Made by a program: the position numbers and the translations under genes
Shown: positions 1 through 64,000 of the stretch, piece after piece
How positions within the stretch are numbered: the first letter of the stretch is position 1
Layout: every line of letters starts with the position of its first letter
DNA from: an uncultured Bacteroides sp.
Lineage (GTDB): Bacteria > Bacteroidota > Bacteroidia > Bacteroidales > GCA-2748055
NCBI GenBank assembly: GCA_964458155.1
Contig: CAYWGP010000171.1
Span: 11,073 to 75,072 of the forward strand
Reading direction: 5' to 3'
Length of the DNA: 64,000 nucleotides
Notes under the pieces: generated by a model
Databases searched by the model: none
What the model was told of the DNA's origin: nothing
What the model saw: the letters and a program-made list of their open reading frames with translations, nothing else

Positions 1-662
1 TTTTCGAGATTGGCGGGGGAATTAAGGATGGGAAGAAGTTTAAGGCGGTGCAGACAGGGGGGCCATCCGGCGGATGTCTGACCGAGAAGCACCTGGATAC
101 TCCCATTGATTATGAAAACCTGGTGGCCAATGGCTCCATGATGGGATCGGGAGGTATGATCGTGATGGACGAAGACGATTGCATGGTCTCCATTGCACGC
201 TTCTACCTCGATTTTACCGTGGAAGAATCATGTGGAAAGTGTGCCCCCTGCAGGATCGGGAACAAGCGCCTGCATGAGTTGCTCCAGAGATTATGTGAAG
301 GTAAGGGGGAGGAAAGTGATCTTCTCCGCCTCAGGAACCTGGGAGATGTTATCAAAGACACCTCCCTGTGTGGACTGGGCCAGAGCTCACCCAACCCCGT
401 ACTCTCTACCATGGATAATTTCCCCGATGAGTACCTGAGCCATGTGACGGAAAAGAAATGTCCATCGGGAGTATGTACCGATCTGCTGGAGTATTTTATC
501 GTGGAGGAGAACTGTATTGGCTGTACTGCCTGTGCCAGAGCCTGTCCGGTTGGATGTATATCAGGGGAGCGAAAAGAAGCACACCTGATCAATCCAGATA
601 CATGTATCAAGTGTGGTGCATGTATGGAGAAATGTAAATTCGATGCAGTGATCTTAAAATAA
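1..662 (+). CDS. NuoF-like NAD(P)H-binding subunit of a multimeric [FeFe]-hydrogenase (HydB/HndC type), 5' end cut by the window edge
   Basis: Frame 3 is open from nt 3 (FEIGGGIKDGKKFKAVQTGGPSGGC...). It has the NuoF-type Cys motif ESCGKCAPCR and two C-terminal ferredoxin motifs, CIGCTACARACP and CIKCGACMEKC. Its stop overlaps the next start (TAATG). Confidence 0.9.
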   Translation, partial: FEIGGGIKDGKKFKAVQTGGPSGGCLTEKHLDTPIDYENLVANGSMMGSGGMIVMDEDDCMVSIARFYLDFTVEESCGKCAPCRIGNKRLHELLQRLCEGKGEESDLLRLRNLGDVIKDTSLCGLGQSSPNPVLSTMDNFPDEYLSHVTEKKCPSGVCTDLLEYFIVEENCIGCTACARACPVGCISGERKEAHLINPDTCIKCGACMEKCKFDAVILK

Positions 663-2449
663 TGTTGAGAGAGATGAGTCTAGTTAAACTTACAATAGAT
701 GGAAATAAGGTGGAGGTGCCTGCGGGTACCACCATCTATAAAGCCGCCAAACAGCTGGATATTGATATACCGATCCTCTGTTACATGGATCTGAAAGATC
801 TGAATATTGAGAATAAACCTGGAGGTTGCAGAATATGCTCCGTGGAGGTTGAGGGCAGGAGAAACCTGGCCCCTTCATGTTCCACCGATGTGGCTGAAGG
901 CATGGTAGTCAAAACCAATAGCATGCGGGTAATTAATGCACGCAGGACCGTGATGGAACTAATCATTTCGGATCATCCAAAGGATTGCCTGTCCTGTGCC
1001 AAATCAGGGAACTGCGATCTGCAGGATATGGCCGTCAAGTTGGGAATCAGGGAGATACCCGGCCAGGAGTATGCCGAAATGTCGACTTACAGGCTGGATA
1101 CCTCTCCCTCCATTATCAGGGACCTGGACAAATGTATCATGTGCCGCCGGTGCGAGACCATGTGCAATGACTTTCAGACTGTGGGTGCACTGAATGCCGT
1201 AAATCGCGGTTTTGAAGCAGTGGTGGCCCCTGCCTTTGAGATGAACCTGGAGCACTCTCCCTGCACTTATTGCGGGCAGTGTGTGGCCGTGTGTCCTACG
1301 GGGGCACTTACCGAGGTGGATCATACAGGCAAAGTGATTGCAGCCCTCAATGATCCGACCAAAACGGTGGTGGTTCAGACTGCTCCGGCCGTAAGAGCGG
1401 CCCTGGGTGAGGAGTTTGGCATGGAGCCCGGAACACGGGTAACCGGCCAGATGGTTTCGGCCCTGAAACAGCTTGGATTTGATTATGTGTTTGATACCGA
1501 TTTTGCAGCCGACCTTACCATTATGGAGGAGGGAACCGAATTGCTGGGACGTCTGAAAAGGCATCTGGAGGGCGACGAGACTGTGCAACTGCCCATTCTA
1601 ACCTCCTGCTGTCCGGGCTGGGTAAACTTCTTCGAATATAACTATCCTGATCTGAAGGATGTGCCTTCCACGGCCCGCTCACCCCAGCAGATGTTTGGCG
1701 CCATTGCCAAGACCTATTTTGCCGATAAGATCGAGGTAGACAGGAAGGACATGGTGGTGATCTCCATTATGCCCTGCCTGGCCAAAAAATATGAGTGTCA
1801 GCGTGATGAGTTTGCAATGGATGGGAATCCGGACGTGGATTACAGCATTTCTACCCGTGAGCTGGCCCACCTGATCAAGCAGGCCAACATGGACCTTAAT
1901 AAGCTGCCGGAGGATGAATTTGATGCTCCTCTGGGTGAGTCCTCCGGAGCAGGAGTGATTTTCGGAGCAACGGGTGGTGTGATTGAAGCAGCTACGCGTA
2001 CTGCCTATGAGCTTCAAACGGGGAAAACACTGGAAAATGTGGATTTTGTACAGCTCAGGGGAATGGAAGGAATCCGTTCTGCCAAGGTCGATTTCGATGG
2101 ACTGGATATCAATATTGGGATTGCACATGGATTGGGCAATGCCAGGAAACTCTTAGATGATGTCAGAGCCGGAAAGTCACAGTACCACGCCATTGAAGTG
2201 ATGGCTTGTCCCGGTGGATGTATCGGTGGAGGTGGTCAGCCCCTTCATCATGGAGATGCTTCCATTCTGAAGGCCAGGACAAAAGCCATCTACAAGGAGG
2301 ATGAAGGGAAAGTTATCCGGAAATCCCATGAGAATCCGTACATCCTTAAGCTCTATGATGAGTTCCTGGGAGAACCTTTAAGTGAGAAGGCCCATGTATT
2401 GTTGCATACGCACTACTTTGATACGCGAAAAAAGATATTCCAGGTTTAA
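662..2449 (+). CDS. hydA: [FeFe]-hydrogenase catalytic subunit (HydA/HndD type)
   Basis: 595 aa with H-cluster signatures TSCCPGW, MPCLAKKYE and EVMACPGGCIGGGGQP. The N-terminus has a 2Fe-2S region followed by several 4Fe-4S Cys motifs (CIMCRRCETMC, CTYCGQCVAVCP). Confidence 0.95.
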   Translation: MLREMSLVKLTIDGNKVEVPAGTTIYKAAKQLDIDIPILCYMDLKDLNIENKPGGCRICSVEVEGRRNLAPSCSTDVAEGMVVKTNSMRVINARRTVMELIISDHPKDCLSCAKSGNCDLQDMAVKLGIREIPGQEYAEMSTYRLDTSPSIIRDLDKCIMCRRCETMCNDFQTVGALNAVNRGFEAVVAPAFEMNLEHSPCTYCGQCVAVCPTGALTEVDHTGKVIAALNDPTKTVVVQTAPAVRAALGEEFGMEPGTRVTGQMVSALKQLGFDYVFDTDFAADLTIMEEGTELLGRLKRHLEGDETVQLPILTSCCPGWVNFFEYNYPDLKDVPSTARSPQQMFGAIAKTYFADKIEVDRKDMVVISIMPCLAKKYECQRDEFAMDGNPDVDYSISTRELAHLIKQANMDLNKLPEDEFDAPLGESSGAGVIFGATGGVIEAATRTAYELQTGKTLENVDFVQLRGMEGIRSAKVDFDGLDINIGIAHGLGNARKLLDDVRAGKSQYHAIEVMACPGGCIGGGGQPLHHGDASILKARTKAIYKEDEGKVIRKSHENPYILKLYDEFLGEPLSEKAHVLLHTHYFDTRKKIFQV

Positions 2450-2470
2450 CAGGTTATAATATAGATAGTT

Positions 2471-2956
2471 ATGTCAAGCGTTAAAATAGAACTCAGGCAG
2501 GATCAGGTGGATAAGATCCATGCCATATGTGATTCCTTTGATATGCAGGAAGGCGAATTGATTAATGTCCTGCACCAATGTCAGTCTGCCTTTGGCTATT
2601 TGCCTGCTGAGGTTCAGGAAGTCATAGCTGAGAAGATGGCCTTGCCCGCTGCAAAAGTATATGGAGTGGTTACCTTCTACTCATTCTTTACCATGATTCC
2701 CAAAGGGAAATACCCCATCTCGATCTGTACCGGTACGGCATGTTACGTAAGGGGTGCAGAGACTGTATTGAGCGAGTTTAAGAAGCAGCTGGAGATTGAA
2801 GTGGGAGAAACGGATGTGAATGGTTTGTTCTCACTCAGTTGTTTGCGTTGTGTGGGTGCATGCGGACTGGCACCCGTAGTACTTGTGGGAGATAAAACCT
2901 ATGGACGGGTTGCTCCCGATGATGTAAAGGCCATTATTGAAGAGTACACAAAATAA
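2471..2956 (+). CDS. NuoE-like thioredoxin-fold [2Fe-2S] subunit (HydC/HndA type)
   Basis: 161 aa with a NuoE-type Cys pattern (ICTGTAC ... CLRCVGACGLAP). It lies immediately downstream of hydA. Confidence 0.85.
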   Translation: MSSVKIELRQDQVDKIHAICDSFDMQEGELINVLHQCQSAFGYLPAEVQEVIAEKMALPAAKVYGVVTFYSFFTMIPKGKYPISICTGTACYVRGAETVLSEFKKQLEIEVGETDVNGLFSLSCLRCVGACGLAPVVLVGDKTYGRVAPDDVKAIIEEYTK

Positions 2957-3108
2957 TCTGTCTATACATAAATATGCATATTAGGACCATTGATGTGTCA
3001 TAAAGTGCCCTTAGTGATTCATTTTCTGCTCTTTATCAAGCCGATTTGACAATCGTCTGGAAAAGTACTACTTTTGAATTGGACGTAAGATTGGAAAACT
3101 TTAAGAAA

Positions 3109-3909
3109 ATGAGGTTAAAGATTTTAACCCTGGGCTTGACTGTTTCCAGTCTTTTAATAAGCGGGTGTGCCGGGGAGAAACCGGCTTCGGTTATGCCTGT
3201 GACCACCGATTCGGAACTGGCTCTGGAACTTTATGAGACAGGGGTCGTGGCTTTTGATCAGTTTAAACATAGTCTTTCCTGGCACAGTTTTTATACTGCT
3301 GTTGAGTTAGACCCTGATTTTTTTATGTCCTATTTCTGGCTGTATTATATGTCCAGCAAGGAATCCAAGAAAGCTGCCGAAAAGGCCTTCCAATCTGAAG
3401 CTCAGCTTAATCCCGCAGAAGAGGAAATCAGGTCTGCCCTTAAGTACCTGGTGGATGGACAGGAAGAAAAGGTCGTGGTACACTTGCAGAACCTGATTGA
3501 TATGTACCCTTCCGATCCTCAGACCCATAAAATTTTATACCTCCTCCAGCAAATGTATTTTAAGGACTATGAAGGTGCCATCGTCTCCCTTAAGCGTGCC
3601 ACGCGGGTATGTCCCGATTTTCCTCTGGCTTACAACCAGCTGGGATATGCTTATATGGAGCTGGAGGATTATGAAAATGCAGAAAAGGCCCTGGATACCT
3701 ATATCAGGCTGGCGCCTGATCAGGCAAATCCCTACGATTCCAAAGGGGACTATTTCATGGCCACCAAACAGTACGAGGAAGCTTACCTTAGCTATATGAA
3801 GGCTTTTGAGATTGATTCCTCCGCATTTGAAGTCAGCAAAAAGAAGGCGAAAAAGGCCAGAATGCTGCAGGAAAAACTGCACAATACGTCTAATCACAGA
3901 AGTATCTGA
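3109..3909 (+). CDS. TPR-repeat lipoprotein
   Basis: ATG at 3109 gives MRLKILTLGLTVSSLLISGC, a lipobox. TPR-like A/Y/L periodicity follows (AYNQLGYAYMELEDYENAEKALDTYIRLAP). The track start at 3046 is a TTG extension. Confidence 0.8.
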   Translation: MRLKILTLGLTVSSLLISGCAGEKPASVMPVTTDSELALELYETGVVAFDQFKHSLSWHSFYTAVELDPDFFMSYFWLYYMSSKESKKAAEKAFQSEAQLNPAEEEIRSALKYLVDGQEEKVVVHLQNLIDMYPSDPQTHKILYLLQQMYFKDYEGAIVSLKRATRVCPDFPLAYNQLGYAYMELEDYENAEKALDTYIRLAPDQANPYDSKGDYFMATKQYEEAYLSYMKAFEIDSSAFEVSKKKAKKARMLQEKLHNTSNHRSI

Positions 3910-4578
3910 TCAGGAAAGAACCTGGTCCTTTCTTTCGAAAAAATAACTACGTTTCTTCTCAGTATCATCAAAGGTGTAGAGCTCTTGCTTTTGTCTGAAG
4001 GCATAACTGATCATGGCAAAATCGCCTATGCACATAATGTTGTGACTTAGGAGGAGGGAGGCGGAGAGCAGTGTGATCCGGGGGGCCCATAACACTGTAA
4101 TTACAATAAGCACAAGGTTTATAATAACAAAGGGGGTCATGGCCAGGAAGGCTAGTTCTCTTTTCGAAATGGGGAAGCGGTGGGCGGTAACGTAAAAAAT
4201 AAACTGCTGAAGATCCACTCCAAATTTGATATTCCGGGCGCCCAGAATCCGGTAGGCGAGGCCGTGAAGTAATTCATGGGGAGGAATCACCAGTATACTT
4301 CCTGCCAGAATCCCTGCAAGGACCTGGAGAATCACCCTTCCGATGCCAGTGTGTCCGGCATTCACACTCCACAGGGCATAGCCAATAATAAAAACCAGGG
4401 ATGCAAAATTGATGATCAGATAAAAGAAGGAGCTCAGACTGGCCTTTCGGATGTTTGAGAAAACAAAAGGAATTATTTCATTGAAATCAAGTTCCAGGAT
4501 CATTTTGTATCCATTCCCCTTCTGAAGTGTCTCAACATCCGGTATTTTCCTTGAACTCCTGGTTTTCGTGTTTGTCAT
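3910..4578 (-). CDS. DUF3267-like membrane protein (putative zincin peptidase)
   Basis: 222 aa with several TM helices and an HELLH motif (PPHELLHGLAYR). Confidence 0.7.
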   Translation of the reverse strand: MTNTKTRSSRKIPDVETLQKGNGYKMILELDFNEIIPFVFSNIRKASLSSFFYLIINFASLVFIIGYALWSVNAGHTGIGRVILQVLAGILAGSILVIPPHELLHGLAYRILGARNIKFGVDLQQFIFYVTAHRFPISKRELAFLAMTPFVIINLVLIVITVLWAPRITLLSASLLLSHNIMCIGDFAMISYAFRQKQELYTFDDTEKKRSYFFERKDQVLS

Positions 4579-4624
4579 CCCTTTTCACTAATTTGGCGCG
4601 GATTTCCAGGACTGAAAGTAAGAA

Positions 4625-5515
4625 ATGAATCGTCATCAGACAAATGGTTACTTCTATGCTTTAGGTGCATCCCTGGCCCTGGCAGCTTCTTTTGTATTCA
4701 GCAAATCGGTACTGAATCAGCTGTCCATGCTGCAATTTGGGATGCTCTGGTTCTCCATGGGGGTCCTGTGGAATGGTATCTGGTTTTTTCTGAGGCGCGA
4801 TTACAGAAATGTGAAGGGAGAGACCAGGGGTAAAACCGTTGTGGCATTGGTGATTGCAGTTCTGGAAGGTACGGCAACCGGGCTCTTTTACCTGGCCATT
4901 AAGGCAATGGAAAATCCGGCCGTTGTATCTTTTATCGGGAATATAGGTCCGGTTTTCGTTACCCTGATGGGTATCCTCCTGCTTAAAGAGAGATTTCGCA
5001 CTACCCAGGTGATTGGCATTATCATCACAATTATGGGAATCTTTGTAATTAATTACAGGGAGGGTGGATTCGCCGGCTTTATTGACCCTGGATCTGTATA
5101 TGTGATTGGCGCAGCATTCCTTTTCTCGGTGGCTACCATAGTGGGGCGCCGCTGGCACCGGCTGCTGATACCCGGGTATATGTCCCTGATTCGCTCCTGC
5201 CTTTTGGCTCTGGTAATGACTATTTTGTTTCTGCAAAGTGGCGATATGCTTCCTGTTTCTATGAGTATCTGGAAGGACCTGGCGCTGGGATCTTTGCTGG
5301 AGACACTGATTGTGATTATTTTTGCCTACCAGGCTCTAAAGTTGATTGAGGCCACAAAAACTTCCCTGATTATCAGTACTAAAGGAGTATGGACGCTTAT
5401 ACTGGCCTGGATATTCCTGGGTGTGTTCCCTACGGGTGTCCAGCTTGTGGGGGGACTGCTGACCCTGGCCGGGGTTTGGCTGATTACCTGGACCCGTTCT
5501 TCTCGTCAAGAATAA
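4625..5515 (+). CDS. EamA/DMT-family transporter
   Basis: 296 aa with about 10 hydrophobic helices in two similar halves, typical of drug/metabolite transporters. Confidence 0.8.
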   Translation: MNRHQTNGYFYALGASLALAASFVFSKSVLNQLSMLQFGMLWFSMGVLWNGIWFFLRRDYRNVKGETRGKTVVALVIAVLEGTATGLFYLAIKAMENPAVVSFIGNIGPVFVTLMGILLLKERFRTTQVIGIIITIMGIFVINYREGGFAGFIDPGSVYVIGAAFLFSVATIVGRRWHRLLIPGYMSLIRSCLLALVMTILFLQSGDMLPVSMSIWKDLALGSLLETLIVIIFAYQALKLIEATKTSLIISTKGVWTLILAWIFLGVFPTGVQLVGGLLTLAGVWLITWTRSSRQE

Positions 5516-6602
5516 AATCATAGGAGGTGTAGCGGGAAGCTTTACGAGCATAATTCTCGGATTCGCGCGAAAGTCCCTGTTTCTCATACAGCCTTGATAA
5601 TCCCATATAACTCAGGGCTTTGTACGTATCGGCAAAGGGTCCAAATGTCTCTGCCATTTCAATGCAGTCCAGGTACCCTGTTCTGGCACTGATATCATCT
5701 CCTGACTCTTGATCTGCCAGAAACGCTACAGCCAGAGTTCTTATCATCTCGTAATAGCTGTCTTCCTGATCTTTACTTTCCAACAATAAGCTTTTTACCT
5801 TTTCATAGCTGTGCTGGTGCAGGAGGATAAGGATCAGGTGACCCCGGAAGAAGGTATTAAGGGGATATTCACTTACAAGCCTTTCCGCATAGAATGCTGC
5901 CGAATCCAGGTTCCCTTCATATTTTAGCTGGATTATGGACATAAACAGAATGGATTCCACATTCAGAAAAACGGCATGATTGGTGGCATAATAGAGCTGT
6001 TCAAGACCCAGTTCCCGGTCTCCTTTATGCATAAATGAAACCAGAGGTTTATAGGCCGGGTGTGCTTCCGGGTAAGCTTCTATATAATAGTTGTAGAGTC
6101 CCGAGGAGAAATAGAACTCAACAAATTCCTCCTTCAGATCAAATCCCTTTTTTGTAAAACGGTACATATTCCCCAGGTCACCAATTACCTTCCCTGACTT
6201 CCCATTGTCGGCCCAGAACATGGCTTTGAAAGCCCGCCCGAACAAATCAAAAAAGACACCTTCCGTATAGGTCAGCGTGTCTTTCATAAGCACTCCGGCC
6301 TGGTCCGTGACCTTGTCCAGCAGGTCTACAAATTGATCAGAGGCCTTATCTGCTGGTGAAAGGGGAAAATTCTCCCAATAGACGATCAGTGCTTCCAGGA
6401 ATATAGGAGCGGGATGCTCTGGAGTAGCTGAAGCTAGCGAAGACTGGATTCTTTTTGCTTCGTCAAAGGAGAAACCATAGGTATTTTTCAAGCAGATCAC
6501 AACTTGCTCCAGGAAATCGGGTCGGCCCAGGTAGGTAAGCTGGGAACTACCCACTGTCCACGACATGACAATCAAGCCCAGTGTTAAAAGCACTCTCCTC
6601 AT
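5484..6602 (-). CDS. Secreted helical-repeat (TPR-like) hypothetical protein
   Basis: The internal Met gives a signal peptide, MRRVLLTLGLIVMSWTVGSSQ. The body is helical and repeat-like. The 3' end overlaps the convergent EamA gene by 32 nt. Confidence 0.65.
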   Translation of the reverse strand: MRRVLLTLGLIVMSWTVGSSQLTYLGRPDFLEQVVICLKNTYGFSFDEAKRIQSSLASATPEHPAPIFLEALIVYWENFPLSPADKASDQFVDLLDKVTDQAGVLMKDTLTYTEGVFFDLFGRAFKAMFWADNGKSGKVIGDLGNMYRFTKKGFDLKEEFVEFYFSSGLYNYYIEAYPEAHPAYKPLVSFMHKGDRELGLEQLYYATNHAVFLNVESILFMSIIQLKYEGNLDSAAFYAERLVSEYPLNTFFRGHLILILLHQHSYEKVKSLLLESKDQEDSYYEMIRTLAVAFLADQESGDDISARTGYLDCIEMAETFGPFADTYKALSYMGLSRLYEKQGLSRESENYARKASRYTSYDFILDEKNGSR

Positions 6603-6707
6603 GGCGCAAAGATAGCAATTTAGGAAGGCCATCCACTTATGCGGATGGCCTTCACATTCACTACTACACAATCACTACTTCACAATCACTACCACTAATG
6701 ATTCTGT

Positions 6708-6875
6708 TTAATTATCACAACCCTGACTGGATTTAGCACTGCTTGGGCCACTGGAATGAGCCGTCTCAGCCGGTGGTGTCATTACTGCATCAATAACATG
6801 AACAACGCCATTATCTGCTTTGATATCGACTACAGTAACCATGGCATCATCAATGTAAGCTTTACCATTTTCGTT
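6708..6875 (-). pseudogene. Remnant of a fasciclin (FAS1) domain gene, C-terminal part only
   Basis: Only the last ~35 residues of a FAS1 domain are recognisable (GKAYIDDAMVTVVDIKADNGVVHVIDAVMTPP). The upstream part of the 95-aa ORF is AT-rich, low-complexity sequence. Confidence 0.35.
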
Positions 6876-7098
6876 TTCATAATCGTTATTGTTTAAATAT
6901 TTGCTTTGAACATTAAACAGGAATAGAATCAAAATGTTTAATAAATTAACATAAATGATTAAACAAGAATATTTAATCACCATATAATCAAGCAATAAAA
7001 ATTTCTCTTATATCTGATATTTAACAATTGAGATGTTATGAAATAGGCAGTAGAGCAGCACTTTTTTTTGCACATTTGTCTTTTATTAGAACCTTTTT

Positions 7099-7683
7099 AT
7101 GATTCAGATCGGGGAAAAGATCATTAGCCGGGAGCTGTTTGAGAAGCATTTTATATGTCACCTGGAAAAGTGTGAGGGGAATTGTTGTGTAATTGGCGAT
7201 TCGGGAGCTCCTCTTGAAGATGACGAGGCCGCTTTGCTATCCGCGCAGCTTGAGTCCATCCTGCCATTTATGAGGGCTGAAGGAAAAAGAGCCATGAGGG
7301 AGCAGGGAGCATGGGTAATAGATATGGAGAATGATAAGGTAACCCCACTGGTGGGCAGGGAAGAATGTGCTTATACAGTATTTGAGGGTGCTATTGCGCG
7401 CTGTGCCATTGAACAGGCCTATGATGAAGGAGCTATAACATTCAGGAAGCCGGTCTCCTGCCATCTTTACCCAATCAGGGTGGCGAAACTCAGGCAGGGC
7501 ATCGCACTGAATTATCACCAGTGGAGCATTTGTGAACCTGCCCGCATCCTGGGGAAAAAAGAGGGGGTCCCCGTTTTCAGGTTCCTGAAAGATCCGCTGA
7601 TCAGAGTTTATGGAGAGGAGTTTTATAAGGAGCTTGAAATTGTCTACAGGGAGCTCAATGAGAGGAAGTCAACTAAATTGTAA
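7099..7683 (+). CDS. DUF3109 family protein
   Basis: 194 aa. N-terminal CEGNCCVIGDSGAPLEDDE and the overall layout match my recollection of Bacteroidota DUF3109 proteins. Confidence 0.7.
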   Translation: MIQIGEKIISRELFEKHFICHLEKCEGNCCVIGDSGAPLEDDEAALLSAQLESILPFMRAEGKRAMREQGAWVIDMENDKVTPLVGREECAYTVFEGAIARCAIEQAYDEGAITFRKPVSCHLYPIRVAKLRQGIALNYHQWSICEPARILGKKEGVPVFRFLKDPLIRVYGEEFYKELEIVYRELNERKSTKL

Positions 7684-7705
7684 TAATTAATATAATTCAG
7701 GCATT

Positions 7706-9076
7706 ATGAAAGCAATAAAAGATTATGTGGATGCCCACAAAGAGCGTTTTCTGGAAGAGCTGTTTGATTTGATCAGAATTCCATCCGTTAGTTCCATTGC
7801 AGAGGCTAAAGATGATATGATCAAGGCAGCTGAGTATATTAAGGAGACCTTGCTGAAAGCAGGAGCCGATCATGTGGAAGTTAAGGAGACCTCTGGATGG
7901 CCGGTGGTATATGGCCATAAATTGATTGATGAGTCGCTGCCCACCGTACTGGTTTACGGTCATTATGATGTTCAGCCTGTGGAACCACTGGATCTCTGGG
8001 ATTCACCTCCCTTTGAGCCCGAGGTCAGGGATGGGAAAATCTTTGCCAGGGGAGCAGATGATGATAAGGGCCAGCTTTTTATGCATGTTAAGGCCTTTGA
8101 GCTGATGAATGCTTCAGGAACACTCACCTGCAATGTGAAGTTTATGATTGAGGGTGAAGAGGAAATAGGTTCTCCAAGTCTGAAGCAGTTTTGTAAAGAG
8201 AACAAGGATTTGCTGAAGGCAGACATCATCCTGATCTCTGATACAACAATGATTGCCCAGGATATACCTTCCATTACCGTTGGCCTGAGAGGACTCAGTT
8301 ACCTGGAGGTGGAAGTTACCGGTCCCAACCGGGACCTGCACTCGGGCCTCTATGGTGGTGCTGTTGGAAATCCTGCCAACCTGCTGGCAAAAATGATAGC
8401 CTCCCTGACCGATGAAAACAATCATATAACTATTCCCGGATTTTATGATGAGGTCCAGGAGGTGGAGGATGCTGAAAGAGCACAGATGGCCAAGGCACCA
8501 TTCAGCCTGGTGGAGTATAAAGAAGCGCTGGATATTGATGATGCGGTAGGGGAAGCAGGATATTCAAGCAATGAGCGAACAGGCATCAGGCCCAGCCTGG
8601 ATGTAAACGGGATCTGGTCTGGTTATACCGGAGAGGGTGCAAAAACAGTATTGCCATCCAAGGCATACGCCAAGATCTCCATGCGATTGGTTCCCAATCA
8701 GGATTCAAAGAAGATCGATGAACTATTTATCAGGCATATGGAAAGCATTGCCCCGAAGGGAACAAAAGTGAAGGTCAGGAGCCTGCACGGGGGACAGGGC
8801 TATGTAACACCCATCGATTTTCCGGCATACAGGGCTGCAAGCAAGGCCATTGAGGAGAGTTTTGGTAAAACACCCATCCCGGTTCGCAGTGGAGGAAGTA
8901 TTCCCATCGTATCTGATTTTGAGGAGGTGCTGGGAATCAAATCCATATTGATGGGATTTGGACTGGATTCGGATGCCATTCATTCGCCCAACGAAAACTA
9001 CCCTCTCTTTAATTTCTACAAAGGGATAGAAACCATACCTCTGTTTTATAAATATTATGTTCAGGAGATGAGCTAG
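7706..9076 (+). CDS. M20-family dipeptidase
   Basis: 456 aa with M20 metal-ligand context (VYGHYDVQP, GADDDKG, MIEGEEEIGS, HSPNE). Confidence 0.85.
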   Translation: MKAIKDYVDAHKERFLEELFDLIRIPSVSSIAEAKDDMIKAAEYIKETLLKAGADHVEVKETSGWPVVYGHKLIDESLPTVLVYGHYDVQPVEPLDLWDSPPFEPEVRDGKIFARGADDDKGQLFMHVKAFELMNASGTLTCNVKFMIEGEEEIGSPSLKQFCKENKDLLKADIILISDTTMIAQDIPSITVGLRGLSYLEVEVTGPNRDLHSGLYGGAVGNPANLLAKMIASLTDENNHITIPGFYDEVQEVEDAERAQMAKAPFSLVEYKEALDIDDAVGEAGYSSNERTGIRPSLDVNGIWSGYTGEGAKTVLPSKAYAKISMRLVPNQDSKKIDELFIRHMESIAPKGTKVKVRSLHGGQGYVTPIDFPAYRAASKAIEESFGKTPIPVRSGGSIPIVSDFEEVLGIKSILMGFGLDSDAIHSPNENYPLFNFYKGIETIPLFYKYYVQEMS

Positions 9077-9099
9077 GTATAAAAGCAAAGCCAATACAA

Positions 9100-9133
9100 A
9101 AAGCCGCCGGATTTTTTCTGGCGGCTTTTTTTG
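9100..9133 (+). terminator. Rho-independent terminator after the M20 dipeptidase gene
   Basis: GCCGCC (9103-9108) pairs with GGCGGC (9120-9125), followed by a run of 7 T. Confidence 0.7.
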
Positions 9134-9245
9134 TAAAAACAACAAAATTTACTCCTGATGCCTTAAAAACATGGGGTAATATCTATAAAAAGTAAAAAAA
9201 ATTCCAATATGATTAAAAAAATGGGGGTATAAACGAAAAAGTAGA

Positions 9246-9253
9246 TATATTTG
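9246..9253 (+). promoter_or_regulatory. Bacteroidota-type -7 promoter box (TAnnTTTG) for glnN
   Basis: TATATTTG lies 48 nt upstream of the glnN ATG in an AT-rich intergenic region. Confidence 0.45.
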
Positions 9254-9300
9254 CAGAGGCAAACCCTAATTTTTTTATACTAACTTAATTTATTTTTATT

Positions 9301-11487
9301 ATGGCGGTAATAAGGTTTAAAGCTCTGGAGCAGGTATTCAACAGAAAACCCTTGCATGTGACACCACCGTCCGACAAAACTTCGGACTATTATGCGATCA
9401 ACGTGTTTGACAGAGTGAAGATGCAGAAGTACCTTTCAAAGGATTCATTTCAGCATGTAATGGATGCAATGGATACAGGATCACCCATTGACAGAAAGAA
9501 AGCAGATTCTGTTGCTTCAGGTATGAAGTCCTGGGCTATAGAAAGGGGAGCTACCCACTACACTCACTGGTTCCAGCCCCTGACTGGAGGAACTGCAGAG
9601 AAGCATGATGCTTTTATACAGGTTAACGAATATGGCGGAGTTGTGGAGGTATTTTCCGGTGGTGCCCTGGCTCAGCAGGAACCCGATGCATCCTCCTTTC
9701 CCAGTGGAGGAATCAGGAATACTTTTGAAGCACGTGGTTATACTGCCTGGGACCCTACTTCCCCTGCCTTCATAATAGATAACACCCTTTGTATACCCAC
9801 CGTATTTATCTCCTACACCGGAGAGGCGCTGGATCACAAAACTCCCCTGTTGAAAACACTTAGTGTGGTCGACAGGGCGGCCACTGAAGTCTGCCAGTTG
9901 TTTGATAAAAACGTGACCAGGGTGAATGCCAACCTGGGCTGGGAGCAGGAGTATTTCCTTATCGATGAGGCATTGTATTATGCCCGGCCCGACCTGGCCC
10001 TAACCGGGCGTACCCTCATGGGTCATGCTTCGGCCAAAGATCAGCAGCTGGACGATCATTATTTTGGGTCCATTCCTGAAAGGGTAACGGCCTTTATGCA
10101 TGATCTGGAATCGGAAGCATATAAACTGGGAATTCCCGTTATGACCCGTCACAACGAGGTGGCTCCAAACCAGTATGAGCTTGCTCCCGTGTTTGAAGAG
10201 TGTAACCTGGCTGTGGATCACAACGCATTGATCATGGACCTGATGAAAAAGGTATCCAGGCACCATAGATTCAGGGTAATTTTTCATGAGAAGCCTTTCA
10301 AAGGGATCAATGGAAGCGGTAAACATAATAACTGGTCACTTGCTACTGATACAGGTATTGTTCTTCACAAACCCGGAAAGAATCCGAAATCAAACCTTCA
10401 GTTCCTCACCTTTGTAGTTTGTAGTGTGAAAGCTGTATTTGAGTACCAGGATCTGCTGCGCGCCAGTATCGCTTCAGCTCCCAACTCTCATCGTCTTGGG
10501 GCAAACGAAGCACCTCCTGCCATCCTCTCCTGCTTCCTGGGATCTGAAGTATCGGCCATGCTCGACCAGCTGGAAGAGCAGGTTACTTCCAAGAAGATGA
10601 CCCCGGATGAAAAAACCGCCCTTAAGCTGGATATTGGAAAGATTCCGGAAATTCTTCTCGACAATACGGACAGGAACCGTACATCGCCCTTTGCCTTTAC
10701 AGGGAACCGTTTCGAATTCAGGGCTGTCGGTAGCAGTACCAACCCTGCTATGCCAATGACTGCATTAAATGCTGCCGTTGCCGGTCAGCTCATCGAATTC
10801 AATAGGCAGGTTGAGGCCCTGGTAGAAGATGGTGTAAAAAAGGATGAAGCTATTTTCCAGGTACTCAGGGAGTATATCATAGCCTCCAAGACCATTCGAT
10901 TTGAGGGTGATAACTACAGTGATGCCTGGATTAAGGAGGCTGCAAAACGTGGCCTTACCAATGTCACTGATGTTCCGGAAGCACTTTCAGCCTACCTAAG
11001 TGACAAATCCAAGAAGCTCTTCTTCGACCTTGGAATTTTCACCGAGGTTGAACTAGAGGGTCGCGTTGAGGTCTTGTTTGAGGAGTATACCAAAAAGATC
11101 CAGATAGAAGCCAGGGTACTGGGCGATATTGCCATGAATCATATAGTACCAACGGCAGTGAAGTACCAGAACAGGCTGGTGCAAAATGTCCTTGGCTTAA
11201 AAGAGATCTACGGCGAAGAGTATAAATCACTGGCAGGAAACAGGATTGAGCTGATCAAGGAGATCTCGGATCATGTTACGGCCATCAAGACAGGCGTGAA
11301 CGAAATGGTCGACGCCAGAAAAGCAGCAAATAAGCTGGACGACGAGAAGGCAAAAGCCAAAGCTTACTCCAAAAATGTGGCTCCTTACCTGGATTCGATC
11401 CGCTACCATATTGATAAGCTGGAGCTTATTGTGGATGATGAGATCTGGCCATTGCCCAAGTACAGGGAGTTGCTGTTTACAAGTTAA
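9301..11487 (+). CDS. glnN: Glutamine synthetase type III
   Basis: 728 aa, the length of GSIII. The N-terminus (DYYAINVFDRVKMQKYLSKD) and catalytic core (NEVAPNQYELAPVFE, NGSGKHNNWS) are characteristic. Confidence 0.95.
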   Translation: MAVIRFKALEQVFNRKPLHVTPPSDKTSDYYAINVFDRVKMQKYLSKDSFQHVMDAMDTGSPIDRKKADSVASGMKSWAIERGATHYTHWFQPLTGGTAEKHDAFIQVNEYGGVVEVFSGGALAQQEPDASSFPSGGIRNTFEARGYTAWDPTSPAFIIDNTLCIPTVFISYTGEALDHKTPLLKTLSVVDRAATEVCQLFDKNVTRVNANLGWEQEYFLIDEALYYARPDLALTGRTLMGHASAKDQQLDDHYFGSIPERVTAFMHDLESEAYKLGIPVMTRHNEVAPNQYELAPVFEECNLAVDHNALIMDLMKKVSRHHRFRVIFHEKPFKGINGSGKHNNWSLATDTGIVLHKPGKNPKSNLQFLTFVVCSVKAVFEYQDLLRASIASAPNSHRLGANEAPPAILSCFLGSEVSAMLDQLEEQVTSKKMTPDEKTALKLDIGKIPEILLDNTDRNRTSPFAFTGNRFEFRAVGSSTNPAMPMTALNAAVAGQLIEFNRQVEALVEDGVKKDEAIFQVLREYIIASKTIRFEGDNYSDAWIKEAAKRGLTNVTDVPEALSAYLSDKSKKLFFDLGIFTEVELEGRVEVLFEEYTKKIQIEARVLGDIAMNHIVPTAVKYQNRLVQNVLGLKEIYGEEYKSLAGNRIELIKEISDHVTAIKTGVNEMVDARKAANKLDDEKAKAKAYSKNVAPYLDSIRYHIDKLELIVDDEIWPLPKYRELLFTS

Positions 11488-11515
11488 TCTCTACCTTTCA
11501 AGCCATATTCATTTA

Positions 11516-11545
11516 AGCCCTCCGTAATTTACGGGGGGCTTTTTA
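11516..11545 (+). terminator. Rho-independent terminator after glnN
   Basis: AGCCCTCCGT / ACGGGGGGCT stem with one G-U pair, followed by TTTTT. Confidence 0.7.
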
Positions 11546-11602
11546 CGTTTTATTATCATAGAAAAAATGGTAATTTTATCAAATTGTAAAAGGCAAGCGA
11601 AA

Positions 11603-13591
11603 ATGAACAGATATATCAGAATATTTTCACTGGTCATTATGACCACTTTATTGCTTGGTAATCCTGTTGAAGGGCAGAAGAAGCAAAAAGATTCAAAGGC
11701 TCAGGCCGCATTCAATGCCGGAGAATATTTTGAAGCCATTGATCTGTACAAAAATGCCGTGAATAAGGTGAACGACAAGAATCAGAAAACCGCAATTCTG
11801 TTCAGGATCGGCGAATGTTACAGGATTCTTGGCGATGCCCGCTCTGCGGAACTCTGGTACAGGAAGGCGGTAAGGGAGGATTACCAGGATCCCATCATCT
11901 TCCTCAGGTATGGTCAGATGATGCTAATGAATGAGAAGTACGATGAAGCCAGGGAGGAATTTAAGAAGTATATGGAACTGGTTCCGGATGATCCACGCGG
12001 TACAGTTGGAATAGAGTCCTGCGAAGCAGCTGTTAGCTGGAAGGATAATCCCACAGCATATATTGTTGAGAATATGCGCTATTTTAATTCCAGGGAAAGG
12101 GATTTTAGCCCGGCCTATGCCAGCGAAAGCTTTACGGAGGTATATTTTACTTCCACCAGGGAAGATGCCACCGGCAATGAAACCCATGGAGCAACCGGAC
12201 AGAATTTTGCCGATCTTTTCTCCACAAACCTTGATAGAAAAGGGAAGTGGAGTGTGCCAGTTCCTGTAAAGAGTCTGAATTCCGAATTTGAAGACGGCAG
12301 CCCCTGTATATCTCCCGATTTTACCACTCTCTATTTCACACGTTGTAAGAAAGGAAAGAATCAGCAGCTGGGATGCCAGATCCTCAGTGCCAGTGCCGAA
12401 GGCGGGGACTGGTCAGAGCCACAGGTGGTCCTGGAGGAATTGAGCGACAGTATAACCACGGCCCACCCGGCCATCTCGCCCGATGGAAATACCCTCTATT
12501 TTGTTTCGGATATGCCCGGCGGAGTGGGAGAGAAAGATATCTGGAAAGTTAGTCGTGGTCAGGGTGGAAGCTGGGGTAGTCCGGAAAACCTGGGTGAACA
12601 GATTAATACACCCGGAAACGAACTTTATCCTTATGTCCACAGCGATGGTACCCTCTATTTCTCGACCGACAGCAGGGTAGGGCTGGGAGGACTTGATATT
12701 TATAAGGCCACCAGGGATGAGACAGGCAGCTGGAACCTGGAGAATATGAAACCCCCTATCAACTCGCCTGAGGATGATTTTGGAATTGTGTTTGAAGCTG
12801 ACGCAGAGCGTGGCTTCTTCAGTTCCGCCAGGAAAGGCAGGGGAAATGATGATATATTTTCATTTGTCCTTCCACCGCTTGAATTCTCTGTGACGGGGGT
12901 GGTGAAGGATGAACGCAATGATCAGATTTTACCGGGATCAACAGTCAAGTCTGTGGGTAGCGATGGTATTACCGTGGAAGCGACCACTGGTGAGGAAGGC
13001 ACTTTTCGCTTTATGCTCAAGCCGGTCACAGACTATGTATTTATTGCCAGTCTACCCGGTTATCTGAATGGGAAAGAGAGAGAATCCACCCGCGGGATGG
13101 ATCAAAGCAGGGATTTCGAGGTAACCATTTACCTGGCTTCCATAACCCAGGTGATAGAACTGCCCAATATCTTTTATGACTTTGCGAAATGGGATCTGCG
13201 GCCCGAATCGATGGTTTCACTGGATAACCTGGTGGAGACTCTTGATGATAACCCAAATGTTACCATCGAACTGATGTCGCATACCGACTCCAGGGGAACT
13301 CCTGCTGATAACCAGGAACTTTCTCAGAAGAGGGCCCAATCGGTTGTTGATTACCTGATATCCAAGGGGATTCAACCCGACAGGCTAAGGGCAAAGGGAT
13401 ATGGAGAGTCTCAGCCCAAGGTGGTGGATGAAAAGGTGCTTGCCCAGTACGACTTCCTGGAGCTTGGAGATGTACTGACCGAAAGCTTTATTAACCAGCT
13501 GGGAAGTGCAGAACTACAGGAAAAAGCCCACCAGGTGAACAGGCGCACAGAATTCAGGGTACTTTCAACGGATTATATACCCCAAAACTAA
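11603..13591 (+). CDS. OmpA-family protein with TPR and TolB-like (PD40) beta-propeller repeats
   Basis: Signal peptide from Met at 11603. N-terminal TPR, then repeated SPDG.TLYF motifs. The C-terminal OmpA-like domain has NQELSQKRAQSVVDYL and RRTEFRV. Confidence 0.85.
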   Translation: MNRYIRIFSLVIMTTLLLGNPVEGQKKQKDSKAQAAFNAGEYFEAIDLYKNAVNKVNDKNQKTAILFRIGECYRILGDARSAELWYRKAVREDYQDPIIFLRYGQMMLMNEKYDEAREEFKKYMELVPDDPRGTVGIESCEAAVSWKDNPTAYIVENMRYFNSRERDFSPAYASESFTEVYFTSTREDATGNETHGATGQNFADLFSTNLDRKGKWSVPVPVKSLNSEFEDGSPCISPDFTTLYFTRCKKGKNQQLGCQILSASAEGGDWSEPQVVLEELSDSITTAHPAISPDGNTLYFVSDMPGGVGEKDIWKVSRGQGGSWGSPENLGEQINTPGNELYPYVHSDGTLYFSTDSRVGLGGLDIYKATRDETGSWNLENMKPPINSPEDDFGIVFEADAERGFFSSARKGRGNDDIFSFVLPPLEFSVTGVVKDERNDQILPGSTVKSVGSDGITVEATTGEEGTFRFMLKPVTDYVFIASLPGYLNGKERESTRGMDQSRDFEVTIYLASITQVIELPNIFYDFAKWDLRPESMVSLDNLVETLDDNPNVTIELMSHTDSRGTPADNQELSQKRAQSVVDYLISKGIQPDRLRAKGYGESQPKVVDEKVLAQYDFLELGDVLTESFINQLGSAELQEKAHQVNRRTEFRVLSTDYIPQN

Positions 13592-13596
13592 TCAAG

Positions 13597-14763
13597 ATGG
13601 GTCACTCTTCACGATACCTTCAGCGTGGAGTCTCCTCCGGCAAGGAAGATGTGCACCAGGCTATCAGGCACGTGGACAAGGGCCTGTTTCCTGGAGCTTT
13701 CTGCAAGGTTATTCCGGATATGCTTACCGGGGATCCCGATCACTGCCTGGTAATGCATGCCGATGGAGCAGGGACAAAATCATCACTGGCATATATCTAC
13801 TGGAAGGAAACAGGAGATCTCTCGGTGTGGAAAGGAATTGCCCAGGATGCCATAGTAATGAACCTGGATGATCTGCTTTGCGTTGGGATTACTGGCGATA
13901 TACTGCTTTCATCAACCATTGGCAGGAATAAAAGCAAGATTCCAGGGGAGGTAATTTCCGCCATTATAAACGGAACAGAGGAGATCCTGTCGGAACTTCG
14001 GGAATTGGGTTTTCCTGTTTACAGTACCGGTGGTGAGACTGCCGATGTGGGCGACCTTGTAAGGACCATCATAGTGGATTCCACTGTAGTTGCCCGATCC
14101 AGGCGCTCAGAAATTATTGAGAATCGCATTGTTCCCGGAAATGTAATTGTTGGGCTGTCATCATCAGGTCAGGCCAGCTATGAAAAGTTCTATAACGGTG
14201 GCATGGGAAGCAATGGTTTAACTTCTGCACGGCATGATGTGTTTGGGGAATATCTTGCAAGGCTTTATCCTGAAAGCTACGATCCTGATGTTCCGTCCGA
14301 GCTTATATATTCTGGAAGCAGATCATTGACCGAGACCATTGAAAGTGTCGGACTTGATGCCGGGAAACTGGTGCTCTCACCTACCCGGACCTATGCTCCG
14401 GTGATCAGGGAGGTACTTGAACAGTACAGGGAGCGCATCGATGGAATGATCCATTGTTCAGGAGGAGCCCAGACCAAAGTCCTGCATTTTGCAGGAAATG
14501 TTCATATTATTAAAGATAATCTGTTTCCTGTTCCTCCATTGTTCAGAATGATACAGGAGGAGTCGGGGACAGACTGGAGAGAGATGTACCAGGTGTTCAA
14601 TATGGGTCACCGTTTCGAGATTTATACCGATGAACAAAGTGCCGGAGGAATCATTGAACTGGCTGAAAAGTATGGAATTGACGCCAGGATTGTGGGCAGG
14701 TGTGAGGAATCAGAACAAAAGAAGCTTACCATTGCTGGAGAGCAGGGGGAGTATAATTACTAA
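13597..14763 (+). CDS. purM: Phosphoribosylformylglycinamidine cyclo-ligase (AIR synthase, Bacteroidota long form)
   Basis: 388 aa. YLQRGVSSGKEDVHQAI...MHADGAGTKSSLAYIYWKETGD matches the Bacteroides-type PurM as I recall it. Confidence 0.8.
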   Translation: MGHSSRYLQRGVSSGKEDVHQAIRHVDKGLFPGAFCKVIPDMLTGDPDHCLVMHADGAGTKSSLAYIYWKETGDLSVWKGIAQDAIVMNLDDLLCVGITGDILLSSTIGRNKSKIPGEVISAIINGTEEILSELRELGFPVYSTGGETADVGDLVRTIIVDSTVVARSRRSEIIENRIVPGNVIVGLSSSGQASYEKFYNGGMGSNGLTSARHDVFGEYLARLYPESYDPDVPSELIYSGSRSLTETIESVGLDAGKLVLSPTRTYAPVIREVLEQYRERIDGMIHCSGGAQTKVLHFAGNVHIIKDNLFPVPPLFRMIQEESGTDWREMYQVFNMGHRFEIYTDEQSAGGIIELAEKYGIDARIVGRCEESEQKKLTIAGEQGEYNY

Positions 14764-14776
14764 GGAGATTTAGCAT

Positions 14777-15865
14777 ATGGCTGAGAATATGATTTTAACC
14801 CGTTTGGAGGGAATCAGGGCAAGATTTGAAGAGGTGGGCCAATTAATCACTGACCCGGCTATTATTTCCGATATGAAGAAGTATGTGAAGCTGAACAGGG
14901 AGTATAAGCAGCTGGAGCCTGTAGTGGATGCCATGAATGCCTACAGGGATTTGTTGAGCAATATTGCTAGCGCAAAGCAGATGCTCGCGGAGGAGAAGGA
15001 TGAGGAGTTAAAGGAGATGGCCAGGGAGGAGCTGGATCTTTACCAGGAACAGCTTTTACCCCTGGAGGAATCCATTAAACTGCTTCTTTTACCCAAGGAT
15101 CCGGAGGATGATAAAAGTGCCATTGTTGAGATACGTGCGGGAACAGGAGGTGATGAAGCCAGTATCTTTGCAGGGGATCTCTACAGGATGTATTCAAAAT
15201 TCTTTGAAACGAAAGGCTGGAAGGCCTCCACCACCAGTTTTACTGAAGGGACTGTGGGAGGATATAAGGAGATTATTATGAATGTGGACGGCGATGGTGT
15301 TTACGGGATCATGAAGTATGAGTCGGGCGTTCACCGGGTACAACGTGTTCCGCAGACCGAAACTCAGGGAAGAGTACATACTTCTGCTGCCACAGTAGCC
15401 GTACTGCCCGAAGCAGAAGATTTTGAAATCGAAGTCAAACAATCCGACATACGGAAGGATACCTATTGCTCGTCCGGTCCGGGTGGCCAGTCGGTCAATA
15501 CCACCTATTCTGCCATACGCCTGACCCATATTCCAAGCGGGATCGTGGTAACCTGTCAGGATGAAAAATCGCAATTAAAAAACCTGGATAAGGCCATGAA
15601 AGAGCTAAGGTCAAGACTCTATAACCTGGAATACCAGAAGCGAATGGATGAGATTTCTTCCCAGCGGAAAACCATGGTTTCTTCGGGCGACCGTTCTGCC
15701 AAAATCCGGACTTACAACTGGTCACAGGGAAGGGTGACTGACCACCGCATTAACCTTACACTTTATAACCTTCAGTCCATTATTAACGGAGATATTCAGG
15801 AGATCCTTGATAAACTCCAGATGGCAGAGAATGCAGAACGGTTGAAAGAGAGCGGTGTGCAATAA
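14777..15865 (+). CDS. prfA: Peptide chain release factor 1
   Basis: 362 aa with the GGQ motif ([12 protein letters not shown]) and an RF1-type PxT tripeptide context ([14 protein letters not shown]). Confidence 0.95.
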
Positions 15866-15876
15866 TTCTGAAACAC

Positions 15877-16707
15877 ATGAATGCAGAAGAAATATTCAGG
15901 AATATCAAGCGTAAAAAGAGCTTTCTCTGCGTAGGACTGGATACGGATTACAAGAAGATTCCCAGATTACTTCTTCACAAGGAATATCCCGTATTTGAGT
16001 TTAACAAGCGTATAATTGATGCTACCCATGAGTTTGCCGTGGCTTATAAACCTAACCTGGCATTTTACGAAATGCTTGGTGCCGCAGGTCATATGAGCCT
16101 GGAGATGACTGTTTCTTACATCAGGGAAAACTATCCGGATCTGTTTCTTATCGCCGATGCCAAACGGGGGGATATTGGGAACACATCACTTATGTATGCC
16201 CATGCGTTTTTCAAAACACTTGATTTTGACGCCATCACACTTTCTCCCTACATGGGTTACGACAGTATTTCTCCTTTTCTGGAAGCGGGTGGAAAGTGGG
16301 TCATACTACTGGCGCTTACATCCAATGAGGGATCAAAAGATTTTCAACAGCTTCAGCTGAAAGACGGGAAACAGCTGTTTGAAAAGGTAATAAGCACATC
16401 GGCGGAATGGGGGAATGTAAACAACACCATGTACGTGATCGGTGCCACAAAGGCTAAGGCGCTGGGTAGGATCAGGAAACTTATTCCTGAACATTTTCTT
16501 CTGGTTCCCGGCGTAGGAAGCCAGGGAGGTAGCCTGGAAGAAGTGGCTCAATACGGAATGAATGACAGGTGCGGCCTGCTGGTAAATGCAAGCAGGTCGA
16601 TTATTTATGCCGATGTTACCAATAAATTTGAAGATGCAGCCAGGGAGGAAGCTTCCAGGCTCCAGGCACAGATGGAGGAAATCCTCCTTACGCGCAGGCT
16701 GATCTGA
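15877..16707 (+). CDS. pyrF: Orotidine 5'-phosphate decarboxylase (type 2)
   Basis: 276 aa with [21 protein letters not shown] and PGVGSQGG motifs. Confidence 0.9.
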
Positions 16708-16709
16708 GA

Positions 16710-17900
16710 CTAAATAACCAGCTCTTTTACTTTCCCGGCGGCCTCTTCCAGGGTGATGGCTGAGTGAACTTCCAATCCGGAATTATCTATAAGTACTTTA
16801 GCCTCTTCGGCATTGGTGCCCTGTAACCTGACAATAACCGGAATCTCAATCTTCCCAATGGTACGGTAGGCTTCCACAACACCTTCTGCTACCCGGTCGC
16901 AACGAACGATTCCACCAAATATATTTATCAGAATTGCCTTTACACTGGGGTCTTTCAATATGATTCTGAACCCGGCTTCAACTGTTTCGGCATTGGCCGT
17001 TCCACCCACATCTAGGAAATTGGCCGGCTCACCACCAGAAAGTTTAATAATATCCATGGTTGCCATGGCAAGCCCGGCACCATTAACCATACATCCCACA
17101 TTGCCATCCAGCTTTATAAAATTGAGATTGAACTGACCCGCCTCTACCTCGGTAGGATCCTCCTCGTTCAGATCCCTCATGGCAGCATAATCCGGATGCC
17201 TGTACAGTGCATTGTCATCAATATTCACTTTGGCGTCAGCAGCCATAATATGATTATCTGAGGTCTTGAATACAGGATTTATTTCAAACAGCGAGGCATC
17301 AGACTTTTCATAGGCTGTGTAGAGGGCCATGGCAAATTTGGTCATCTCTTTGAAGGCCTGTCCCGATAGCCCAAGGTTAAAGGCGATGCGCCTGGCCTGA
17401 AAGGCCTGGAGACCGGTACCGGGATCAACTTCTTCCTTGAAGATCAGTTGCGGTGTTTCTTCGGCAACAGTTTCAATATCCATTCCTCCTTCAGTGGAGT
17501 ACATGATGATGTTTTTGCCGGTTTCCCGGTTCAATAAAACACTCATATAGAATTCCTGGGGTTCACTCTCACCCGGATAGAAGATCCCCTGTTCCACAAG
17601 TACCTTTCTGACCACTTTGCCTTCAGGGCCGGTCTGGTGGGTTACCAGGGTCATTCCTAAAATTTCCCGTGCATATGCCTTTACCTCGGGCAGTGATTTG
17701 GCAATTTTAACACCACCACCCTTGCCGCGACCACCTGCATGAATCTGTGCCTTTACAGCCCAGGTATCTGCACCGGTTTCTGTCTTGATTTTGCGTGCGG
17801 CCTGTTCTGCACTGTCGGGGGTAGAGGCTACTGCACCTGAGGGTACCGACACGCCAAATTGTTTAAGGATCTGCTTTCCCTGGTATTCATGGATATTCAT
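16710..17900 (-). CDS. sucC: Succinate--CoA ligase (ADP-forming) beta subunit
   Basis: 396 aa with [17 protein letters not shown], the ATP-grasp motif [15 protein letters not shown], and [10 protein letters not shown]. Confidence 0.95.
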
Positions 17901-17935
17901 GAGGTAGGTAATTAGTTAATGGTTATTTAGCAATA

Positions 17936-17943
17936 CAAATTTA
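17936..17943 (-). promoter_or_regulatory. -7 promoter box (TAAATTTG on the minus strand) for sucC
   Basis: Plus-strand CAAATTTA is the reverse complement of TAnnTTTG. It lies 36 nt upstream of the sucC ATG. Confidence 0.4.
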
Positions 17944-17994
17944 GACAATAGAAAGATAGGAAAAAGTTATAATTTCGTTCAAGAAATTTTACTT

Positions 17995-18522
17995 ATGAGA
18001 AAGCTGTTGAATGATGAGCTGGGAAGGCTAAGTGTTGAGGAGTTTAAGGAGGTTGATAAGGTTCCCCTGATGGTGGTACTGGATAATGTAAGGAGCCTGA
18101 ATAATATCGGTTCAGTGTTTCGTACGGCCGATGCTTTCAGGCTGGAAGGTATATACCTGTGTGGTATTACGGCTACCCCGCCTCACAGGGAGATCCATAA
18201 AACTGCACTCGGGGCAACTGAATCTGTTTACTGGGAGTACAGGGAAGAAACCACAGATGCCATCTCAGAATTAAAAGAAAGGGCTTACCAGATTTTCTCT
18301 GTTGAGCAGACAGAAGGGGCCCTTTTACTGGACAAGGTTCAACTTACCCGCGGTCAGAAATACGCACTTGTATTCGGACATGAAATAAGGGGTGTGGATC
18401 AGCAGGTGGTGGATATGAGCGATCAGTGCATCGAAATTCCTCAGTATGGCACCAAGCACTCTCTGAATATATCTGTGGCTGCCGGCATTGTTATATGGGA
18501 GCTGTTTCGCTTTAGAGCATAA
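17995..18522 (+). CDS. TrmH/SpoU-family RNA 2'-O-methyltransferase
   Basis: 175 aa with SpoU motifs (NIGSVFRTADAF, LVFGHEIRGV, SLNISVAAGIV). Confidence 0.85.
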   Translation: MRKLLNDELGRLSVEEFKEVDKVPLMVVLDNVRSLNNIGSVFRTADAFRLEGIYLCGITATPPHREIHKTALGATESVYWEYREETTDAISELKERAYQIFSVEQTEGALLLDKVQLTRGQKYALVFGHEIRGVDQQVVDMSDQCIEIPQYGTKHSLNISVAAGIVIWELFRFRA

Positions 18523-18550
18523 AAAAAGGGGCTTTATGGCCCCTTTTTTT
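18521..18550. terminator. Bidirectional rho-independent terminator between convergent genes
   Basis: A7-GGGGC-tttatg-GCCCC-T7. Confidence 0.75.
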
Positions 18551-18569
18551 ATGATTGTGTTATAAGCTC

Positions 18570-20312
18570 TTACTCAACAATTGCTTTGAATTCGGGAGTT
18601 TCGAAAAGCTTGGCGAACTCAAGGTCCTTCTTGGCGCGATCTTTAACATATTGCGCAGAACCACAGTTCTCAACAGCAAGTTGCAGATTCTCAAGAGCAG
18701 CTTCGGGCTTGTCCTGGCTAGCAGCGATCACTGCCAGCAGGTAATAACCCATTCCACCTCTTTTTTCCAGGTTTGCAGCCATTCTCCAGGCTCCTTCGCT
18801 ATCACCTTTCAGGTACTTGGCAAGTGCAGCATTAAATGAAGGTTCGCTACCAAAGTAATTTACGGCAGCTTCATAATCACCTTCCATGATGCTAACAATA
18901 CCCAGGTTGTAATTTACCTTGGCACCAGCTCCCATGGAAGCAGTGAACAATTCTTTAGCAGCTTCTATTTCACCGGCCCTCAAAGCAATGGCACCAAGAT
19001 TATTCATGATGATATCATGCTCCTTAATGGTTTTGGCTTCTCCGAATGATACTGCGGCATCTGCTATGAATTGATCAGCGGCATCACCCGTCCAGCCCAT
19101 ATTGTAAAGCGCAACACCCAGGTTGTTATGAGCGCGGAGGCAAGCAGGATCTAATTCAACAGCCAGGATATAAATGGCAGCTTTGGCTTCGTTGTCTTCA
19201 ACCAGAGTTGCGGTGTAGAGAAGCTCTTCCAGTACGAGGGTATCAGGATTGCTTATAACAAGTGCCAGAAGCTCTTCATCACTCCATCCAATTTTGTCCA
19301 TGTTAACAGTGAACTTGGACCTTCTAAGCTTGGGAAGAATCTCATCTTTGATTACTTCAAAAGCGGCGGTCAGGTTCTTGATCTCCTGCTCACGGACAAC
19401 GGGATCGGAGTGCATACTCAGAACTCTGAGGATCATTTCCTTATCCTGGATGTCAGATGCTTCCATAAGCTTTTTAAATCCTTCCCAGTCTTCCGGAGTA
19501 GCCATCATGCTCATTAGTTCATCGGCAACTTCGACATCGGATTTCTTCAACTGTCCAGACAGATATTTATTTGCAGTTTGCTGGCGCTTGTCGGCCAGTT
19601 TGGTATTCAGATCCAGTTCACCATCGGGTGAAGCATAGGCTGATATTTCAATCCCTTTAAGATCCAGTCTTTCATTTTCACTGGTTGCCTTGAGGGTTTC
19701 ATTCAGACCTGTAATTTCGTCCTTCTTCATTTCAGATCTGCGAACATCGGCCCTGTTGATGACATACTTGATGTCAGCTTGATAAGCTTCAGGAACGATC
19801 TGCTTGAAATGATTGTCGAAGAGGATGACTTTGGGGTTGTTCTGAACCAGCAGAGGGGTAACGATAATACCATCGGCCAGTTTGACTTCACCAAGATCGG
19901 CAGTTTTGTCTTTAATGGCAGCGTTGACACTGACATAAAGTTCCGACTTCATCATGACATCTTCGTAAGGGAAAGAATGTGAAATACTTGCACTTCCGCC
20001 ATTGTCATAAGGGATGACTTTATTGTTCTCGGTTGCGTCCTCACCCTGTACTACAAGAGGATCAAGTAATGCCTCACCACCTTCAAACCTGACGACAGGG
20101 GTAAGAGTTACCACAGCTTTTTTGTTAAAATACTTAACTGGGTAGTTTACATCTACAGTCAAATCTACTTCTCCACCGTGCATTTCAAGGACTTCAGGAG
20201 TTACCTTGTAATTAACAAGAGCGGAATCTTTGACCATTTTGTTTAGACCACCACAACTGCTTAAAACTGCGGCTGCGAGGATAAAAAGTGCAAAGTTTTT
20301 AATGTTTCTCAT
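18570..20312 (-). CDS. Lipoprotein with C-terminal TPR repeats
   Basis: 580 aa with a lipobox (AAAVLSSC). The C-terminal third has TPR-like repeats (AHNNLGVALYNMG, NYNLGIVSIMEGDYEAA). Confidence 0.75.
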   Translation of the reverse strand: MRNIKNFALFILAAAVLSSCGGLNKMVKDSALVNYKVTPEVLEMHGGEVDLTVDVNYPVKYFNKKAVVTLTPVVRFEGGEALLDPLVVQGEDATENNKVIPYDNGGSASISHSFPYEDVMMKSELYVSVNAAIKDKTADLGEVKLADGIIVTPLLVQNNPKVILFDNHFKQIVPEAYQADIKYVINRADVRRSEMKKDEITGLNETLKATSENERLDLKGIEISAYASPDGELDLNTKLADKRQQTANKYLSGQLKKSDVEVADELMSMMATPEDWEGFKKLMEASDIQDKEMILRVLSMHSDPVVREQEIKNLTAAFEVIKDEILPKLRRSKFTVNMDKIGWSDEELLALVISNPDTLVLEELLYTATLVEDNEAKAAIYILAVELDPACLRAHNNLGVALYNMGWTGDAADQFIADAAVSFGEAKTIKEHDIIMNNLGAIALRAGEIEAAKELFTASMGAGAKVNYNLGIVSIMEGDYEAAVNYFGSEPSFNAALAKYLKGDSEGAWRMAANLEKRGGMGYYLLAVIAASQDKPEAALENLQLAVENCGSAQYVKDRAKKDLEFAKLFETPEFKAIVE

Positions 20313-20425
20313 ATCAATCTGGTTATTTGTTGATTTCTGTTTTAAATGGTTAGTATGGTTTCAAGTGCAAAACTAATAATGTTTTTGACAAAAATAAAGA
20401 TTTCTTGGTCGAATGAATGCATAAG

Positions 20426-21061
20426 TTACAAAATAAGCCTGTTCAATCCAATACTATATTCACCATCTAAGATAACTTTTTTTATTTGATGAAAGTCAGA
20501 TCGCATATTAACAAAATCTAAATTACTGGTATCAATAACGAGAATTTTCATCTCTTGTTGTGATTTGAAGAAGCCGAAGTAACCCTCCTGTACCTCCTTA
20601 AGGTATTCGGACTTAATATGTTTTTCATAGGATCTGCCTCTTTGCCTGATGTTTTCAAGTAGTCTTTCCACCGGAAGATGCAAGTAAACATACAGATCAG
20701 GTTTGGGAGCCTGAAGATTGATGATTGAAAACAATTTCTCAAATAACTTCATCTCATCGTCTTTCAGGTTGTATTTGCTGAAAATAAAGGACTTGGCCAG
20801 AAAATAATCACTTATAACAGACTGTCCGAACAAATCAGGGTGCCCCAGTTCTGTTTTGATCTGATGATATCTTTCAGATAGAAAAGATAGCTCAAGCTGG
20901 AAGGCATAGCGGTCTGGTTCCTCATAGAATTTTGCCAGGAAAGGATTATCATTGAAGGCTTCCAGAACCAGGCGGCTGCCTGTCTCATCTGCCAGCAAAG
21001 AGGCCAGGCTTGTTTTCCCGGCCCCAATGTTCCCTTCTATGACTAAATACTTGTATTTCAA
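20426..21061 (-). CDS. Deoxynucleoside kinase
   Basis: 211 aa with a P-loop (IEGNIGAGKTSLA) and dNK-family layout. Confidence 0.85.
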   Translation of the reverse strand: MKYKYLVIEGNIGAGKTSLASLLADETGSRLVLEAFNDNPFLAKFYEEPDRYAFQLELSFLSERYHQIKTELGHPDLFGQSVISDYFLAKSFIFSKYNLKDDEMKLFEKLFSIINLQAPKPDLYVYLHLPVERLLENIRQRGRSYEKHIKSEYLKEVQEGYFGFFKSQQEMKILVIDTSNLDFVNMRSDFHQIKKVILDGEYSIGLNRLIL

Positions 21062-21063
21062 TC

Positions 21064-23172
21064 TTAAAACTCAGGTGTAAAGTCCATGTTTTTGTAGATA
21101 AAGGACCATACATCTGTATATTCCTGAATTATCATATCGGTAGGTTTCCCTGCGCCATGTCCCGCATCGGTGTTAATCCGGATCATCACAGGATTTTTCC
21201 CGCTGTTCTTCTCCTGGAGTGTGGCAGCATATTTAAAGGAATGGGCAGGTACGACCCTGTCATCATGGTCTCCGGTGGTGATCAGTACGGCTGGATAATC
21301 CTTATCAGAGGTGATGTTCTGAATGGGAGAGTAGCCCAGCAGGTACTTGAACTCTTCAGGATCTTCGGAGGATCCATAGTCCACAGTCCAGTAGCGTCCA
21401 ATGGTAAACTTATGAAAGCGAAGCATATCCATTACGCCTACCATGGGGACGGCCGCAGCAAAAAGCTCAGGACGCTGGTTTATTACCGCACCTATCAGCA
21501 ATCCGCCATTGGATCCACCATAGATGGCCAGGCGCCTGCTGGAAGTATAGTTCTGCTGAATCAGATATTCTGCAGCAGCAATAAAGTCGTCGAAAACATT
21601 CTGTTTTTGAAGAATGGTCCCAGCTTCGTGCCATGCTTCACCATATTCGCCGCCTCCCCTTATGTTGGCCAGGGCAAAGACACCACCCTGTTCCATCCAA
21701 ACAGCACGGGTGGTGCTAAAGGACGGGGTCATGGAGATATTAAAACCACCATATCCGTATAAGAGGGTAGGATTGTTCCCATCCAGTTCCAGTCCCTTTT
21801 TATGTACAATGAACATGGGGACTTTTGTTCCATCCTTACTTTCATAAAAGACCTGTTTGGTTTCGTATGCTTCTGCATCAAAGTCAACTTCAGAAGAGTA
21901 GAATAATTCAGATTCGTTCTCTGCGATATTGTATTTGAAGATGCTTGTGGGATAATTGAAAGAGGTGAAGCTAAAGAAGGCCGTATTGTCTTTCATCTTT
22001 CCACTGAAGCCGCCCAGGGATCCTATTCCGGGCAGGGATACTTCATGGAGCATAGTGCCGTCAAGCTCGTAAACGTAGGCAACGTTGCTGGCATCTTTTA
22101 AATAGGAAGTGATTATTTTGCCTCCGGCCAGTGTGGCTGATTCCAGGACATTGCTATTTTCCGGAATGATATCCACCCAATTCTCTCTGGCAGGATTGTT
22201 CAGGTCGATTCCAACAAGCCTGTAAAGGGGTGCTTCGTTATTGGTAAGTACAAAAAGGATGTTCTTATGGTTCCCAATGGGTGAGTAGTTGTCATCGAAG
22301 TCCTCATCGAGCCAGGTAAATGGAGTATCGTCAATGCCGGCTTTCCTGAATGCAAGGGCATTGCCGCTTGTGCTTTCCCGCACTGCTAAAAACATATATT
22401 GTTCATCTTCTGAAGCATTCACAAGGAATCCCCATTCCGGGTTTGCTTCATCCTTGTGAATCAAAATGTCTTCAGATTGCTCTGTACCCACACGGTGGTA
22501 ATAAACTTTGGCATTGATGTTGGCAGCTTTGAGTTCATCCCCTGCATTGGGTGTGTCATAGCGGATATAGAAAAAGCCATTTTTGTACCAAGACATTCCT
22601 GAAAATTTGATCCACTTCAGGTGGTCCTTGAGGTCCTTCCCGCTTTCCACATCTTTCACAAAAAACTCCCTCCAGTCGGAACCCCCTCTGGAAATTCCAT
22701 AGGCGGCATACTTATGGTCGTTTGAGAAACTTAAACCGGCCAGGGCCACAGTTCCATCTTCCGAAAAACCATTGGGGTCCAGAAATACCTCAGCCTCATT
22801 TTCAAGGCTTCTTTTCTTATATATGATGTTCTGATTCTGCAAACCTGTATTATAGCTGTAGAAATAGAGATCGCCCTCCTTAAAGGGTGTCCCCATTTTC
22901 GGGTAATTCCAGATCTCGGTCATGCGTTCCTTCAGAGCATCCCTGAAGGGAATGGACTCCAGGTAAGCGAAGGTAACTTCATTCTGAGCCTTTACCCAGG
23001 CAGCAGTTTCATCCGACATATCATCTTCCAGCCACCTGTAGGGATCTGGTACTTCGGTTCCGTGATAATTATCCACTACATCGCCTTTAGCAGTTTCGGG
23101 ATAGGTAAAAGTTGCTTGCTGAGTACAACCCATAGCAATCAAAATTAAAATGATTGAAAGTACGTTTTTCAT
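21064..23172 (-). CDS. Prolyl oligopeptidase (S9A)
   Basis: Lipobox or signal peptide from the Met at 23172 (MKNVLSIILILIAMGC). It has a YRWLED N-terminal motif, catalytic GGSNGG, and DDRV...H near the C-terminus. Confidence 0.9.
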   Translation of the reverse strand: MKNVLSIILILIAMGCTQQATFTYPETAKGDVVDNYHGTEVPDPYRWLEDDMSDETAAWVKAQNEVTFAYLESIPFRDALKERMTEIWNYPKMGTPFKEGDLYFYSYNTGLQNQNIIYKKRSLENEAEVFLDPNGFSEDGTVALAGLSFSNDHKYAAYGISRGGSDWREFFVKDVESGKDLKDHLKWIKFSGMSWYKNGFFYIRYDTPNAGDELKAANINAKVYYHRVGTEQSEDILIHKDEANPEWGFLVNASEDEQYMFLAVRESTSGNALAFRKAGIDDTPFTWLDEDFDDNYSPIGNHKNILFVLTNNEAPLYRLVGIDLNNPARENWVDIIPENSNVLESATLAGGKIITSYLKDASNVAYVYELDGTMLHEVSLPGIGSLGGFSGKMKDNTAFFSFTSFNYPTSIFKYNIAENESELFYSSEVDFDAEAYETKQVFYESKDGTKVPMFIVHKKGLELDGNNPTLLYGYGGFNISMTPSFSTTRAVWMEQGGVFALANIRGGGEYGEAWHEAGTILQKQNVFDDFIAAAEYLIQQNYTSSRRLAIYGGSNGGLLIGAVINQRPELFAAAVPMVGVMDMLRFHKFTIGRYWTVDYGSSEDPEEFKYLLGYSPIQNITSDKDYPAVLITTGDHDDRVVPAHSFKYAATLQEKNSGKNPVMIRINTDAGHGAGKPTDMIIQEYTDVWSFIYKNMDFTPEF

Positions 23173-23257
23173 GAGGTAAATTTTTGCCCTTAAAGTAGAT
23201 ATTATGTGCTTAGCATACAATGGCCTGCCTCATGCTTTTTAATATGTCTGGAAAAAT

Positions 23258-23290
23258 AAAAAGAGGCTGCCTGTAACAGACAGCCTCAAT
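23258..23290 (-). terminator. Rho-independent terminator downstream of pnp
   Basis: GAGGCTG...CAGCCTC hairpin (23263-23287). A plus-strand A-run precedes it, which is a T-run on the minus strand. Confidence 0.6.
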
Positions 23291-23315
23291 ACTATATTAA
23301 CAGAATAGCTTTGTC

Positions 23316-25460
23316 CTAGTTCCTTTCGGGTTTTGGAAGAAGTGCTTTCCTGGAAAGTTTCAGTTTTCCGTTCTTCTCATCTACTGCAAGAAGTTTCACT
23401 TCAATAACATCGCCCTCTTTAAGAACTTCCTCCACTTTTTCAAGTCTTCTGTGCTCAATCTCAGAAATATGAAGTAATCCGTCTTTGCCTGGCATGATTT
23501 CAACAAAGGCGCCATAGGGAGTGATGGTTTTTACTTTTCCTTTATATACTTCACCTGGCTCCGGCACTGCAACAATACCCTTGATCCAGTTCATGGCTGC
23601 ATCGATGGCTGCTTTGTCAACTGCAAATACATCCACCAGACCCAGGTTGTCGATCTCTTCAATGGTGATGGTGGAATTGGTCTCTGCCTGGATCTCCTGG
23701 ATCACTTTTCCGCCTGGTCCGATTACCGCACCAATCATATCTTTGGGAATCTCAATACGCTCGATTCTCGGGGTATGAGGTTTGTAATCCGGATTTGGTG
23801 CAGACATAGTCTTGGCTATCTCATCAAGTATATGCAGTCTGCCATTCCTCGCCTGATCCAGTGCCTGTGAAAGAATCTCATAGGAGAGACCTTCTACTTT
23901 AATGTCCATTTGCGTGGCGGTGATCCCGTCGCGGGTTCCGGTCACTTTAAAGTCCATATCACCCAGGTGATCTTCATCACCCAGAATGTCTGAAAGAACA
24001 GCAAATTTATCAGAGTCCTTATCAGTGATCAGTCCCATGGCAATCCCGGATACTGGTTTCTTAATCTGTATACCCGCATCCATCAGGGCCAGTGTGCCGG
24101 CACAGACTGTAGCCATGGATGATGATCCGTTGGATTCCAGGATATCGGAAACAATCCTGAGCGTGTAGGGCATATCATCTTCCGCAGGGAGCACTCCCTT
24201 TAATGCCCTGTGTGCCAGGTTACCATGTCCCACTTCCCTGCGGCTTGTTCCCCTGTTAGGGCGTGCATCGCCTGTGGAGAATGCAGGGAAATTATAATGG
24301 AGCAGGAACTTGTCATTTCCTTTCTTAAGTACATCATCGATGAGCTTGGCATCCATTTTGGTACCCAGAGTAACAGTGGTAATGGACTGAGTTTCTCCCC
24401 TGGTGAATACGGCTGAACCATGTGCTGAAGGCAGGTAATCTACTTCGCTCCAGATGGGGCGGATCTCGTCGGTCTTTCTTCCGTCAAGGCGAACTTTGTC
24501 GTCGAGGACTGCCCGGCGAACAGCTTCTTTCTCCACATCATGGTAGTATTTACCTACCAGCGTTTCATTTACTTCACCCTCTTCGCCTGCTTCTTCAATT
24601 AGTTTGGCAAGGAAATCTTCTTTTACCTTTCCAAAAGCTTCACTCCTGGCATGCTTATCATCATTCCCTGATTTAGCAATCTTGTATGCAGCATCATAGG
24701 TTTCTTTCCAGGTGCGCTTGCTGAGTTCTTCATCGTTGATCTCATGAGAGTATTCACGTTTCTCTTCTTTCTTGGTCTTCTTAGTCAGCTCCATCTGTGC
24801 TTTACACATGGGCTTGATGGCTTCGTGGGCGAATTTGATAGCTTCCAGCATTTCTGCCTCACTTACTTCTTTCATCTCTCCCTCAACCATCAGGATGTTA
24901 TCATAGGTGGCTCCCACCATGATTTCAATGTCAGCCTCTTCCAGTTGAGTGAATGTGGGATTTACAACAAATTCTCCATTAACTCTTGCTACACGCGCTT
25001 CGGCGATGGGACCGTGAAAAGGTACATCTGATACAGCCAGTGCGGCTGAAGCAGCAAGTCCGGCCAGTGCATCCGGAGGAGTGTCTAACTCAGCAGACAT
25101 CAGGGTCACATTAACAAAGGTGTCGGCATGATAATCTTCCGGGAACAAGGGACGCAGCGCCCTGTCTACCAGCCTGGCTATAAGAATCTCATAGTCGGAA
25201 GGTCTTGCTTCACGCTTCAGGAATCCTCCGGGGAATTTTCCGGCTGCGGCATATTTTTCTTTATAATCTACTGATAGTGGCATGAAATCCACATCTTCTT
25301 TAGCATTTTTAGCACTGACCACTGAGGCCAGCATCATGGTGTCGCCCATGCGAACCATTACGGCGCCATCGGCCTGCTTGGCCAGTACACCTGTTTCTAT
25401 AGTGATTGTTTTACCATCACCCAATGCGATGGTTTCTTGAATTACTTTCGGTTTCGACAT
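23316..25460 (-). CDS. pnp: Polyribonucleotide nucleotidyltransferase (PNPase)
   Basis: 714 aa with two RNase PH domains, a KH domain and an S1 domain ([20 protein letters not shown]). Confidence 0.97.
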
Positions 25461-25487
25461 AATATCTGATTAAATTCTAATGAATAC

Positions 25488-25519
25488 AAAAAAAGGCAAT
25501 CCGAGAATTGCCTTTTTTG
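25488..25519 (-). terminator. Terminator or attenuator hairpin between rpsO and pnp
   Basis: AGGCAAT-ccgaga-ATTGCCT stem flanked by A and T runs. Confidence 0.65.
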
Positions 25520-25530
25520 TTACTAATATC

Positions 25531-25800
25531 TTATTTTCTGATCTTCAGGGCTTTGATGATAGCGCGATATCTCTCAATATCTTTTTCCTTGAGATAATCG
25601 AGCAACTTCCTCCTTTTACCTACCAGTTTGAGCAGGGCCCTTTGAGTACTGTAGTCCTTCTTATTGGTCAGCAAATGCTGGGTAAGGTGATTGATCCTTG
25701 TGGTAAAAATTGCAATCTGGCCTTCAGCTGAACCTGTATCAGCCTCGGATTTGCCATACGTCTTGAAGATTTCCTTCTTTTTCTCCGTTGTTAAATACAT
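25531..25800 (-). CDS. rpsO: 30S ribosomal protein S15
   Basis: 89 aa with [21 protein letters not shown] and the classic rpsO-pnp linkage. Confidence 0.97.
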
Positions 25801-25841
25801 CCTTTTAATTACTTTTTAAATCTGTTTCGATTTTCGAGTTG

Positions 25842-25849
25842 CAAAGGTA
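25842..25849 (-). promoter_or_regulatory. -7 promoter box (TACCTTTG on the minus strand) for rpsO
   Basis: Plus-strand CAAAGGTA lies 42 nt upstream of the rpsO ATG. Confidence 0.4.
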
Positions 25850-25886
25850 TATATTTATTTTAAAATAGCAATAGATGAGTCCGGCT

Positions 25887-26909
25887 TTAGATTTCCGGGC
25901 CATCAATAGTTATCGTATTGATTAACTGTTTGATCTGAGTCTTGCTGCCAAGTGCAAATAGCTTGTCGGTGGAGAGGAGGGGCGTTTCCGGAACCGGATT
26001 GATCAGGTAGGATCCATCCGGTCGCTTCATGCCTATTATATTGGCACCGGAGGTATTTCGAATGTCAAGTTCGGACAGGGTCTTTCCTTCAAAAAAGGTG
26101 GCGAGTTTATGACAGGAAATCTCCTCAAGAATCACACTTTCGATACTCTGAAGAAGGATCAGTTCAATAAACTCCACTACATCGGGTTGAGCCACCAGTT
26201 TGGCCATGCTTTGGCCTCCAAGTTTATCTGGCATGATTACGTTGGTGGCGCCGGCGCGTTTTAATTTCACATCGGCATTATCAACCGAGGCACGTGAAAT
26301 GATTTTTAGTGCGGGATTCAGTTCCCTGGCAGTCAGTACCACAAACAGGTTATCAGCATCTGTGGGAAGGGTGGTTATCAGGGCCCGGGCACTCTCCGGG
26401 TGGGCCAGTTTCAGCACTTCTTCGTTGGTGGCATCTCCTTCCACGTAAAGCATTCCATTGGTTTCCCTGAGCAGCTGAACAGTTTCTGCCTGGTCTTCAA
26501 TCACCACAACTTTCACCTCATGCTGAGAGAGTTCAATGGCTGCCTGCTTGCCATTCCTCCCATAACCGCAGATGACCACATGGTCCGATAATTTCTCAAT
26601 TTTTCTTTTCACTTTGTTGTCTTTATATGAATTCATAAATACTCCTTCTACAATGTACCTTGTGAAAGAGGTTACAGCATAGAAGAATACCCCGATGGAG
26701 ACCACCACCAGGAATGAAGTAAACCACATTCCATGGTTGTCAAGCTGATGTACTTCCTCGAAACCTACGGTCGCCATGGTAATGATGGTCTGGTAGACGG
26801 CTTCTGAAGGAGTAAATCCCAGCAGGTAATAGCCAATGGTCCCAATGATGATGATGCTTATCAGCAGGGCGAGGGTTACATATGCATGTTTTAATTTATT
26901 TCTATTCAT
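25887..26909 (-). CDS. Potassium channel protein with an RCK/TrkA domain
   Basis: 340 aa with two TM helices, a selectivity-filter-like TVGFE, and a Rossmann GYGRNG (TrkA_N) followed by a TrkA_C-like end. Confidence 0.85.
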   Translation of the reverse strand: MNRNKLKHAYVTLALLISIIIIGTIGYYLLGFTPSEAVYQTIITMATVGFEEVHQLDNHGMWFTSFLVVVSIGVFFYAVTSFTRYIVEGVFMNSYKDNKVKRKIEKLSDHVVICGYGRNGKQAAIELSQHEVKVVVIEDQAETVQLLRETNGMLYVEGDATNEEVLKLAHPESARALITTLPTDADNLFVVLTARELNPALKIISRASVDNADVKLKRAGATNVIMPDKLGGQSMAKLVAQPDVVEFIELILLQSIESVILEEISCHKLATFFEGKTLSELDIRNTSGANIIGMKRPDGSYLINPVPETPLLSTDKLFALGSKTQIKQLINTITIDGPEI

Positions 26910-28188
26910 GGAGTGAAGCTTCCAGAAATTCTTTGCCTATCTGACAATCCAGACATCTTTTTTGTTTGCAGTAAACATGATATAGTTGTAACAGGGCCTG
27001 GCTTTCCATGGCATTGTCGGCCGTGATTCCAAATATACCCCAATTCTTTGTAATCTGGTTCGTTTCTCCCTTCAATTGAAACAGGATTCCGGCAGCCTGC
27101 ATTTTCCTGCTGCTGCTTTTATCATATTTTTCCAGTGCCGACAGAAAGGGGATGATCACATTAATGATCAGGGTTGAAATAAACTGTTCCCCGGGAAATT
27201 TTGGATTTGGAGGCGAATTACGTCCAAAGAGGTAATGCCCGGTCCAGTATTCGCTGGCACCCGTTCGGAAGAACTGCTCCATCTCTGCCAGTGAACCTGT
27301 TTCCAGAAGCCTGTTGACAAGAGGGAATCCAGTGTGAATCAGGGAAGCGAACTGGGAAATTCTAATGGTAGGGAAGGATGACGGCCTTAGCCGAAGGAAT
27401 TTCCACAGGTACCTTGGTATAGCTTTTTCTATGAATACCTCTTTTAATTCCAGGTAGCGATTCCAGAGGGAGGAAGGGTAGGGACCCAGGTCCCTGGCAG
27501 GCAGGAGCAGTCCCGAATGACCAAATAGAATTGCTTCCAGGTCTTCCGGACTATCACTGTATTCAATCAATTGATTAAATGGGACTCCTTTTACCAGCAA
27601 TTCGAAGGGTAAGGTGTTCAGGGGGATTCCATATCCCGGGGCGATGGCCTTGTAAAGGGCTTCATCCAGGTTAAGGGCAGAGTTACAAAGGATCCGCTCC
27701 ATCCGAAACATTTTTTGTGCTGTCCGTTCTGCATGCAGGGACCTGAGCCATAGTTTTAGCCTGTGCCCCGGAATATCGCCAATAAAATCAGCACAGGGAA
27801 TCCAGTTTTCACTTTTTTTAAGCATATCAAAGCGCCGAAAGAGGGCTTCGCTGTATTCGGGGACCATGGTTTGGATACGACGCCCCAGACTATTGGTCAC
27901 ATCCGTGTCGAAGTCCCCGACCACATGCAGAATCACATTGTTATATGCCGGATTAAAGTGATGCCCGTGCCTGTACCAGTCTGAGGCACGTGGGTGTATC
28001 TCCACGTTCCCGGCCCAGACCATCTGGCCGAATCTGATACGGGCATTGAAAAAATCAGGGCCTGCGTGAAGATTTTGTTCACCGGGAGTCAATATCTCCA
28101 GGTCTTCACCACAAGTAGTGGTCAGAGAATTTCCACTGTATAATTTATACTTCCAGATAAACTGAATAAAACCTTCTGCGGCCATCAC
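26902..28188 (-). CDS. DUF2851 family protein
   Basis: 428 aa. FIQFIWKYKLY...GPDFFNARIRF...WAGNVEIHPRASDWYRHGHH...NVILHVV matches the DUF2851 N-terminal signature as I recall it. Confidence 0.75.
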   Translation of the reverse strand: MMAAEGFIQFIWKYKLYSGNSLTTTCGEDLEILTPGEQNLHAGPDFFNARIRFGQMVWAGNVEIHPRASDWYRHGHHFNPAYNNVILHVVGDFDTDVTNSLGRRIQTMVPEYSEALFRRFDMLKKSENWIPCADFIGDIPGHRLKLWLRSLHAERTAQKMFRMERILCNSALNLDEALYKAIAPGYGIPLNTLPFELLVKGVPFNQLIEYSDSPEDLEAILFGHSGLLLPARDLGPYPSSLWNRYLELKEVFIEKAIPRYLWKFLRLRPSSFPTIRISQFASLIHTGFPLVNRLLETGSLAEMEQFFRTGASEYWTGHYLFGRNSPPNPKFPGEQFISTLIINVIIPFLSALEKYDKSSSRKMQAAGILFQLKGETNQITKNWGIFGITADNAMESQALLQLYHVYCKQKRCLDCQIGKEFLEASLHE

Positions 28189-28229
28189 TGTTTAATGTGG
28201 CCAGTCGGTATTTTTCAGTGCATGCTCTG

Positions 28230-28979
28230 CTAGAATGAGTAGGCCAATCCTGCTGTGACCTCCACGGTCCGGATGTAAAATTCAGCATCAATCGGGGGGA
28301 TATCTTCAACAATTCCCTCGTACAGCCCAAAGGTGTAAGTGTTTTTGGATTTAGTCTGGACAAAATCCCCGCTCAGTTTCAGCGCAAGATTGGAGTTGAA
28401 CATAATCCGGATACCTCCTCCTGCAGTCCACCCAAAGGCAACGTTGGTGTGATCGGTCCGGTTATAGATGCTGTTGTTGTCGTAAGTAATGGTTAACTCC
28501 TGGTCGGGAGGCCTGATAATACTGAGCCCGGCAAGTCCCCGGAAATCAAAGTATAGTTTTTGTGATGCCCTGATGGAGAAGTGTGGTCCGATAAAGAGAT
28601 TGAAATAATTCCAGAATCCGGAGCCATACAGAATCTCTGCATCATCTGGTATGTCAACTGCCCCGGTATTGTCTTCGATATATGCGACCATGTCGTTTAC
28701 CAGGGAATCACGAAATACATAGTTGGAGCCAAAACCAAAGGATGCCCCAATACCCAGATAGGACACAGGAAAATATGCCCCATCAAATTTTATGGCTCCT
28801 CCCGTTCTGGCATATCCATTGCTGGAAAGGTCGCCAGTGGCTGCATAGTCATCAAGGGATATGGAGGCCCCGAATGATATACTGGCAAAGTTCTGCTGTG
28901 CAAGCAGTTGAGCGGATGCTGCTGCCATAATTAGTATAAGGATCCCGATTGCTTTTCTCATCTCTGTCATTTTTTTCAT
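28230..28979 (-). CDS. Outer-membrane beta-barrel (porin-family) protein
   Basis: 249 aa with a signal peptide, an alternating hydrophobic pattern and a C-terminal aromatic (AGLAYSF). Confidence 0.75.
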   Translation of the reverse strand: MKKMTEMRKAIGILILIMAAASAQLLAQQNFASISFGASISLDDYAATGDLSSNGYARTGGAIKFDGAYFPVSYLGIGASFGFGSNYVFRDSLVNDMVAYIEDNTGAVDIPDDAEILYGSGFWNYFNLFIGPHFSIRASQKLYFDFRGLAGLSIIRPPDQELTITYDNNSIYNRTDHTNVAFGWTAGGGIRIMFNSNLALKLSGDFVQTKSKNTYTFGLYEGIVEDIPPIDAEFYIRTVEVTAGLAYSF

Positions 28980-28996
28980 CCCAAAAGTACTAATTT

Positions 28997-30241
28997 CTAT
29001 CTTTTTCTTTTAAATGGCATGGTCATACAACGGACACCACCACCGCCACGGGAGAGCTCGGCTCCATCAATGGTCAGTACATATTTATCAATGCTTGCTA
29101 GATCAGTTTTACCATTCAGAACATCTTTCGATCCAATGATTTCATACCCGCTCTGGTTCAGGTTTTCAAGTGTATGCACATTCCTGTTGTAGCCTATAAC
29201 CTTGCCGGGACCCAGGGCGAAAAAGTTGGCCCCACTGTGCCACTGCTCCCGCTCCTGGGCCATGCTTTCCTTCACCCCGCCACAAAAAGAGGGTTTCAGA
29301 TCCATGCCAAGGTCATGAAGGGCTTTGACCAGATTCTCCACATTGCGGATGGAGACCACTTTACTGTTTTCAATATCTACCTGAATGGTCTGATATTTAT
29401 TGGATTTTAGGATGAGGGGCTCATAGACCATACAGGAATCATGATCCAGGAGTGTAAAGGTCATATCGAGGTGGATAAATGATTCGGGTGAGGAGGGCAG
29501 TTCCTGGATCAGCAAGTGTTGCTTCTCCTTTCTTTCGGCAAGCATTTTTATCAGGAAGTCAATACCTCTTGAGGTGGATCTGGATCCCAGGCCGGCCAGT
29601 GTGATATTGTCTGAGGCGACCAGGAGATCCCCGCCTTCGAAGGAGAGGCTGTCCCGGCTGGATGCCCCCTCATCGGTATGAACAGTCTGCACTCTGAAAC
29701 GGGGATGGTAGTCAAAAATAGCCTGCATAATCATGGCTTCCCTGTCCCTGACCCGGTTTGCCATCCTGGATATAAGTACCTTATCGCCTAAAGCGACAGA
29801 CGCATCCCGGGTAAAAAAAAAGTTATGCAGGGGCCTCAGTGAGAAGTGTTCGTTACTCAGATAACTGCTCAGGGTATTTCGCTCAAGGGGTACTCCCTGA
29901 ACCAGTTGCTTGGCCAGGATGGTTTCATTAAGATCCAGCAAGCTGTCTATCAGCAAGGGTTGTCCCTCATGGTAGCAGGCTTTTTTGACGATCTTTTCCT
30001 TTATTTCACTGGAACGCAGGACATCTTTTAAGAGATCCATGATGCGGTAAGTGGGAACCAGGTGCTGCAGGAGACATTCCAGCTGGTTGTATTCCCTTCG
30101 GGCTACAGATAGATTAAGGATATCACTGTAGAGGGCGCGCTCCGCGTTTTTCGGGGTCATGTTCTCGACTTCGGGTCCCGGAGGATGAAGAAGGACCCCT
30201 TCAAGGTCTCCCGTTTCGCTGTATACCTGTATGGCGGACAT
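28997..30241 (-). CDS. Arginine deiminase / amidinotransferase-family protein
   Basis: 414 aa with FFTRD, a C-terminal catalytic Cys context (GGGVRCMTMP), and the pentein-fold layout. Confidence 0.75.
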   Translation of the reverse strand: MSAIQVYSETGDLEGVLLHPPGPEVENMTPKNAERALYSDILNLSVARREYNQLECLLQHLVPTYRIMDLLKDVLRSSEIKEKIVKKACYHEGQPLLIDSLLDLNETILAKQLVQGVPLERNTLSSYLSNEHFSLRPLHNFFFTRDASVALGDKVLISRMANRVRDREAMIMQAIFDYHPRFRVQTVHTDEGASSRDSLSFEGGDLLVASDNITLAGLGSRSTSRGIDFLIKMLAERKEKQHLLIQELPSSPESFIHLDMTFTLLDHDSCMVYEPLILKSNKYQTIQVDIENSKVVSIRNVENLVKALHDLGMDLKPSFCGGVKESMAQEREQWHSGANFFALGPGKVIGYNRNVHTLENLNQSGYEIIGSKDVLNGKTDLASIDKYVLTIDGAELSRGGGGVRCMTMPFKRKR

Positions 30242-30271
30242 GGCACAAAGGTAATAGAATTAGCAGATGAA

Positions 30272-30463
30272 TCATCCTGAAAACCCGTTCCGCTTATGGC
30301 TCCCGTCACAGAAAGGCTTATTTGAAGAATCTCCGCAACGGCAAAGAAATACCGGCTCCTCTTTTTGGATAATCTTCCCATCGGGCCCCTGGATCCGAAA
30401 CTTTCCCGTAATTCTGAGCGGACCACCGGCGATTACTTTGAACAGGGTATTATGATTCTCCAT
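30272..30463 (-). CDS. CDGSH iron-sulfur domain protein (single domain)
   Basis: 63 aa with CRCGDSSNKPFCDGSH. Confidence 0.75.
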   Translation of the reverse strand: MENHNTLFKVIAGGPLRITGKFRIQGPDGKIIQKEEPVFLCRCGDSSNKPFCDGSHKRNGFSG

Positions 30464-30472
30464 CTCGCTTCT

Positions 30473-30955
30473 TTAATCTGTGAAATCAATTTTACGATGC
30501 GTTCCGTCGCAGTAGGGCATGTTCCGGGATTCCCCACACCGGCAAAAGGAAGTCATCGTTGCAGGCCTGAGCTTCTGGTCATCGCTCCCAATAATAGAGA
30601 ATTGTCCCTCTACCACAATGGGACCATCCCTCATAATGCGGATGCTTGTTGGTTTGTCTTTTCCTGAAAGGGATCTTGGAGTCTCTTCAACCGGGCTCAC
30701 TTGCCTTTGAACTTTTTGCTCCTCTTCAGTAAGGTCCTCATTATTCTTCCAGATCAGAGCCTGTGTGGGGCATTTGTTGACAACTTCGATGATTTTCCTG
30801 GAGGGAGCTCCATCCATATTCACCCAGGGTCTCCTTCCGGGATTAAAGACTTCGATCAGTTCCCTGAAACAGGTAGTGGCGTGGATACATTTGGAGGGTA
30901 TCCAGAATACGGTTATGTCGCCATTGGTGTATTGTCTGTTCCGTGGATCGTCCAT
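30473..30955 (-). CDS. Divergent 4Fe-4S mono-cluster domain fused to a CDGSH domain
   Basis: 160 aa. The N-terminal CIHATTC...NKCP pattern resembles Fer4_19. The C-terminus has CRCGESRNMPYCDGTH. Confidence 0.75.
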   Translation of the reverse strand: MDDPRNRQYTNGDITVFWIPSKCIHATTCFRELIEVFNPGRRPWVNMDGAPSRKIIEVVNKCPTQALIWKNNEDLTEEEQKVQRQVSPVEETPRSLSGKDKPTSIRIMRDGPIVVEGQFSIIGSDDQKLRPATMTSFCRCGESRNMPYCDGTHRKIDFTD

Positions 30956-31035
30956 CTTTTACTTGCGTGATTAATTGAAATAAAAGACAAAAATGACCCT
31001 GGAATGTTCAAAAAAACTGGTGATGTGCTATGTTC

Positions 31036-31638
31036 TTATATGAATCCGGCTTCAATGCCCAGGACAATGTCTTCCATAATTTTGTCCCGGTCAAGCGGAT
31101 CATATTCGGTCTTCAGGTTATTTCCGAAAATACGGGCAATACCCTGCCAGAAAAAGGCTGTAAAACCTCCTTTCAACTCTTTGATAACCTGGTAGGATGT
31201 ACGTCCCGTTTCCCGGTCAATCAGTTTTACCAGCATGATACCCTGGGTGATTGTCAGTTTTTTGACCTCTTTCTCAAACTGGTCCATGATCTCCTTTTCG
31301 GCCTGATCGATATATTCTTTTTGCTCCTTTTCGCTTTTGATGGTCATAAGGTGATTGTCCAGCTCTTTCAGTCTGACTCCGGCAATCTGTGCATAGGGAT
31401 AGGCTTTTTTTACGTTATAGATCATCCTCCTGTACCTTCTTTTCAGGTACAGGTATTCAAAATCTCTTCTTTCATATACAGAAACCTCCGGTAATTCCAC
31501 AATGGGGATGGTATCAGATCCTTCCACCGTAGCGCGGACCACCACTGACCGGTCTTTCTGCTCCTCCTGGGCGAATAGCTCCACCTGCGGACAAAACAGG
31601 GCAAGTACCAATATAATATGGAGAAGATATGTTTTCAA
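31036..31638 (-). CDS. DUF4294 family protein
   Basis: 200 aa with a signal peptide. YRRMIYNVKKAYPYAQ...LTITQGIMLVKLIDRETGRTSYQVIKELKG matches DUF4294 as I recall it. Confidence 0.75.
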   Translation of the reverse strand: MKTYLLHIILVLALFCPQVELFAQEEQKDRSVVVRATVEGSDTIPIVELPEVSVYERRDFEYLYLKRRYRRMIYNVKKAYPYAQIAGVRLKELDNHLMTIKSEKEQKEYIDQAEKEIMDQFEKEVKKLTITQGIMLVKLIDRETGRTSYQVIKELKGGFTAFFWQGIARIFGNNLKTEYDPLDRDKIMEDIVLGIEAGFI

Positions 31639-31683
31639 CTTGAAGTAAAATTAGCAAAAACTGTACCGGTATGAGGGAAAGCA

Positions 31684-32334
31684 CTAATCCATCAGCTTGA
31701 TCATGGCATCTACCACGTTGTTGGCACCCTCGGCAATCTGATCGATGGTAGCATCCAGCATATAGCATGGAGTAGTTACCAGCATATGATCGGGATCCAC
31801 CACCACCTCTCCATGCGTCGTATAGACATGCCTGGCTCCCAGAGACTCAATGGCATCTATAGTGCTTTCATCATCTCCAATGGTCAGGTGAACCTTTCCC
31901 AGTAATTTAGCAAGGATAACAGGAGAAATGCAAAGGGCACCCACAGGCTTTTTCAGAGCATGCATCCCGCTTATGGCCTCTTCAACCTCGGGGAGGACTG
32001 ATGCGTCTGCTCCTTCAAATGCCCAGGTAGAGAGGTTTTTGGCGGCACCGAAACCTCCTGGTAAAAGCAAACCGTCGAAGGAAGCGGGATTGAACTGTTT
32101 CAGGTCCCTGATCTTGCCGCGGGCGATTCGGGCCGATTCCACCAGGACATTCCGGGTTTCATCCATTTCTTCTCCCGTGATATGATTGATCACATGATGT
32201 TGATTGATATCCGGCGCGAAAATTTCATAGCTGCCTCCCTGATTAACAATAGCCAGCAGGCTAAGGGTGGCTTCATGGATTTCAGCCCCGTCAAAAACAC
32301 CGCATCCTGAAAGTAAAACTGCAAATTTCTTCAT
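31684..32334 (-). CDS. elbB: ElbB-like DJ-1/PfpI-family glyoxalase
   Basis: The true start is probably the ATG at 32334 (MKKFAVLLSGCGVFDGAEIHE). It has a nucleophile-elbow Cys (VGALCISP). The track ORF is extended upstream. Confidence 0.8.
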   Translation of the reverse strand: MKKFAVLLSGCGVFDGAEIHEATLSLLAIVNQGGSYEIFAPDINQHHVINHITGEEMDETRNVLVESARIARGKIRDLKQFNPASFDGLLLPGGFGAAKNLSTWAFEGADASVLPEVEEAISGMHALKKPVGALCISPVILAKLLGKVHLTIGDDESTIDAIESLGARHVYTTHGEVVVDPDHMLVTTPCYMLDATIDQIAEGANNVVDAMIKLMD

Positions 32335-32376
32335 AGTTTTTAATTTAGACCATATTACATTTGTAAGTAGCAATTT

Positions 32377-32943
32377 ATGGAAAAATACCTTAGAACATTT
32401 ATCGGATTGCCACTTAGTGTGGATCAGGACTTTCTCAGGGCACGCAGAAAATTGATGAGGGCACTTGAGGGGGACCGGATCAGCTGGACAAATCCGGATC
32501 AGTTTCATGTAACGCTAAGATTTATAGGCGATACGGAGCATTCATCCATCAAGAGAATCGGAAGCGCACTGCATGCAGGGCTGACAGTACCCGGGCGGAC
32601 CGGCCTGGATGTGGGAAATCTTGGCAGTTTTGGACCGCGCAAAGGCCCGAGAGTTATCTGGACGGGGTTTGTAGAAACTGATTTTATAGAATCATTGAAG
32701 CTGGAGGTGGATCGTGCTCTTGAGCTTGCCGGTATTCCCCTGAGTGAACGGGAGTTCAGGGCGCACCTGACCCTGGGCAGGGTAAGAAGTCTTCAGGATT
32801 TGCAGCGCTATTATATGAAAATTGAAGAGATGGAAAAGGAGTTCATCAGCCCGGTCCTGTTTGAGAAGCTGGTGTTCTTTCGAAGTGTACTGGGGTCACG
32901 GGGACCTGAATACCAGGTCCTGGATGAAATTCATTTTACCTAG
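32377..32943 (+). CDS. thpR: RNA 2',3'-cyclic phosphodiesterase (2H phosphoesterase)
   Basis: 188 aa with two HxT motifs (FHVTLRF, AHLTLGR). Confidence 0.85.
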   Translation: MEKYLRTFIGLPLSVDQDFLRARRKLMRALEGDRISWTNPDQFHVTLRFIGDTEHSSIKRIGSALHAGLTVPGRTGLDVGNLGSFGPRKGPRVIWTGFVETDFIESLKLEVDRALELAGIPLSEREFRAHLTLGRVRSLQDLQRYYMKIEEMEKEFISPVLFEKLVFFRSVLGSRGPEYQVLDEIHFT

Positions 32944-32947
32944 TTAG

Positions 32948-33484
32948 TCAGCCCTTAGTTATCTCAACTAATACATCATCCTTCATGACAGTTTCTCCCT
33001 TTTTTACAGAAATCGTCTTAATAATACCGGTAATGTGGCTACTGATTTCGTTCTGCATCTTCATGGCCTCCAGGATGATAATAGGCTCTCCCTCCTTGAC
33101 TTCAGTGCCTTCTTCAACCATGATATCGACTATTTTTCCGGGCATGGGAGCCTCAATGGAAACAGCAGAGGATGAATCTGCCTGTTGCTCCAGGTATCTC
33201 CTGCGCTTCAGGGAGACAGGGGTTTCCACGGTGAAGGAGTGCCATACGCCATTGACCATAATCGTATAGCTGTTCTGCTTTTTCTCTATTATATCGAGCA
33301 TGTATTTCTTGTTCTTCCATACAATATAGGAGAAACCTTTGGGGTCTTCATGGAGTTTGATCTCCACCTCTTCCCCCTGGTATTTGATGGTTTTTTCCAG
33401 GGGTTTCTTGAACTCATAGGCTTTATTGGTTGAGCTGAGTGCTATGAGTTTGGTAGATTGTTTCTTCTTTGCTGCACGTGCCAT
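32948..33484 (-). CDS. Biotin carboxyl carrier protein of an acyl-CoA carboxylase
   Basis: 178 aa with a C-terminal biotinyl domain and the EAMKMQNE motif. Confidence 0.9.
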   Translation of the reverse strand: MARAAKKKQSTKLIALSSTNKAYEFKKPLEKTIKYQGEEVEIKLHEDPKGFSYIVWKNKKYMLDIIEKKQNSYTIMVNGVWHSFTVETPVSLKRRRYLEQQADSSSAVSIEAPMPGKIVDIMVEEGTEVKEGEPIIILEAMKMQNEISSHITGIIKTISVKKGETVMKDDVLVEITKG

Positions 33485-33498
33485 ATCCTGATTCAGAT

Positions 33499-35001
33499 TT
33501 ATCGTAATCGTTTTTTCAATACCCAGGGAGTTATTGCCTTGCCATTCTCTGTATGAAGTGGTTTCTCCTCATTTTCATTGATCTCCCGGGCGTAGTCGTA
33601 GGAGGCAAAAAAAGCAGCCAGCAGGGCATCATCGGGTTCATTGTGATAATGAATCTTAAGCTCCTTGCTTAGAAAAGAGGTATTGAAGTCTCCCTTCCTG
33701 AAGTTGCTGTTCTGCAGAACGGCCCTGCAAAATGCCAGGGTTGTTCTAGTTCCTTTAATCCAGAATTTCCTGATGGCCTGACTGGAAAGTTGAAGGGCCT
33801 TCTCCCGGGTTTCGGCATGAACGATTAGTTTGGCGATCATGGAATCGTAATAGGGGGTGATCACCGATCCATCCCTCACCCCGGTATCCACCCTCACATT
33901 ATCACTTTCCGGCCAGGAGATCTTTTCAATGGTACCAAGACTGGGAGAGAAACCCGATTGAACATCTTCAGCGTTAATCCTCCATTCAATGGCCCAGCCA
34001 TTCAGTTTGATATCCTTCTGTGTAAAGGGAAGCATTTCACCTTCTGCAATCCGGATCATCTGTTCGATCAGGTCGATACCCGTAACCATTTCAGTGACCG
34101 GGTGCTCCACCTGGATGCGGGTATTCATCTCCATAAAGGAAAAAGAGTTGTCACTATCCAGAAGGAACTCCACTGTACCTGCAGAGTAATAATTCACAGA
34201 CTTTGCAATATTGATGGCTGCTTCACCCATCTTTTTTCTGAGGGCAGGGCTCATTGCCGGGGAAGGCGATTCCTCCAGCAGTTTTTGATGTTTTCGCTGT
34301 ACCGAGCACTCCCGTTCACCCAGATGCACAATATTTCCATGTTTATCTGCCAGGATCTGGAACTCAATATGACGTGGTTCCCTAACAAATCTCTCCAGGA
34401 ATACATCAGGATTATTGAAGGCCTTTGCAGCTTCATTGGTGGCCAGAGTGAACATTCTTTCAAGGTCTTTCTCCCTCTCTACCACCCGCATACCACGACC
34501 TCCTCCTCCGGCAGCAGCCTTCAGGATCACCGGGTAACCGATCTTATTTGCAATTTTTCTGGCCTCTTCCGCATTTGCAACGGCTCCGGGACTTCCGCCA
34601 AGCAGTGGTACCCCGTGTTTCTTTGCAAGCTCTTTGGCAATGGTCTTATTCCCCATGCGATAGATGGCATCGTGTGAAGGTCCTATGAAGATGATCTGCT
34701 CTTCTTCACATCTTCGGGCAAAATCCGGATTCTCTGCGAGAAAACCATAACCGGGATGAATGGCGTCAATCTTACGCTTTTTGGCGCTCCTGATGATCCT
34801 TTCTATATCCAGGAATTCCGGAATGGCATCATCAAAATTTCCCGAAAAGTCGATGATCTCATCGGCTTCGTCCAGGTACCAGGCGTTTGGTTCTTTAGCT
34901 GTTTTTATTACATAAGACCGGATACCCATTTTCCTGGCGGTCTTGATGATCCGGATGGCGATCTCGCCCCGGTTGGCTATGAGTAGGCTCTTAATTTTCA
35001 T
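33499..35001 (-). CDS. accC: Biotin carboxylase subunit
   Basis: 500 aa with MKIKSLLIANRGEIAIRI, ATP-grasp GGGGRGMRVV, and EMNTRIQVEHPVTE. Confidence 0.92.
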   Translation of the reverse strand: MKIKSLLIANRGEIAIRIIKTARKMGIRSYVIKTAKEPNAWYLDEADEIIDFSGNFDDAIPEFLDIERIIRSAKKRKIDAIHPGYGFLAENPDFARRCEEEQIIFIGPSHDAIYRMGNKTIAKELAKKHGVPLLGGSPGAVANAEEARKIANKIGYPVILKAAAGGGGRGMRVVEREKDLERMFTLATNEAAKAFNNPDVFLERFVREPRHIEFQILADKHGNIVHLGERECSVQRKHQKLLEESPSPAMSPALRKKMGEAAINIAKSVNYYSAGTVEFLLDSDNSFSFMEMNTRIQVEHPVTEMVTGIDLIEQMIRIAEGEMLPFTQKDIKLNGWAIEWRINAEDVQSGFSPSLGTIEKISWPESDNVRVDTGVRDGSVITPYYDSMIAKLIVHAETREKALQLSSQAIRKFWIKGTRTTLAFCRAVLQNSNFRKGDFNTSFLSKELKIHYHNEPDDALLAAFFASYDYAREINENEEKPLHTENGKAITPWVLKKRLR

Positions 35002-35010
35002 AGATGAAAT

Positions 35011-36570
35011 TTAGAGAGGAATATTGCCATGTTTCCTGGCAGGGTTATCAACATGTTTCGTTTCAAGTGCCTCAAAGGCACGGATCAGTTTTAGTCTGGT
35101 CTCGGCCGGATCGATTACTTCATCTATAAATCCGCGTTCTTCGGCCACATAAGGATTGGCAATTTCATTGCGGTAGCGAGCAGCAAGCTCTTTCTTCATG
35201 ACCGCAGCATCCTCTGAGGCATCCAGTTCTTTCCTGTACAGGATGGCTACAGCTCCCTCGGGTCCCATCACTGCAATTTCGGCTGTTGGCCAGGCAAAAT
35301 TGAAGTCTCCCCCAAGGTTCTTGCTGTTCATAACGCAATAGGCTCCTCCATAGGATTTTCTCAGGATAACTGTGATGCGGGGGACAGTGGCATCGGCAAA
35401 GGCATATAGCATTTTGGCACCGTGACGGATAATTCCACTGTGTTCCTGGTCAATCCCGGGTAAAAACCCGGGTACATCTTCCAGGATAAGGAGGGGGATG
35501 TTGAAGGCATCACAAAACCTGATAAAACGGGCTCCCTTGTTTGAAGAATTGATATCCAGTGTTCCGGCAAGTACTTTGGGCTGATTGGCTACAATCCCGA
35601 TGACTTTTCCATCCAATCTTCCAAAGCCTACAACGATGTTCTGCGCATAATTTTCAGCAATCTCGTAAAAGGAACGCTTATCAACAATGTGTGTGATAAC
35701 ATCTTTAACGTCATAGGGTTTATTCGGATCGTCGGGAACAATATCCCTGAGTTTTTCCTCCACATCGGTGGTTTCATCTACCGATAATTCCATCTCCGGG
35801 GAGTTCTCCATATTGTTGGAGGGAAGGTAGGCCAAAATCTGGCGAACGCCCATCAGTGTATTTTCTTCATCGGGGAAGACCATATGAGCAACGCCACTCT
35901 TTTTTGAATGAACCCCTGCTCCACCCAGGTCATTGAATGATACATCCTCATTCAGGACCTCTTTCACTACATTCGGACCGGTTACAAACATATAGCTGGT
36001 CTGATCGGTCATAAATACAAAGTCAGTAATGGAAGGAGAGTATACGGCTCCACCTGCTGCAGGTCCCAGAATAACAGAAATCTGGGGAATAACCCCGGAG
36101 GATTGTACATTTCGGTGGAAGATACCGGCGTAACCGGCCAGGCTGGCCACACCTTCCTGGATGCGGGCCCCTCCCGAATCAATAAGTCCGATCATGGGAG
36201 CTCCCATCTTCAGTGCCATATCCTGAATCTTCATAATCTTGGCAGCATGGACCGAGCCCAATGAACCGCCCATAACCGTGAAATCCTGAGCGTAGGCAAA
36301 AGTTAACCTGCCACGTATCAGCCCATGACCTATGATAACTCCGTCTCCGAAAGCTTTCTGGACCGTTCCAAATCCAGTGTCGGATTTATCCGCAGTCACA
36401 AAAGCATCCACTTCTTCGAAAGTATCTTCATCGAAGAGAATATCAAGTCGTTCCCATGCAGTTAATTTACCTTTGGAGTGCTGTTTTGCCTCTGCCCTGG
36501 TATCGTGTTGATCACTGTGGGCCTGCTTCCTCTCCAGGAAACGGGTAAAGTTTTTTCCTTTCACATCCAT
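35011..36570 (-). CDS. Acyl-CoA carboxylase carboxyltransferase subunit (propionyl-CoA carboxylase beta / methylmalonyl-CoA decarboxylase alpha family)
   Basis: 519 aa with both carboxyltransferase halves (AQDFTVMGGSLG, GPAAGGAVYSP, ANQP..LAGTLD, RKSYGGAYCVM). Confidence 0.92.
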   Translation of the reverse strand: MDVKGKNFTRFLERKQAHSDQHDTRAEAKQHSKGKLTAWERLDILFDEDTFEEVDAFVTADKSDTGFGTVQKAFGDGVIIGHGLIRGRLTFAYAQDFTVMGGSLGSVHAAKIMKIQDMALKMGAPMIGLIDSGGARIQEGVASLAGYAGIFHRNVQSSGVIPQISVILGPAAGGAVYSPSITDFVFMTDQTSYMFVTGPNVVKEVLNEDVSFNDLGGAGVHSKKSGVAHMVFPDEENTLMGVRQILAYLPSNNMENSPEMELSVDETTDVEEKLRDIVPDDPNKPYDVKDVITHIVDKRSFYEIAENYAQNIVVGFGRLDGKVIGIVANQPKVLAGTLDINSSNKGARFIRFCDAFNIPLLILEDVPGFLPGIDQEHSGIIRHGAKMLYAFADATVPRITVILRKSYGGAYCVMNSKNLGGDFNFAWPTAEIAVMGPEGAVAILYRKELDASEDAAVMKKELAARYRNEIANPYVAEERGFIDEVIDPAETRLKLIRAFEALETKHVDNPARKHGNIPL

Positions 36571-36640
36571 GCTTCAATTCTTTATGCTTAAATAGAACCA
36601 TTGAGTTAGAAAAAAGTTTCAGCTTTCTTTCTCAAGATTG

Positions 36641-36648
36641 CAAAACTA
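36641..36648 (-). promoter_or_regulatory. -7 promoter box (TAGTTTTG on the minus strand) for the carboxylase operon
   Basis: Plus-strand CAAAACTA lies 71 nt upstream of the ATG at 36570. Confidence 0.35.
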
Positions 36649-36678
36649 AAAATAATAATTAATTACGGGCATAACGGA

Positions 36679-38400
36679 CTAATCTAAGACTTTTCGGTCA
36701 ATTTCGGAAGCGGGTCCGCTTAAATGTAATGGAATACAGCTCCAGTTCATAAAGGTTTGGGATCTGAGGGTATCCTGCTGCCTGAGATATTCCATGAGGT
36801 AGTAACGAAGGTCCCTGTCGGTGGACCAGGCTATACGCTTTGCCAGCTCCTCTCCGGGAATGCCGGCTCCAGTGGTCAGATGTCCGCCTCCACCGTTACC
36901 TCGGTAGGAGTTGATAGCCACACTGTACGTGTCTGTTTCCCGGAAGGGGCTTCCGTCAGAGAAAGACTGTATGCTGACCCGATCGCCGGGGACCCTGCTA
37001 ACATCGACTGTATAGTTTATTCCTGCAGCAGAGGAGAAATTATAATAGGGAGAGGCCAGACGGCCGGGCTGATCGGTGCTGAATTGAAGGAGGTGCTCCC
37101 CGGGACCGGACATGGTATTAAACCAGGGACCCACTGCATGCTCCAGAAATCCGTCAATCTCAGCTCCTGTTAGTTGCATCCGGTAAAGCATGTTTTCGAA
37201 GCGGTAAAGCTTAAACATATCGGACACCAGTAACGGTCCCTTTTTCAGTTTTGCATGGATGGAAAGAGGAGCGGTGAATGAGATCTTTGCACCTGTCATT
37301 TCCAGCTGGAGGCTATGTATTAAGCTCATCATGGATGAAGGGCCGAACAGAGCATCCACCCCTTCCATATCCTCTGAAAGCCAGGTAATGGTATCTTCCA
37401 GGTACTTTGATACGATTTCATATTCGGTGGCGAACTCTTCCAAAAAATCTTCGGAAGGCCTATAAGCGGACATGGGAATATTCTCACCTCTTATATTGTT
37501 ACCCTCCCTGGTGAAAGTGATTATTGCTTCTCCTGCAAAGCGACCGTGACTGCCCGGGTCAATGACCAGCACGCTGTCGCCCTCACAGTTGACTATCTTC
37601 TGTGACGAGACCCGGTGATCATGTCCGGCAAAAATTATATGGAATCCCGGCACCTGTTCGGCCACCAGCATAACAGCATTTTCATTCAGGTAGGGATCCG
37701 GATTTCCTCCATAGGAAGCATCCGTTCCGGAATGGAACAGGCCCACCATCAGATCCGGATTCTCCTCTTTTATTATCCGTGGAACCCATTCCCGGGCCGT
37801 GGCGATCATATCCAGGAATTCCATTTCGGGCCACAGATTTTTTGGAAGCCACTGTGGAATCCCGGGGGTGATAAGACCAAGTATGGCTATTTTCTTCCGT
37901 CCTGCTTTCAGAATGGTATAGGGTGCAAAGTAGGGTAAGCTGGTCGTGCTGTTCACCGCATTTGCCGCCAGCCAAGGAAACTGGAATGTACTCCTGACTC
38001 TGTCATACACTTCTGGTCCGGTTTCAATATCATGATTTCCAACAGTCCCGGCAGCATATCCCATGTAATTCATTACCCTGGACGAAAGGTGTTCCTGGGT
38101 GGTATCCACAAAATTGTAGTAGTAAACAGAAGGCTGGCCCTGCAAAAAATCACCATTGTCGAGGAGGAAAAAAAGGGTATCCTCATTCGCCCGTTTCCGG
38201 CTTACATAACTATATACGTGAGAAAGGGAATTATCTGTTTTCTGCCGGCTGATGAAATCCCTGGGGAAAATCATTCCATGTACATCTGTTGTAGTAGCTA
38301 TCCTGATGGTCATCTGCTCCTGTCTGCAGGAGGTGCTCAAGATCAGAATAGTCAGTAAAACAGTCAATAATCGGGCTTTTCCCATCATGTTTTTTAGCAT
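36679..38400 (-). CDS. Bifunctional metallophosphatase / 5'-nucleotidase (lipoprotein)
   Basis: 573 aa with a lipobox (ILSTSC), calcineurin-like motifs (TTDVHG, DNGDFLQG, GNHD, GHDH) and a C-terminal 5'-nucleotidase domain. Confidence 0.88.
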   Translation of the reverse strand: MLKNMMGKARLLTVLLTILILSTSCRQEQMTIRIATTTDVHGMIFPRDFISRQKTDNSLSHVYSYVSRKRANEDTLFFLLDNGDFLQGQPSVYYYNFVDTTQEHLSSRVMNYMGYAAGTVGNHDIETGPEVYDRVRSTFQFPWLAANAVNSTTSLPYFAPYTILKAGRKKIAILGLITPGIPQWLPKNLWPEMEFLDMIATAREWVPRIIKEENPDLMVGLFHSGTDASYGGNPDPYLNENAVMLVAEQVPGFHIIFAGHDHRVSSQKIVNCEGDSVLVIDPGSHGRFAGEAIITFTREGNNIRGENIPMSAYRPSEDFLEEFATEYEIVSKYLEDTITWLSEDMEGVDALFGPSSMMSLIHSLQLEMTGAKISFTAPLSIHAKLKKGPLLVSDMFKLYRFENMLYRMQLTGAEIDGFLEHAVGPWFNTMSGPGEHLLQFSTDQPGRLASPYYNFSSAAGINYTVDVSRVPGDRVSIQSFSDGSPFRETDTYSVAINSYRGNGGGGHLTTGAGIPGEELAKRIAWSTDRDLRYYLMEYLRQQDTLRSQTFMNWSCIPLHLSGPASEIDRKVLD

Positions 38401-38520
38401 GAATTATTGGGTATTAACCCCGAGTTCATATTTAGAAACGTTCTTGCCTGCATTCATTTCAAATCTTAATGTTTTTATTGATAGCAGATTACTAAAGTAG
38501 TATTTTTCATCCATTTTCCC

Positions 38521-38550
38521 ATGTCGATGAAAATATCGATAAATGTCGAT
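38521..38550 (+). promoter_or_regulatory. Three direct AT(G/A)TCGAT repeats upstream of the hexahaem gene
   Basis: ATGTCGAT at 38521, ATATCGAT at 38533 and ATGTCGAT at 38543, with 10-12 nt phasing. Confidence 0.3.
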
Positions 38551-38565
38551 TAAAACAAGGATACT

Positions 38566-38579
38566 CACCTTGAAATCAG
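38566..38579 (+). promoter_or_regulatory. Half-conserved FNR-like box (CACCT-TGAA-ATCAG) upstream of the hexahaem gene
   Basis: The right half, AAATCAGT, is shared with the boxes at 40603 and 42229. A near-consensus -7 box, AATCTTTG (38599-38606), lies about 27 nt downstream. Confidence 0.3.
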
Positions 38580-38651
38580 TCTATATATATAGGGTGTGAA
38601 TCTTTGAACAATAAACCGGACATAGATACTTTAGCATCAAACCAATTAGCT

Positions 38652-39782
38652 ATGAAAATGAAACTATCTAAATTAATGCTACTGGGTGCTGTTGCCCTTC
38701 TTATTGGAGGTGCAGTTATCCTGAGTAGTTGTGAAGGTCCGGAAGGACCTGCGGGTGCCAACGGAACTAACGGTGTTGACGGTGTTGACGGTGTAGACGG
38801 TCAGGACGGTCAGGATGCCAACTCTACCTGTATTCTGTGTCACAGTGATGATCAGGTGATCGTTGCCAAGACCAGGCAGTATAATAATTCTGCCCACAAC
38901 ACCGGTCATACTTCCGGGTATACGAACAGGTCATTTGGTCCCCTGTATAATTGTGCAGGATGTCATACCAGCCAGGGATTCCTGGATGAACTGGTAGGTG
39001 CAAGTAATGTTCCCTATGCTGATATTACCCAGCCAAACTGCTACACCTGTCACAACATCCATGACACCTATACTACGGACGACTGGGCTCTGACAAACGG
39101 CGATCCCACTGTACCCTTTACCAATGCTGCTTATCAAACAGCCGCTGTTGATCTGGGTAACGGTAATCAGTGTACTCAATGTCACCAGTTCTCAGCCTAT
39201 TATCTTGTTATTGATTCGCTTTGGGCGGACTTTGACCTGGGAACGTCGACTGTGACTTTCCCAGCTGATAACAGTCTTAAGCGTGCTGGTGTGCATCATG
39301 CTCCCCAGTACAACATTTTTGCTGGAATGGACCTCTTTGAGTTTACAGGTACAACTGCCTATCCAACCAGCAACCACGTTATGGCTCAGGCTCCTGACGG
39401 ATGTGTTACCTGCCATATGAATGATGGATTTGGTGACCTCACCGGACACTCCATGTCGATGACTTATGATTTCCATGGTCCTGATAATTTGCACTGGTCC
39501 TCCTCTTGTACAGAATGTCATGATGGCGAGGATGAGCTGGATGGCAAAGTTGAAGATATTCAAACTGACGTCCAACTGCTGCTGGATGACCTGGAAACGC
39601 TCTTGCTTGCATCCGGAGTAATGACTGCTGATTATTACATTGCTCCTGGAGTATGGACCACTGACTTAACAGCAGCCACAGTAAATTTCAATGCCATTCG
39701 TGAAGATAAGAGTATTGGATTCCACAACGTGGACTATGTTGAGGCAGTTCTCATGAATACCATTGCAGCTATTACTCCTTAA
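38652..39782 (+). CDS. Hexahaem c-type cytochrome lipoprotein with a collagen-like Gly-X-Y stalk
   Basis: ATG at 38652 gives MKMKLSKLMLLGAVALLIGGAVILSSC, a lipobox. Nine G-X-Y triplets follow, then six CxxCH motifs (CILCH, CAGCH, CYTCH, CTQCH, CVTCH, CTECH). Confidence 0.9.
   Translation: MKMKLSKLMLLGAVALLIGGAVILSSCEGPEGPAGANGTNGVDGVDGVDGQDGQDANSTCILCHSDDQVIVAKTRQYNNSAHNTGHTSGYTNRSFGPLYNCAGCHTSQGFLDELVGASNVPYADITQPNCYTCHNIHDTYTTDDWALTNGDPTVPFTNAAYQTAAVDLGNGNQCTQCHQFSAYYLVIDSLWADFDLGTSTVTFPADNSLKRAGVHHAPQYNIFAGMDLFEFTGTTAYPTSNHVMAQAPDGCVTCHMNDGFGDLTGHSMSMTYDFHGPDNLHWSSSCTECHDGEDELDGKVEDIQTDVQLLLDDLETLLLASGVMTADYYIAPGVWTTDLTAATVNFNAIREDKSIGFHNVDYVEAVLMNTIAAITP
38736..38816 (+). repeat. Collagen-like triplet run with 9-bp tandem DNA repeats
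   Basis: Encodes GPE-GPA-GAN-GTN-GVD-GVD-GVD-GQD-GQD. The DNA reads ggtgttgac ggtgttgac ggtgtagac ggtcaggac ggtcaggat. Confidence 0.9.
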
Positions 39783-39811
39783 TCAGCGAAAGGCGTAATA
39801 ACAAAATAAAA

Positions 39812-39838
39812 AATGGGTGTCCATTCGGGCACCCATTT
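39812..39838. terminator. Bidirectional terminator between the hexahaem gene and the convergent FNR-like regulator
   Basis: AATGGGTG-tccattcggg-CACCCATT, flanked by A6 and T6. Confidence 0.75.
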
Positions 39839-39858
39839 TTTATTGCGGTAAATTTCTT

Positions 39859-40554
39859 TTAGCCTGTTTCGCTGATTTGTTTTATGCGCTTATAGTCGAT
39901 AACCTCAATGGATTTCCCATCCATCTTGATGAGGCCCTCGTCGTTAAACTCCTTCAGCATCCGGATGACCGTTTCGGGGCTCATGCCGGATAATTCGGCC
40001 AGCTCTTTCCTGGATAATGGCAGGTCAAATTCACAATTTTTAAAGATCCGGTCTGCCAGGCACAACAGGATGTCAGCAAGTCTGCCAAAAGCCTGCTTGT
40101 AAGTAAAGCAAAAGAACCTTCCGTATATCTGCAGACTGTTGGAGCTAAGAATATCAATAATTTCTTTTGTGAAATCAAAATTCTCCTTCATCAGGGTACG
40201 GAATGCTTTTACTTCTATTTGCCTGATCTCAGAGTCAATATAGGCCGTGGCAGAGTAGGGGAAATAGGCGTGCTCTTCCGAAACAGAAGAAAGCCCGAGA
40301 AAATTCCTGTCCGGCGTGATCCGCAGTATAAGGGAATTGCTTCCATTTTCCAGGAAAACCTTGGCTAGCCCCGATTCCATATATATTACATGAGATACAA
40401 AGCCGCCTTGTTTGCATATGACCTCTCCTTTCCTGTACTTAATTCTGACAGAGTTCTCATCCAGGAATTCCTTCTGCCCGGGAGTAAGATGCTCGAAGCA
40501 GCGGCACTCGTGGAAACTCAGGGTGCATGCAGAAAACTTTATTGACTCGTCCAT
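39859..40554 (-). CDS. Crp/Fnr-family transcriptional regulator with N-terminal Cys residues
   Basis: It has a cNMP-binding-like beta-roll and a C-terminal HTH (SRKELAELSGMSPETVIRMLKEF). ATG at 40554 is preferred because the GTG at 40575 overlaps a TATATTTG -7 box. The N-terminus reads MDESIKFSACTLSFHECRC. Confidence 0.85.
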   Translation of the reverse strand: MDESIKFSACTLSFHECRCFEHLTPGQKEFLDENSVRIKYRKGEVICKQGGFVSHVIYMESGLAKVFLENGSNSLILRITPDRNFLGLSSVSEEHAYFPYSATAYIDSEIRQIEVKAFRTLMKENFDFTKEIIDILSSNSLQIYGRFFCFTYKQAFGRLADILLCLADRIFKNCEFDLPLSRKELAELSGMSPETVIRMLKEFNDEGLIKMDGKSIEVIDYKRIKQISETG

Positions 40555-40574
40555 CCATCTATGCTTAGAGTTCA

Positions 40575-40582
40575 CAAATATA
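40575..40582 (-). promoter_or_regulatory. -7 promoter box (TATATTTG on the minus strand) for the FNR-like regulator
   Basis: Plus-strand CAAATATA lies 21 nt upstream of the ATG at 40554. Confidence 0.4.
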
Positions 40583-40602
40583 CAAAAGAATCATAAAAAA
40601 AA

Positions 40603-40644
40603 TTGATTTGTGTCAGCTTCTTACTCCATTTAAATCAGTTAAAA
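40603..40644. promoter_or_regulatory. Conserved 42-nt block with an FNR-like box, TTGAT-TTGT-GTCAG, copy 1
   Basis: 33 of 42 nt are identical to 42229-42270 within otherwise dissimilar intergenic DNA. The block starts exactly 183 nt before the ATG at 40786. Confidence 0.55.
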
Positions 40645-40785
40645 CTCGTCCATATTCCGGTGGAATTTCATACATAAATCCCCCTTTTATCAAAGATTAT
40701 GACGTTAGGCACACAATAATTTCGCTAGATTTACTTGCTGAGAACTAAATCATTACACAAGAGATATACCTTAGATTTTACAGGC

Positions 40786-42138
40786 ATGAGAAACTTAAAG
40801 AATGGTTCAGTACGGATTGTTTTCTTAATAATACTATTAAGCGCTGTGATTGGGTGCACTAATTACCAGATTCCAGGGAGTACTTCACCTGGACCAGAGG
40901 AAAACAATTGTGAGACGTGCCATACTGACTATGACCGCCTGGTAGAAGTATATACACCTGATACAGTGGCTCCTGTAAAGGGCTACGGTGTGGAGGCCCC
41001 TCAGTATGCGCCCTATGACCGGGTTTTTTTAGGAGGTAGCGGCTATGATTCTTATAAAGCATCGGGACACTACGCGGTAGGTTGTACAGGCTGTCATAAC
41101 GGCGATGGTGGTACCGGGGAGAAAGATCTTGCTCATACGGGGGATTTCATTTCCCATCCTTCCCAGTTCTATGAAGACAAATGCGCTGCCTGCCACCAGG
41201 ATATTACAAATGATTTTACAAGCAGTATTCATAATGGTACAGGTTTGAAACGTATGGTGGCTATGCGAAGCGGGCTAAGTGGGGCTTCCGAATTTGATCA
41301 GCTTCCACAGCATCAGATAGATGGCTACAATGATAATTGTGCAATATGTCACGGAGACTGTGGTAACTGTCATGTGGTCAGGCCACCCATGAGTGGTGGG
41401 GGATTGGCAGATGGTCATAATTTTAATAAAACACCCGATATGTCCAATGTCTGTCTGAGCTGTCATGCCGAAACTATAGGTCATGATTTCCAGGGTATCG
41501 ATCCGGCTACTGAGCCTGATATTCACCTGACTCTGAATGACTTTGATTGTCTTAGTTGTCATGACGGCCCTGAATTGCATGGGGATGGTCAGCCAGTGGA
41601 CCAGCGCTATGCTTACGCTGAGCTCCCCGAGTGTGAGAGTTGCCACACCGGAATAGAAACTGCAAATAACTTTCATACGGTACATATTGGCGATTTCAAT
41701 TGCCAGGTGTGCCATTCCCAGGACTTCAATAACTGTGGCAGCTGCCATATCGGAGGTGATGACGCCAGAATCCCTGCATATCTGGGTTTCAAGATCGCAG
41801 TCAATCCGCTACCCGATCTGATGGATTATTCATTTACTTTGGTCAGAAGAACAACGACTGCCCCGGATAACTGGGTAGAGTATGGTGTGGCTGAGTATGC
41901 AGACTTTGATGTGCATCCAACATATAACTATGCATCCCCCCATAACATTTTAAGGTTGACCGACCGGACTGATGTAGGAACAGAAAGTTGTAATTCTAAT
42001 TGCCACATCCGCAAGGAAGGGGAGACATACGTGAACAAAGAACTGTATCTGTTCCAGTCTGACCTGCTGGACTGGGAGATGGATGCAGATAGTGCTATCA
42101 TTGTTGATGGTAAGCTGCCCGACTACTGGATGAACTAA
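40786..42138 (+). CDS. Decahaem c-type cytochrome lipoprotein with an additional CX3CH motif, paralog 1
   Basis: ATG at 40786 gives MRNLKNGSVRIVFLIILLSAVIGC, a lipobox. There are ten CxxCH motifs plus C-terminal CNSNCH. Confidence 0.9.
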   Translation: MRNLKNGSVRIVFLIILLSAVIGCTNYQIPGSTSPGPEENNCETCHTDYDRLVEVYTPDTVAPVKGYGVEAPQYAPYDRVFLGGSGYDSYKASGHYAVGCTGCHNGDGGTGEKDLAHTGDFISHPSQFYEDKCAACHQDITNDFTSSIHNGTGLKRMVAMRSGLSGASEFDQLPQHQIDGYNDNCAICHGDCGNCHVVRPPMSGGGLADGHNFNKTPDMSNVCLSCHAETIGHDFQGIDPATEPDIHLTLNDFDCLSCHDGPELHGDGQPVDQRYAYAELPECESCHTGIETANNFHTVHIGDFNCQVCHSQDFNNCGSCHIGGDDARIPAYLGFKIAVNPLPDLMDYSFTLVRRTTTAPDNWVEYGVAEYADFDVHPTYNYASPHNILRLTDRTDVGTESCNSNCHIRKEGETYVNKELYLFQSDLLDWEMDADSAIIVDGKLPDYWMN

Positions 42139-42228
42139 AGTCAGTTTCAGGCTTCAAATTTGCTGACTGATTGATTTCTGTAATCTGGGGATCTTTCGGA
42201 CCCGGATATGATAAAATCATGAAATTTA

Positions 42229-42270
42229 CTGATTTGAATCAGCTTCAGACTGCACCTAAATCAGTTTAAA
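42229..42270 (+). promoter_or_regulatory. Conserved 42-nt block with a palindromic FNR-like box, CTGAT-TTGA-ATCAG, copy 2
   Basis: CTGAT/ATCAG are perfect inverted half-sites with N4 spacing. The block starts exactly 183 nt before the ATG at 42412. Confidence 0.55.
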
Positions 42271-42411
42271 TACAGTGGCTATTTCAATTGTTTTTCCTTT
42301 CACAAATGCCCTAAATACCCAATCTTTACAGCGGTTAATACCATGATTGTCTATTGATTATTTTGTGTGTTAACTACTTCATTTATAATGGATTATTAGA
42401 TTAGAAAAAAT

Positions 42412-43776
42412 ATGAGAAACACAAAGTTTTTTTCAGGGCTGGCCCTATTGTTGATGGTGTTTTTAATTGCCGGGATCGGGTGCACGAATTACCAGGTTCC
42501 GGGAAGCGGGAATAATGGAGAGATCTCTGCCAACTCCTGCGAGGGATGCCACACGGATTATGACCGTCTGGTTGCTGTGCATTCACCTGATACTGCTGCG
42601 CCGGTTGGAGGTTGTGGTGGAGAGGCTCCTCATTACGAGCCATACGACCGGGTTTATCTTGGTGGGACGGGATATGACTCTTTTAAAGCTTCCGGTCATT
42701 ACAGTGTTGGATGTACAGGATGCCATAATGGAAATGGGAAGACGGGTGATAAGAATGAGGCCCATTCGGGTGATTGGATTTCCTCACCCTCCCTTGATCA
42801 CCAGGAGAAATGTGTTACCTGTCATGAGAGTGTAAGCGATGGTTTTGTCACCAGTATTCACAATGGAACCGGACAGAAGCGAAAGGTAACCATGCGATCG
42901 GGATTGGCAGGACCGGAAGAATTTGATCAGCTGCCCGCACACCAGATAGATGGCTATAACCAGAAATGTTCGGTATGCCATGGTACCTGTGGAAATTGCC
43001 ACGTTGTACGCCCCGACATTGCCGGGGGAGGCTTATCCAATGGACATAATTTCAATAAGACCCCGGATTGGTACAATATATGTTCGGCCTGCCATGTATC
43101 CAGGGGTGCGCACGCATTCCTTGGTGTGAATCCGGAAACTGAACCTGACTTTCACAGAGATGAGTTAGATTTTACCTGCCTGACATGCCATGATGGTGTT
43201 GAGCTTCACGGTGACGGACAGCCGGTAGAGCAGCGTTATGCCTATACCGAGCTGCCCGAGTGTGAAGATTGTCATGAGGGACTGGAAAGGGAGAACAATT
43301 TTCACTCGATGCACTATGACGATTTTCAGTGTCAGATCTGCCACTCTCAGGATTATAACAACTGTGGCGAGTGCCACATTGCAGATGGCCATGCTGAATA
43401 TGGGCCATATATGGACTTTAAGATCGCCATGAACACAATTCCTGATATTAAGGAACATAAGTTAGCCCTGGTTCGCCGCACCCTTGCTTACCCCGATAAC
43501 TGGGTGGGCTTTGGAGAGGATCTTACATATGATAACTTTGAGGAGTTTCCAACCTATAATTATACCACTCCTCATAATATACTGGAGAGAACCACACGCA
43601 CAGATGTGGGTAGTGGAGCCTGTTATTCCAATTGCCACATACGCAATGAAGGTGGAACACTGATTAATTCAGAGTATTATCTCTGGAAAGACAGTCTGCT
43701 TACATGGGAACTGGAGGCCACTCAGGCTTATGCTGTGGACGGGCAATTGCCAGCCTCCTGGTTCGAAGAAAAATAG
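42412..43776 (+). CDS. Decahaem c-type cytochrome lipoprotein with an additional CX3CH motif, paralog 2
   Basis: Lipobox MVFLIAGIGC. All ten CxxCH motifs sit at the same relative spacing as in paralog 1. The C-terminus has CYSNCH. Confidence 0.9.
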   Translation: MRNTKFFSGLALLLMVFLIAGIGCTNYQVPGSGNNGEISANSCEGCHTDYDRLVAVHSPDTAAPVGGCGGEAPHYEPYDRVYLGGTGYDSFKASGHYSVGCTGCHNGNGKTGDKNEAHSGDWISSPSLDHQEKCVTCHESVSDGFVTSIHNGTGQKRKVTMRSGLAGPEEFDQLPAHQIDGYNQKCSVCHGTCGNCHVVRPDIAGGGLSNGHNFNKTPDWYNICSACHVSRGAHAFLGVNPETEPDFHRDELDFTCLTCHDGVELHGDGQPVEQRYAYTELPECEDCHEGLERENNFHSMHYDDFQCQICHSQDYNNCGECHIADGHAEYGPYMDFKIAMNTIPDIKEHKLALVRRTLAYPDNWVGFGEDLTYDNFEEFPTYNYTTPHNILERTTRTDVGSGACYSNCHIRNEGGTLINSEYYLWKDSLLTWELEATQAYAVDGQLPASWFEEK

Positions 43777-43825
43777 CAAACAATTCCAACAATAGAAAAT
43801 AATGTTTAACCAAATCACTATTAAA

Positions 43826-44815
43826 ATGAAGATTATATCGAAGATGAAATTTTGGATGTTAGCCATCCTGGTTGTTCCATTTTTCCTGGTTTCCTGCGAC
43901 AATGATGAGGATCCCGAAGAGGTAAATGAAGCTGAAGTACTCATTGAATACATGGAAAATCCGGGATCGCCGGCTGCCAACTATGGCAACTCAGGTCTTG
44001 CTATCAAGAGTGCCGAGGCTACTCATGCAGGAGTGGTTGCGGACAATGTATATGTCATTGACATTCGAGCTGCTGCTGATTACACTACCGGTCACATCGA
44101 AGGAGCAGTAAATCTTGCTGCTGCTGATGTGAGGGCTCATATTGATGCCACCGATCTAAGCGCTTTCAATGAAATTCACATTGTATGTTATACCGGTCAG
44201 TCTGCTTCCTGGCTGACCAGCCTCCTGCAGCTGGCAGGTTACAAAAACGTTTATTCCATGAAATGGGGAATGAGCGGATGGCACTCTGACTTTGACAAAT
44301 GGACCGCAAATACCAACAGCGACAAGGCCACCCTTTTTGTAGAAGCTTCGACTGATAAAGCTGCTGAAGGAGATCTTCCTGTCCTGACTACCGGTTATGA
44401 AGAAGGAGTAGATATCTTTGAAGCCCGTTATGATGCAGTACTGGCCGAAGGTTTTGGCCCAGCCGCAGTTTCTCAGGGTGATGTATATGCCAGCCTGGAC
44501 AATTATTACATCATTAATTACTGGCCTAATGCTGAGTACATTGATCCGGGTCACATCGATGGCTCCATGCAGTATACTCCCAACGAGGACCTTCAGTTGG
44601 GCACTTACTTAAAGACTCTGCCTACCGACAAAACTATCGCTGTGTATTGCTATACCGGGCAGAACAGTGCAAGAATTGCAGCTTATCTGAGGCTTATGGG
44701 ATACGATGCCAAGTCACTGAAGTTTGGGGCCAACAGTATGATCTGGTCTGAGATGACCAAATCCAAGTGGACTCCTGAAGCACCAATGCAATATGATTAT
44801 GTTGGAATGAAATAA
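43826..44815 (+). CDS. Tandem-rhodanese (sulfurtransferase-like) lipoprotein
   Basis: Lipobox VVPFFLVSC followed by an acidic DNDEDPEE tail. There are two rhodanese domains, each with a catalytic-loop Cys (VCYTGQSAS, YCYTGQNSA). Alternative starts are at 43802 and 43844. Confidence 0.85.
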   Translation: MKIISKMKFWMLAILVVPFFLVSCDNDEDPEEVNEAEVLIEYMENPGSPAANYGNSGLAIKSAEATHAGVVADNVYVIDIRAAADYTTGHIEGAVNLAAADVRAHIDATDLSAFNEIHIVCYTGQSASWLTSLLQLAGYKNVYSMKWGMSGWHSDFDKWTANTNSDKATLFVEASTDKAAEGDLPVLTTGYEEGVDIFEARYDAVLAEGFGPAAVSQGDVYASLDNYYIINYWPNAEYIDPGHIDGSMQYTPNEDLQLGTYLKTLPTDKTIAVYCYTGQNSARIAAYLRLMGYDAKSLKFGANSMIWSEMTKSKWTPEAPMQYDYVGMK

Positions 44816-44860
44816 GCAAAAGTACTTTGATGCTAGTTTTAACATAGTAAGCTACAACTA

Positions 44861-44894
44861 TAAGGGTGCTCCTGTTTGGGCACCCTTATTTGTT
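44861..44894 (+). terminator. Rho-independent terminator after the rhodanese gene
   Basis: TAAGGGTGC (44861-44869) pairs with GCACCCTTA (44880-44888), followed by TTTGTT. Confidence 0.7.
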
Positions 44895-45077
44895 CTTTAT
44901 ATATCCGGGTTCCCAATAATTTTAGCCTTGCACCGCTTCAGGATCGGAAAAACAAAGAATTTATAATGGTTATAGATTAGGCATTCCGGGCAATTTTGGC
45001 CCGGATATTGAATTATAATTGATAAGAAATAGATTATTTTAGCGAACAAGTCTGAAATTATCAAAAAACAATTAGCT

Positions 45078-45605
45078 ATGTTGACAAAACGAATATTCAC
45101 TTTAGCCTTGATGGTCTTCTTTGCAGGGAGTGCACTGATGGCCCAGAATTTCAAGTACATTGGAGCAGCAAAATGTAAAATGTGTCATGTGAAGCCCGCT
45201 ACAGGTGAACAGTACAATATTTGGTTAAAAGGTCCCCATGCAGGAGCCATGAAAACCCTGGCCGGTGATGAAGCAAAGAAAATTGCCACTGAAAAGGGAA
45301 TTGCTGATCCCACAACGGATGCAGCCTGTATCAGCTGTCACGCTACTGTTGCCGGTGTTGATGCCAAACTAATTGCCAGTGCAAAAATGGATGAGGGTGT
45401 TTCCTGCGAAACCTGCCACGGACCAGGAAGCATGTACAAGGGAGCTTCGGTTATGAAGAACCGTGATCTGGCCCTAACAAAAGGAATGATAATTCCTACG
45501 GAGGAGACATGTACAGCCTGTCACAATGAAAAGAGTCCTACCTTTAAGGGCTTTAATTACACTGAGATGTTAGCTAAGATTGCTCATCCCAATCCTGCAA
45601 AATAA
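45078..45605 (+). CDS. Tetrahaem c-type cytochrome (cytochrome c554-like small multihaem protein), secreted
   Basis: 175 aa with a Sec signal peptide (AGSALMAQN) and four CxxCH motifs (CKMCH, CISCH, CETCH, CTACH). Confidence 0.88.
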   Translation: MLTKRIFTLALMVFFAGSALMAQNFKYIGAAKCKMCHVKPATGEQYNIWLKGPHAGAMKTLAGDEAKKIATEKGIADPTTDAACISCHATVAGVDAKLIASAKMDEGVSCETCHGPGSMYKGASVMKNRDLALTKGMIIPTEETCTACHNEKSPTFKGFNYTEMLAKIAHPNPAK

Positions 45606-45642
45606 CAAGGAGTACAATATTTATCTAATTTTATTAATTTTG

Positions 45643-45676
45643 AAAGTCCTCTGGTAAGGTCACCAGGGGACTTTTA
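45643..45676 (+). terminator. Rho-independent terminator after the tetrahaem gene
   Basis: 12-bp stem, AAGTCCTCTGGT / ACCAGGGGACTT, with one G-U pair and a 6-nt loop, followed by TTTT. Confidence 0.7.
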
Positions 45677-45690
45677 CATATAAAAGGATT

Positions 45691-46389
45691 ATGAAAGGAA
45701 TAATAAAAATTTTGATTATCGCCATAGTAGCGATTGCCACAGCTTGCAGCAGCCCAAATGCTGATGGGACTGTAAGTGTAAAAGTGCAGGACGTGGAGCA
45801 GGTAGAAAACTATACTTATCTTCTGGTAAAGGGGAAAGGCCCCGCCTACTGGATTGCCGTCAGCTCTACTGAAATTGGGATCGGCGAAAAGATAACCTAC
45901 ACAGGTGGTATGCTTATGGAAAATTTCTACAGCAAGGAGCTGGACAAGACCTTTGAAAAGGTGATTTTCCTGGATGGTGTTGGAGGAAGTGCTCCGGCTG
46001 CCATGGAGGATATGCCTTCTATGCCTGTTACACCTGGCGTCTCACAGGGTTCAACTGTAAAAAGCGACAAGCTCGAAATTAATATTGAAGCTGAGGAGGG
46101 AATAGTCACCATTGGGGAATTGTACGCAAACCCCGGGGCCTATGAAGGAAAAACAATCCGTGTCAGGGGTGAAGTGGCGAAATACAATCCCGGTATCATG
46201 GAACGGAACTGGGTTCATCTCCAGGACGGGACCGAAGCAGAAGGCAAATATGATCTTACGATAACTTCTACTGAAGCCTTTCAGGTGGGCCAGGTGCTGA
46301 CCATTGAAGGTATTCTTGCTGCGAACAGAGACTTTGGTTATGGATACAGTTACGAGATCATTATGGAGGAAGCAACAATTGTAAAGTAG
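45691..46389 (+). CDS. Uncharacterised lipoprotein with two beta-rich halves (possibly OB-fold-like)
   Basis: 232 aa with lipobox AIATAC followed by SSPNADG. The second half reads GKTIRVRGEVAKYNPGIMERNWVHLQDGT. I recognise no cofactor motif. Confidence 0.7.
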   Translation: MKGIIKILIIAIVAIATACSSPNADGTVSVKVQDVEQVENYTYLLVKGKGPAYWIAVSSTEIGIGEKITYTGGMLMENFYSKELDKTFEKVIFLDGVGGSAPAAMEDMPSMPVTPGVSQGSTVKSDKLEINIEAEEGIVTIGELYANPGAYEGKTIRVRGEVAKYNPGIMERNWVHLQDGTEAEGKYDLTITSTEAFQVGQVLTIEGILAANRDFGYGYSYEIIMEEATIVK

Positions 46390-46482
46390 TCCGGGGAGGA
46401 AGCCTATAATTATTTGAAAAAGAGCCCGGCTTGCGAGCTCAACAGCGTTAATTTCAGCGACGAGCGGGAAGCCTAACACAGA

Positions 46483-46510
46483 AGAGGCCGTATCTTAGGA
46501 TACGGCCTCT
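46483..46510. terminator. Bidirectional terminator between convergent genes
   Basis: AGAGGCCGTATC-ttag-GATACGGCCTCT, a perfect 12-bp stem. Confidence 0.75.
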
Positions 46511-46533
46511 TACTTTTGTGCAATTATACCTTC

Positions 46534-49335
46534 TTAATGTACTCCTCCTGCAATGAGAGTGTAAACAATAGCTATGATCAGGAGGATCCCAATGATCAGT
46601 GCCGTAAATCCCAGGATTCTAATCATGCGCATGTAATCTTTGGAGAATTCTTTCGCATGGACTCGTTGATCCAGCTTTCCGGCCTCTTTTAATTCCTCGT
46701 ATTCCCGGGGACGTTCATGTTTGAAGTGTTCAAGGGGCATATATCCCGTAAATATTACGGTATCCATGGGGAAAGCTTCCGGCCTGAAATGTGTATTGAA
46801 GAAGTGGATGGTGAAAATAAATCCAACCGCCAGCAGCGCTTCATCACTGTGAATGATCTGGCTTATATTGATGAGCCATCCCGGGAAGAAACGGGTGAAG
46901 AATACCGGGAACCACAGTACAAGGCCGCTGAATCCGATTACTGCAACCCCCCAGAAGACAGCAATGTAGTCAAACTTCTCCCAGTAGGTCCATCTGCCAT
47001 AATAAGGCCTGGGACCTTTTCCAAGGAACCATTTTATAGTGGCAACGAAATCCCTTATATCCTGCTTGTTGAACCAGAGAGTGTCTTTGCCAAAAATAAA
47101 TTTGGTCATGGAAAGCCTTTTCCTCCTTTTCTCCCGAATCAGGTTAAAAATGTGGAAGGCGAAATAGCCAAAGGTGATTACAGCACCAATGCGATGTAGC
47201 ACGCCGGCAGTTTGGACACCTCCAAAGAACCTGGACAGAAACTTTGCCCAATCCATATGGGCAAACTTCAGCATCATTCCGGTCACGGCCAGAAGGATGA
47301 AACTAATAATTACGAAAATATGCGTGATCCGTTGGTTCTTGCTGAAGCGTTTATAGTAGAGATTCCCGGTTTCTTTGGGTCCTTCTTTCCTCTTTTTCCG
47401 TCTTTCTTTTACAGATCTGGGCAACCACATCAGGAGGTGAATTCCGAAGAAAGTAAATACACCCAGCAAAAGTGCGGTCATAAAGATATATGCATAATGC
47501 AATTTTGGATCATCTTTATGAGTGGCATGGCTCAAATAACCAGTAAAACGTTTGTTTGCTCCCTCATGGCAGCTTCCACAGGTTGTCACCAGGTTTTCTT
47601 CAGAGACCATGGATGCCGGGTTATTGGCCTTCAGGATATTGTGCGCACCATGACAATCGGAACACCTGGCGCTTTCATAGTAGCCCAGCTGATAGGCTTT
47701 GCCATGATAAGTTTGCATGTACGTTTTTGCCGTTTCCTCATGACAGGATCCACACTGGTGAGTAACTTCATTCATAAATTTATCCTGTCCAACAGTAGAA
47801 ATCTCATGTGCACTGTGACATTTAACGCAGGTGGGATACTCAGTACCCTGGGGGTCGGTTCTGTAGGCATGGTCGCTTTCCAGGTAGGTCTCATAGATTC
47901 CTTGATGACAGACCCCGCAGGTCGTCTGAACATTTGCAGGATGTACCGAAGAGCGTTCATCCTCCATTTTCAGCTCCATGTGGGAGGTGTGGCAGTCGGT
48001 ACATACAGCACTTACCGTTAATCCTTTGCCTGTGAGCCCCATGCCATGGACACTGGAGGAATAATCAGCCAAAGCATTGGTCTCAAGGATACCCTCCACC
48101 TCGGCTGCTAAGCCGTCCTCTCGGTGACATTCTCCGCACAATTGGGGGATTGCCATTCTGTAAACAGGGGAGGTGTCGTCGTATTTGGATTTAGTTGCAT
48201 GTGTCCCGTGACAATCGGTGCAGTAAGGGGCGTTTGCCTGATTATTATAATACGCCTGGCCATGCCCGCTTTCAAAGTACATACCAGAGATCTCGGCATG
48301 GCAGGATGAGCAGTCCACCGGCTGGTTGGTGGAGCAGGGGCGTTGCAGATGATCGGTAACCTGAGTATGACAATCGGTACACTGGATATTCTTGTGTACT
48401 GAATTGGGGAGCTCACGATTATCCCGGAATAAGGAAACAGTATCCCCCCCGACTATCTTATGCAAATTTTCATCCTGGTGGCACTTCATACATGCCTGGT
48501 CAGATATCCTGGCCTGAATCTTGGGTACGTCCACAATATGGGGCGGGTGACAGGAAGAACAGGCTGGAATGATACTTGGATTCTTCTCCCACAGCTCGCC
48601 CTTGATTACCTTTTTATGGGCTTCCTCAATTCTTGTGTGACATTTCATGCAGGTACCGGCAATCCTGTTTGTGGAAATGGAGGAATTGGGACTGGTATGA
48701 GGAAGCACCAGGTGGTTGCCGTGACAGTCGTTGCAGGTGGCAGTTACTACCAGTCCGGCTTCAAATAAGCCCTGGCCATGAATACCCTGGGTATAGTTCT
48801 CCACGATATTGTGTTCAGATACATCATATACCCTGGCCACAACCTCGCCCTCTTTGTGGCATCTTCCACAGAGGTAGGGAATATTCATCTTATAGGTGCG
48901 GGATGCTGTATTGCTGTTATGCAGGATATCGTGGTGACCGTGGCACTCCTTGCAGCTGGGAGCATTGGAATCATTACTTAAGAGAGCCTGTCCATGGACA
49001 CCTCTTACATTATTTTCCATCTCAACAGTATGGCAGCTTCCGCAATTGACCGGTTTCAGATCATCGGCATGGGGAAAACCTTCATCGGCAGCATCGGAAT
49101 GACAGGAGATACAGGTGTTGCTGTGGTGAACCGAGTGTGCAAAGATGGAGGTATCCACAAACATGGACACGGTCCTGCCATGGAGTAAACCGGTCAGTGA
49201 GCGGTCCTCATGGCACATCATACAATCCTCATCGGCCTGTGCAGTTACCAGGCCTGAAAACGAGCCTGCTACTATGAACAGAATGAACCAGAATGCCCTG
49301 GTTCTGGAGAGTGAAAACAAGTAATTATTGGTCAT
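46534..49335 (-). CDS. 19-haem c-type cytochrome fused to an integral-membrane cytochrome-b-like domain (CbcL-like quinol:cytochrome module)
   Basis: 933 aa with a signal peptide and 19 CxxCH motifs in aa 38-590, many of the paired form CxxCHGxH. From about aa 611 there are 5-6 TM helices with conserved His ([32 protein letters not shown]). Confidence 0.9.
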
Positions 49336-49745
49336 TTTTCAGGGTGTTCAGTTAGACGGGTAAAATAGTGATTATTAAATATTAAACACCTAATATCAAG
49401 GATATTGGGCGCAATTTATATCTAATCTGAATATAGATCAACTCCCTATTCGTGTTCTTCGTGGTAGCCGTTGATCATACTCATAAATAGAGTTCCAGAT
49501 TTGTCATCCAAAGTACAGGTATATTCTATTTTTTCCCATGTCAGCTTTTTTTTGTTTTCGAATACGCAAAAAGGAATGGAAGGCGATTACCAGCAGGGTT
49601 CCTCCAAATACAAGCAGACTGAGCCGGTTAAGCCACACGTTGTGATTTTCTTGAGCTTAAGAGTTTCATCCTGCTGGGCAGAGAGGGTGCTTGCAAGGGT
49701 CAGCAGGAGATTTATCAGCAAACCTGTTTGGGTGTTTCATTAATC

Positions 49746-50579
49746 TTAGAACCTGATTGTGATGTTAAAACCAAAGCGGAAATCACCATCCCAGGGATCA
49801 TTGCTGTTAAATGCAATACTCTGATTCCTCACAATGTAGTCGTAGGTGGATGCGAAAACCCTGAATGAGTGGGTGCTGGTTCCGATCTCCACACCAAAGG
49901 CCAGGTTTGGATATACATCTGTATCAGCATCAATCAGAGGCTGCTCATATTCAAGTATGATGGAAGAAAAGCCCAGTACCTGAAAACGCGCTCCTGCATT
50001 GATGGAAGCATTTATATTGTTATATCCTTCCGGCACCGCGTTGAACCATACAAAAGTAGGTAATACCTGTAAACTGATCTTTTCTCCGACCCTGCTGGAT
50101 ATAATCAGCTCATTGAGATAGGACATGCGGTAGGCAAACTTGTAATCCTCTTCAGGTCCGAAGTATTTCTGGTCACGTGCATCCAGGACTGCATTACCAT
50201 GGTAGGACAGGGAAATAGGCAAGCTACTGTTCTGGGTCAGAATGGCATATTTCCACTCCAGGTCCTGAAGCATGTCTTTCCGGGTGGTACCAAAACCCAC
50301 CATAAGCTTGTCGGTAATTCCGTAGCTGATTCCAATCCGGGTATTGGCACTTCCATAGATCCCGTACAGGTCGTTAATCTCTTCGATCTGGGAGAAACGG
50401 TGCTGGATTTCCAGCATGAATTGTCCCTTGTAAGGGCTTGCAGTGGTCTGGGCATCTACCAGAGTCAGTGTCTCAAAAGCCGGCATTACCGGAGTGGGCT
50501 CATCCTGGGCAAATAAAAGCCCTGAGCTTAAGAATGCAATAATACAGGTAGTGGCGCTTAGTTTTGTATATCGTCTCAT
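49746..50579 (-). CDS. Small outer-membrane beta-barrel protein (DUF5777-like as I recall the family)
   Basis: 277 aa with signal peptide LLFAQDE, alternating amphipathic strands, and C-terminal ...GFNITIRF ending in Phe. Confidence 0.7.
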   Translation of the reverse strand: MRRYTKLSATTCIIAFLSSGLLFAQDEPTPVMPAFETLTLVDAQTTASPYKGQFMLEIQHRFSQIEEINDLYGIYGSANTRIGISYGITDKLMVGFGTTRKDMLQDLEWKYAILTQNSSLPISLSYHGNAVLDARDQKYFGPEEDYKFAYRMSYLNELIISSRVGEKISLQVLPTFVWFNAVPEGYNNINASINAGARFQVLGFSSIILEYEQPLIDADTDVYPNLAFGVEIGTSTHSFRVFASTYDYIVRNQSIAFNSNDPWDGDFRFGFNITIRF

Positions 50580-50599
50580 AGCTATTGGTTATTTTAATA

Positions 50600-50959
50600 T
50601 CAGTTGTCCTCGGCTCCTTCGTCGATCCAGCCAAGGATTGTTAATAAGTCATCTTCAGTTACCCGGTCGGCATGGGAGCCGGTTAGAATTTCATACAGAT
50701 AGCTGGAGCAGGGAAAATCAACGTCCACATAATCACCATCTATCAATTCATCGTATGACCAGTCAGGACTCAGGTCGGGATTCTGACCTCCGCTGTGACA
50801 GCTTACGCAATTCTGATCAAATATGGGCTGAACATCGTTGGCATAACTTACGCCGGTTGGCAGATCGTCCGGACAGGGCGGTTCCGGGATCTCATATTGC
50901 GTACAGGATGACAGAATCATCAGCACAGATCCTGTCAGTATCAACATCATTCTTCTCAT
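50600..50959 (-). CDS. Monohaem cytochrome-c-like lipoprotein
   Basis: 119 aa with lipobox MILSSC and a single CVSCH in a VQPIFDQNCVSCHSGG context, similar to planctomycete-type cytochrome c domains. Confidence 0.75.
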   Translation of the reverse strand: MRRMMLILTGSVLMILSSCTQYEIPEPPCPDDLPTGVSYANDVQPIFDQNCVSCHSGGQNPDLSPDWSYDELIDGDYVDVDFPCSSYLYEILTGSHADRVTEDDLLTILGWIDEGAEDN

Positions 50960-51087
50960 ATCAATACATTTTATGTTTTCAGCTGAATTTTTGCTGTTGT
51001 TGAGTGCGAAAGATAAGTGTTCTGGCAGATTGTAAGAAAAAATATCAATGAAGATAGAATAAGTTTTTTATGGGGATAGATCATCTA

Positions 51088-51111
51088 ATTGACTGACATA
51101 TATCAGTCAAT
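51088..51111. promoter_or_regulatory. 24-bp near-perfect palindrome with core CTGAC-ATAT-ATCAG in a divergent promoter region
   Basis: In ATTGACTGACAT|ATATCAGTCAAT, 11 of 12 positions pair. It lies between the cytochrome operon (start 50959, minus strand) and the second FNR-like regulator (51158, plus strand). Confidence 0.6.
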
Positions 51112-51157
51112 AATTTTCTTTATATTGTATCGATCATGAAAAGGAGAAGAAAGGAGC

Positions 51158-51853
51158 ATGAAAACTGATAAAAATTGTATAGGATGCGATGAGTGTAACA
51201 GCAGGTCTCCCTTGTTTGCTTCGCTGACTTCTGAAGAGCTGAAATTGTTGAACGCAGATCGCTATTCCGTTCGCTTTCATAAAGGTGAAACCATAATCAA
51301 ACAGGGAACCCGGGCGGAGAATCTGGTCTCCCTGATCGAAGGGCTTGTAAAAATTTTTGTGGAAGGTGATTATAACAAGAACCTGGTGCTGGATTTTATC
51401 AAACCACCCAGGTTGGTGGGAGGTCCGGGAGCACAACTGGAAGGAAAGCACAGGTACACCATTGTGGCCATCAGAGAGACCCTGGTATGCTTTCTTGACC
51501 TGGGCAACTTTAAGAAAGTTCTGGCCTCCAATAGCACATTCTCCGAACAGTTTCTGATTCACTGCTCCAGGAATTATCTTTCCACCCTGGACCGTATGGT
51601 TGCTGTCACCCAGAAGCAGATGCATGGCAGAATGGCCGATGCCTTGATCTACCTTAGCAAGGAACTTTATGAAGATCAGGTCATTGGTGAAGAAATAAGC
51701 AGAATGGATATGGCAGAGTACACCTGTATGTCGAAAGACAGCGCGATTCGTGTGCTTAAAGAGTTTGAAAGGGATCATATAGTCAGCCTTCATGGGAAAC
51801 AGATCGAGGTCCTGGACTCCGAAAGGCTCCATGAAATAGCTGACAAAGGTTAA
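51158..51853 (+). CDS. Crp/Fnr-family transcriptional regulator with an N-terminal CxxCxxC cluster (FNR-like)
   Basis: 231 aa. It starts MKTDKNCIGCDECNS, followed by a cNMP-binding-like fold and an HTH (SRMDMAEYTCMSKDSAIRVLKEF). Confidence 0.88.
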   Translation: MKTDKNCIGCDECNSRSPLFASLTSEELKLLNADRYSVRFHKGETIIKQGTRAENLVSLIEGLVKIFVEGDYNKNLVLDFIKPPRLVGGPGAQLEGKHRYTIVAIRETLVCFLDLGNFKKVLASNSTFSEQFLIHCSRNYLSTLDRMVAVTQKQMHGRMADALIYLSKELYEDQVIGEEISRMDMAEYTCMSKDSAIRVLKEFERDHIVSLHGKQIEVLDSERLHEIADKG

Positions 51854-53424
51854 TCCACTCTTTTTAATTCGAGATCCTGAAAGTCGTAAGAGAAGTCAAT
51901 ATCCGGTGAAATCCCTTTCATCCGGATCCCCTGTGCTATGCCTTCTTCATCGAGATTGAAAATGGCAAAAGCATCGGCATCCAGTGCACGATTCTTCCAT
52001 TTGATGGCAAATGCATTGGCTTTATAGAAATACATGGGTCCCGTAAGTGCCGGAGAACGCAGGGAAGAGAACCAGAGTTGCTTATCCTGCAGATAGACCC
52101 TGATCTTTCCGAACCAGGGATCCTCGTAAATACCGGTATAGTTATCCGGGTTGATATGCTCATCACTGGAGGATTCGACCGTCTGCCACACGCGATCCAC
52201 TTCGGCTCTGGCATTGCCTGATCTGGCCAGGTAGGAGGCCAGGTAGCGTTCGGTCCATTCATTGTCGTCCAATCCCAGATAGCTATCCACAATGGTCTGT
52301 GATACCGCCTGGAACAAGCCTCCTCCACCGTAATAGGAATTGGTCAGTACCACCACACCCAGCTCCAGGTCGGGGATCATGATGGTCTTGGAAAGCATTC
52401 CCGAAAGGTCGCCCGAGTGGGAAACGCTCATTTTTCCATTCATATCACTCAGGCGCCATCCCAGTCCGTATCCTGAAAAATGCGGCTTGTACCTGTTGTC
52501 GGGCCTTACCGGGATGGTAGTGTGGATACTCCACATTTCGCGCTGACTGGCTGCAGAGAAGAGTTGCTTCTCAAGGTTTTCTCCATATTTGCCCCCGTTG
52601 AGGTGGACCAGCATCCAACGGCAAAGGTCGTCCACATTGGATAGGACACCCCCTGCTGCTCCGTTAATTTTGTTTGGATCCAGTTCATAGTAGGGAATAA
52701 TTCTCAGCTTCCCATTCTCTGCCAGGTGAGGGGAAGCGAGATTATCAGATTTGACCATGCCTGGAGGAAGTGTGTAAGAATTATCCATATGCAATGGCTC
52801 CATGATTCTGGAACGAACAAATACTTCCCAGGGCATTCCACTTACACGTTTAATTAGCTCACCTGCTACCAGGTAGAGTATATTGTCGTAGTCGTATTTG
52901 GTACGGAAGGCTGAGACGGGTTCAAAGTGCTGGAAATTCACAAGCATATCAGCGATCGTAAAATCTGAACCGGATGGCCATTTCTGCAGGTCACCGGCTC
53001 CAAGTCCCAATCCGCTTCGGTGTGTCAGCAAATCCTGGATATTGAAATTCTGGGTCACATAATCATTATACATCTTAAACTCCGGAATATGGTCAATGAC
53101 CCGGTCCTTCCAGGACAAGAGCCCTTCTTCCACCAGGATGGCAAGCGCAGCTGCTGTAAATGCCTTGCTGTTGGATGCGATGGCAAAGGAGGTATGCTCA
53201 TCCACCTTCTCACCTGTCTCCACGGATTTAAGGCCATAACCTCTGGCATGGATGATTTTACCATCTTTTACTACTCCGACGGCTACCCCGGCCACGGTGA
53301 ATTTCTCCATGGCATCTTCAACAAGTTGATCTATTTCCCTGGAACTAAGTTGTCCCAATACGGGGATGACCAGGATAAATGTCACCAGAAGGGTGAAGAG
53401 CGCTTTAAGCCTTCCTGTTTTCAT
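51850..53424 (-). CDS. Serine hydrolase of the beta-lactamase / PBP family
   Basis: 524 aa with a signal peptide, an SxxK motif (ASNSKAF) and a C-terminal extra beta domain. Confidence 0.85.
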   Translation of the reverse strand: MKTGRLKALFTLLVTFILVIPVLGQLSSREIDQLVEDAMEKFTVAGVAVGVVKDGKIIHARGYGLKSVETGEKVDEHTSFAIASNSKAFTAAALAILVEEGLLSWKDRVIDHIPEFKMYNDYVTQNFNIQDLLTHRSGLGLGAGDLQKWPSGSDFTIADMLVNFQHFEPVSAFRTKYDYDNILYLVAGELIKRVSGMPWEVFVRSRIMEPLHMDNSYTLPPGMVKSDNLASPHLAENGKLRIIPYYELDPNKINGAAGGVLSNVDDLCRWMLVHLNGGKYGENLEKQLFSAASQREMWSIHTTIPVRPDNRYKPHFSGYGLGWRLSDMNGKMSVSHSGDLSGMLSKTIMIPDLELGVVVLTNSYYGGGGLFQAVSQTIVDSYLGLDDNEWTERYLASYLARSGNARAEVDRVWQTVESSSDEHINPDNYTGIYEDPWFGKIRVYLQDKQLWFSSLRSPALTGPMYFYKANAFAIKWKNRALDADAFAIFNLDEEGIAQGIRMKGISPDIDFSYDFQDLELKRVD

Positions 53425-53563
53425 ATGCTTGTTTATTTAAGGTATCCAAAGATAGAATCTTATGCAGTAGATTTAAAGTTTTACGCAATAGAAAAGGCAT
53501 AAGCATAGTATGAGCCTTAATTCAAAAGCAATTCAGGCTGGGTAATAAATCATATCTTTGAGT

Positions 53564-54778
53564 ATGACCGAAACCGGGGAAAGGGGCAGGGCCATTACAC
53601 TGGTGACACTTATTGTTGCCGGAGAATCGATTTTTTTTCTCCCTTTTGTACTGGCACGTGTATTTCGACCAACCCTTCTTGATGTCTTTCAAATCTCCAA
53701 TACGGAACTTGGATTGTGGTTCGCTGTTTATGGAGTGGTGGCCATGATCTCCTATCTCTTTGGCGGAATCCTGGCCGACCGCTTTCCGGCTCGTAATCTG
53801 ATGGCAAGTGCTCTCGGGCTGACTTCGGCAGGTGGGGTTCTAATGGCCATGATACCTCCCGACAAGGCTATGCTTGTACTATATGGATTCTGGGGGTTTA
53901 CCACCATCTGCCTGTTCTGGGCGGCCATGATCAGGGCCACCAGGGAATGGGGAGGAAGAGATTTTCAGGGAAGAGCATTTGGATGGCTGGAAGGAGGCCG
54001 GGGAGCAGCTGCAGCACTGCTGGCTACACTAGCCTTTCTGTTATTTAGGCGTGAAGGGAATTTCCAGGCGGTAATTCTGGCCACTTCCCTGTTTACCTTT
54101 CTCACCGGCATTCTGGTCTGGTTCTTTATACCAAAGAGCCTGCCTGGAAGCAGGGATACTGCTTTTTCTGAAACGATCCATGGAGTCCTTAAGCTTCTTA
54201 AAATGGGCAACACCTGGTTGCTGGCACTTATTATCATTTGTGCCTACTCGGGGTATAAGATTACGGACGATTTTTCACTCTATGCCCGGGAGGTGCTGGG
54301 CTTTTCTGAGACAGGTGCTGCCGGAATTGGAACCGCGGCGCTCTGGCTTCGTGCACTGGTGGCCATTGTGGCAGGCTTCATGGCCGACCGGTACAGCAGA
54401 ACCGATGTCATCACGGCGAGTTTTGGTCTCACTGTAATTGGCGGTCTGCTTATTGGTTTAGAGATCTTTAAGGGAATTAGCATTTTGCTGCTAATGAATC
54501 TGGCCTTTACTGCCGTGGGGATTTATGGTGTCAGGGCACTTTATTTTGCTGTGCTTAAAGAAGCGGGATTCCCCATCGCACTTACCGGAACTGCTGTGGG
54601 CATCATATCATTTGCGGGTTTTGCCCCTGAAATATTCATGGGCCCTGTGATGGGTCACCTGCTGGATTCCTTTCCGGGAGTCAGGGGGCACTCCTATGTA
54701 TTCATCTTGCTGTCGGCTGTTGCCATGCTTGGTCTCCTGGCTGCTTTATTGTTTCGCCGCCGGGCCCGGCCCTCATAA
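53564..54778 (+). CDS. MFS transporter
   Basis: About 12 TM helices and an MFS loop motif (GGILADRFPARN). ATG at 53564 is preferred over the TTG at 53558. Confidence 0.85.
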   Translation: MTETGERGRAITLVTLIVAGESIFFLPFVLARVFRPTLLDVFQISNTELGLWFAVYGVVAMISYLFGGILADRFPARNLMASALGLTSAGGVLMAMIPPDKAMLVLYGFWGFTTICLFWAAMIRATREWGGRDFQGRAFGWLEGGRGAAAALLATLAFLLFRREGNFQAVILATSLFTFLTGILVWFFIPKSLPGSRDTAFSETIHGVLKLLKMGNTWLLALIIICAYSGYKITDDFSLYAREVLGFSETGAAGIGTAALWLRALVAIVAGFMADRYSRTDVITASFGLTVIGGLLIGLEIFKGISILLLMNLAFTAVGIYGVRALYFAVLKEAGFPIALTGTAVGIISFAGFAPEIFMGPVMGHLLDSFPGVRGHSYVFILLSAVAMLGLLAALLFRRRARPS

Positions 54779-54784
54779 ACTGGA

Positions 54785-55273
54785 TTACAGATCCATCAAC
54801 ATCCAGATGTTGCATGTTGTATGTCCTGAGTTTCCCAAAGGACCTGGTAAATGACGGAATCCCAGTTTTTCATAAATACCTACCGCTTTTGAAAAATGGG
54901 GCATGCTCTCCAGGTATAGTTTCTGGTAAGCCAGTTCCCGGGCCGAATGAATGCATATTTCCATCAGCTTTCGGCCGGTTCCCCTTCCCCTCCCCGAAGC
55001 AGCCAGGTAATATTTTACCAGCTCAACGGAGTTGGTTTCCAGTCCCCCGGTGGGATAGATTCCGCAACATCCTATGGGTTCACCATCTGCTTCTGCCACC
55101 CATAATACAGATCCGGGATGTCGGAACAGGCCAAAGAGATCGTCCGTGGTTGGATCCGAGAATACTGTTCCTGACTCGGGAGCATTATGTTCCTTAAAAA
55201 CCTGCCTGATCATCAAGGCCAGAGGGACATTGTCTTCTTCCTTTACTTTTCTGAAATTTAGCTCCGATTGCAT
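54785..55273 (-). CDS. GNAT-family N-acetyltransferase
   Basis: 162 aa with an acetyl-CoA-binding motif (RGRGTGRKLM). Confidence 0.85.
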   Translation of the reverse strand: MQSELNFRKVKEEDNVPLALMIRQVFKEHNAPESGTVFSDPTTDDLFGLFRHPGSVLWVAEADGEPIGCCGIYPTGGLETNSVELVKYYLAASGRGRGTGRKLMEICIHSARELAYQKLYLESMPHFSKAVGIYEKLGFRHLPGPLGNSGHTTCNIWMLMDL

Positions 55274-55329
55274 GGCTCTAAAAATAGCATTTCTGATTCA
55301 AATTCATTTACTTACGATTAAAAAGCATC

Positions 55330-56766
55330 ATGAAAGCTATTCCACTGTTACTCGTTCCTTTTTTTATGGCAGCCTGTAGCCTGCCTAAGACTGATAGAAG
55401 TGACAATGACGATTCTGATCCGCGTGCCAGGGAGATCTACGATCAGTATTGTTCCAATTGTCATGGCAAAGATCTTCGTGGGGGTAATGCCCAGAGTCTG
55501 CTGGACGGCGTATGGCAATTTGGAGATGGAACCGGGTATGTAAGCAGGAACATAAAATATGGCATCCCTCATCTTGGTATGCCTTCTTATGAAAACTCTC
55601 TGGATAACGAGGAAATCAGAGCGCTGGTTGACTATCTGTACAGGGAACAGGAGCTTGCCGGGGTTGAGAAACCGGATCCGCCTGCACTTCTTGAAAGCAT
55701 AGATTATAGCATTGGATGTGAAATCTGGGTGGACAATCTTGATATTCCCTGGGCCCTTGTTTTTCTAAACAAGGATACAGCACTGTTTACTGAAAGGCCC
55801 GGGAAACTGAGAATGTTAGTGAAGGGGGAGCTGATCCATGATCCGGTGAATGGCATCCCAGAGGTCCTGGCAGAGGGGCAGGGAGGGTTGATGGATGTGA
55901 ATATTGATCCGGCTTACAGGGAGAATGGATGGATCTATCTCTCGTACAGTCACCAGATTGAACCGGCACAGGGAGAAGAGAGAACCCCGTCTATGACCCG
56001 CATCGTAAGGGGCAGGGTCCGGGATATGGAATGGCTTGATGAACAGCTGGTCTATGAAGCACCGCCCGAATCATACAGGACAACCAGGCACCATTATGGA
56101 AACCGGATTGTTTTTGACCGGAAAGGTTACCTGTATTTTAGTATTGGCGATCGGGGAGCACAGGATCAGGCCCAGGATGCAACAAAGCCAAATGGCAAGA
56201 TTCACAGGATCTACCCCGACGGGAGCATTCCTGATGATAATCCATTCATAAACAATGGTCTACCTACCTTATATACATTGGGAAACAGGAATCCACAGGG
56301 CATTTCAGTTCATCCTTTCAGCGATGAGGTCTGGGCAGCGGAGCATGGGCCGCTGGGGGGGGACGAATTGAATCTGATTGGCTCAGGGATTAATTACGGA
56401 TGGCCGCTTATTACCTATGGCAGCAACTACGATGGTGTCCCTGTTTCAGAGTTCACCCGAATGGAAGGATATGCCCAGCCGGCACTTTACTGGAAACCAT
56501 CTATTGCAGTTTGCGGGATTGAATTCTACCAGGGTGAAGCATTTCCCCTGTGGAAGAATAAATTACTGGTGGGTGCCCTGAAGTATGAAGAGGTCAGGTT
56601 GCTTGATATTGAAGCTGACAGGGTCCTTCACCAGGAGATTATCTTCAAGAATTATGGAAGAGTCAGGGATATCGGCCTGGATCCGGAAGGGAACATTTAT
56701 GTGGTAGTGAATAAGCCTGACCGGATCATTAGATTAACACCACAGGGTGAGCGGACAGGACAGTAA
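55330..56766 (+). CDS. Cytochrome c domain fused to a PQQ-dependent sugar dehydrogenase (sorbosone dehydrogenase-like beta-propeller)
   Basis: Lipobox FFMAAC, one CSNCH motif, then a propeller region (GGLMDV, HHYGNRIVF, GDRG, GNRNPQG, NYGWP). Confidence 0.85.
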   Translation: MKAIPLLLVPFFMAACSLPKTDRSDNDDSDPRAREIYDQYCSNCHGKDLRGGNAQSLLDGVWQFGDGTGYVSRNIKYGIPHLGMPSYENSLDNEEIRALVDYLYREQELAGVEKPDPPALLESIDYSIGCEIWVDNLDIPWALVFLNKDTALFTERPGKLRMLVKGELIHDPVNGIPEVLAEGQGGLMDVNIDPAYRENGWIYLSYSHQIEPAQGEERTPSMTRIVRGRVRDMEWLDEQLVYEAPPESYRTTRHHYGNRIVFDRKGYLYFSIGDRGAQDQAQDATKPNGKIHRIYPDGSIPDDNPFINNGLPTLYTLGNRNPQGISVHPFSDEVWAAEHGPLGGDELNLIGSGINYGWPLITYGSNYDGVPVSEFTRMEGYAQPALYWKPSIAVCGIEFYQGEAFPLWKNKLLVGALKYEEVRLLDIEADRVLHQEIIFKNYGRVRDIGLDPEGNIYVVVNKPDRIIRLTPQGERTGQ

Positions 56767-56798
56767 TTCCATAAAACAGTCAATTAAAATCAGGTACC

Positions 56799-58268
56799 AT
56801 GAGAAACAGTTGTTTATTAATTGCCTTACTGATCTTTTTCATTATGCAAAGCTGCGATACACCTGAACGTACTTATGTCACTGTGGTTTTTGATGTGGAG
56901 GACTATATATCTCCGGTATCCGATAGTGTGGATGAGATTCCACGGTGGCTGGCTGAAACCATGACTGAAGTGGGTGTGACCGGAACCTTTTTTGTGATCG
57001 GGGAGAAGGCGCGTTCTCTTGAAGAACGGGGACGCCGTGATGTGATAGAAGCCATGGCGGCACATGATATTGGAAGCCATACAAACCTGGGATCTATCCA
57101 TCCAACAGTTACCGAGATCCTGGAGTATGCCGACTGGGACCATGGTGTGCAGCTAATGCTCGAAAATGAATCACCTGGATTTGATGAGCTTGAGCGGATT
57201 TTCGGGGTTCCGGTGAGTACCCTGGCCAGACATGGAGGATCCTATGGCCCACAGTTGGTATATGCACTGGGTCAGATGGGAAAGGGCTATGTCTATTCAC
57301 CTGTACAACTACCCGGCAAACATGCTGTCTGGTTCTGCAATACCCTGAATTTTCATGGCGATTATGGAGCTTTTGATGATGTATATTACAAGGACGAACT
57401 GTTTAATCCCGTTTTTGACAGCCTGAAGAAGAACTTCCTGGCAGATATTGAAGGGGTGGATATGATCTCTTTCTTTGCCTGTCACCCCACCAAGGTCAGG
57501 GCCGAACAATTCTGGGATTTTAATTTTTACGAGGGCGCCAATCCGGATAAGGACAGTCTCAGGCCACCTGCGCTGCGCCCGGCAGAAACTATGCTTACGG
57601 CCCGAAAGAATTTTAAACGCTTAATGCAGTTTTTGAAAGACCAGGAGAGTATCGAGGTAGTTACCATCAGTGAACTGATGGAAAGGTTTTCATATGAGCC
57701 TGATTATATTTCCAGCAGGGATCTAAGAAGAATTGCCGGTGAAATCAAATCGGCCAGGCAGGTAGTATATGATGATGTTTATTCCCCTGCTGAGTTTTTT
57801 ACAGCACTTGCTCAATCACTGGCGGAATATAAGCAGAGCGGCAAGATACCTGGAAAACTACGGCGCGAGAGTCCCCTGGGCCCCATGTCTGTGCCACCTG
57901 AGGCACCTGGTATTTCCTCCCTTTCGCCTGACCAGGTGTTTGAACTTGCTGAACTGGCAAGGGACAGTATTCGCAACCGGGGATATTTACCTTCTTCAAT
58001 AATGGCTGCTGATTGCCACATAGGCACCGGATCCCTTCTGCAATTGTTCAGCACCGCTTACCTGGATATTGCAGAAAAAAAAGAACAGGATAACTATGAG
58101 GTGATCCCCTTCGATGGCTATCCAAAGGAGCATGAAGAGACAATCATCTCAGAGGTGGAGAGTTACAAGCACTGGATCGTTCACCGGACCGACCTTGATA
58201 TGTCGCAACTGGCCCAAATGACACGCTTGCAGCTCTGGACACTGAAGCCAGCACGTGAACAGCCTTAG
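56799..58268 (+). CDS. Hypothetical lipoprotein, possibly with a NodB/CE4-like deacetylase fold
   Basis: 489 aa with lipobox FFIMQSC. The weak similarity rests on VVFDVEDY and HDIGSHTNLGSIH. The functional call has low confidence. Confidence 0.55.
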   Translation: MRNSCLLIALLIFFIMQSCDTPERTYVTVVFDVEDYISPVSDSVDEIPRWLAETMTEVGVTGTFFVIGEKARSLEERGRRDVIEAMAAHDIGSHTNLGSIHPTVTEILEYADWDHGVQLMLENESPGFDELERIFGVPVSTLARHGGSYGPQLVYALGQMGKGYVYSPVQLPGKHAVWFCNTLNFHGDYGAFDDVYYKDELFNPVFDSLKKNFLADIEGVDMISFFACHPTKVRAEQFWDFNFYEGANPDKDSLRPPALRPAETMLTARKNFKRLMQFLKDQESIEVVTISELMERFSYEPDYISSRDLRRIAGEIKSARQVVYDDVYSPAEFFTALAQSLAEYKQSGKIPGKLRRESPLGPMSVPPEAPGISSLSPDQVFELAELARDSIRNRGYLPSSIMAADCHIGTGSLLQLFSTAYLDIAEKKEQDNYEVIPFDGYPKEHEETIISEVESYKHWIVHRTDLDMSQLAQMTRLQLWTLKPAREQP

Positions 58269-58276
58269 AATGGCTC

Positions 58277-58528
58277 TTATCTGAAAATAAAGAATGCAAG
58301 CACCAGGAGGCCGCATAGCAGGGCCAGAAGAAATATCAGGGTCATGCGTCTTTTTTTGTTTCGCTGATCCCTGAGGGTGATTGTGCTCAGAGCATCCTCA
58401 TCAATCTCCTGCTGAAGGTCTTCCTTATCTGCCTTGTTCCTGCAGTAAACAAAGCAGATCTTGTGAATGATATTCTGATGTGTGTGTATCAGTTCAAGGA
58501 AGTGCCGATGGATCCGCTCTTGTGTCAT
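58277..58528 (-). pseudogene. Sigma-70 region-2-like N-terminus joined to a TM helix, a possible sigma factor remnant
   Basis: The 83-aa ORF begins with FLELIHTHQNIIHKICFVYCRNKADKEDLQQEI, which resembles the start of Bacteroidota ECF-like sigma factors. Most of region 2 and all of region 4 are missing. It ends in LIFLLALLCGLLVLAFFIF. Confidence 0.35.
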
Positions 58529-58573
58529 TGACCAAATGTTCTTTCCTGGTTAGTCAATGATCCGGACAAATAA

Positions 58574-58771
58574 CTACAAAATATACTTTACTGTTTTATT
58601 TTCGATCATCTCCTGCAGCTGCATAAGCAGGGCTCGTTCATGTGGGTCAATATGGCCATCGTCAGTTGCAATGTGTAAAATACTATCCATTTCGGCACGG
58701 GTAATTTTTCCATCCTCAATGGCTTTTTCTATCATTTTTCTGAGCCGTCCGGCGCTTTCGCTGATTTTCAT
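58574..58771 (-). CDS. Small hypothetical protein (65 aa)
   Basis: The sequence is helical and charged with plausible composition (KMIEKAIEDGKITRAEMDSILHIATDDGHIDPHERALL). It is preferred over the overlapping plus-strand ORF. Confidence 0.5.
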   Translation of the reverse strand: MKISESAGRLRKMIEKAIEDGKITRAEMDSILHIATDDGHIDPHERALLMQLQEMIENKTVKYIL

Positions 58772-58840
58772 GATGCTATGCAGGTTAATATTATTCTATA
58801 AAAATAACATGAAAAAGCTTCTTTCAGTAAAATCTGGCAA

Positions 58841-58869
58841 TAAAAAAAGCCTGTCAAAACTGACAGGCT
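58841..58869 (-). terminator. Rho-independent terminator after the cold-shock gene
   Basis: AGCCTGTCA-aaac-TGACAGGCT is a perfect 9-bp stem. The plus-strand A7 run gives a T-run on the minus strand. Confidence 0.75.
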
Positions 58870-58896
58870 GTAAAATGCAGTAGGGTCAAACTGTAG

Positions 58897-59088
58897 TTAT
58901 ACTAATTTGACGTTTGTTGCGCTCAGTCCTTTTGGACCTTCTTCCACATCGTAGCTAACTTTATCGCCTTCAGTGATTTCGTCGATTAATCCGCTTTGAT
59001 GTACAAAAACGTCTTTACCTCCTTCTTCAGGGTTGATAAAACCGAAACCTTTAACATTGTTGAAGAATTTTACTGTACCGTTACTCAT
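58897..59088 (-). CDS. Cold-shock protein (CspA family)
   Basis: 63 aa with RNP motifs (KGFGFI, VFVHQS). Confidence 0.95.
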   Translation of the reverse strand: MSNGTVKFFNNVKGFGFINPEEGGKDVFVHQSGLIDEITEGDKVSYDVEEGPKGLSATNVKLV

Positions 59089-59155
59089 AACTTTTAATTA
59101 AAATGAAACATAACTCTTACTAATAACAAGTGTAAAGGTAATTTGTTTTATTGGA

Positions 59156-60520
59156 TTAATGCTTAATTATTATTCTGGAAAACAAATATTTACCCTCAAG
59201 GCTGATTCTGATCATATAGAATCCTGCTTCCATACTGCTCATATCAAGCATATGGGTGCCAGAATAGCTATCCAACTGGCTATGAATTTTTCTTCCCCTG
59301 GAATCATATAAGTCAATATTGGTCTGTGCTGACTGCTCTCCCCGTATTTCAATATTCAGTTGATCCTTTACCGGATTTGGATAAATACTGAAGGCAGAAT
59401 TATTTAGAATTTCAATTTGTTGCCCGGTACCAAGTGGACCGGAGCTCACATCCCAAATTATCTCATACTTGTGGTAGCTCTCATTTTCGTAGGGTCGTAT
59501 CTGGTAGGAGGTATCAGTAACAGACACTTTTACCTTGTTCAGGCCCTGGCTTAGTTCAGTAGACAGCACCGTCATGGAATCGACGCCTGCACCTATCATC
59601 ACCTCATTGAGATACCAGAGCCTTTCAAGAGACGTTGGCTCAGGATGGTTAAGATCGAGCTTAAACACTACAGAAGATGTGGACATTTCAAATGTGTTTA
59701 TACCTGGCTCATATCCTTTAAACGGGGATGTCATCGCATAGATCGTTTCAATAACTCCCTCCCTGCAGACTGCACAGAAAGGTTCGCCCAGGTATCTCAT
59801 GATGCAATCTTGATGCGGCCGGTACCATGAGGGGGATTCAGCATGTGCATATAATCCGATGTCATTATCGCCATACCAGTTCCTCCACGTCAGGGTTTCA
59901 AGGTCGGTATTCTGGGTCATGTTAGTGGTTTCCATGGCATACTGGGCACCGGCCCAGTATTCGTCTGACAGATCTGCAAATGAATGCCCCATTTCATGTA
60001 AAGCAATATCCGGGGAGTCTTCATGCAATGATGCAGTTGCCACCCATCCTCCTGAACCACCATAAGTTAAAGCGTTGACCAGCATAAATACCTGGTCATA
60101 TTCCGGGAAATTGTTTGCCAGCACATTTGATACGGCGGTGTTGTTTGTGGGAACCAGCAAGCGTTCTATACCAGCAAAGCCAAATGTACTTCCAAAGTAG
60201 TTATCTATCAGATTGTCAGGATCTGTAGCAGCGCCTGAGACATTGGAGGGTACACTGATGGCAAAGGAATTGAAAAATGGTTTGAATCTTATGAAGGGAT
60301 CAACGGTGAAGAGAAGATTGGTATATTCTTCTGCAATATCCCTGAAATCCTGTAATTCACTCTCCAGGAACCCATCCCCCAGGAAGACAAGATTAATGGG
60401 ATAGTCTGTATCGCCCTGATACAGAAGGGTATCTACCCGGAAGGTCTGACTGAATATCCCGCTTGGGGATACAATAAAGAGCAGAAGTACAAAGAAAAGA
60501 TATTTGTAAAGTTTTCTCAT
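59156..60520 (-). CDS. M64-family metallopeptidase with a T9SS C-terminal sorting domain
   Basis: 454 aa with the Zn motif HEMGHSFADLSDEY. The C-terminus is Por-secretion-tail-like (FSIYPNPVKDQLNIEI ... YMIRISLEG). Confidence 0.85.
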   Translation of the reverse strand: MRKLYKYLFFVLLLFIVSPSGIFSQTFRVDTLLYQGDTDYPINLVFLGDGFLESELQDFRDIAEEYTNLLFTVDPFIRFKPFFNSFAISVPSNVSGAATDPDNLIDNYFGSTFGFAGIERLLVPTNNTAVSNVLANNFPEYDQVFMLVNALTYGGSGGWVATASLHEDSPDIALHEMGHSFADLSDEYWAGAQYAMETTNMTQNTDLETLTWRNWYGDNDIGLYAHAESPSWYRPHQDCIMRYLGEPFCAVCREGVIETIYAMTSPFKGYEPGINTFEMSTSSVVFKLDLNHPEPTSLERLWYLNEVMIGAGVDSMTVLSTELSQGLNKVKVSVTDTSYQIRPYENESYHKYEIIWDVSSGPLGTGQQIEILNNSAFSIYPNPVKDQLNIEIRGEQSAQTNIDLYDSRGRKIHSQLDSYSGTHMLDMSSMEAGFYMIRISLEGKYLFSRIIIKH

Positions 60521-61029
60521 TGGATTTGTGTTTTAAGAAGGAGTATTCCTTCGTTAGCATTGCCTGTGAATCTATTAAGCAGAATGGAATTTGCGTCGGC
60601 CTCAAACTGCAACCTTACATTGAATTGAGCACTATCCAGATGAATCATTTTAGATTCCAGCTGTCCGGCATCATTTACAAATTCAACAGATCTGTCAAGG
60701 GGGTTGGGAATAATGCGTTGAGTCATGATTTGTTGATTCCCGTCCAGGACCAGAAGTTCAAGATCATCTTTCTCGGCCTGGGTGCTATTGTTCGAAGTCT
60801 CCTTAATTTTCCCGTCTCTGATGATCATATTGATCAATTGTGCGTTATAAGTATTGGTGGTAGTATCTCTTGTAAGCTGATAATCAAGGAACAGAATCCT
60901 CGAAGGTTCTTCTGCTTTACCTTCCTGCAGATCTGAACTATGGATATTTTTAGGAGGACTGCATGAGATCAGGATGGATAACATGCTCAGTACAAGCAGC
61001 GCTTTTGATCCGATATCTGTCTGTTTCAT
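60517..61029 (-). CDS. Hypothetical lipoprotein
   Basis: 170 aa with lipobox LSILISC. Its stop overlaps the M64 peptidase start (ATGA). Confidence 0.65.
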   Translation of the reverse strand: MKQTDIGSKALLVLSMLSILISCSPPKNIHSSDLQEGKAEEPSRILFLDYQLTRDTTTNTYNAQLINMIIRDGKIKETSNNSTQAEKDDLELLVLDGNQQIMTQRIIPNPLDRSVEFVNDAGQLESKMIHLDSAQFNVRLQFEADANSILLNRFTGNANEGILLLKTQIQ

Positions 61030-61265
61030 ATGATTGCGCTCCCGGGGGAGGTGCTTAAGAGCTAATAAACTCCAGCTTAATAATTTGGGGCAATCATAAG
61101 TTAGTCAATTCAATTGAATTGAAGAAGAATTTACTTTTTTTTAACACGCTCTATATTATGCAGCAGAATCGATTAGCTGATTGTAGAGTTCTTTCTCTGC
61201 TTCCGAGTAAACAGGCTAAGCCTTGTCGGGAGGAAGGGCGGGGTACCCGGGGCGTCGGAAAGAGA

Positions 61266-62795
61266 CTATTTATTTCTTCTGATGAATATTATTGACATGA
61301 TTCCACCCATCAAGGTCAGGAAGGAGGCTATAAATACAACTCTGTTGAAAGCAGAAACAAACGAATCGTTGAACAGCTTCCTGATAAGACTCGTGTTTTC
61401 GAGTGACAGCCCATCAGGTACCTCCGCTGCGGCAAATTTGGATGATTCGATCTTAATCTCATGCTTTATCTCAGTGGCTATATCCATGGCCGCCAATTCC
61501 CCTTCAATGGAGTTTGTAAATATGCTCAGGGCCATGGCTCCAAGCAAGGCCACTGCAAGAACACCAGCCGATCTTGCAAGGGTATTGTTGATGCCGGAGG
61601 CTATGCCTGAATAGTCTTCAGAAACTGCTCCCATGGCGGCTGTTGTCAAAGGAGCCACTGTAATACCCATTCCCATTCCCAGAAGCAGAAAAGAGATAAA
61701 AAAAGTACTCCAGTATTCGCCGGGTCCTTCGGTGATCCCGTAGGTAGAAAAAAGGAAAAACCCTGAACTGGTAATCAAAGGTCCAATTATCAGTGGTATT
61801 CGTGGCCCAATCCTGTCGGAAAGCCTTCCGCTAAAAGGGGATATCCCAGCTATGAGAATAATCATGGGCAACATGGCAATTCCAGCCTGCAATTCACTGT
61901 ACTCCTGTTTCTGAACGAGGTTGAGGGGCAGGAAAAACATAGATCCACCCAGTGCAGCATAAACAAACAGGGTCAAAAGATTGGCACCACTGAATGTCAT
62001 TGAGTTGAATAATTTCAAGGGCATCATAGGGTGGCTTGAACGGTATTGGACAATTATGAATCCGATCAGAGATAAGCCTCCAATGAGGAGAGACGATATG
62101 ATGTTTATGTTTCCAAATCCCTGTTTTGGCGATTCAATGAAACCGTAGGTAATTCCTGCAAGTCCTAAGGTTACAAGTATGGCGCCCCATATATCCAGCT
62201 TTTGGGCTTCTGGGTTTCTTGATTCAGGCACCCTGAGAAGCATAATAATGAACACAAGCACGCTCAATGGAATATTTATAAAGAAAATAACCCTCCATAG
62301 TCCAAGGCCGGCAAGCCATCCTCCAAGTACCGGTCCAAAAACAGCAGTAAGTGCACTGAATGTGGACCATAATCCAATGGCACGACCCCGGCCGGCATTC
62401 CCAAATTGTGAGCTCAGGATGGATAGACTGCCCGGGGTTAGCAGTGCTCCGCCAATACCCTGAAAGGCACGTGCAATAATTAATTGAAGAGGACTCTGAG
62501 AAATTCCACATATCAGCGAAGAAATGGAGAAAATACCCAGACCCGTTAAAAACACTTTGTTCCGTCCATAAATATCACCAAGAGAGCCACCCACCAACAA
62601 TAGGGCTGATAAAAACAGGGCATAAGCATTGATGATCCATAAGAGTTCCGTCCCTGTAATTCCCAGATCTTCCTGAAGTGCCGGAAGGGCAACATTCAGT
62701 GCTGTGCTGTCAATAAATACCAGGCTTGATGCCAGGATGGTCGCCAGCAGGGTGCATTTTTGATTGGATGAAAATCCAGGCTTTTCAGATCCCAT
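61266..62795 (-). CDS. MFS transporter, DHA2 (EmrB/QacA, 14-TMS) type
   Basis: 509 aa with about 14 TM helices and the motif LVGGSLGDIYGRNKVF. Confidence 0.85.
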   Translation of the reverse strand: MGSEKPGFSSNQKCTLLATILASSLVFIDSTALNVALPALQEDLGITGTELLWIINAYALFLSALLLVGGSLGDIYGRNKVFLTGLGIFSISSLICGISQSPLQLIIARAFQGIGGALLTPGSLSILSSQFGNAGRGRAIGLWSTFSALTAVFGPVLGGWLAGLGLWRVIFFINIPLSVLVFIIMLLRVPESRNPEAQKLDIWGAILVTLGLAGITYGFIESPKQGFGNINIISSLLIGGLSLIGFIIVQYRSSHPMMPLKLFNSMTFSGANLLTLFVYAALGGSMFFLPLNLVQKQEYSELQAGIAMLPMIILIAGISPFSGRLSDRIGPRIPLIIGPLITSSGFFLFSTYGITEGPGEYWSTFFISFLLLGMGMGITVAPLTTAAMGAVSEDYSGIASGINNTLARSAGVLAVALLGAMALSIFTNSIEGELAAMDIATEIKHEIKIESSKFAAAEVPDGLSLENTSLIRKLFNDSFVSAFNRVVFIASFLTLMGGIMSIIFIRRNK

Positions 62796-62834
62796 ATGCC
62801 ATTTTGCCTCAGATTTTTCTGAACGATCTGATCT

Positions 62835-63812
62835 TTAAAATTTGAATTCTCCAACAGCCTTTTCACATCCTTCCCAGTTGATTTGGATATTGGATTCATC
62901 GACCAGGAGGTCTTCCGGTGGCAACAGATCAGGAAAGCCTTTCCATCCGGCGGCGGGACCAAAAAAATCTCCTGATTTGGCCTCCTTGTCCATGCTTGCG
63001 CGTATGATTCCGGTCGCACCATCTTCAGCTGACTGAGCCTGGGTCATGAGATCACTTTTGCCATCCATTCCCCCATCCACTGCCGTTGTGACCTGCAATT
63101 GGGTCAGAGCAAGTCCCGGATGAGCAAGAAGAGGAATAACATTGTGGATTTGCTTTTCTTCCAGTTTGTTTTTGAGCCCATAGGTGAAAGAGGCATTGGC
63201 AAGCTTGGTCTGATGGTATCTTTCCCATCTGGGTCCCTGAAAGCTGAGGTTTTCCTCATCCGTGCCATCACCGCCCAGGTGGCCTCCTTTTTTCTCAAAA
63301 TATTCCATTTTGAGGGGTCCGCCCAGTCTTGCCATGGATGAATGATTCACTATTCGGCCCTGCGAGCTTTTTTTCAGAAGAGGGAATAGTTCTTTAGTAA
63401 TCAGGAAGTGGGAAATTGCATTGGTCTGCATCTGCACATCGTAACCATCTGTGGTCGCCTGGTCTTTGAGGGCCATCACTCCTGCATTATTTACAAGCAC
63501 ATCGATCTTTTCGTATCTTGACTTAATCTCTTCCATGGCGCTTTGCACGCTGGCAAAGCTCTGCAGATCACAATCAATGGGATCGAATTTCCCACCGGGA
63601 ACGGATTCAAGCAACTGGCTATGGGCTTGCCTGGATCTTTCACTGTTGCGATTAAGGAGAATGACGGTGGCTCCCCTTTTTGCTACTTCCCTCGCGCAAA
63701 CAAAGCCCGTACCGCTGGTAGTTCCGGTTATCGCGACCACTTTATGGGTCATGTCTTGTGTGTGGTTTTCTATCACCCCATTGAGGTGTTGTGTAATGAT
63801 TTGACTTGTCAT
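62835..63812 (-). CDS. SDR-family oxidoreductase
   Basis: 325 aa with a Rossmann TGTTSGTGF, NNAG, and a Yx3K context (YHQTK). Confidence 0.85.
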   Translation of the reverse strand: MTSQIITQHLNGVIENHTQDMTHKVVAITGTTSGTGFVCAREVAKRGATVILLNRNSERSRQAHSQLLESVPGGKFDPIDCDLQSFASVQSAMEEIKSRYEKIDVLVNNAGVMALKDQATTDGYDVQMQTNAISHFLITKELFPLLKKSSQGRIVNHSSMARLGGPLKMEYFEKKGGHLGGDGTDEENLSFQGPRWERYHQTKLANASFTYGLKNKLEEKQIHNVIPLLAHPGLALTQLQVTTAVDGGMDGKSDLMTQAQSAEDGATGIIRASMDKEAKSGDFFGPAAGWKGFPDLLPPEDLLVDESNIQINWEGCEKAVGEFKF

Positions 63813-64000
63813 GGTATTTTCTGTATTAATCCGTATATCAATACAACGTTCCAGGCAAAAGGTTAACTAAAACCACGAAGATTAGCACGGATTTAACAAA
63901 CAGGCTTCTTTTTACCCTGATTATTTCACAGTTGGTATATTTTTTCCTTTTGTGTGTCCGAGTTTTTCATACTCCAATGCATCTTTTGCATCGGACAATG

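Follow-up and report, generated by a model that had tools for sequence, protein, structure and literature searches.

A two-module multihaem cytochrome island in a Bacteroidota genome points to an undescribed, putative 11-haem, rhodanese-linked enzyme for respiring sulfur-type compounds

Our results point to an 11-haem lipoprotein and its tandem-rhodanese partner as an undescribed enzyme that respires sulfur-type compounds. Both are encoded in a 13-kb multihaem cytochrome island within the window, a 64,000-nucleotide stretch of DNA from an anaerobic Bacteroidales bacterium (Bacteroidota) with a type 9 secretion system (T9SS) and an [FeFe] hydrogenase, and housekeeping genes flank the island on both sides. 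We think it quite likely that the 10-haem protein, together with the rhodanese, is a redox enzyme acting on a sulfur or selenium compound. The chances are about even that the island as a whole is a chain for electron disposal or respiration, made of two conserved modules and induced anaerobically (FNR-type).

The island and its signals are as follows.

g1, 38652..39782, + strand: hexahaem lipoprotein of the NrfA/ONR/OcwA superfamily, without CxxCK
39805..39844: 18-nt inverted repeat between convergent g1 and reg1 that likely terminates transcription from both sides
reg1, 39859..40575, - strand: Crp/FNR-family regulator (Pfam cNMP_binding and HTH_Crp_2)
40603..40616: FNR/CRP-type box TTGATTTGTGTCAG in the reg1/g2 divergent promoter region
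g2, 40735..42138, + strand: lipoprotein with 10 CxxCH plus CX3CH, a Cys-less paralogue (motif counts, alignment)
42229..42242: second FNR/CRP-type box CTGATTTGAATCAG, upstream of g3
g3, 42412..43776, + strand: 11-haem lipoprotein (10 CxxCH plus CYSNCH), the proposed terminal enzyme
g4, 43802..44815, + strand: tandem-rhodanese lipoprotein (Pfam, two rhodanese domains)
44860..44889, + strand: terminator-like hairpin closing the g2-g3-g4 operon
g5, 45078..45605, + strand: tetrahaem cytochrome c554-like protein with SPase I signal peptide
g6, 45691..46389, + strand: 232-aa lipoprotein with no recognisable domain
46482..46511: hairpin with a 13-bp stem between convergent g6 and g7
g7, 46534..49335, - strand: signal peptide, 19 c-haems and cytochrome b domain
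49336..49745, - strand: 410 bp of CbcA-like and CbcB-like gene remnants (blastn and tblastn searches against L002, L082 and L224)
g8, 49746..50579, - strand: DUF5777 outer-membrane beta-barrel with SPase I signal peptide (Pfam E 1e-60)
g9, 50600..50959, - strand: monohaem c-type lipoprotein, 1 CxxCH
51093..51106: third FNR/CRP-type box CTGACATATATCAG, inside a palindrome (51088-51111) between g9 and reg2
reg2, 51158..51853, + strand: Crp/FNR-family regulator with N-terminal C-x2-C-x2-C (Pfam cNMP_binding and HTH_Crp_2)

Re-deriving the ORF list, counting motifs in the translations and inspecting N-termini reproduced the inventory of an earlier sequence-only reading: nine structural genes, 50 CxxCH motifs (6, 10, 10, 4, 19 and 1 in the six cytochromes), two CX3CH motifs (CNSNCH in g2, 41989-42006; CYSNCH in g3, 43621-43638) and lipoboxes on g1, g2, g3, g4, g6 and g9. 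Domain searches agree on the 19-haem/cytochrome b fusion, the small DUF5777 barrel, the tandem rhodanese and the two FNR-type regulators. The haem motifs are invariant across 126 family members of 29-85% identity and are therefore not chance occurrences. Two points of that reading fell: the regulators do not bracket the island, since reg1 lies inside it between g1 and g2, and the island falls into two separately conserved modules instead of forming a single unit. Module A pairs a 10(+1)-haem lipoprotein with a tandem-rhodanese lipoprotein and adds an FNR-type regulator; this triad is kept in 70-75 of 80 Bacteroidales/Marinilabiliales loci, around which no further gene is conserved. Module B, kept in 45-55 of 57 loci, combines the DUF5777 barrel with a monohaem lipoprotein and CbcA/CbcB-like genes; genes for the 19-haem-b, c554-like and hexahaem proteins are optional members. 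A distant genome (L020/L130) also has the two modules side by side, with ccsBA in between. Electron-supply genes are absent from the neighbourhood of about 60 triad loci, and the DUF5777 locus was not retrieved from most triad genomes, so module B is not obligatory for module A.

No molybdenum, Fe-S or sirohaem domain was found in the island by Pfam search and the CxxCK count of its proteins is zero, as had been noted; the conclusion drawn from this, that the island has no catalytic reductase, does not hold. A free cysteine of g3, Cys68 (TGT, 42613-42615), lies within a G-G-C-G-G loop between haems 1 and 2 and is kept in 111 of 116 aligned members of the 10-haem family. At this position 76 of 80 Chloroflexota homologues have an in-frame TGA, in a gapless alignment (G-U-G-G-E...E-P at +8); the same-frame ORF upstream encodes the signal peptide and haem 1, and on the 3' side an 11-nt spacer precedes an invariant 6-bp SECIS-like hairpin (GGCUCC-GUU-GGAGCC) whose synonymous sites are frozen and which shows one compensatory change. 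At the sequence level, Cys68 is the equivalent of selenocysteine in these homologues. Together with the rhodanese neighbour or fusion described below, this site makes the "haem-only" protein a putative Sec/Cys redox enzyme. Distant homologues have a canonical CxxCH where g2 and g3 have CX3CH, which argues that the latter is a real 11th haem site. In g2 a Tyr (40984-40986) replaces the catalytic Cys and H74 is changed to Gln; lacking the Cys, it probably serves purely as an electron-transfer or structural partner. Its true start is probably ATG 40786 (450 aa), as in homologues, rather than TTG 40735, and the two-copy arrangement recurs in a relative 80% identical (L081).

The cytochrome family is genetically locked to the rhodanese, which argues for a catalytic enzyme with a sulfur or selenium substrate. 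The two genes are neighbours in 72-75 of 80 Bacteroidales loci; in Chloroflexota the cytochrome-then-rhodanese order holds in 44 of 46 full-flank loci, with the rhodanese immediately downstream in 38, and two proteins (P0155, P0195) are single-chain fusions of the cytochrome and the tandem rhodanese. Both active-site loops of g4 are intact (CYTGQSA, 44186-44206; CYTGQNS, 44648-44668), and both catalytic cysteines are present in every orthologue covering them, consistent with a competent rhodanese. The g4 N-terminus is acidic (C-DNDEDPEE), and 67 of 73 rhodanese orthologues have at least two D/E at +2 to +6, with a consensus, C-x-K-(D/E)2, that matches the Bacteroidota lipoprotein export signal (LES; PMC5080379) and predicts surface exposure. 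LES-like N-termini occur in 70 of 114 members of the 10-haem family; in the window's own clade C-T-N-Y-x-I-P replaces the acidic LES, leaving the cytochromes' side of the outer membrane uncertain. Outer-membrane or surface lipoproteins are nonetheless likely in the island, as had been proposed.

The proposal that g7 links to the quinol pool gained support. Its haems are built from repeated units followed by a b domain of about six TM segments of FdnI/HydC type (Ni_hydr_CYTB/FdnI-like), its TM histidines recur in the L020 orthologue, and its layout resembles that of Geobacter CbcL (bioRxiv 10.1101/2021.04.15.440034); it is probably a CbcL-like quinol:cytochrome oxidoreductase and the quinol entry point. 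Relatives add a CbcBA-like pair, and such genes have been noted in Marinilabiliales and Prolixibacter (bioRxiv 10.1101/2021.04.15.440034). The pair is intact in 45-48 of 57 loci, even in strains with 99% identity in the DUF5777 protein, and the intact CbcB of L002 matches the NCBIfam model "thiosulfate reductase cytochrome B subunit" (E 1.5e-49). Here two internal deletions (~775 and ~520 bp) have left the C-termini of a 7-haem CbcA-like protein (49647-49549) and a CbcB-like cytochrome b (49523-49449); among the relatives retrieved, only L136 likewise lacks the pair.

Of the remaining proteins, g5 (Pfam Cytochrome_C554, E 2.7e-18; NCBIfam CycA, E 1.5e-15) is a candidate periplasmic carrier whose type occurs in 26 of 57 DUF5777 loci, in 19 of them together with g6, which has no match in Pfam, NCBIfam or PDB. 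The g1 lipobox Cys is followed by a collagen-like (G-X-Y)9 stalk (38730-38825), and its Pfam matches are to Collagen and cytochrome; its profile (A5) matches ONR 8rv0 (E 1.4e-11) and OcwA 6i5b (E 1e-9) in the PDB and, more weakly, NrfA (6e-8), HAO (1e-7) and MtrC (8e-6). The hexahaem gene adjoins the DUF5777 operon in 19 of 57 loci. The g8 barrel (~12 amphipathic strands, counted by eye; 75-94% identity across relatives; no match among PDB sequences) has 277 aa, too few to form a sheath around a multihaem cytochrome in the manner of MtrB. A g9-type gene lies immediately upstream of DUF5777 in 55 of 57 loci; it is rather unlikely that g8 and g9 form the outer-membrane-crossing step.

The FNR/CRP-type boxes and the Cys clusters of both regulators suggest that the island is under common control. 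The reg1 gene, divergent from the 10-haem operon, is present in 70 of 80 loci, with C17, C24, C26 and C54 conserved in 63-69 of 70 sequences; reg2 is divergent from g9 in 42 of 57. The motif YTGAY-N4-RTCAR occurs at the same place in 46 of 70 orthologous reg1/10-haem intergenic regions, and three of its four exact matches in the 64-kb window fall in island promoter regions.

The island had been read as following the logic of extracellular or insoluble-acceptor electron-transfer systems. That reading is partly supported: the quinol link and the probable outer-membrane or surface lipoproteins fit it. Against it, the cytochrome belongs to a Sec/Cys family locked to a rhodanese, as expected of a sulfur/selenium enzyme and not of a mineral-facing wire. 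Fe/Mn reduction, however, also draws on Geobacter ExtHIJKL, our main analogue (PMC6148476), so metal reduction is compatible with a rhodanese in the gene cluster. As had already been observed, the island has no MtrB-sized porin.

We favor a sulfur-type enzyme, the substrate of which we infer from the rhodanese partner and by analogy; polysulfide/S0 reduction specifically is a tentative assignment, slightly less than evenly probable, and thiosulfate, tetrathionate and selenite are other possible substrates. We also infer which way the electrons flow, how the carriers are ordered and what the barrel does. Electrons from the menaquinol pool would exit via g7 (in relatives also via the CbcBA-like pair, degraded here) and could then be relayed by periplasmic g5, by g9 and the g8 barrel at the outer membrane, and by g1. 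The terminal module would be g2-g3-g4 under reg1, acting at the outer membrane or cell surface. The g4 rhodanese could capture the sulfane sulfur of S0-derived polysulfide as a persulfide and pass it to the cytochrome, where g3 would reduce the S-S bond through its Gly-flanked, putatively redox-active Cys68 and the haem chain, releasing sulfide. The host's [FeFe] hydrogenase suggests a fermenter that would benefit from such an electron sink.

In the literature searched, we found no description of this 10-haem Sec/Cys family or, as the sequence-only reading had supposed, of this island architecture. The homology of the 10-haem and 6-haem profiles to solved reductases (Otr, ONR, OcwA) is remote only, and no close homologue among known soluble-substrate reductases emerged. 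Foldseek with the g3 AF2 model (pLDDT 89.2; 71 for loop block 61-70) returned no significant structural relative, and the 10-haem family does not match the NCBIfam ExtKL model. Among PDB sequences, the 10-haem profile matches best to Otr (1sp3; E 7e-8, 134 positions), octahaem tetrathionate reductase, itself an enzyme. A comparable system is that of Geobacter, with ExtH (a rhodanese lipoprotein), ExtI (a porin) and ExtKL, which is MccSep, a pentahaem polysulfide reductase that contains Sec and is indispensable for S0 respiration (PMC13510729; PMC6148476). ExtH/MccSep is the closest analogue of g3, although homology to MccSep is not detectable, and the Sec/Cys of the 10-haem family is placed differently, between haems 1 and 2 and not in a C-terminal domain.

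The cytochrome island holds nine structural genes (g1 to g9) and two genes for Crp/FNR-type regulators (reg1 and reg2), laid out in the window as follows, with haem-binding motifs counted on the translations.

38652-39782, plus strand: g1, cytochrome with 6 CxxCH motifs
39859-40575, minus strand: reg1, regulator
40735-42138, plus strand: g2, cytochrome with 10 CxxCH motifs and one CNSNCH
42412-43776, plus strand: g3, cytochrome with 10 CxxCH motifs and one CYSNCH
43802-44815, plus strand: g4, protein with two rhodanese domains
45078-45605, plus strand: g5, cytochrome with 4 CxxCH motifs
45691-46389, plus strand: g6, protein without a known domain
46534-49335, minus strand: g7, 19 CxxCH motifs and a cytochrome b domain
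49746-50579, minus strand: g8, DUF5777 protein
50600-50959, minus strand: g9, cytochrome with 1 CxxCH motif
51158-51853, plus strand: reg2, regulator

Motif counting on the translated ORF map returned the total of 50 CxxCH motifs reported by the sequence-only reading and, as that reading stated, CxxCK is absent from every island protein. Pfam and NCBIfam searches likewise found no molybdenum, Fe-S or sirohaem domain in the island, and its only barrel is the 277-aa DUF5777 protein g8, in agreement with the earlier view that an MtrB-sized porin is absent. The island is not, however, bracketed by the two regulators as had been proposed, for reg1 sits within it. Lipoboxes are present in g1, g2, g3, g4, g6 and g9, and SPase I-type signals in g5, g7 and g8. 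Pfam and NCBIfam assign Cytochrome_C554 to g5, Ni_hydr_CYTB/FdnI to the C-terminus of g7, DUF5777 to g8 (E 1e-60), two rhodanese domains to g4, and cNMP_binding plus HTH_Crp_2 to both regulators. Hairpins at 39805-39844, 44860-44889 and 46482-46511 suggest the transcription units g1, reg1, g2-g3-g4, g5-g6, g9-g8-(gene remnants)-g7 and reg2.

Housekeeping genes flank the island: those for an acyl-CoA carboxylase and a 5'-nucleotidase lipoprotein at one end, those for a beta-lactamase-family protein and an MFS transporter at the other. We considered and ruled out a mobile island: the flanks are syntenic in relatives and GC content differs little. In an 80%-identical relative, an IS element with a DDE_Tnp_1 transposase (L081:7517-8704) is inserted between the g1 region and reg1, adjoining a 47-residue duplicate of the g1 C-terminus. 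The 5'-nucleotidase/UshA-family lipoprotein gene upstream of the island occupies 36679-38400, and the top NCBIfam match of g5 is the c554-like C-terminal domain of a "UshA-like (seleno)protein", which indicates that UshA-type and c554-type genes are fused in other lineages. At 55330-56766, 3.5 kb from the island and not conserved with it, a glucose/sorbosone dehydrogenase (GSDH) is fused to an N-terminal monohaem cytochrome c domain, and at 30473-30955 a small protein joins a divergent 4Fe-4S mono-cluster domain (Fer4_19) to a CDGSH iron-sulfur domain. Elsewhere in the window, genes for a T9SS-sorted peptidase and an [FeFe] hydrogenase are in keeping with a host that is a fermentative anaerobe of the Bacteroidota; the hydrogenase large subunit (662-2449), which has a NuoG-like N-terminus, marks the host as such.

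Comparison with relatives resolves the island into two modules. A scan with g2, one genome per species, gave 146 relatives, and in the best 80 of these 146, all Bacteroidales/Marinilabiliales-type MAGs, we assessed conservation by tblastn mapping and all-against-all ORF clustering. Around the 10-haem gene only a triad is conserved, consisting of the divergent reg1 (70/80), the cytochrome itself and the rhodanese gene immediately downstream (72-75/80); the remaining island genes occur only in about 10 close relatives. We refer to this triad as module A. For module B, g8 as a single-protein query retrieved close relatives only and an alignment query was needed, which yielded 57 loci with DUF5777 proteins of 30-91% identity. 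Its core comprises g9 (55/57), the DUF5777 gene, a 7-haem cytochrome c with a C-terminal TM helix (48/57), a 207-aa cytochrome b (45/57) and a divergent reg2 (42/57), to which g7 (25 loci), g5 (26), g6 (19) and a g1-like gene (19) are optional additions. The modules are adjacent in the window's clade and again in the loci L020/L130, where DUF5777 is only 38% identical and a ccsBA cytochrome-maturation gene lies in between. In L020, a distant member of the Bacteroidales, this gene encodes a 1037-aa ResB/CcsA fusion of system II cytochrome c maturation (L020:5666-8779). Several MAGs carry the modules on separate contigs (for example L060/L111, L073/L140 and L053/L128).

The evidence that bears most directly on function comes from a single residue of the 10-haem protein. 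One Cys outside the haem motifs is conserved, Cys68 of g3 (TGT, 42613-42615), which lies in the motif G-G-C-G-G-[ED]-A-P and is present in 111 of 116 aligned sequences; the five exceptions carry Tyr and form the g2-like paralogue clade. The predicted start of many distant homologues falls exactly after the position equivalent to Cys68, and we therefore inspected the DNA upstream. Two contigs showed a same-frame ORF of 90-99 aa ahead of the "truncated" gene, with only a TGA between the two (...G-V-G-TGA-G-G-E-V-A-P-L-E-P-W-E-K-V). The BLASTP alignment of g3 with the read-through product (E 3e-50) spans the stop, placing the TGA opposite Cys68 in gapless register with a conserved Glu-Pro at +8/+9 in both proteins. 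An in-frame TGA was found in 76 of the 80 homologous loci scanned, mostly from Anaerolineae with a few from Actinomycetota, and in 74 of these 76 the upstream same-frame ORF carries the CxxCH of haem 1; in L141 and L143 it also has a lipoprotein-type signal peptide. L182 has TGG (Trp) at this site. On the 3' side of the TGA, an 11-nt spacer is followed by an invariant hairpin, GGCUCC-GUU-GGAGCC, with a 6-bp stem and a GUU loop. Synonymous positions within the hairpin are frozen as neighbouring codons vary, and the single divergent sequence has a compensatory GC-to-CG change. The TGA, spacer and hairpin form a bacterial SECIS arrangement, and the Chloroflexota homologues are predicted selenoproteins. 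The hairpin spacing and G/U loop are similar to those of E. coli fdhF. Positions at which Sec and Cys are exchangeable in selenoproteins are redox-catalytic residues, and by this argument the 10-haem family is predicted to be an enzyme rather than a passive wire.

Gene callers cut the Sec-type genes at the TGA into ORFs of 90-99 aa and 365-369 aa (L141:3692-5110, L143:3710-5098 and L144-L223), so that public protein sets hold only N-terminally truncated Sec forms. The partnership with rhodanese extends to this phylum: in Chloroflexota, a rhodanese lipoprotein gene adjoins the cytochrome gene in 44 of the 46 loci with full flanks and is immediately downstream in 38.

The family itself is large and poorly labelled. 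All 788 close homologues of the 10-haem protein are annotated either as "hypothetical" or, by JGI, as "thiosulfate/3-mercaptopyruvate sulfurtransferase". The latter label, found on P0005, P0023, P0291, P0378 and others, was probably carried over from cytochrome-rhodanese fusions. Such fusions exist: the homologues P0155 and P0195 unite the cytochrome and a tandem rhodanese in one chain, with C-terminal parts that match 3-mercaptopyruvate sulfurtransferase (E 1e-38) and ExtH (E 2e-13). Among 1.84 billion representatives, a profile search recovered 590 clusters at E<=1e-3. Each of the ten CxxCH motifs is invariant in the family alignments, as is the CX3CH, and the C-terminal CX3CH site is a canonical CxxCH in distant members, from which we conclude that the family has 11 haems. 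Only nine non-motif His are universal for these 11 sites, which leaves room for a non-His ligand. His74 was ruled out as a universal haem ligand because Leu takes its place in the Sec forms. The 10-haem family lacks a family-level model in Pfam and NCBIfam as well as a solved structure; nor did the literature searched describe it, and searches on multihaem EET lipoproteins of Bacteroidales, or on rhodanese with multihaem cytochromes in Ignavibacteria, found nothing relevant.

A first AF2 model from g2 and 37 close homologues was unusable (pLDDT 46). Adding members of 29-50% identity, for an alignment of 126 sequences that includes Ignavibacteriales, Melioribacteraceae and Kapabacteria, raised the pLDDT to 89.2 with a pTM of 0.83. 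In the predicted fold, modelled without haems, the haem domain is alpha-helical and leads into a beta-rich C-terminal domain with the site of haem 11. A Foldseek search of this model against the PDB gave no significant match (best NrfA 1qdb, E 3); classification at the level of the fold thus failed, and only an HMM-level link to the tetrathionate reductase Otr remains. In profile searches Shewanella Otr (1sp3) is the closest solved sequence relative, with E 7e-8 over 134 of 452 positions, followed by MtrF (1.6e-4) and NrfA (about 3e-3). Against the curated Otr model TIGR04315 the scores are 19.9 and 17.3 bits where the cut-off is 375, and the family has 11 haem sites where Otr has eight. Close homology to a characterised soluble-substrate reductase, which the earlier reading held to count against it, is not what these searches found: the match to Otr is remote and partial, far below the cut-off. 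The ExtKL/MccSep model NF040886 matched neither g2 nor g3 at E<=0.01, nor any of 44 diverse family members at 1e-5, and PDB searches with the single sequences of g2, g7, g8 and g6 gave nothing or matches at noise level.

The rhodanese partner appears catalytically intact. The catalytic Cys lies in a six-residue loop in both domains of g4 (C-Y-T-G-Q-S-A and C-Y-T-G-Q-N-S) and is kept in every orthologue that covers the position; the top NCBIfam matches of the protein are GlpE and PspE. Its orthologues share an acidic N-terminus, with at least two acidic residues at +2 to +6 after the lipobox Cys in 67 of 73 and the consensus C-x-K-(D/E)-(D/E); g4 itself begins C-DNDEDPEE. The Bacteroidota lipoprotein export signal (LES), K-(D/E)2, is sufficient for surface display (PMC5080379). 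The rhodanese N-terminus matches this signal, and a surface location is predicted for the protein. LES-like N-termini also occur in 70 of 114 members of the cytochrome family, but g2 (C41-TNYQIPG) and g3 (C24-TNYQVPG) lack the acidic LES. In 10-haem proteins of the DUF5777-linked clade it is replaced by the motif C-[TS]-x-Y-x-I-P, which is common to g9 (C19-TQYEIPE), so that g2 and g3 may reside on either side of the outer membrane. The motif could be a sorting or docking signal, an association that is confounded by phylogeny.

Module B and its optional genes supply the remaining components. The g1 family profile matches ONR in the PDB over nearly its full length (E 1.4e-11), followed by OcwA (1e-9), the multihaem cytochrome 6qvm (1.8e-8), NrfA and HAO (about 1e-7) and MtrC. 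Directly after its lipid anchor g1 has a collagen-like (G-X-Y)9 segment (38730-38825), and it lacks CxxCK. In 10 of 11 homologues (also L002:2809-3864 and L020:3628-4749) 9-14 G-X-Y triplets directly follow the lipid-anchor Cys. These repeats may assemble into a trimeric stalk and so keep the hexahaem domain some 8 nm away from the membrane. In L002, the g1-like gene has upstream of it a gene for an 8-haem cytochrome whose C-terminus is a T9SS sorting domain (Por_Secre_tail; L002:844-2409); T9SS export of cytochromes was ruled out as a general feature, this being the only such locus. In the large cytochrome g7 a signal peptide is followed by 19 haems arranged as repeated units and then by about six TM segments, whose His are also present in the L020 orthologue. 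Its b domain matches Ni_hydr_CYTB at 34.5 bits (cut-off 30.1) and FdnI at E 4.5e-9, and on these matches g7 is a predicted CbcL-like quinol:cytochrome oxidoreductase whose haem chain, we suggest, could span much of the periplasm. By its domain match g5 is c554-like, and database searches recovered no recognisable relative of g6. The 277-aa DUF5777 protein is unusually conserved, with 75-94% identity across relatives; it has no solved relative in the PDB and we found no relevant literature on it. Island proteins matched the MtrC/MtrF domain model weakly, with E 1e-9 at best, and NCBIfam matches to OmcA/MtrC and DmsE were far below cut-offs.

The 410-bp gap between g8 and g7 (49336-49745) retains the last 33 codons of a cbcA-like and the last 25 codons of a cbcB-like gene. 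When aligned to L082 and L224, the gap shows two internal deletions with clean edges, of about 775 and 520 bp; strains with a 99%-identical DUF5777 protein retain both genes intact. The contig L224, from a near-identical strain, agrees with the window at 99.5% up to 49651, then at 81% in the remnant and 92% over g7. The break at 49651 could mark a site of recombination beside a pseudogene in decay, or else a chimera in the metagenome assembly. One more lineage, L136, is likewise without cbcAB, and there g7 follows g8 directly, a gene order that fits the idea that g7 is able to replace CbcBA. In L002 the cytochrome b matches the NCBIfam "thiosulfate reductase cytochrome B subunit" NF011582 (E 1.5e-49), and the CbcA-like protein has 7 CxxCH motifs and a His in its C-terminal helix (...LVILFHTLL).

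Both modules appear to be under similar control. From their sequences, reg1 and reg2 are predicted FNR-type regulators with a Crp/FNR fold, a Cys cluster and a palindromic box. C17, C24, C26 and C54 of reg1 are conserved in 63-69 of 70 sequences, and reg2 has an N-terminal C-x2-C-x2-C. In 46 of 70 intergenic regions between reg1 and the cytochrome gene, the palindrome YTGAY-N4-RTCAR keeps a fixed position. Exact matches in the 64-kb window number four (1.6 expected), three of them in island promoter regions (40603, 42229 and 51093). The same box type thus stands at the promoters of modules A and B, and both appear to answer the same FNR-type input, presumably anoxia. The canonical FNR box TTGAT-N4-ATCAA with 2 mismatches was rejected as a marker, as it is not clearly enriched (71 matches versus 56±7 expected), so that only the phylogenetically derived palindrome is informative; a sigma70 promoter scan is not meaningful for Bacteroidota.

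In the scheme that we infer, including its substrate, direction of flow, order of carriers and role for the barrel, menaquinol would be oxidised by g7 (in relatives also by CbcBA), electrons would be relayed via g5, g9/g8 and g1, and the terminal step would fall to g3, with g2, acting together with rhodanese g4. Polysulfide or S0 would be the likely substrate and sulfide the product, with the reduction taking place at the outer membrane or on the cell surface. We tentatively extend this scheme to a broader proposal. The 11-haem Sec/Cys lipoprotein and the tandem rhodanese might represent an unrecognised class of haem-only chalcogen reductase that spans Bacteroidota, Ignavibacteriota, Chloroflexota and some Actinomycetota and works at the cell surface of fermenters respiring solid S0 or polysulfide outside the cell. 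Its connection to the quinol pool in Bacteroidales would run through a new minimal outer-membrane conduit, formed by the monohaem lipoprotein together with the DUF5777 barrel of 12 strands and invariably encoded with CbcBA-like genes, and the common C-T-x-Y-x-I-P N-termini would dock at or thread through the barrel.

The same enzyme module may instead act on another substrate, for respiration or detoxification, and to this we give a modest chance. It could use thiosulfate or tetrathionate, by Otr-like chemistry with the rhodanese as thiosulfate sulfurtransferase, or selenite or tellurite, as with Geobacter ExtI/ExtH. Otr is the closest solved relative, rhodaneses classically use thiosulfate and the best NCBIfam matches of g4 are to GlpE and PspE. 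[quoted passage not shown] All these HMM matches, however, lie far below curated cut-offs, that to Otr at 19.9 bits against 375, and the profile match to Otr spans just 134 of 452 positions. Neither thiosulfate nor tetrathionate is turned over by MccSep, the one Sec multihaem reductase that has been characterised (PMC13510729), and selenite is too scarce for so widespread an FNR-controlled module in fermenters.

The sequence-only reading pointed to extracellular or insoluble-acceptor electron transfer. On this view the island would be a true extracellular electron transfer (EET) system serving insoluble acceptors such as Fe(III)/Mn(IV) oxides, humics, electrodes or partner cells, with the haem lipoproteins as surface endpoint and the rhodanese as an accessory. 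We consider this unlikely, although several observations speak for it. The CbcL-like g7 and the CbcBA-like genes are similar to Geobacter EET quinol oxidoreductases, and cbcBA has been proposed as an EET marker in Bacteroidetes (bioRxiv 10.1101/2021.04.15.440034). Surface terminal reductases are among the relatives of the g1 family, OcwA at E 1e-9 and the multihaem cytochrome 6qvm at 1.8e-8, with a weaker match to MtrC; LES-like signals are present, the L002 relative has its T9SS-sorted 8-haem cytochrome, and Geobacter ExtHIJKL alone supports partial Fe/Mn oxide reduction (PMC6148476). Against this stands the Sec/Cys-exchangeable residue with its SECIS, a catalytic redox site and no feature of wire cytochromes. 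The obligate pairing or fusion with a tandem rhodanese of intact active sites across phyla points to S/Se chemistry. Moreover, the triad usually occurs alone, without conduit genes, a large porin is absent and the T9SS cytochrome is confined to one locus.

It is quite unlikely, in our view, that the two modules are unrelated neighbours, with A a self-contained sulfur enzyme on other carriers and B (g9, DUF5777, CbcAB/g7, g5 and g1) serving, for example, as a low-potential quinol-oxidising overflow route. The triad does occur without module B in about 60 loci, about 38 of 57 DUF5777 operons have no triad within 7 kb, and several MAGs hold the two modules on different contigs. Yet adjacency recurs where DUF5777 is only 38% identical (L020/L130), both modules' promoter regions have the same box type, module A has no quinol link of its own, and the 10-haem proteins of the window's clade have the N-terminal C-T-x-Y-x-I-P in common with g9. 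An oxidative direction, in which the pair oxidises sulfide, thiosulfate or S0 (or takes up extracellular electrons) and g7 feeds the quinone pool, is very unlikely: bc-type modules are reversible in principle, the His/Cys-type multihaem enzymes TsdA and SoxAX, cited as mechanistic relatives, are oxidative (PMC13510729), and many source MAGs come from sulfidic habitats, judged by their database titles, but the Cys-cluster FNR-type regulators and FNR boxes point to induction under anoxia, the host, which has an [FeFe] hydrogenase, is a fermenter, oxidase and denitrification genes are absent from the window, and the characterised CbcL and CbcBA are quinol oxidases (bioRxiv 10.1101/2021.04.15.440034).

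The chalcogen-reductase reading would have consequences well beyond this genome. The 10-haem family counts at least 590 clusters at 50% identity, annotated as "hypothetical" or wrongly as "sulfurtransferase". To our knowledge, no enzyme has been assigned to the S0/polysulfide reduction carried out by the fermentative Bacteroidales, Ignavibacteria and Anaerolineae that abound in sediments, digesters and sulfidic waters. Should this family supply it, gene surveys of the sulfur cycle overlook a major player. The systematic splitting of the Sec forms by gene callers is an annotation problem in its own right. The equivalence of Sec and Cys singles out a catalytic residue that can be tested at once. 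Haem-only chalcogen reductases of the Sec/Cys type that go with a rhodanese are a kind known since 2026: in the literature searched only the MccSep paper (PMC13510729) unites selenocysteine, a multihaem cytochrome and rhodanese, with no mention there of Chloroflexota or Bacteroidota. The present system would be a variant independent of it, far larger and found more widely, with another cellular location and a new supply module, and the second, apparently independent case of selenium- or thiol-assisted catalysis on a multihaem scaffold. In addition, the recurrent operon of monohaem lipoprotein, DUF5777 and cbcAB is a candidate for a Bacteroidota electron route to the outer membrane that dispenses with an MtrB-type porin.

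Several known systems share parts of this architecture. Like the Otr/NrfA/ONR/HAO superfamily of haem-only enzymes for small N and S compounds, which the g1 and 10-haem profiles match remotely, the predicted reductase would rely on haem alone. Otr differs in having 8 haems rather than 11, with only a partial match and no significant Foldseek hit, and NrfA and ONR differ in their CxxCK. In Wolinella Sud/PsrABC and Aquifex SbdP, an extracytoplasmic rhodanese passes sulfane sulfur to a respiratory sulfur reductase, a molybdopterin enzyme. The logic would be similar here, but the partner is a multihaem cytochrome and the rhodanese is a tandem two-active-site lipoprotein with a surface-export signal.

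For the membrane components, the island resembles MtrCAB/Pcc and Cyc2 (PMC8406198) in placing genes for an outer-membrane barrel beside those for c-type cytochrome lipoproteins. It lacks the 20-26-strand barrel (>600 aa) of MtrCAB/Pcc and an MtrA-like decahaem protein threaded through the porin. By architecture alone, g9 and g8 resemble a split Cyc2, which is one polypeptide of monohaem c and a porin of about 16 strands, whereas g9 and g8 are separate genes; no relation of DUF5777 to Cyc2 or MtrB has been demonstrated. Compared by described architecture, g7 is like CbcL in fusing a periplasmic multihaem c to a HydC/FdnI-type b domain, with 19 haems to the 9 of CbcL. Likewise by description, the 207-aa cytochrome b and the 7-haem c with a His-bearing C-terminal TM helix in relatives are like CbcB, a PhsC-type cytochrome b with 4 TM segments, and CbcA, and cbcBA homologues are known in Prolixibacter, Marinilabiliales and Labilibaculum (bioRxiv 10.1101/2021.04.15.440034). 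Unlike in Geobacter, the pair here shares an operon with the monohaem lipoprotein and DUF5777 and is accompanied by the Crp/FNR-type reg2 (42/57 loci) rather than the sigma54-dependent BccR.

The closest functional precedent is Geobacter extHIJKL, which encodes the rhodanese lipoprotein ExtH, the porin ExtI and ExtKL (PMC6148476). ExtKL is MccSep (2026), a Sec-containing pentahaem polysulfide reductase with a His/Cys-ligated haem that is essential for S0 respiration (PMC13510729). The differences are substantial. The NCBIfam ExtKL and ExtH models do not match g2, g3 or g4; the cytochrome has 11 haems (10 CxxCH and one CX3CH) rather than five, and is a lipoprotein, mostly with a surface-export signal, rather than a soluble periplasmic tetramer. 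The Sec/Cys site, present in the window protein in its Cys form, lies between haems 1 and 2 and not in a C-terminal Ig-like domain; the DUF5777 barrel has about 12 strands and ExtI 21; and the regulator is FNR-type in Bacteroidales where that of Geobacter ExtHIJKL is LysR. What the two have in common is a gene for a rhodanese-family lipoprotein beside that for a multihaem c cytochrome with a predicted Sec/Cys-exchangeable catalytic residue, an outer-membrane barrel nearby, a divergently transcribed regulator and a link, drawn here by analogy, to S0/polysulfide (and selenite) without a molybdenum or Fe-S subunit. By this analogy the island would work like ExtHIJKL without being a member of its family.

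Follow-up and report, generated by a model that had tools for sequence, protein, structure and literature searches.

Extracellular and periplasmic electron transfer both leave open how haem domains are placed relative to the membrane. That question is raised by a locus in a 64-kb stretch of marine-sediment Bacteroidales DNA (hereafter the window), where a six-haem lipoprotein carries an unbroken run of Gly-X-Y triplets between its lipidated cysteine and its first haem. What might a collagen-like segment do in such a place? Bacterial collagen-like segments have been described in adhesins, in spore fibres and in one efflux duct, and a full-text literature search for collagen combined with multihaem proteins or cytochromes returned nothing relevant and no collagen-like segment described on a respiratory protein. 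As to what the protein is, we are highly confident: a lipid-anchored hexahaem of the NrfA/ONR/OcwA superfamily, whose conserved but length-variable Gly-X-Y tether leads to the first haem and which belongs to a conserved electron-transfer module.

Layout of the hexahaem lipoprotein

The features of the locus are collected in Table 1. Homologues begin at the position of MK(K/M)KLS, and the ATG is therefore the likely start. From there the translation opens MKMKLSKLMLLGAVALLIGGAVILSSC-E-GPE GPA GAN GTN GVD GVD GVD GQD GQD-ANST-CILCH. The hydrophobic leader (...AVILSS-C27) and the lipobox Cys are kept in every full-length relative, the pattern by which a bacterial lipoprotein is predicted. The run extends from the first Gly codon at 38736 to 38816, the end of the last triplet, coordinates that a six-frame scan reproduced. 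Translation and scan bore out a sequence-only reading of the window, which had described a hexahaem lipoprotein with nine uninterrupted triplets at nt 38736-38816, between the lipid Cys and the CxxCH motifs: the lipobox (LSSC) is there, the run stands right behind the lipidated Cys, and a motif scan found six CxxCH (residues 60, 101, 130, 174, 251 and 286) and no CxxCK. One detail needed correction, as a single residue, Glu28, separates the lipid Cys from the first Gly, where two had been claimed.

Table 1. Features of the hexahaem locus and its neighbourhood in the window
Feature	Position (nt)	Strand	Basis or remark
Palindrome TCGATGAAAATATCGA, putative operator of the neighbouring Crp/Fnr-family regulator	38524..38539		Conserved offset
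Hexahaem lipoprotein ORF	38604 (TTG)/38652 (ATG)..39782	+	376 aa
Signal peptide and lipobox (M1..L-S-S-C27)	38652..38732	+	From sequence; Cys27 predicted lipidated residue
Glu28 and nine unbroken Gly-X-Y triplets, collagen-like tether	38733..38816	+	From translation
Two overlapping 9-bp tandem arrays (GVD x3, GQD x2), length-polymorphic	38770..38815	+	Tandem Repeats Finder
ANST junction (four residues) and hexahaem c-type cytochrome domain	38817..39782	+	Motif scan, AF2, profiles, Foldseek
Long C-terminal helices, residues 293-374, carrying S354-I-G-F-H358-N	39528-39773	+	AF2
Strong hairpin flanked by A-run and U-run	39805..39844		Folding
Crp/Fnr-family regulator (cNMP-binding domain and HTH_Crp_2)	39859..40575	-	Pfam, NCBIfam
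Clade-specific accessory genes	40735..45605	+	Found only in 9-14 closest loci
Two paralogous decahaem lipoproteins	40735-42138, 42412-43776	+	Accessory genes
Rhodanese lipoprotein	43802-44815	+	Accessory gene
c554-like tetrahaem	45078-45605	+	Accessory gene
933-aa fusion, 19-haem cytochrome c and cytochrome b domain	46534..49335	-	19 CxxCH; Pfam
C-terminal remnants of heptahaem cytochrome and PhsC-like cytochrome b	49449..49647	-	tblastn with L003 genes
DUF5777 outer-membrane beta-barrel protein	49746..50579	-	Pfam PF19089, E = 1e-60
Small monohaem lipoprotein, first gene of conserved partner operon	50603..50974	-	One CxxCH, lipobox LSSC

The haem domain

Profile comparison matched the protein to OcwA at E = 2.5e-12, and also to ONR and NrfA. 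Foldseek on the AF2 monomer model (mean pLDDT 80) returned OcwA (6i5b) as its best match (E = 9e-4, probability 1.0, with a moderate TM-score of 0.44), followed by ONR, NrfA and 6qvm; the closest structures were OcwA and the Carboxydothermus S-layer undecahaem. The C-terminal helices had reminded the sequence-only reading, at low confidence, of NrfA/HAO-type tails, and the likeness is sound: SIGFHNVDY corresponds to the S-x-G-[FV]-H-N helix conserved among NrfA, ONR and OcwA, and its motif can be aligned with those of OcwA, ONR and Desulfovibrio NrfA. The pairing of haem 1 differs between alignments, falling on the CxxCK haem of ONR and on haem 2 of Desulfovibrio NrfA. By these profile and model comparisons we assign the haem domain to the NrfA/ONR/OcwA superfamily.

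The window protein is not NrfA proper: it has no CxxCK and no PF02335 or NrfA NCBIfam match at E <= 0.1. Several family members carry a precomputed PF02335 match. The MtrC/OmcA decahaem family PF22113 scored 32.4 bits against a cutoff of 30 on the window protein, and MtrC, OmcA and UndA structures were absent from the 41 Foldseek matches.

The Gly-X-Y run is a family hallmark

In six frames of the window, the hexahaem run was the only one of at least five Gly-X-Y triplets. Across 1.3 Mb of related loci all such runs again mapped to the hexahaem gene, apart from antisense or out-of-frame readings of that gene and one frameshifted copy. This exclusivity in both DNA sets rejects a chance origin. 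Nor is the run a generic linker of neighbouring lipoproteins, being absent from the window's two decahaems, rhodanese, 5'-nucleotidase and monohaem lipoprotein.

The family comprises 702 clusters at 50% identity with E <= 1e-30; relatives are encoded by 354 species genomes, occur mostly in uncultured Bacteroidales of sediments, and are named only "hypothetical protein" in databases. All 181 distinct relatives, down to about 36% identity, showed the same order of lipid Cys, E or TKE, 4-11 triplets and first haem, and the wider 50%-identity representatives had 0-16 triplets, with a family mode of 8. The Gly-X-Y run is thus a hallmark of the family and not an accident of sequence. Its layout can be written C-E-(GXY)n-[T or ANST]-CxxCH. 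C27, E28, G29 and G32 were invariant in an 80-sequence alignment. In 172 of the 181 relatives the linker consisted of the triplet run plus a fixed junction of one or four residues, and the junction exceeded four residues in just one.

Composition was also patterned. Among the 181 relatives, the X of the first triplet was Pro in 94% and that of the second in 73%, giving a Pro-rich end beside the anchor, while Y was Asp in 43% and Asn in 12% of cases family-wide. The window's run has two Pro in 27 residues, mostly Asp or Asn in Y and a net charge of about -7. Clades of the P0061-P0064 type have runs of 11-12 triplets, all GPx. The unbroken (Gly-X-Y)n of collagen-like segments is present here as nine triplets; the window protein stayed below threshold for Pfam PF01391 Collagen (19.5 bits vs 27.2) and NCBIfam SclB (17.7 vs 325), and a few longer relatives (P0070, P0089 and P0110) have a precomputed PF01391 match.

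Two other identities for the segment were rejected. GVDGVDGVD partly fits the GGxGxDxUx repeat of an RTX-like calcium beta-roll, but triplet counts in the family are not multiples of three, and by sequence reasoning three nonapeptides would be too few. Bacteroidota O-glycosylation uses the motif D-(S/T)-(A/I/L/V/M/T), which is absent from the junction.

A few of the 50%-identity representatives lack the run altogether, and relatives with 0-5 triplets also occur. According to the sequence-only reading, the stalk idea would fail if homologues lacked the run with no functional difference. One relative, P0184, is run-less in the same gene context, adjoined by a monohaem-sized gene and DUF5777, which by that standard makes the stalk dispensable for the module.

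Repeat units and length variation

Near-identical 9-bp repeats had been proposed to encode the GVD/GQD part, and Tandem Repeats Finder resolved them as arrays at 38770-38801 (3.6 copies, 95% match) and 38796-38815 (2.2 copies, 100%). Their number varies, as had been anticipated. In sediment metagenome runs X5 and X9, contigs otherwise near-identical to the window are shorter by exactly 9 bp at 38768; this loss of one unit, giving eight triplets in place of nine, demonstrates strain-level length variation. Adjacent units are at least 8/9 identical in 35 of 82 related loci, the window included. In 24 of the 82, by contrast, adjacent units share at most six of nine bases throughout, yet all Gly codons are intact, so Gly is under selection and its spacing is not solely a by-product of slippage. 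In metatranscriptomes, fragments appeared in only one, from relatives at 85-90% identity.

A conserved respiratory module

The hexahaem gene belongs to a conserved respiratory electron-transfer module with a Crp/Fnr regulator, a monohaem lipoprotein, a DUF5777 barrel, a heptahaem cytochrome and a PhsC-like cytochrome b. A Crp/Fnr homologue adjoins it in 68 of 82 related loci. In the window and in loci L003, L004, L005 and L014 the putative operator precedes the lipid-Cys codon by 206 nt, and in L007 and L008 it lies at -223 and -226; only 19 sites of this type occur in 1.32 Mb of loci. Downstream, the hairpin (-25.7 kcal/mol, z-score -6.8, none of 200 shuffles as stable) probably serves the convergent hexahaem and regulator genes as a terminator in both directions.

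The monohaem lipoprotein, which has a tblastn match to a gene at 11142-11549 of locus L002, was found in 52 of the 82 loci, and DUF5777 co-occurs with the hexahaem gene in about 62. The low-confidence AF2 model of DUF5777 (pLDDT 54, from a shallow alignment at >=74% identity) has about 12 strands and drew only generic outer-membrane barrel matches from Foldseek. Searches found no sequence relative of DUF5777 in the PDB and no literature on it; the module gives this family a respiratory context. Close relatives have intact genes for the heptahaem and the PhsC-like cytochrome b; in the window both survive as remnants, matching L003 at heptahaem residues 289-321 (58% identity) and cytochrome b residues 183-207 (80%). 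Beside them, the 933-aa fusion matches Pfam Ni_hydr_CYTB and multihaem domains and the NCBIfam DmsE-family and formate-dehydrogenase gamma models. It is a candidate quinol dehydrogenase on this domain content, and presumably resembles Geobacter CbcL.

What the tether may do

To our knowledge, the collagen triple helix is the only well-known fold that demands Gly at every third residue, and we tentatively read the tether, with considerable doubt, as a collagen-type triple-helical stalk. Beginning at the Pro-rich triplets nearest the membrane (EGPxGPxG), three co-anchored chains would wind into a short triple helix clamped between three lipid anchors and a trimeric haem domain. Among more distant relatives, ONR and HAO assemble around three-fold axes, which speaks in favour of such a trimer. 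The acidic stalk, about 7.7 nm long here and 3-14 nm across the family, would set the distance of the haem domain from the membrane, and replication slippage that gains or loses 9-bp units would alter that distance between strains. Electrons would reach the haem domain from its multihaem partners and the quinol-oxidising cytochrome b, and leave it for a terminal acceptor; the domain would sit either on the cell surface, like OcwA, or in the periplasm, suspended from the outer membrane. The full picture, in which a rigid Asp-lined collagen stalk suspends a trimeric NrfA/OcwA-type hexahaem 3-14 nm off the outer membrane of sediment Bacteroidales, we advance with more reserve still. If it is true, slippage between strains tunes the reach of the hexahaem to mineral acceptors or periplasmic partners, and we know of no earlier collagen-stalked redox enzyme.

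Several observations temper the stalk. On the Persikov host-guest scale, Asp and Asn in Y are reportedly poor triple-helix stabilisers; as the run is short and acidic, with two Pro, no hydroxyproline and Asp/Asn in Y, the isolated peptide should not fold. In the AF2 monomer prediction, pLDDT over the run is 44-57. NrfA is a dimer. OcwA, the closest solved relative, is a mixture of monomer and dimer (PMC6703420). There is also a matter of distance: haems at the end of a rigid, insulating stalk some 8 nm long would be separated from any membrane-level electron donor, which counts against the stalk.

That distance problem would vanish if the tether were a monomeric leash, extended, semi-flexible, acidic and polyproline-II-like, on which a single lipid-anchored cytochrome swings from a donor close to the membrane to an acceptor up to about 8 nm away. 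This reading, possible although on balance unlikely, follows the principle of the membrane-tethered cytochrome c_y, with 9-bp slippage tuning the length. It would suit a run that is short, Pro-poor and strongly acidic, that is predicted at low confidence by AF2, and whose length varies continuously from 0 to 16 triplets, those of 3-5 being too short for a cooperative helix; the run-less relative in an unchanged gene context fits as well, as does an OcwA that is not trimeric (PMC6703420). A leash, however, explains neither the near-unbroken Gly at every third position in 181 relatives, even where the DNA units have diverged, nor the fixed phase of the run relative to the haem Cys. Whether ruler or leash, the tether would offer a naturally strain-variable handle on haem-domain positioning relative to the membrane.

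We consider it rather improbable that the segment is instead a sorting signal or acidic spacer, in which the conserved opening (C-E-G-P or C-T-K-E-G-P) and the Asp-rich run would serve as, or stand in for, the lipoprotein export signal of Bacteroidota, so that the cytochrome is flipped to the outer face of the cell and reaches through the LPS layer towards insoluble acceptors. The defined lipoprotein export signal is C-X-K-(D/E)2 or Q-A-(D/E)2 at +2 to +6 (PMC5080379). The linker of run-less P0184, C-S-K-D-E-N-E-D-E, fits the first form (PMC5080379), 51 of the 181 relatives open C-T-K-E, and 91% of linkers carry at least three net negative charges. Surface location would also agree with the closest structures, OcwA and the Carboxydothermus undecahaem, both cell-surface cytochromes, and with the PKD, Ig and TSP3 domains on giant relatives. 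Against that definition, the canonical signal is nevertheless absent from the window protein, whose C-E-G-P-E-G lacks, at +3 to +5, a K or Q with two acidic residues behind it, and KD alone was insufficient for export in a test protein (PMC5080379). About five residues suffice for such a signal, not 27, and periodic Gly is unneeded; the module, moreover, has no large porin-cytochrome to move electrons across the outer membrane.

Very unlikely, in our judgement, is a partner-bound polyproline-II strand whose Gly face packs on another protein. In its boldest version the strand threads the lumen of the DUF5777 barrel, placing lipid anchor and haem domain on opposite sides of the outer membrane, much as the RcsF linker threads OmpA/C/F. 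Periodic Gly would line one flat face of a three-residue-per-turn helix, 27 extended residues (about 8 nm) are enough to span the outer membrane, and DUF5777 is a frequent companion with the look of a small barrel of about 12 strands. That look comes from a poor model, though, relatives with 0-4 triplets still keep DUF5777 beside them, and a linker with seven acidic residues is an unlikely barrel passenger.

Least credible of all is a self-propagating coding microsatellite tolerated in the linker, its periodicity owed to 9-bp slippage only: despite the near-identical units of the 35 loci and the one-unit polymorphism in the window's species, we reject pure slippage on the perfect Gly periodicity of the 24 loci with diverged units, and the first two GPx triplets are conserved outside the DNA repeats, while the same layout persists throughout Bacteroidota and also in MAGs with Marinimicrobia and Chlorobiota labels.

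Comparison with known systems

OcwA, the outer cell-wall nonahaem cytochrome of Thermincola potens (PDB 6i5b), is a cell-surface terminal reductase. The hexahaem resembles it in its globular multihaem domain, in a C-terminal helix bundle with the S-x-G-V-H-N helix, and in having all haems as CxxCH and none as CxxCK; the family-invariant H215/H216 aligns, at low posterior probability, with an HH pair of OcwA. By residue count this pair is HH380/381, which lies over a haem with open coordination (PMC6703420). The two differ in haem number (six vs nine), at about 18% identity and a TM-score of 0.44, and OcwA is a Gram-positive cell-wall protein without a Gly-X-Y segment, whereas the hexahaem is a diderm lipoprotein. 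With the pentahaem NrfA and octahaem ONR nitrite reductases the hexahaem shares homologous C-terminal haem motifs and long helices, but it has no CxxCK catalytic haem and falls below all NrfA model thresholds, and those enzymes are soluble or NrfH-bound rather than lipid-anchored on a Gly-X-Y tether.

Among collagen-like proteins, Scl1/Scl2 of Streptococcus, BclA of Bacillus and the Bucl proteins of Burkholderia, including the lipoprotein Bucl8, likewise have uninterrupted Gly-X-Y runs encoded by short tandem repeats, placed beside a globular domain and a membrane or wall anchor and strain-variable in repeat number. Variation among Bucl proteins is comparable, from 3 to 63 repeats (PMC4565658). 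The hexahaem run, in contrast, is much shorter, Pro-poor, Asp/Asn-rich in Y and directly behind the lipidated Cys, and it bears a multihaem redox domain where theirs serve an adhesin or efflux duct.

For the arrangement as a whole, cytochrome c_y of Rhodobacter offers a parallel: its redox domain is attached to a membrane anchor through a long linker of low complexity, and its reach depends on the length of that linker. The protein has one haem, a transmembrane anchor and an Ala/Pro-rich linker without periodic Gly. Braun's lipoprotein Lpp forms a trimeric rod on lipid anchors, about 8 nm long, and serves the periplasm as a molecular ruler; it is built as an alpha-helical coiled coil with no cargo domain. 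Its likeness to the tether would be functional only, and would hold only if the triple-helical reading is right.

The hexahaem lipoprotein gene and its signals

ORF reading and Tandem Repeats Finder both bear out what the sequence-only reading had described, a hexahaem lipoprotein with a Gly-X-Y run encoded by 9-bp repeats; it had counted two residues between the lipidated Cys and the first Gly, where there is one, Glu28. The ATG is the likely start codon because homologues begin at the MK(K/M)KLS position. The protein opens with a typical lipoprotein leader up to L-S-S-C27; Glu28, nine unbroken triplets (GPE GPA GAN GTN GVD GVD GVD GQD GQD), a four-residue junction (ANST) and six CxxCH motifs follow, and no CxxCK is present. 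By folding, a strong hairpin marks the end of the gene, just ahead of the convergent Crp/Fnr regulator gene.

Upstream, the in-frame stretch between a TTG and the ATG shows amino-acid-level conservation in the gene calls of three relatives (P0009, P0024, P0027), which probably reflects a 5' leader or promoter, not coding sequence. Further upstream, a palindrome lies 206 nt from the lipid-Cys codon, at an identical offset in four related loci (L003, L004, L005, L014) and at -223 in L007 and -226 in L008. Only 19 sites of this type occur in 1.32 Mb of loci, and we regard it as a putative operator for the adjacent Crp/Fnr regulator.

Features in the window, with the number of related genomic loci (of 82, many of them truncated contigs) that carry each partner gene
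Feature	Position	Strand	Loci	Details
Palindrome	38524-38539			TCGATGAAAATATCGA
Conserved in-frame stretch	38604-38651			TTG at 38604; LNNKPDIDTLASNQLA
Hexahaem lipoprotein ORF	38652-39782	+		ATG at 38652; 376 residues
Gly-X-Y run	38736-38816			
9-bp units	38770-38801			95% match
9-bp units	38796-38815			100% match
Hairpin	39805-39844			-25.7 kcal/mol; z-score -6.8
Crp/Fnr regulator	39859-40575	-	68	divergent or convergent to hexahaem gene
Rhodanese-domain lipoprotein	43802-44815	+		
c554-like tetrahaem	45078-45605	+		
19-haem/cytochrome b fusion	46534-49335			
Region of both remnants	49336-49745			between fusion and DUF5777
Heptahaem cytochrome	49449-49647 (both remnants)		63	residues 289-321; 58% identity
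PhsC-like cytochrome b	49449-49647 (both remnants)		64	residues 183-207; 80% identity
DUF5777 beta-barrel	49746-50579	-	about 62	
Monohaem lipoprotein	50603-50974		52	~135 aa

Conservation and slippage of the Gly-X-Y run

No other run of at least five Gly-X-Y triplets occurs in the six frames of the 64-kb window, and in 1.3 Mb of related DNA all such runs lie in the hexahaem gene, bar antisense readings of it, out-of-frame readings of it and one frameshifted copy (L014). A search of 5.8 billion proteins returned more than 1000 relatives, named in their sources only as hypothetical protein from Bacteroidota or Bacteroidales MAGs. The best match is 89% identical, declining to about 40% within the best 120, and down to 36% identity each full-length protein among these has a lipobox Cys, E or TKE, 4-12 triplets and CxxCH. 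Pooling the best protein matches with proteins read from the 82 loci gave 181 distinct members, all with 4-11 triplets (mode 8). The run is preceded by C-E in 126 of these and by C-T-K-E in 51, and ends 1 or 4 residues from the haem Cys in 172, only one having a junction longer than four residues. Pro occupies X in 94% of first and 73% of second triplets, and over all triplets Y is Asp (43%), Ala (21%) or Asn (12%). The run is a hallmark of the family, not a chance occurrence.

Searched exhaustively with a profile, representatives clustered at 50% identity yielded 702 clusters at E <= 1e-30, the best 146 of which carry 0-16 triplets; P0172 has two only, and P0178, P0184, P0241 and P0263 are full-length lipoproteins with none. 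Four giant relatives from other organisms (P0137, P0217, P0232, P0235; 1300-1950 aa), also lacking the run, have two or three octa- or nonahaem modules of the superfamily in tandem, joined to PKD, Ig-like, CARDB and TSP3 domains, a domain set that suggests extracellular multihaem arrays. Loci L023 (2186-4550) and L024 (1852-4220) each hold two tandem paralogues with the same leaders and 8 triplets apiece, the triplets slightly unlike; one copy has only five CxxCH.

Adjacent 9-bp units are identical at 8 or more of 9 bases in 35 of the 82 loci, the window among them, a sign of recent duplication. Yet Gly periodicity is perfect over 5-11 triplets in 24 loci whose adjacent units match at 6 of 9 bases at most, and the Gly positions are for this reason under purifying selection. 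Contigs from two marine-sediment metagenome runs (X5 and X9) show 0-2 other differences from the window and lack exactly 9 bp at 38768, one GVD unit; assemblies from other runs break inside the repeat. Slippage is active, and the variation in repeat number between strains that had been suggested as possible from the sequence is thus observed.

The haem domain

The AF2 model, computed from 80 aligned sequences, averages pLDDT 80, with low confidence only at residues 28-65 and in a short loop (136-138), and places long helices at residues 293-374. The top PDB-sequence match in a profile search was the Thermincola nonahaem cytochrome OcwA (6i5b, E = 2.5e-12), followed by octahaem nitrite reductases (ONR) and the pentahaem nitrite reductase NrfA; Foldseek ranked OcwA, ONR, the Carboxydothermus S-layer undecahaem and NrfA. 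The helix SIGFHNVDY aligns to DGSNGVHNYD of OcwA and ENSVGFHNP of NrfA, so that a resemblance of the C-terminal helix to those of NrfA-type multihaem enzymes, first proposed with low confidence, is confirmed by both methods. For haem 1 the alignments differ, equating it with NrfA haem 1 or haem 2. OcwA acts at the cell surface as a terminal reductase, and two of its haems have open coordination and sit beneath His-His motifs (PMC6703420). H215-H216, invariant across the family, aligns at low posterior probability with one such OcwA motif, and we treat a possible catalytic haem as a lead only.

Gene neighbourhood

Relatives are encoded in 354 species genomes, the best 80 nearly all from uncultured Bacteroidales or Bacteroidota, with a few MAGs labelled Marinimicrobia or Chlorobiota. 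The partner genes usually form one operon. Two decahaem lipoproteins, the rhodanese lipoprotein and the c554-like tetrahaem are additions of the window's clade. The picture is of an outer-membrane-associated chain of multihaem proteins fed by quinol. In the window the heptahaem and cytochrome b genes survive as C-terminal remnants only, which suggests either two deletions in the genome or an assembly artefact; both genes are intact in L003 and L005, and L014 and L015 have matches to both, fragmented in L014.

The DUF5777 model, a barrel of about 12 strands, is poor (pLDDT 54), and its Foldseek matches are only generic outer-membrane ones. In sequence DUF5777 is much better conserved than the hexahaem cytochrome, its best 120 matches all being at least 74% identical. 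Near the N-terminus of the regulator, a Cys cluster read from the sequence (…SAC-TLSFHE-C-R-C-FEH…) resembles the iron-sulfur ligands of Fnr, and the protein may therefore sense oxygen or redox state. The mature rhodanese lipoprotein begins C-D-N-D-E-D-P-E-E, strongly acidic and export-signal-like, which hints that it is exposed at the surface and that the genes specific to the clade are linked to sulfur compounds. The single sediment metatranscriptome with related sequence covered the c554-like gene best (word depth 13 and above) and held hexahaem gene fragments from relatives at 85-90% identity.

Nature of the tether

To form a short triple helix of the collagen type, the tether would need strict Gly periodicity, Pro-rich membrane-proximal triplets and a fixed phase at both ends, and it has all of these; the 27-residue run would span a computed ~7.7 nm as a triple helix and ~8.4 nm as a single polyproline-II strand. 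A clamped helix of this type is our leading reading, held tentatively and at rather less than an even chance. Against its stability, the run is short, Pro-poor and without hydroxyproline, strongly acidic with next to no basic residues to pair with, and below the Pfam threshold. None of the nearest solved relatives is a trimer (in solution OcwA is a mixture of monomer and dimer; PMC6703420), some relatives carry only 0-5 triplets, and P0184, without a run, keeps a monohaem-sized gene and DUF5777 adjoining.

A rigid insulating stalk would also cut the haems off from membrane-level donors, whereas a flexible leash would not. A monomeric tether is a competing reading, if a somewhat doubtful one. 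Surface sorting or an acidic spacer, either of which could overlap with the helical or monomeric reading, seems unlikely. The median linker charge of the family is -5. The P0184 linker (C-S-K-D-E-N-E-D-E) fits C-X-K-(D/E)2, the lipoprotein export signal defined by experiment in Bacteroidota (PMC5080379); the window protein (C-E-G-P-E-G) has no match to it. That the run is a partner-bound strand, threading of DUF5777 included, we consider highly improbable.

Comparison with known systems

Full-text searches found nothing relevant pairing collagen with multihaem or cytochrome, or on DUF5777. Lipid-anchored and tethered cytochromes are already known. Scl, BclA and Bucl proteins, the lipoprotein Bucl8 among them, have collagen-like segments whose repeat number varies between strains (PMC4565658). 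What is new is the combination, a Gly-X-Y run directly between lipid anchor and first haem, conserved across hundreds of species.

Follow-up and report, generated by a model that had tools for sequence, protein, structure and literature searches.

Two adjacent genes in the window (the whole 64,000-nucleotide stretch of DNA that was analysed) encode paralogous multihaem lipoprotein cytochromes. Paralog 2 probably represents the Cys version of a so far undescribed undecahaem reductase that exists in Sec and Cys forms and acts with a rhodanese on sulfane sulfur or a related chalcogen, and paralog 1 a derived electron-transfer copy, roles that we infer. A reactive Cys or Sec together with a near-constant rhodanese neighbour suggests a new kind of enzyme for the respiration of sulfur or selenium compounds. 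The motifs, their conservation, the pairing of Sec with Cys, and the linkage and fusion to rhodanese are established at the level of sequence comparison.

The initial annotation described two adjacent genes of 450 and 454 aa, and both reading frames are borne out; for paralog 1 a longer ORF from a TTG start (40735-42138, 467 aa) is also present. The similarity of the products, judged by eye as about two-thirds identity, is real, with a slightly lower figure of 273/451 identical positions by BLASTP (61%, 74% positives, 2 gaps). Both proteins carry the expected Cys24 followed by TNYQ, within VIGC in paralog 1 and GIGC in paralog 2, and both signal peptides end in a match to the lipobox pattern [LVI][ASTVI][GAS]C. 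The lipobox-column Cys is also conserved in 93% of the Sec forms, and lipidation is predicted. Each paralog qualifies as a multihaem c-type cytochrome by its lipobox-bearing signal peptide and its ten CxxCH motifs. The first Cys of these motifs lies at 59, 117, 150, 202, 209, 240, 272, 300, 323, and 334 in paralog 1 (TTG-ORF numbering) and at 43, 101, 134, 186, 193, 224, 256, 284, 307, and 318 in paralog 2, exactly as first listed. The constant offset of 16 drawn from these lists holds in TTG-ORF numbering; from the ATG start, the motifs of paralog 1 run from 42 to 317, and the true offset to paralog 2 is therefore +1. The back-to-back CxxCH-x2-CGNCH pair is found in both paralogs (CAICHGDCGNCH and CSVCHGTCGNCH), and the C-terminal CxSNCH sits in each at precisely the coordinates given before. 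The two paralogs contain no further C-x3-CH, C-x4-CH, or CxxCK motifs. A recent tandem duplication was rejected, because each paralog has closer orthologues elsewhere, with 80-85% identity in other genomes, and the two fall into different subclades of a rough neighbour-joining tree. Most members of the paralog 1 subclade are without the lone Cys described below.

Table 1. Positions in the window of the two cytochrome genes, their sites, and the adjoining features.
Feature	Position	Strand	Description and basis
Crp/Fnr-family regulator	39859..40575	-	Divergent; N-terminal Cys residues (SACTLSFHECRC); Pfam cNMP_binding and HTH_Crp_2
Paralog 1	40786..42138	+	450 aa lipoprotein cytochrome from ATG; 10 CxxCH and 1 CX3CH; Cys-less (Tyr67) type
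Lipobox Cys24, paralog 1	40855..40857	+	AVIGC then TNYQ; invariant in alignment A1
Tyr67 codon TAC, paralog 1	40984..40986	+	Most family members have Cys in this column; other phyla have TGA (Sec)
CAICH-GD-CGNCH pair, paralog 1	41338..41373	+	Haems 4 and 5; sequence
CNSNCH, paralog 1	41989..42006	+	Proposed eleventh haem site (CX3CH); sequence and conservation
Paralog 2	42412..43776	+	454 aa lipoprotein cytochrome; 10 CxxCH and 1 CX3CH; Cys-bearing type; adjoins rhodanese gene
Cys68 codon TGT, paralog 2	42613..42615	+	In GGCGGEAPHYEPYDRV; candidate catalytic residue, Cys counterpart of Sec; column alignment
CSVCH-GT-CGNCH pair, paralog 2	42967..43002	+	Sequence
CYSNCH, paralog 2	43621..43638	+	Proposed eleventh haem site (CX3CH); sequence and conservation
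Lipoprotein with two rhodanese domains	43802..44815	+	Pfam Rhodanese, E = 4.8e-25, two stretches
Terminator-like hairpin and T run	44860..44889	+	12 pairs; closes the cytochrome-cytochrome-rhodanese unit

The lone Cys68 of paralog 2, absent from the initial annotation, belongs to the family motif GGCGG and lies in a Gly-rich loop about 20-22 residues past haem 1. TGA-form loci were examined as approximately 9 kb around each gene. In all 80 Chloroflexota and Actinomycetota loci (80/80), an in-frame TGA in the context G-E-G-TGA-G-G occupies the Cys68 column; a signal peptide or lipobox and haem 1 are encoded upstream of it, and no separate signal peptide is encoded downstream. A hairpin with a 5-7 bp stem and a GUU/GGU loop begins 11 nt past the TGA and shows compensatory changes at three of five pairs, one of which exchanges Pro..Ala in the protein for Ala..Pro. 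Cys stands in the same column in 103 of 116 close homologues (GGCGG), in 81 of the 82 cytochrome genes of the Bacteroidota loci, and in several distant representatives. The relatives combine three features expected of a selenoprotein family: a conserved in-frame UGA, a downstream hairpin, and Cys orthologues at the same column. Rfam SECIS models gave chance-level matches at the TGA, and the contrast in hairpin energy between TGA forms and Cys forms is confounded by GC content. Since the column of Cys68 holds an in-frame TGA in these loci, with a covarying hairpin after it, a Sec/Cys pair is indicated, in which the lone residue would be Sec (GEG-U-GG) in Chloroflexota, Actinomycetota, and Rokubacteria and Cys (GGCGG) in Bacteroidota. 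This candidate catalytic site is more informative as a redox site than CX3CH; Cys68 could otherwise be a haem ligand or merely structural.

The second recurrent feature is the rhodanese. Each domain of the rhodanese lipoprotein in the window has its active-site loop Cys (VCYTGQSA and YCYTGQNS), and the gene order Crp, cytochrome, and directly downstream rhodanese recurs in nearly all of the 80 Bacteroidota loci, with the Crp/Fnr regulator at the same position upstream of the cytochrome. Among the Sec loci, 61 of 80 have an adjacent rhodanese gene on the same strand, and a Rokubacteria protein, also with the TGA, has the cytochrome fused to two rhodanese domains. The terminator-like hairpin that closes the unit is the sole strong site on the + strand in 40500-45200. 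Two cytochrome copies occur in none of the 80 species-representative Bacteroidota loci (0/80); tandem pairs were found only in the window, L085, and L169, where a Cys-less copy accompanies a Cys copy and a rhodanese. Cys-less copies without rhodanese stand alone at L170 and L171, and L017 probably holds a further one, a paralog-1-type gene that directly precedes the c554-like gene and has its Cys column at the contig edge. All Cys-less copies seen are either the extra member of a tandem or unaccompanied by rhodanese. The window cluster also encodes a DUF5777 beta-barrel, a 933 aa multihaem and cytochrome b protein, and a c554-like tetrahaem protein. The idea that an upstream 573 aa metallophosphoesterase is SoxB was rejected, since it reaches 52.7 bits with the SoxB model, whose cut-off is 550; its best-scoring assignment is cyclic-nucleotide phosphodiesterase or nucleotidase. 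No Rfam or tRNA matches were found in the window, and a sigma-70 promoter scan, which is unsuited to Bacteroidota, was uninformative with 14 sites found against 9.3 expected.

For haem occupancy, catalysis by Cys68, substrate, and the direction of electron flow, we infer the following scheme. Both paralogs would be membrane-anchored lipoprotein cytochromes with ten haems at CxxCH and the eleventh at the C-terminal CX3CH, and the family would work with a multi-domain rhodanese, encoded adjacent or fused. The rhodanese would take sulfane sulfur from polysulfide, elemental sulfur, thiosulfate, or a selenium equivalent as a persulfide and hand it to the Cys or Sec of the cytochrome. Electrons would then arrive via the haem chain and sulfide would be released. 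In the window, the electron source is probably menaquinol, via the 933 aa protein and the c554-like tetrahaem protein. Paralog 2, with Cys68 and beside the rhodanese, would be the catalytic copy. Paralog 1 has all eleven haem sites and all eleven extra His but has Tyr67 in place of the reactive residue, and is therefore most likely a plain electron-transfer or terminal-reductase cytochrome. The substrate could also be thiosulfate, tetrathionate, selenite, or another compound, and the enzyme might run in the oxidative direction. Rhodanese domains have non-sulfur roles too.

The beta-barrel and the quinol-dehydrogenase-like multihaem neighbours fit a metal-reducing electron conduit equally well. 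Both paralogs could accordingly be terminal or relay cytochromes of an extracellular conduit, comparable to OmcA/MtrC or OcwA, that passes electrons to insoluble Fe(III)/Mn(IV) or electrodes, with no catalysis of their own and with the rhodanese and the Cys as accessories. OmcA/MtrC proteins (PF22113, TIGR03507) are likewise lipoproteins of similar haem number, both paralogs have many bis-His-type haem sites, and paralog 1 has a weak match to the MtrC/MtrF domain II/IV model PF22113 (37.9 bits, cut-off 30). Moreover, lone Cys-less copies of the paralog 1 type persist beside the barrel, cytochrome b, and tetrahaem genes without rhodanese. However, the module kept across phyla and unrelated genomic contexts is cytochrome plus rhodanese and not cytochrome plus barrel, Sec/Cys pairs typify catalytic redox residues, and the Cys is retained in all single-copy genes examined. 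Paralog 2 stays below the PF22113 cut-off at 19 bits, TIGR03507 of NCBIfam is not matched, and MtrC/OmcA structures are absent from the Foldseek results. OmcA/MtrC lack the rhodanese and Sec/Cys features, and the window family lacks the MtrC-type beta-barrel domains. A pure conduit is unlikely for the pair.

The closest solved structure, a remote match, is the octahaem tetrathionate reductase (OTR) of Shewanella (PDB 1SP3). A PDB search by single sequence gave nothing significant; by profile, 1sp3 was matched with E = 1.2e-11 over query positions 115-304, and the best match was the 278 aa 'cytochrome c' 28pb_A (E = 5.8e-12), to which the C-terminal domain aligns weakly. The AF2 model of paralog 1 reached a mean pLDDT of 90.9 with 149 diverse sequences, as against 33.6 with 26 close homologues; such models contain no haems. 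Its best Foldseek match was again 1sp3, with probability 0.98, TM 0.28, and rmsd 8.2 over 298 columns at 15% identity. The family appears to be distantly related to OTR, which in Shewanella oneidensis is also a periplasm-side multihaem c-type protein and acts on a sulfur compound. The OTR family includes a listed selenoprotein member (PMC13188914).

This relationship raises the alternative of a thiosulfate/tetrathionate oxidoreductase, OTR-like or TsdA-like, in which the Cys or Sec would either ligate an active-site haem axially or serve as its covalent catalytic residue, and the rhodanese would scavenge products. The Cys follows haem 1 by about 22 residues, and His/Cys-ligated catalytic haems have precedents in TsdA, SoxAX, and DsrJ, as cited in a preprint (bioRxiv 10.1101/2025.05.29.656830), and in MccSep (PMC13510729). 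In contrast, the eleven non-motif His conserved in both clades, two of them relocated, already suffice for eleven bis-His haems, as an arithmetic count and not a ligand assignment. The Lys-ligated active-site haem 2 motif of OTR and the residues around it form an insertion with respect to the window-family profile and hence a gap in the family alignment. Likewise, the OTR family model TIGR04315, which has a cut-off of 375, gives the paralogs 19.8 and 17.3 bits, and paralog 1 retains every haem motif without the Cys. OTR has eight haems and the window family ten plus one; unlike OTR, the latter has the CxxCH-x2-CGxCH pair, haem 1 near the N-terminus together with the Cys/Sec loop, and the C-terminal domain of the last haem. 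An enzyme of the OTR or TsdA kind is improbable.

The sulfane-sulfur reductase favoured here has a precedent in MccSep/ExtKL of Geobacter sulfurreducens (PDB 9wt8; NF040886), a Sec-dependent pentahaem polysulfide reductase that also uses selenite, less well (PMC13510729). Its gene cluster, extHIJKLMNOPQS, also codes for the rhodanese-like lipoprotein ExtH (PMC5877670). The two systems share a multihaem c-type protein, a Sec/Cys residue, a rhodanese-like neighbour, and Sec forms that are recovered only via UGA readthrough. In sequence they are not significantly similar: NF040886 is not matched at E <= 0.1, and the alignment to 9wt8/9wt9 reaches no better than E = 0.1, across 30 residues. MccSep is a soluble tetramer of the periplasm with five haems and Cys ligation of the active-site haem, whereas the window family combines eleven haem sites with a predicted lipid anchor. 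PDGUPTPN, the Sec context of MccSep, is not related to GEGUGG, and MccSep occurs in Desulfobacterota and Nitrospirota, whereas the window family occurs in Bacteroidota, Chloroflexota, Actinomycetota, and Rokubacteria.

As for haem number, the two proteins were first labelled decahaem, with CxSNCH as a possible eleventh site, and undecahaem is the better name. The Cys, Cys, and His of C-x3-C-H are kept in 119 of 119 close homologues, among which the inner residues vary freely. Loss of the Cys or His in homologues, which the initial annotation named as evidence against an eleventh haem, is not seen. Of the 83 distant representatives with a retained C-terminal domain, 27 have CX3CH at this site, 56 have CX2CH, and none (0) lacks both; relatives with CX2CH there reach a total of eleven CxxCH in 45 of 68 complete Sec-form genes. 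An invariant His (PHNI) is supplied by the conserved C-terminal domain. CX3CH is recognised as an atypical motif for haem c attachment (PMC11492766, PMC6295460). This conservation, with the interchange of CX2CH and CX3CH at one site, makes eleven haems, and not ten, the most likely number for both paralogs. A single CX3CH amid CX2CH motifs likewise occurs in ImcH, some CymA homologues, and an MtrA subclade, and in the MtrA subclade homologous positions alternate between the two forms as in the window family (PMC6295460; bioRxiv 10.1101/2025.05.29.656830). In those cytochromes, from families unrelated to this one, CX3CH comes first, at the N-terminus, whereas in the window family it comes last, within a distinct C-terminal domain. 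A disulfide or a metal site (e.g. Cu or Fe) in a non-haem domain of true decahaem proteins would suit the location of CX3CH in a mostly beta-strand C-terminal region of about 130 residues without other haem motifs (sequence; AF2 model), and MccA, a related enzyme, binds Cu through Cys residues, but the canonical CxxCH at the homologous position in the 56 distant representatives and the 68 complete Sec-form genes aligned, a CX3CH His as invariant as its two Cys, and the presence of an eleventh conserved distal-type His make it improbable.

The initial annotation did not recognise the family, and indeed no curated family matches it. Pfam and NCBIfam scans of both paralogs and ten distant relatives returned only generic multihaem matches (Cytochrome_C7 and c3_2 for the paralogs in Pfam) or scores far below cut-offs. 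The signature CH[AT][ST]CG[QDE]CH is conserved family-wide and occurs in at least 600 stretches of species-representative genomes; the relatives there comprise at least 366 stretches of the Bacteroidota type and at least 594 of the Chloroflexota/Actinomycetota type. Members are frequent in genomes of Bacteroidales, Anaerolineae, Dehalococcoidia, and Acidimicrobiia that were assembled from metagenomes of sediment, sludge, and groundwater. Database labels for them read 'hypothetical' or, wrongly, sulfurtransferase. A multihaem protein of Dethiobacter alkaliphilus, DealDRAFT_1917, is encoded beside rhodanese genes and was 'misidentified as thiosulfate sulfurtransferase' (PMC10376724); it looks like a relative of the family from a cultured organism and offers a lead. 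Gene callers split the Sec forms, and selenoproteome and cytochrome surveys therefore overlook them. For annotation, proteins of the family may be counted as eleven-haem cytochromes, and the TGA of the Chloroflexota, Actinomycetota, and Rokubacteria genes read as Sec.

Few multihaem cytochromes act on sulfur compounds, and OTR, MccA, and MccSep (2026) each revealed new haem chemistry. We propose tentatively, as a possibility somewhat short of an even chance, that the family comprises undescribed, widespread, membrane-anchored undecahaem (seleno)enzymes in which an exposed Gly-loop Sec or Cys takes sulfane sulfur (or selenium) from the rhodanese, and an eleven-haem wire reduces this sulfur. If so, this would be a second, independently evolved haem-plus-selenium route to the respiration of elemental sulfur or polysulfide, and it would account for sulfur reduction in abundant uncultured anaerobes without molybdopterin polysulfide reductases. 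The window would then pair the enzyme with a Cys-less paralog converted to a plain electron carrier. Should the role hold, the natural Sec/Cys/Tyr series and the rhodanese fusion would serve for studying persulfide transfer to a haem wire, and the genes would be a genetic marker of sulfur or selenium respiration in groups currently scored as fermenters.

Both open reading frames of the tandem multihaem lipoprotein pair are present as the initial annotation described them. Pairwise BLASTP gives 61% identity with two gaps, slightly less than the estimated two-thirds. The signal peptide of each ends at lipobox Cys24, followed by TNYQ, and the ten CxxCH motifs, including the CxxCH-x2-CGNCH pair, lie at matching positions, in agreement with the earlier reading. 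One C-x-S-N-C-H per paralog was found where it had been placed, and neither sequence holds any further atypical haem motif. Paralog 2 has an extra lone cysteine, Cys68, which aligns with Tyr in paralog 1.

No curated family in Pfam or NCBIfam covers either paralog; the matches are generic or far under cut-off, and the NCBIfam octahaem tetrathionate reductase model TIGR04315 scores 19.8 bits against a cut-off of 375. A search of 5.8 billion proteins returned 808 relatives, the best 120 of which are at least 58% identical. These 120 come from metagenome-assembled genomes of Bacteroidota and are annotated as 'hypothetical' or, at JGI, as 'thiosulfate/3-mercaptopyruvate sulfurtransferase'. Species-representative genomes yielded at least 366 stretches that encode the family, and the best 80 all belong to Bacteroidales, Marinilabiliales, Lentimicrobiaceae and similar groups. 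Among 1.84 billion cluster representatives, a profile search picked out 590 proteins, many of them about 30-35% identical to paralog 1.

The C-terminal CX3CH had been proposed as a possible eleventh haem site, with family-wide conservation of its Cys and His as the check. C-x3-C-H is kept in 119 of 119 scorable close homologues, while about 40 kinds of inner tripeptide occur. The C-terminal domain, FKI.xNP...VR(R/H)...PTxxY..PHNI, can be aligned across the superfamily, and in 83 distant representatives that retain it the homologous site is CX3CH in 27, canonical CX2CH in 56 and without a motif in none. It is CX2CH in the 68 complete genes from Chloroflexota and Actinomycetota, 45 of which have exactly eleven CxxCH motifs. 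The close family also has eleven invariant or near-invariant His residues outside the motifs, at paralog 1 positions 95, 117, 149, 176, 211, 233, 247, 265, 297, 300 and 386. An equal number is found in the distant clade, where two of them occupy other positions. Although rare, CX3CH is recognised as a haem c motif (PMC11492766, PMC6295460). Site conservation, the interchange of CX2CH and CX3CH and the eleven extra His support the proposal, and an eleventh haem at CX3CH is the best-supported reading of the sequences. The same evidence makes the rival view, CX3CH as a disulfide or non-haem metal site, unlikely. Paralog 1 keeps eleven haem motifs and the eleven extra His, and so looks functional as a cytochrome.

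In most family members a single isolated Cys stands in GGCGGEAPHYEPYDRV, some 22 residues past haem 1. Many distant representatives apparently start just past this column and have no signal peptide. Eighty such truncated-looking loci, all from Chloroflexota or Actinomycetota, were fetched, and in 80 of 80 the frame extends 5' of the apparent start across an in-frame TGA codon in the context G-E-G-TGA-G-G; the sequence before that codon specifies the haem 1 motif as well as a signal peptide or lipobox. A hairpin, typically GCCUCC-GUU-GGAGGC, lies 11 nt past the TGA. Three of its five core pairs show compensatory changes, and one such change exchanges Pro...Ala for Ala...Pro in the protein. Judged from sequence, TGA, hairpin and Cys homologues together are the signature of a putative bacterial selenoprotein. 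The TGA forms (L089-L168, for example L089:573-632, and L172) read GEG-U-GG and span Chloroflexota, Actinomycetota and Rokubacteria. In public annotations these genes are split or cut short, so the apparent selenoprotein family goes unnoticed. Among the prokaryotic selenoprotein families tabulated in a 2026 review (PMC13188914) are ExtKL, an OTR-family member, GSU2204 and UshA-like proteins; none in the table matches the present cytochromes.

Nearly all of the 80 best Bacteroidota loci share one gene order, namely a Crp/Fnr regulator on the minus strand, the cytochrome and a two-domain rhodanese lipoprotein, in variable wider surroundings. A same-strand rhodanese-domain gene adjoins the cytochrome in 61 of 80 selenocysteine-form loci, and most of the others are cut by contig ends. 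In the Rokubacteria protein P0154, the cytochrome is fused to two rhodanese domains, also with a TGA; this fusion is probably the source of the JGI sulfurtransferase label.

Paralogs 1 and 2 fall in separate subclades of a rough neighbour-joining tree, with P0002 (80% identical) and P0063 (85%) as respective orthologues. Among 82 cytochrome genes in the Bacteroidota loci, 81 have the Cys; only the upstream copy of the L085 tandem pair lacks it. In the window, L085 and L169, a Cys-less paralog 1-type gene stands in tandem, 5' of a Cys copy and a rhodanese gene, whereas in L170 and L171 it stands alone, with neither. L017 is probably a further lone case, a paralog 1-type gene with a c554-like gene directly after and the Cys column at the contig edge. 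In this sample, therefore, the presumed reactive Cys and the rhodanese occur together or are missing together.

Features of the cytochrome region and its surroundings in the window
Feature	Coordinates	Strand	Remarks
Fe-S protein, small	30473-30955	-	divergent 4Fe-4S mono-cluster domain (Fer4_19) and CDGSH iron-sulfur domain
UshA-like metallophosphoesterase lipoprotein	36679-38400	-	573 aa
Multihaem lipoprotein	38604-39782	+	392 aa; collagen-like Gly-X-Y run at mature N-terminus (GPEGPAGANGTNGVDGVDGVDGQDGQD)
Crp/Fnr regulator	39859-40575	-	N-terminal Cys group C17, C24, C26
Paralog 1	40786 (ATG)-42138	+	450 aa; TTG ORF start at 40735
Paralog 2	42412-43776	+	454 aa
Hairpin with T run	44860-44889		12 bp; 3' of rhodanese gene
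c554-like tetrahaem protein	45078-45605	+	175 aa
Multihaem/cytochrome b protein	46534-49335	-	933 aa; about 20 or more CxxCH; C-terminal Ni_hydr_CYTB/FdnI-like membrane domain
DUF5777 membrane beta-barrel	49746-50579	-	beside multihaem genes

From paralog 1 through to the rhodanese gene, no strong terminator intervenes. The mature rhodanese N-terminus (43802-43850) reads CDNDEDPEE, and several cytochromes in the alignment of close homologues begin CSKDNN... or CKKEED...; these acidic N-termini resemble the Bacteroidota lipoprotein surface-export signal, whereas both window cytochromes start with the non-acidic CTNYQ. Partners or lineages may thus differ in where these proteins are localised. 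The N-terminal Cys group of the regulator is reminiscent of the FNR Fe-S sensing region, which suggests that the module is controlled by anaerobiosis or redox state. Some relatives also keep the collagen-like-repeat lipoprotein gene upstream of the Crp gene. Transposase genes (rve; DDE_Tnp_1) lie between these two genes at L001:7702-8795 and L085:5517-6704, and this spot, near the site of the extra cytochrome copy, appears to be a rearrangement hot spot. The c554-like and UshA-like proteins each correspond to a separate half of NCBIfam NF041198, 'UshA-like (seleno)protein', a family in which both parts are fused; as separate genes they flank the cytochrome module in many relatives. The 933 aa protein is a candidate quinol dehydrogenase feeding the cluster, and the DUF5777 beta-barrel, whose gene recurs in related loci, is a possible outer-membrane partner. 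Together with the 392 aa lipoprotein and the c554-like protein, they form a set that some of the relatives share and that could be a source of electrons drawn from the quinone pool.

The nearest functional precedent for the undecahaem family is MccSep/ExtKL of Geobacter, a pentahaem enzyme that reduces polysulfide and depends on selenocysteine (PMC13510729); the extHIJKLMNOPQS cluster encodes it along with the rhodanese-like ExtH (PMC5877670). The PDB-sequence profile search found no significant similarity between MccSep/ExtKL and the present family. By analogy, and on comparative evidence, we infer that the rhodanese would pass sulfane sulfur to the Cys or selenocysteine of the cytochrome, where it would be reduced by the haem wire; the enzyme in this scheme would be paralog 2, with paralog 1 as a derived carrier. 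A pure electron-conduit role is a rival to this scheme. Another, an OTR-like or TsdA-like enzyme acting on thiosulfate or tetrathionate, would have a Cys-ligated haem. On the structural side, AlphaFold2 reached pLDDT 33.6 with a shallow alignment, and pLDDT 90.9 and pTM 0.84 with 149 diverse sequences. The sole Foldseek match in the PDB was Shewanella octahaem tetrathionate reductase 1SP3, at probability 0.98 but TM 0.28, with MccA and HAO at noise level; the PDB-sequence profile search agreed (1sp3, E = 1.2e-11, query positions 115-304). Both results point to a distant and heavily remodelled relative of the OTR group. Pending biochemical proof, the tandem pair leads to an uncharacterised, multi-phylum family of proposed Sec/Cys undecahaem cytochromes coupled to rhodanese.
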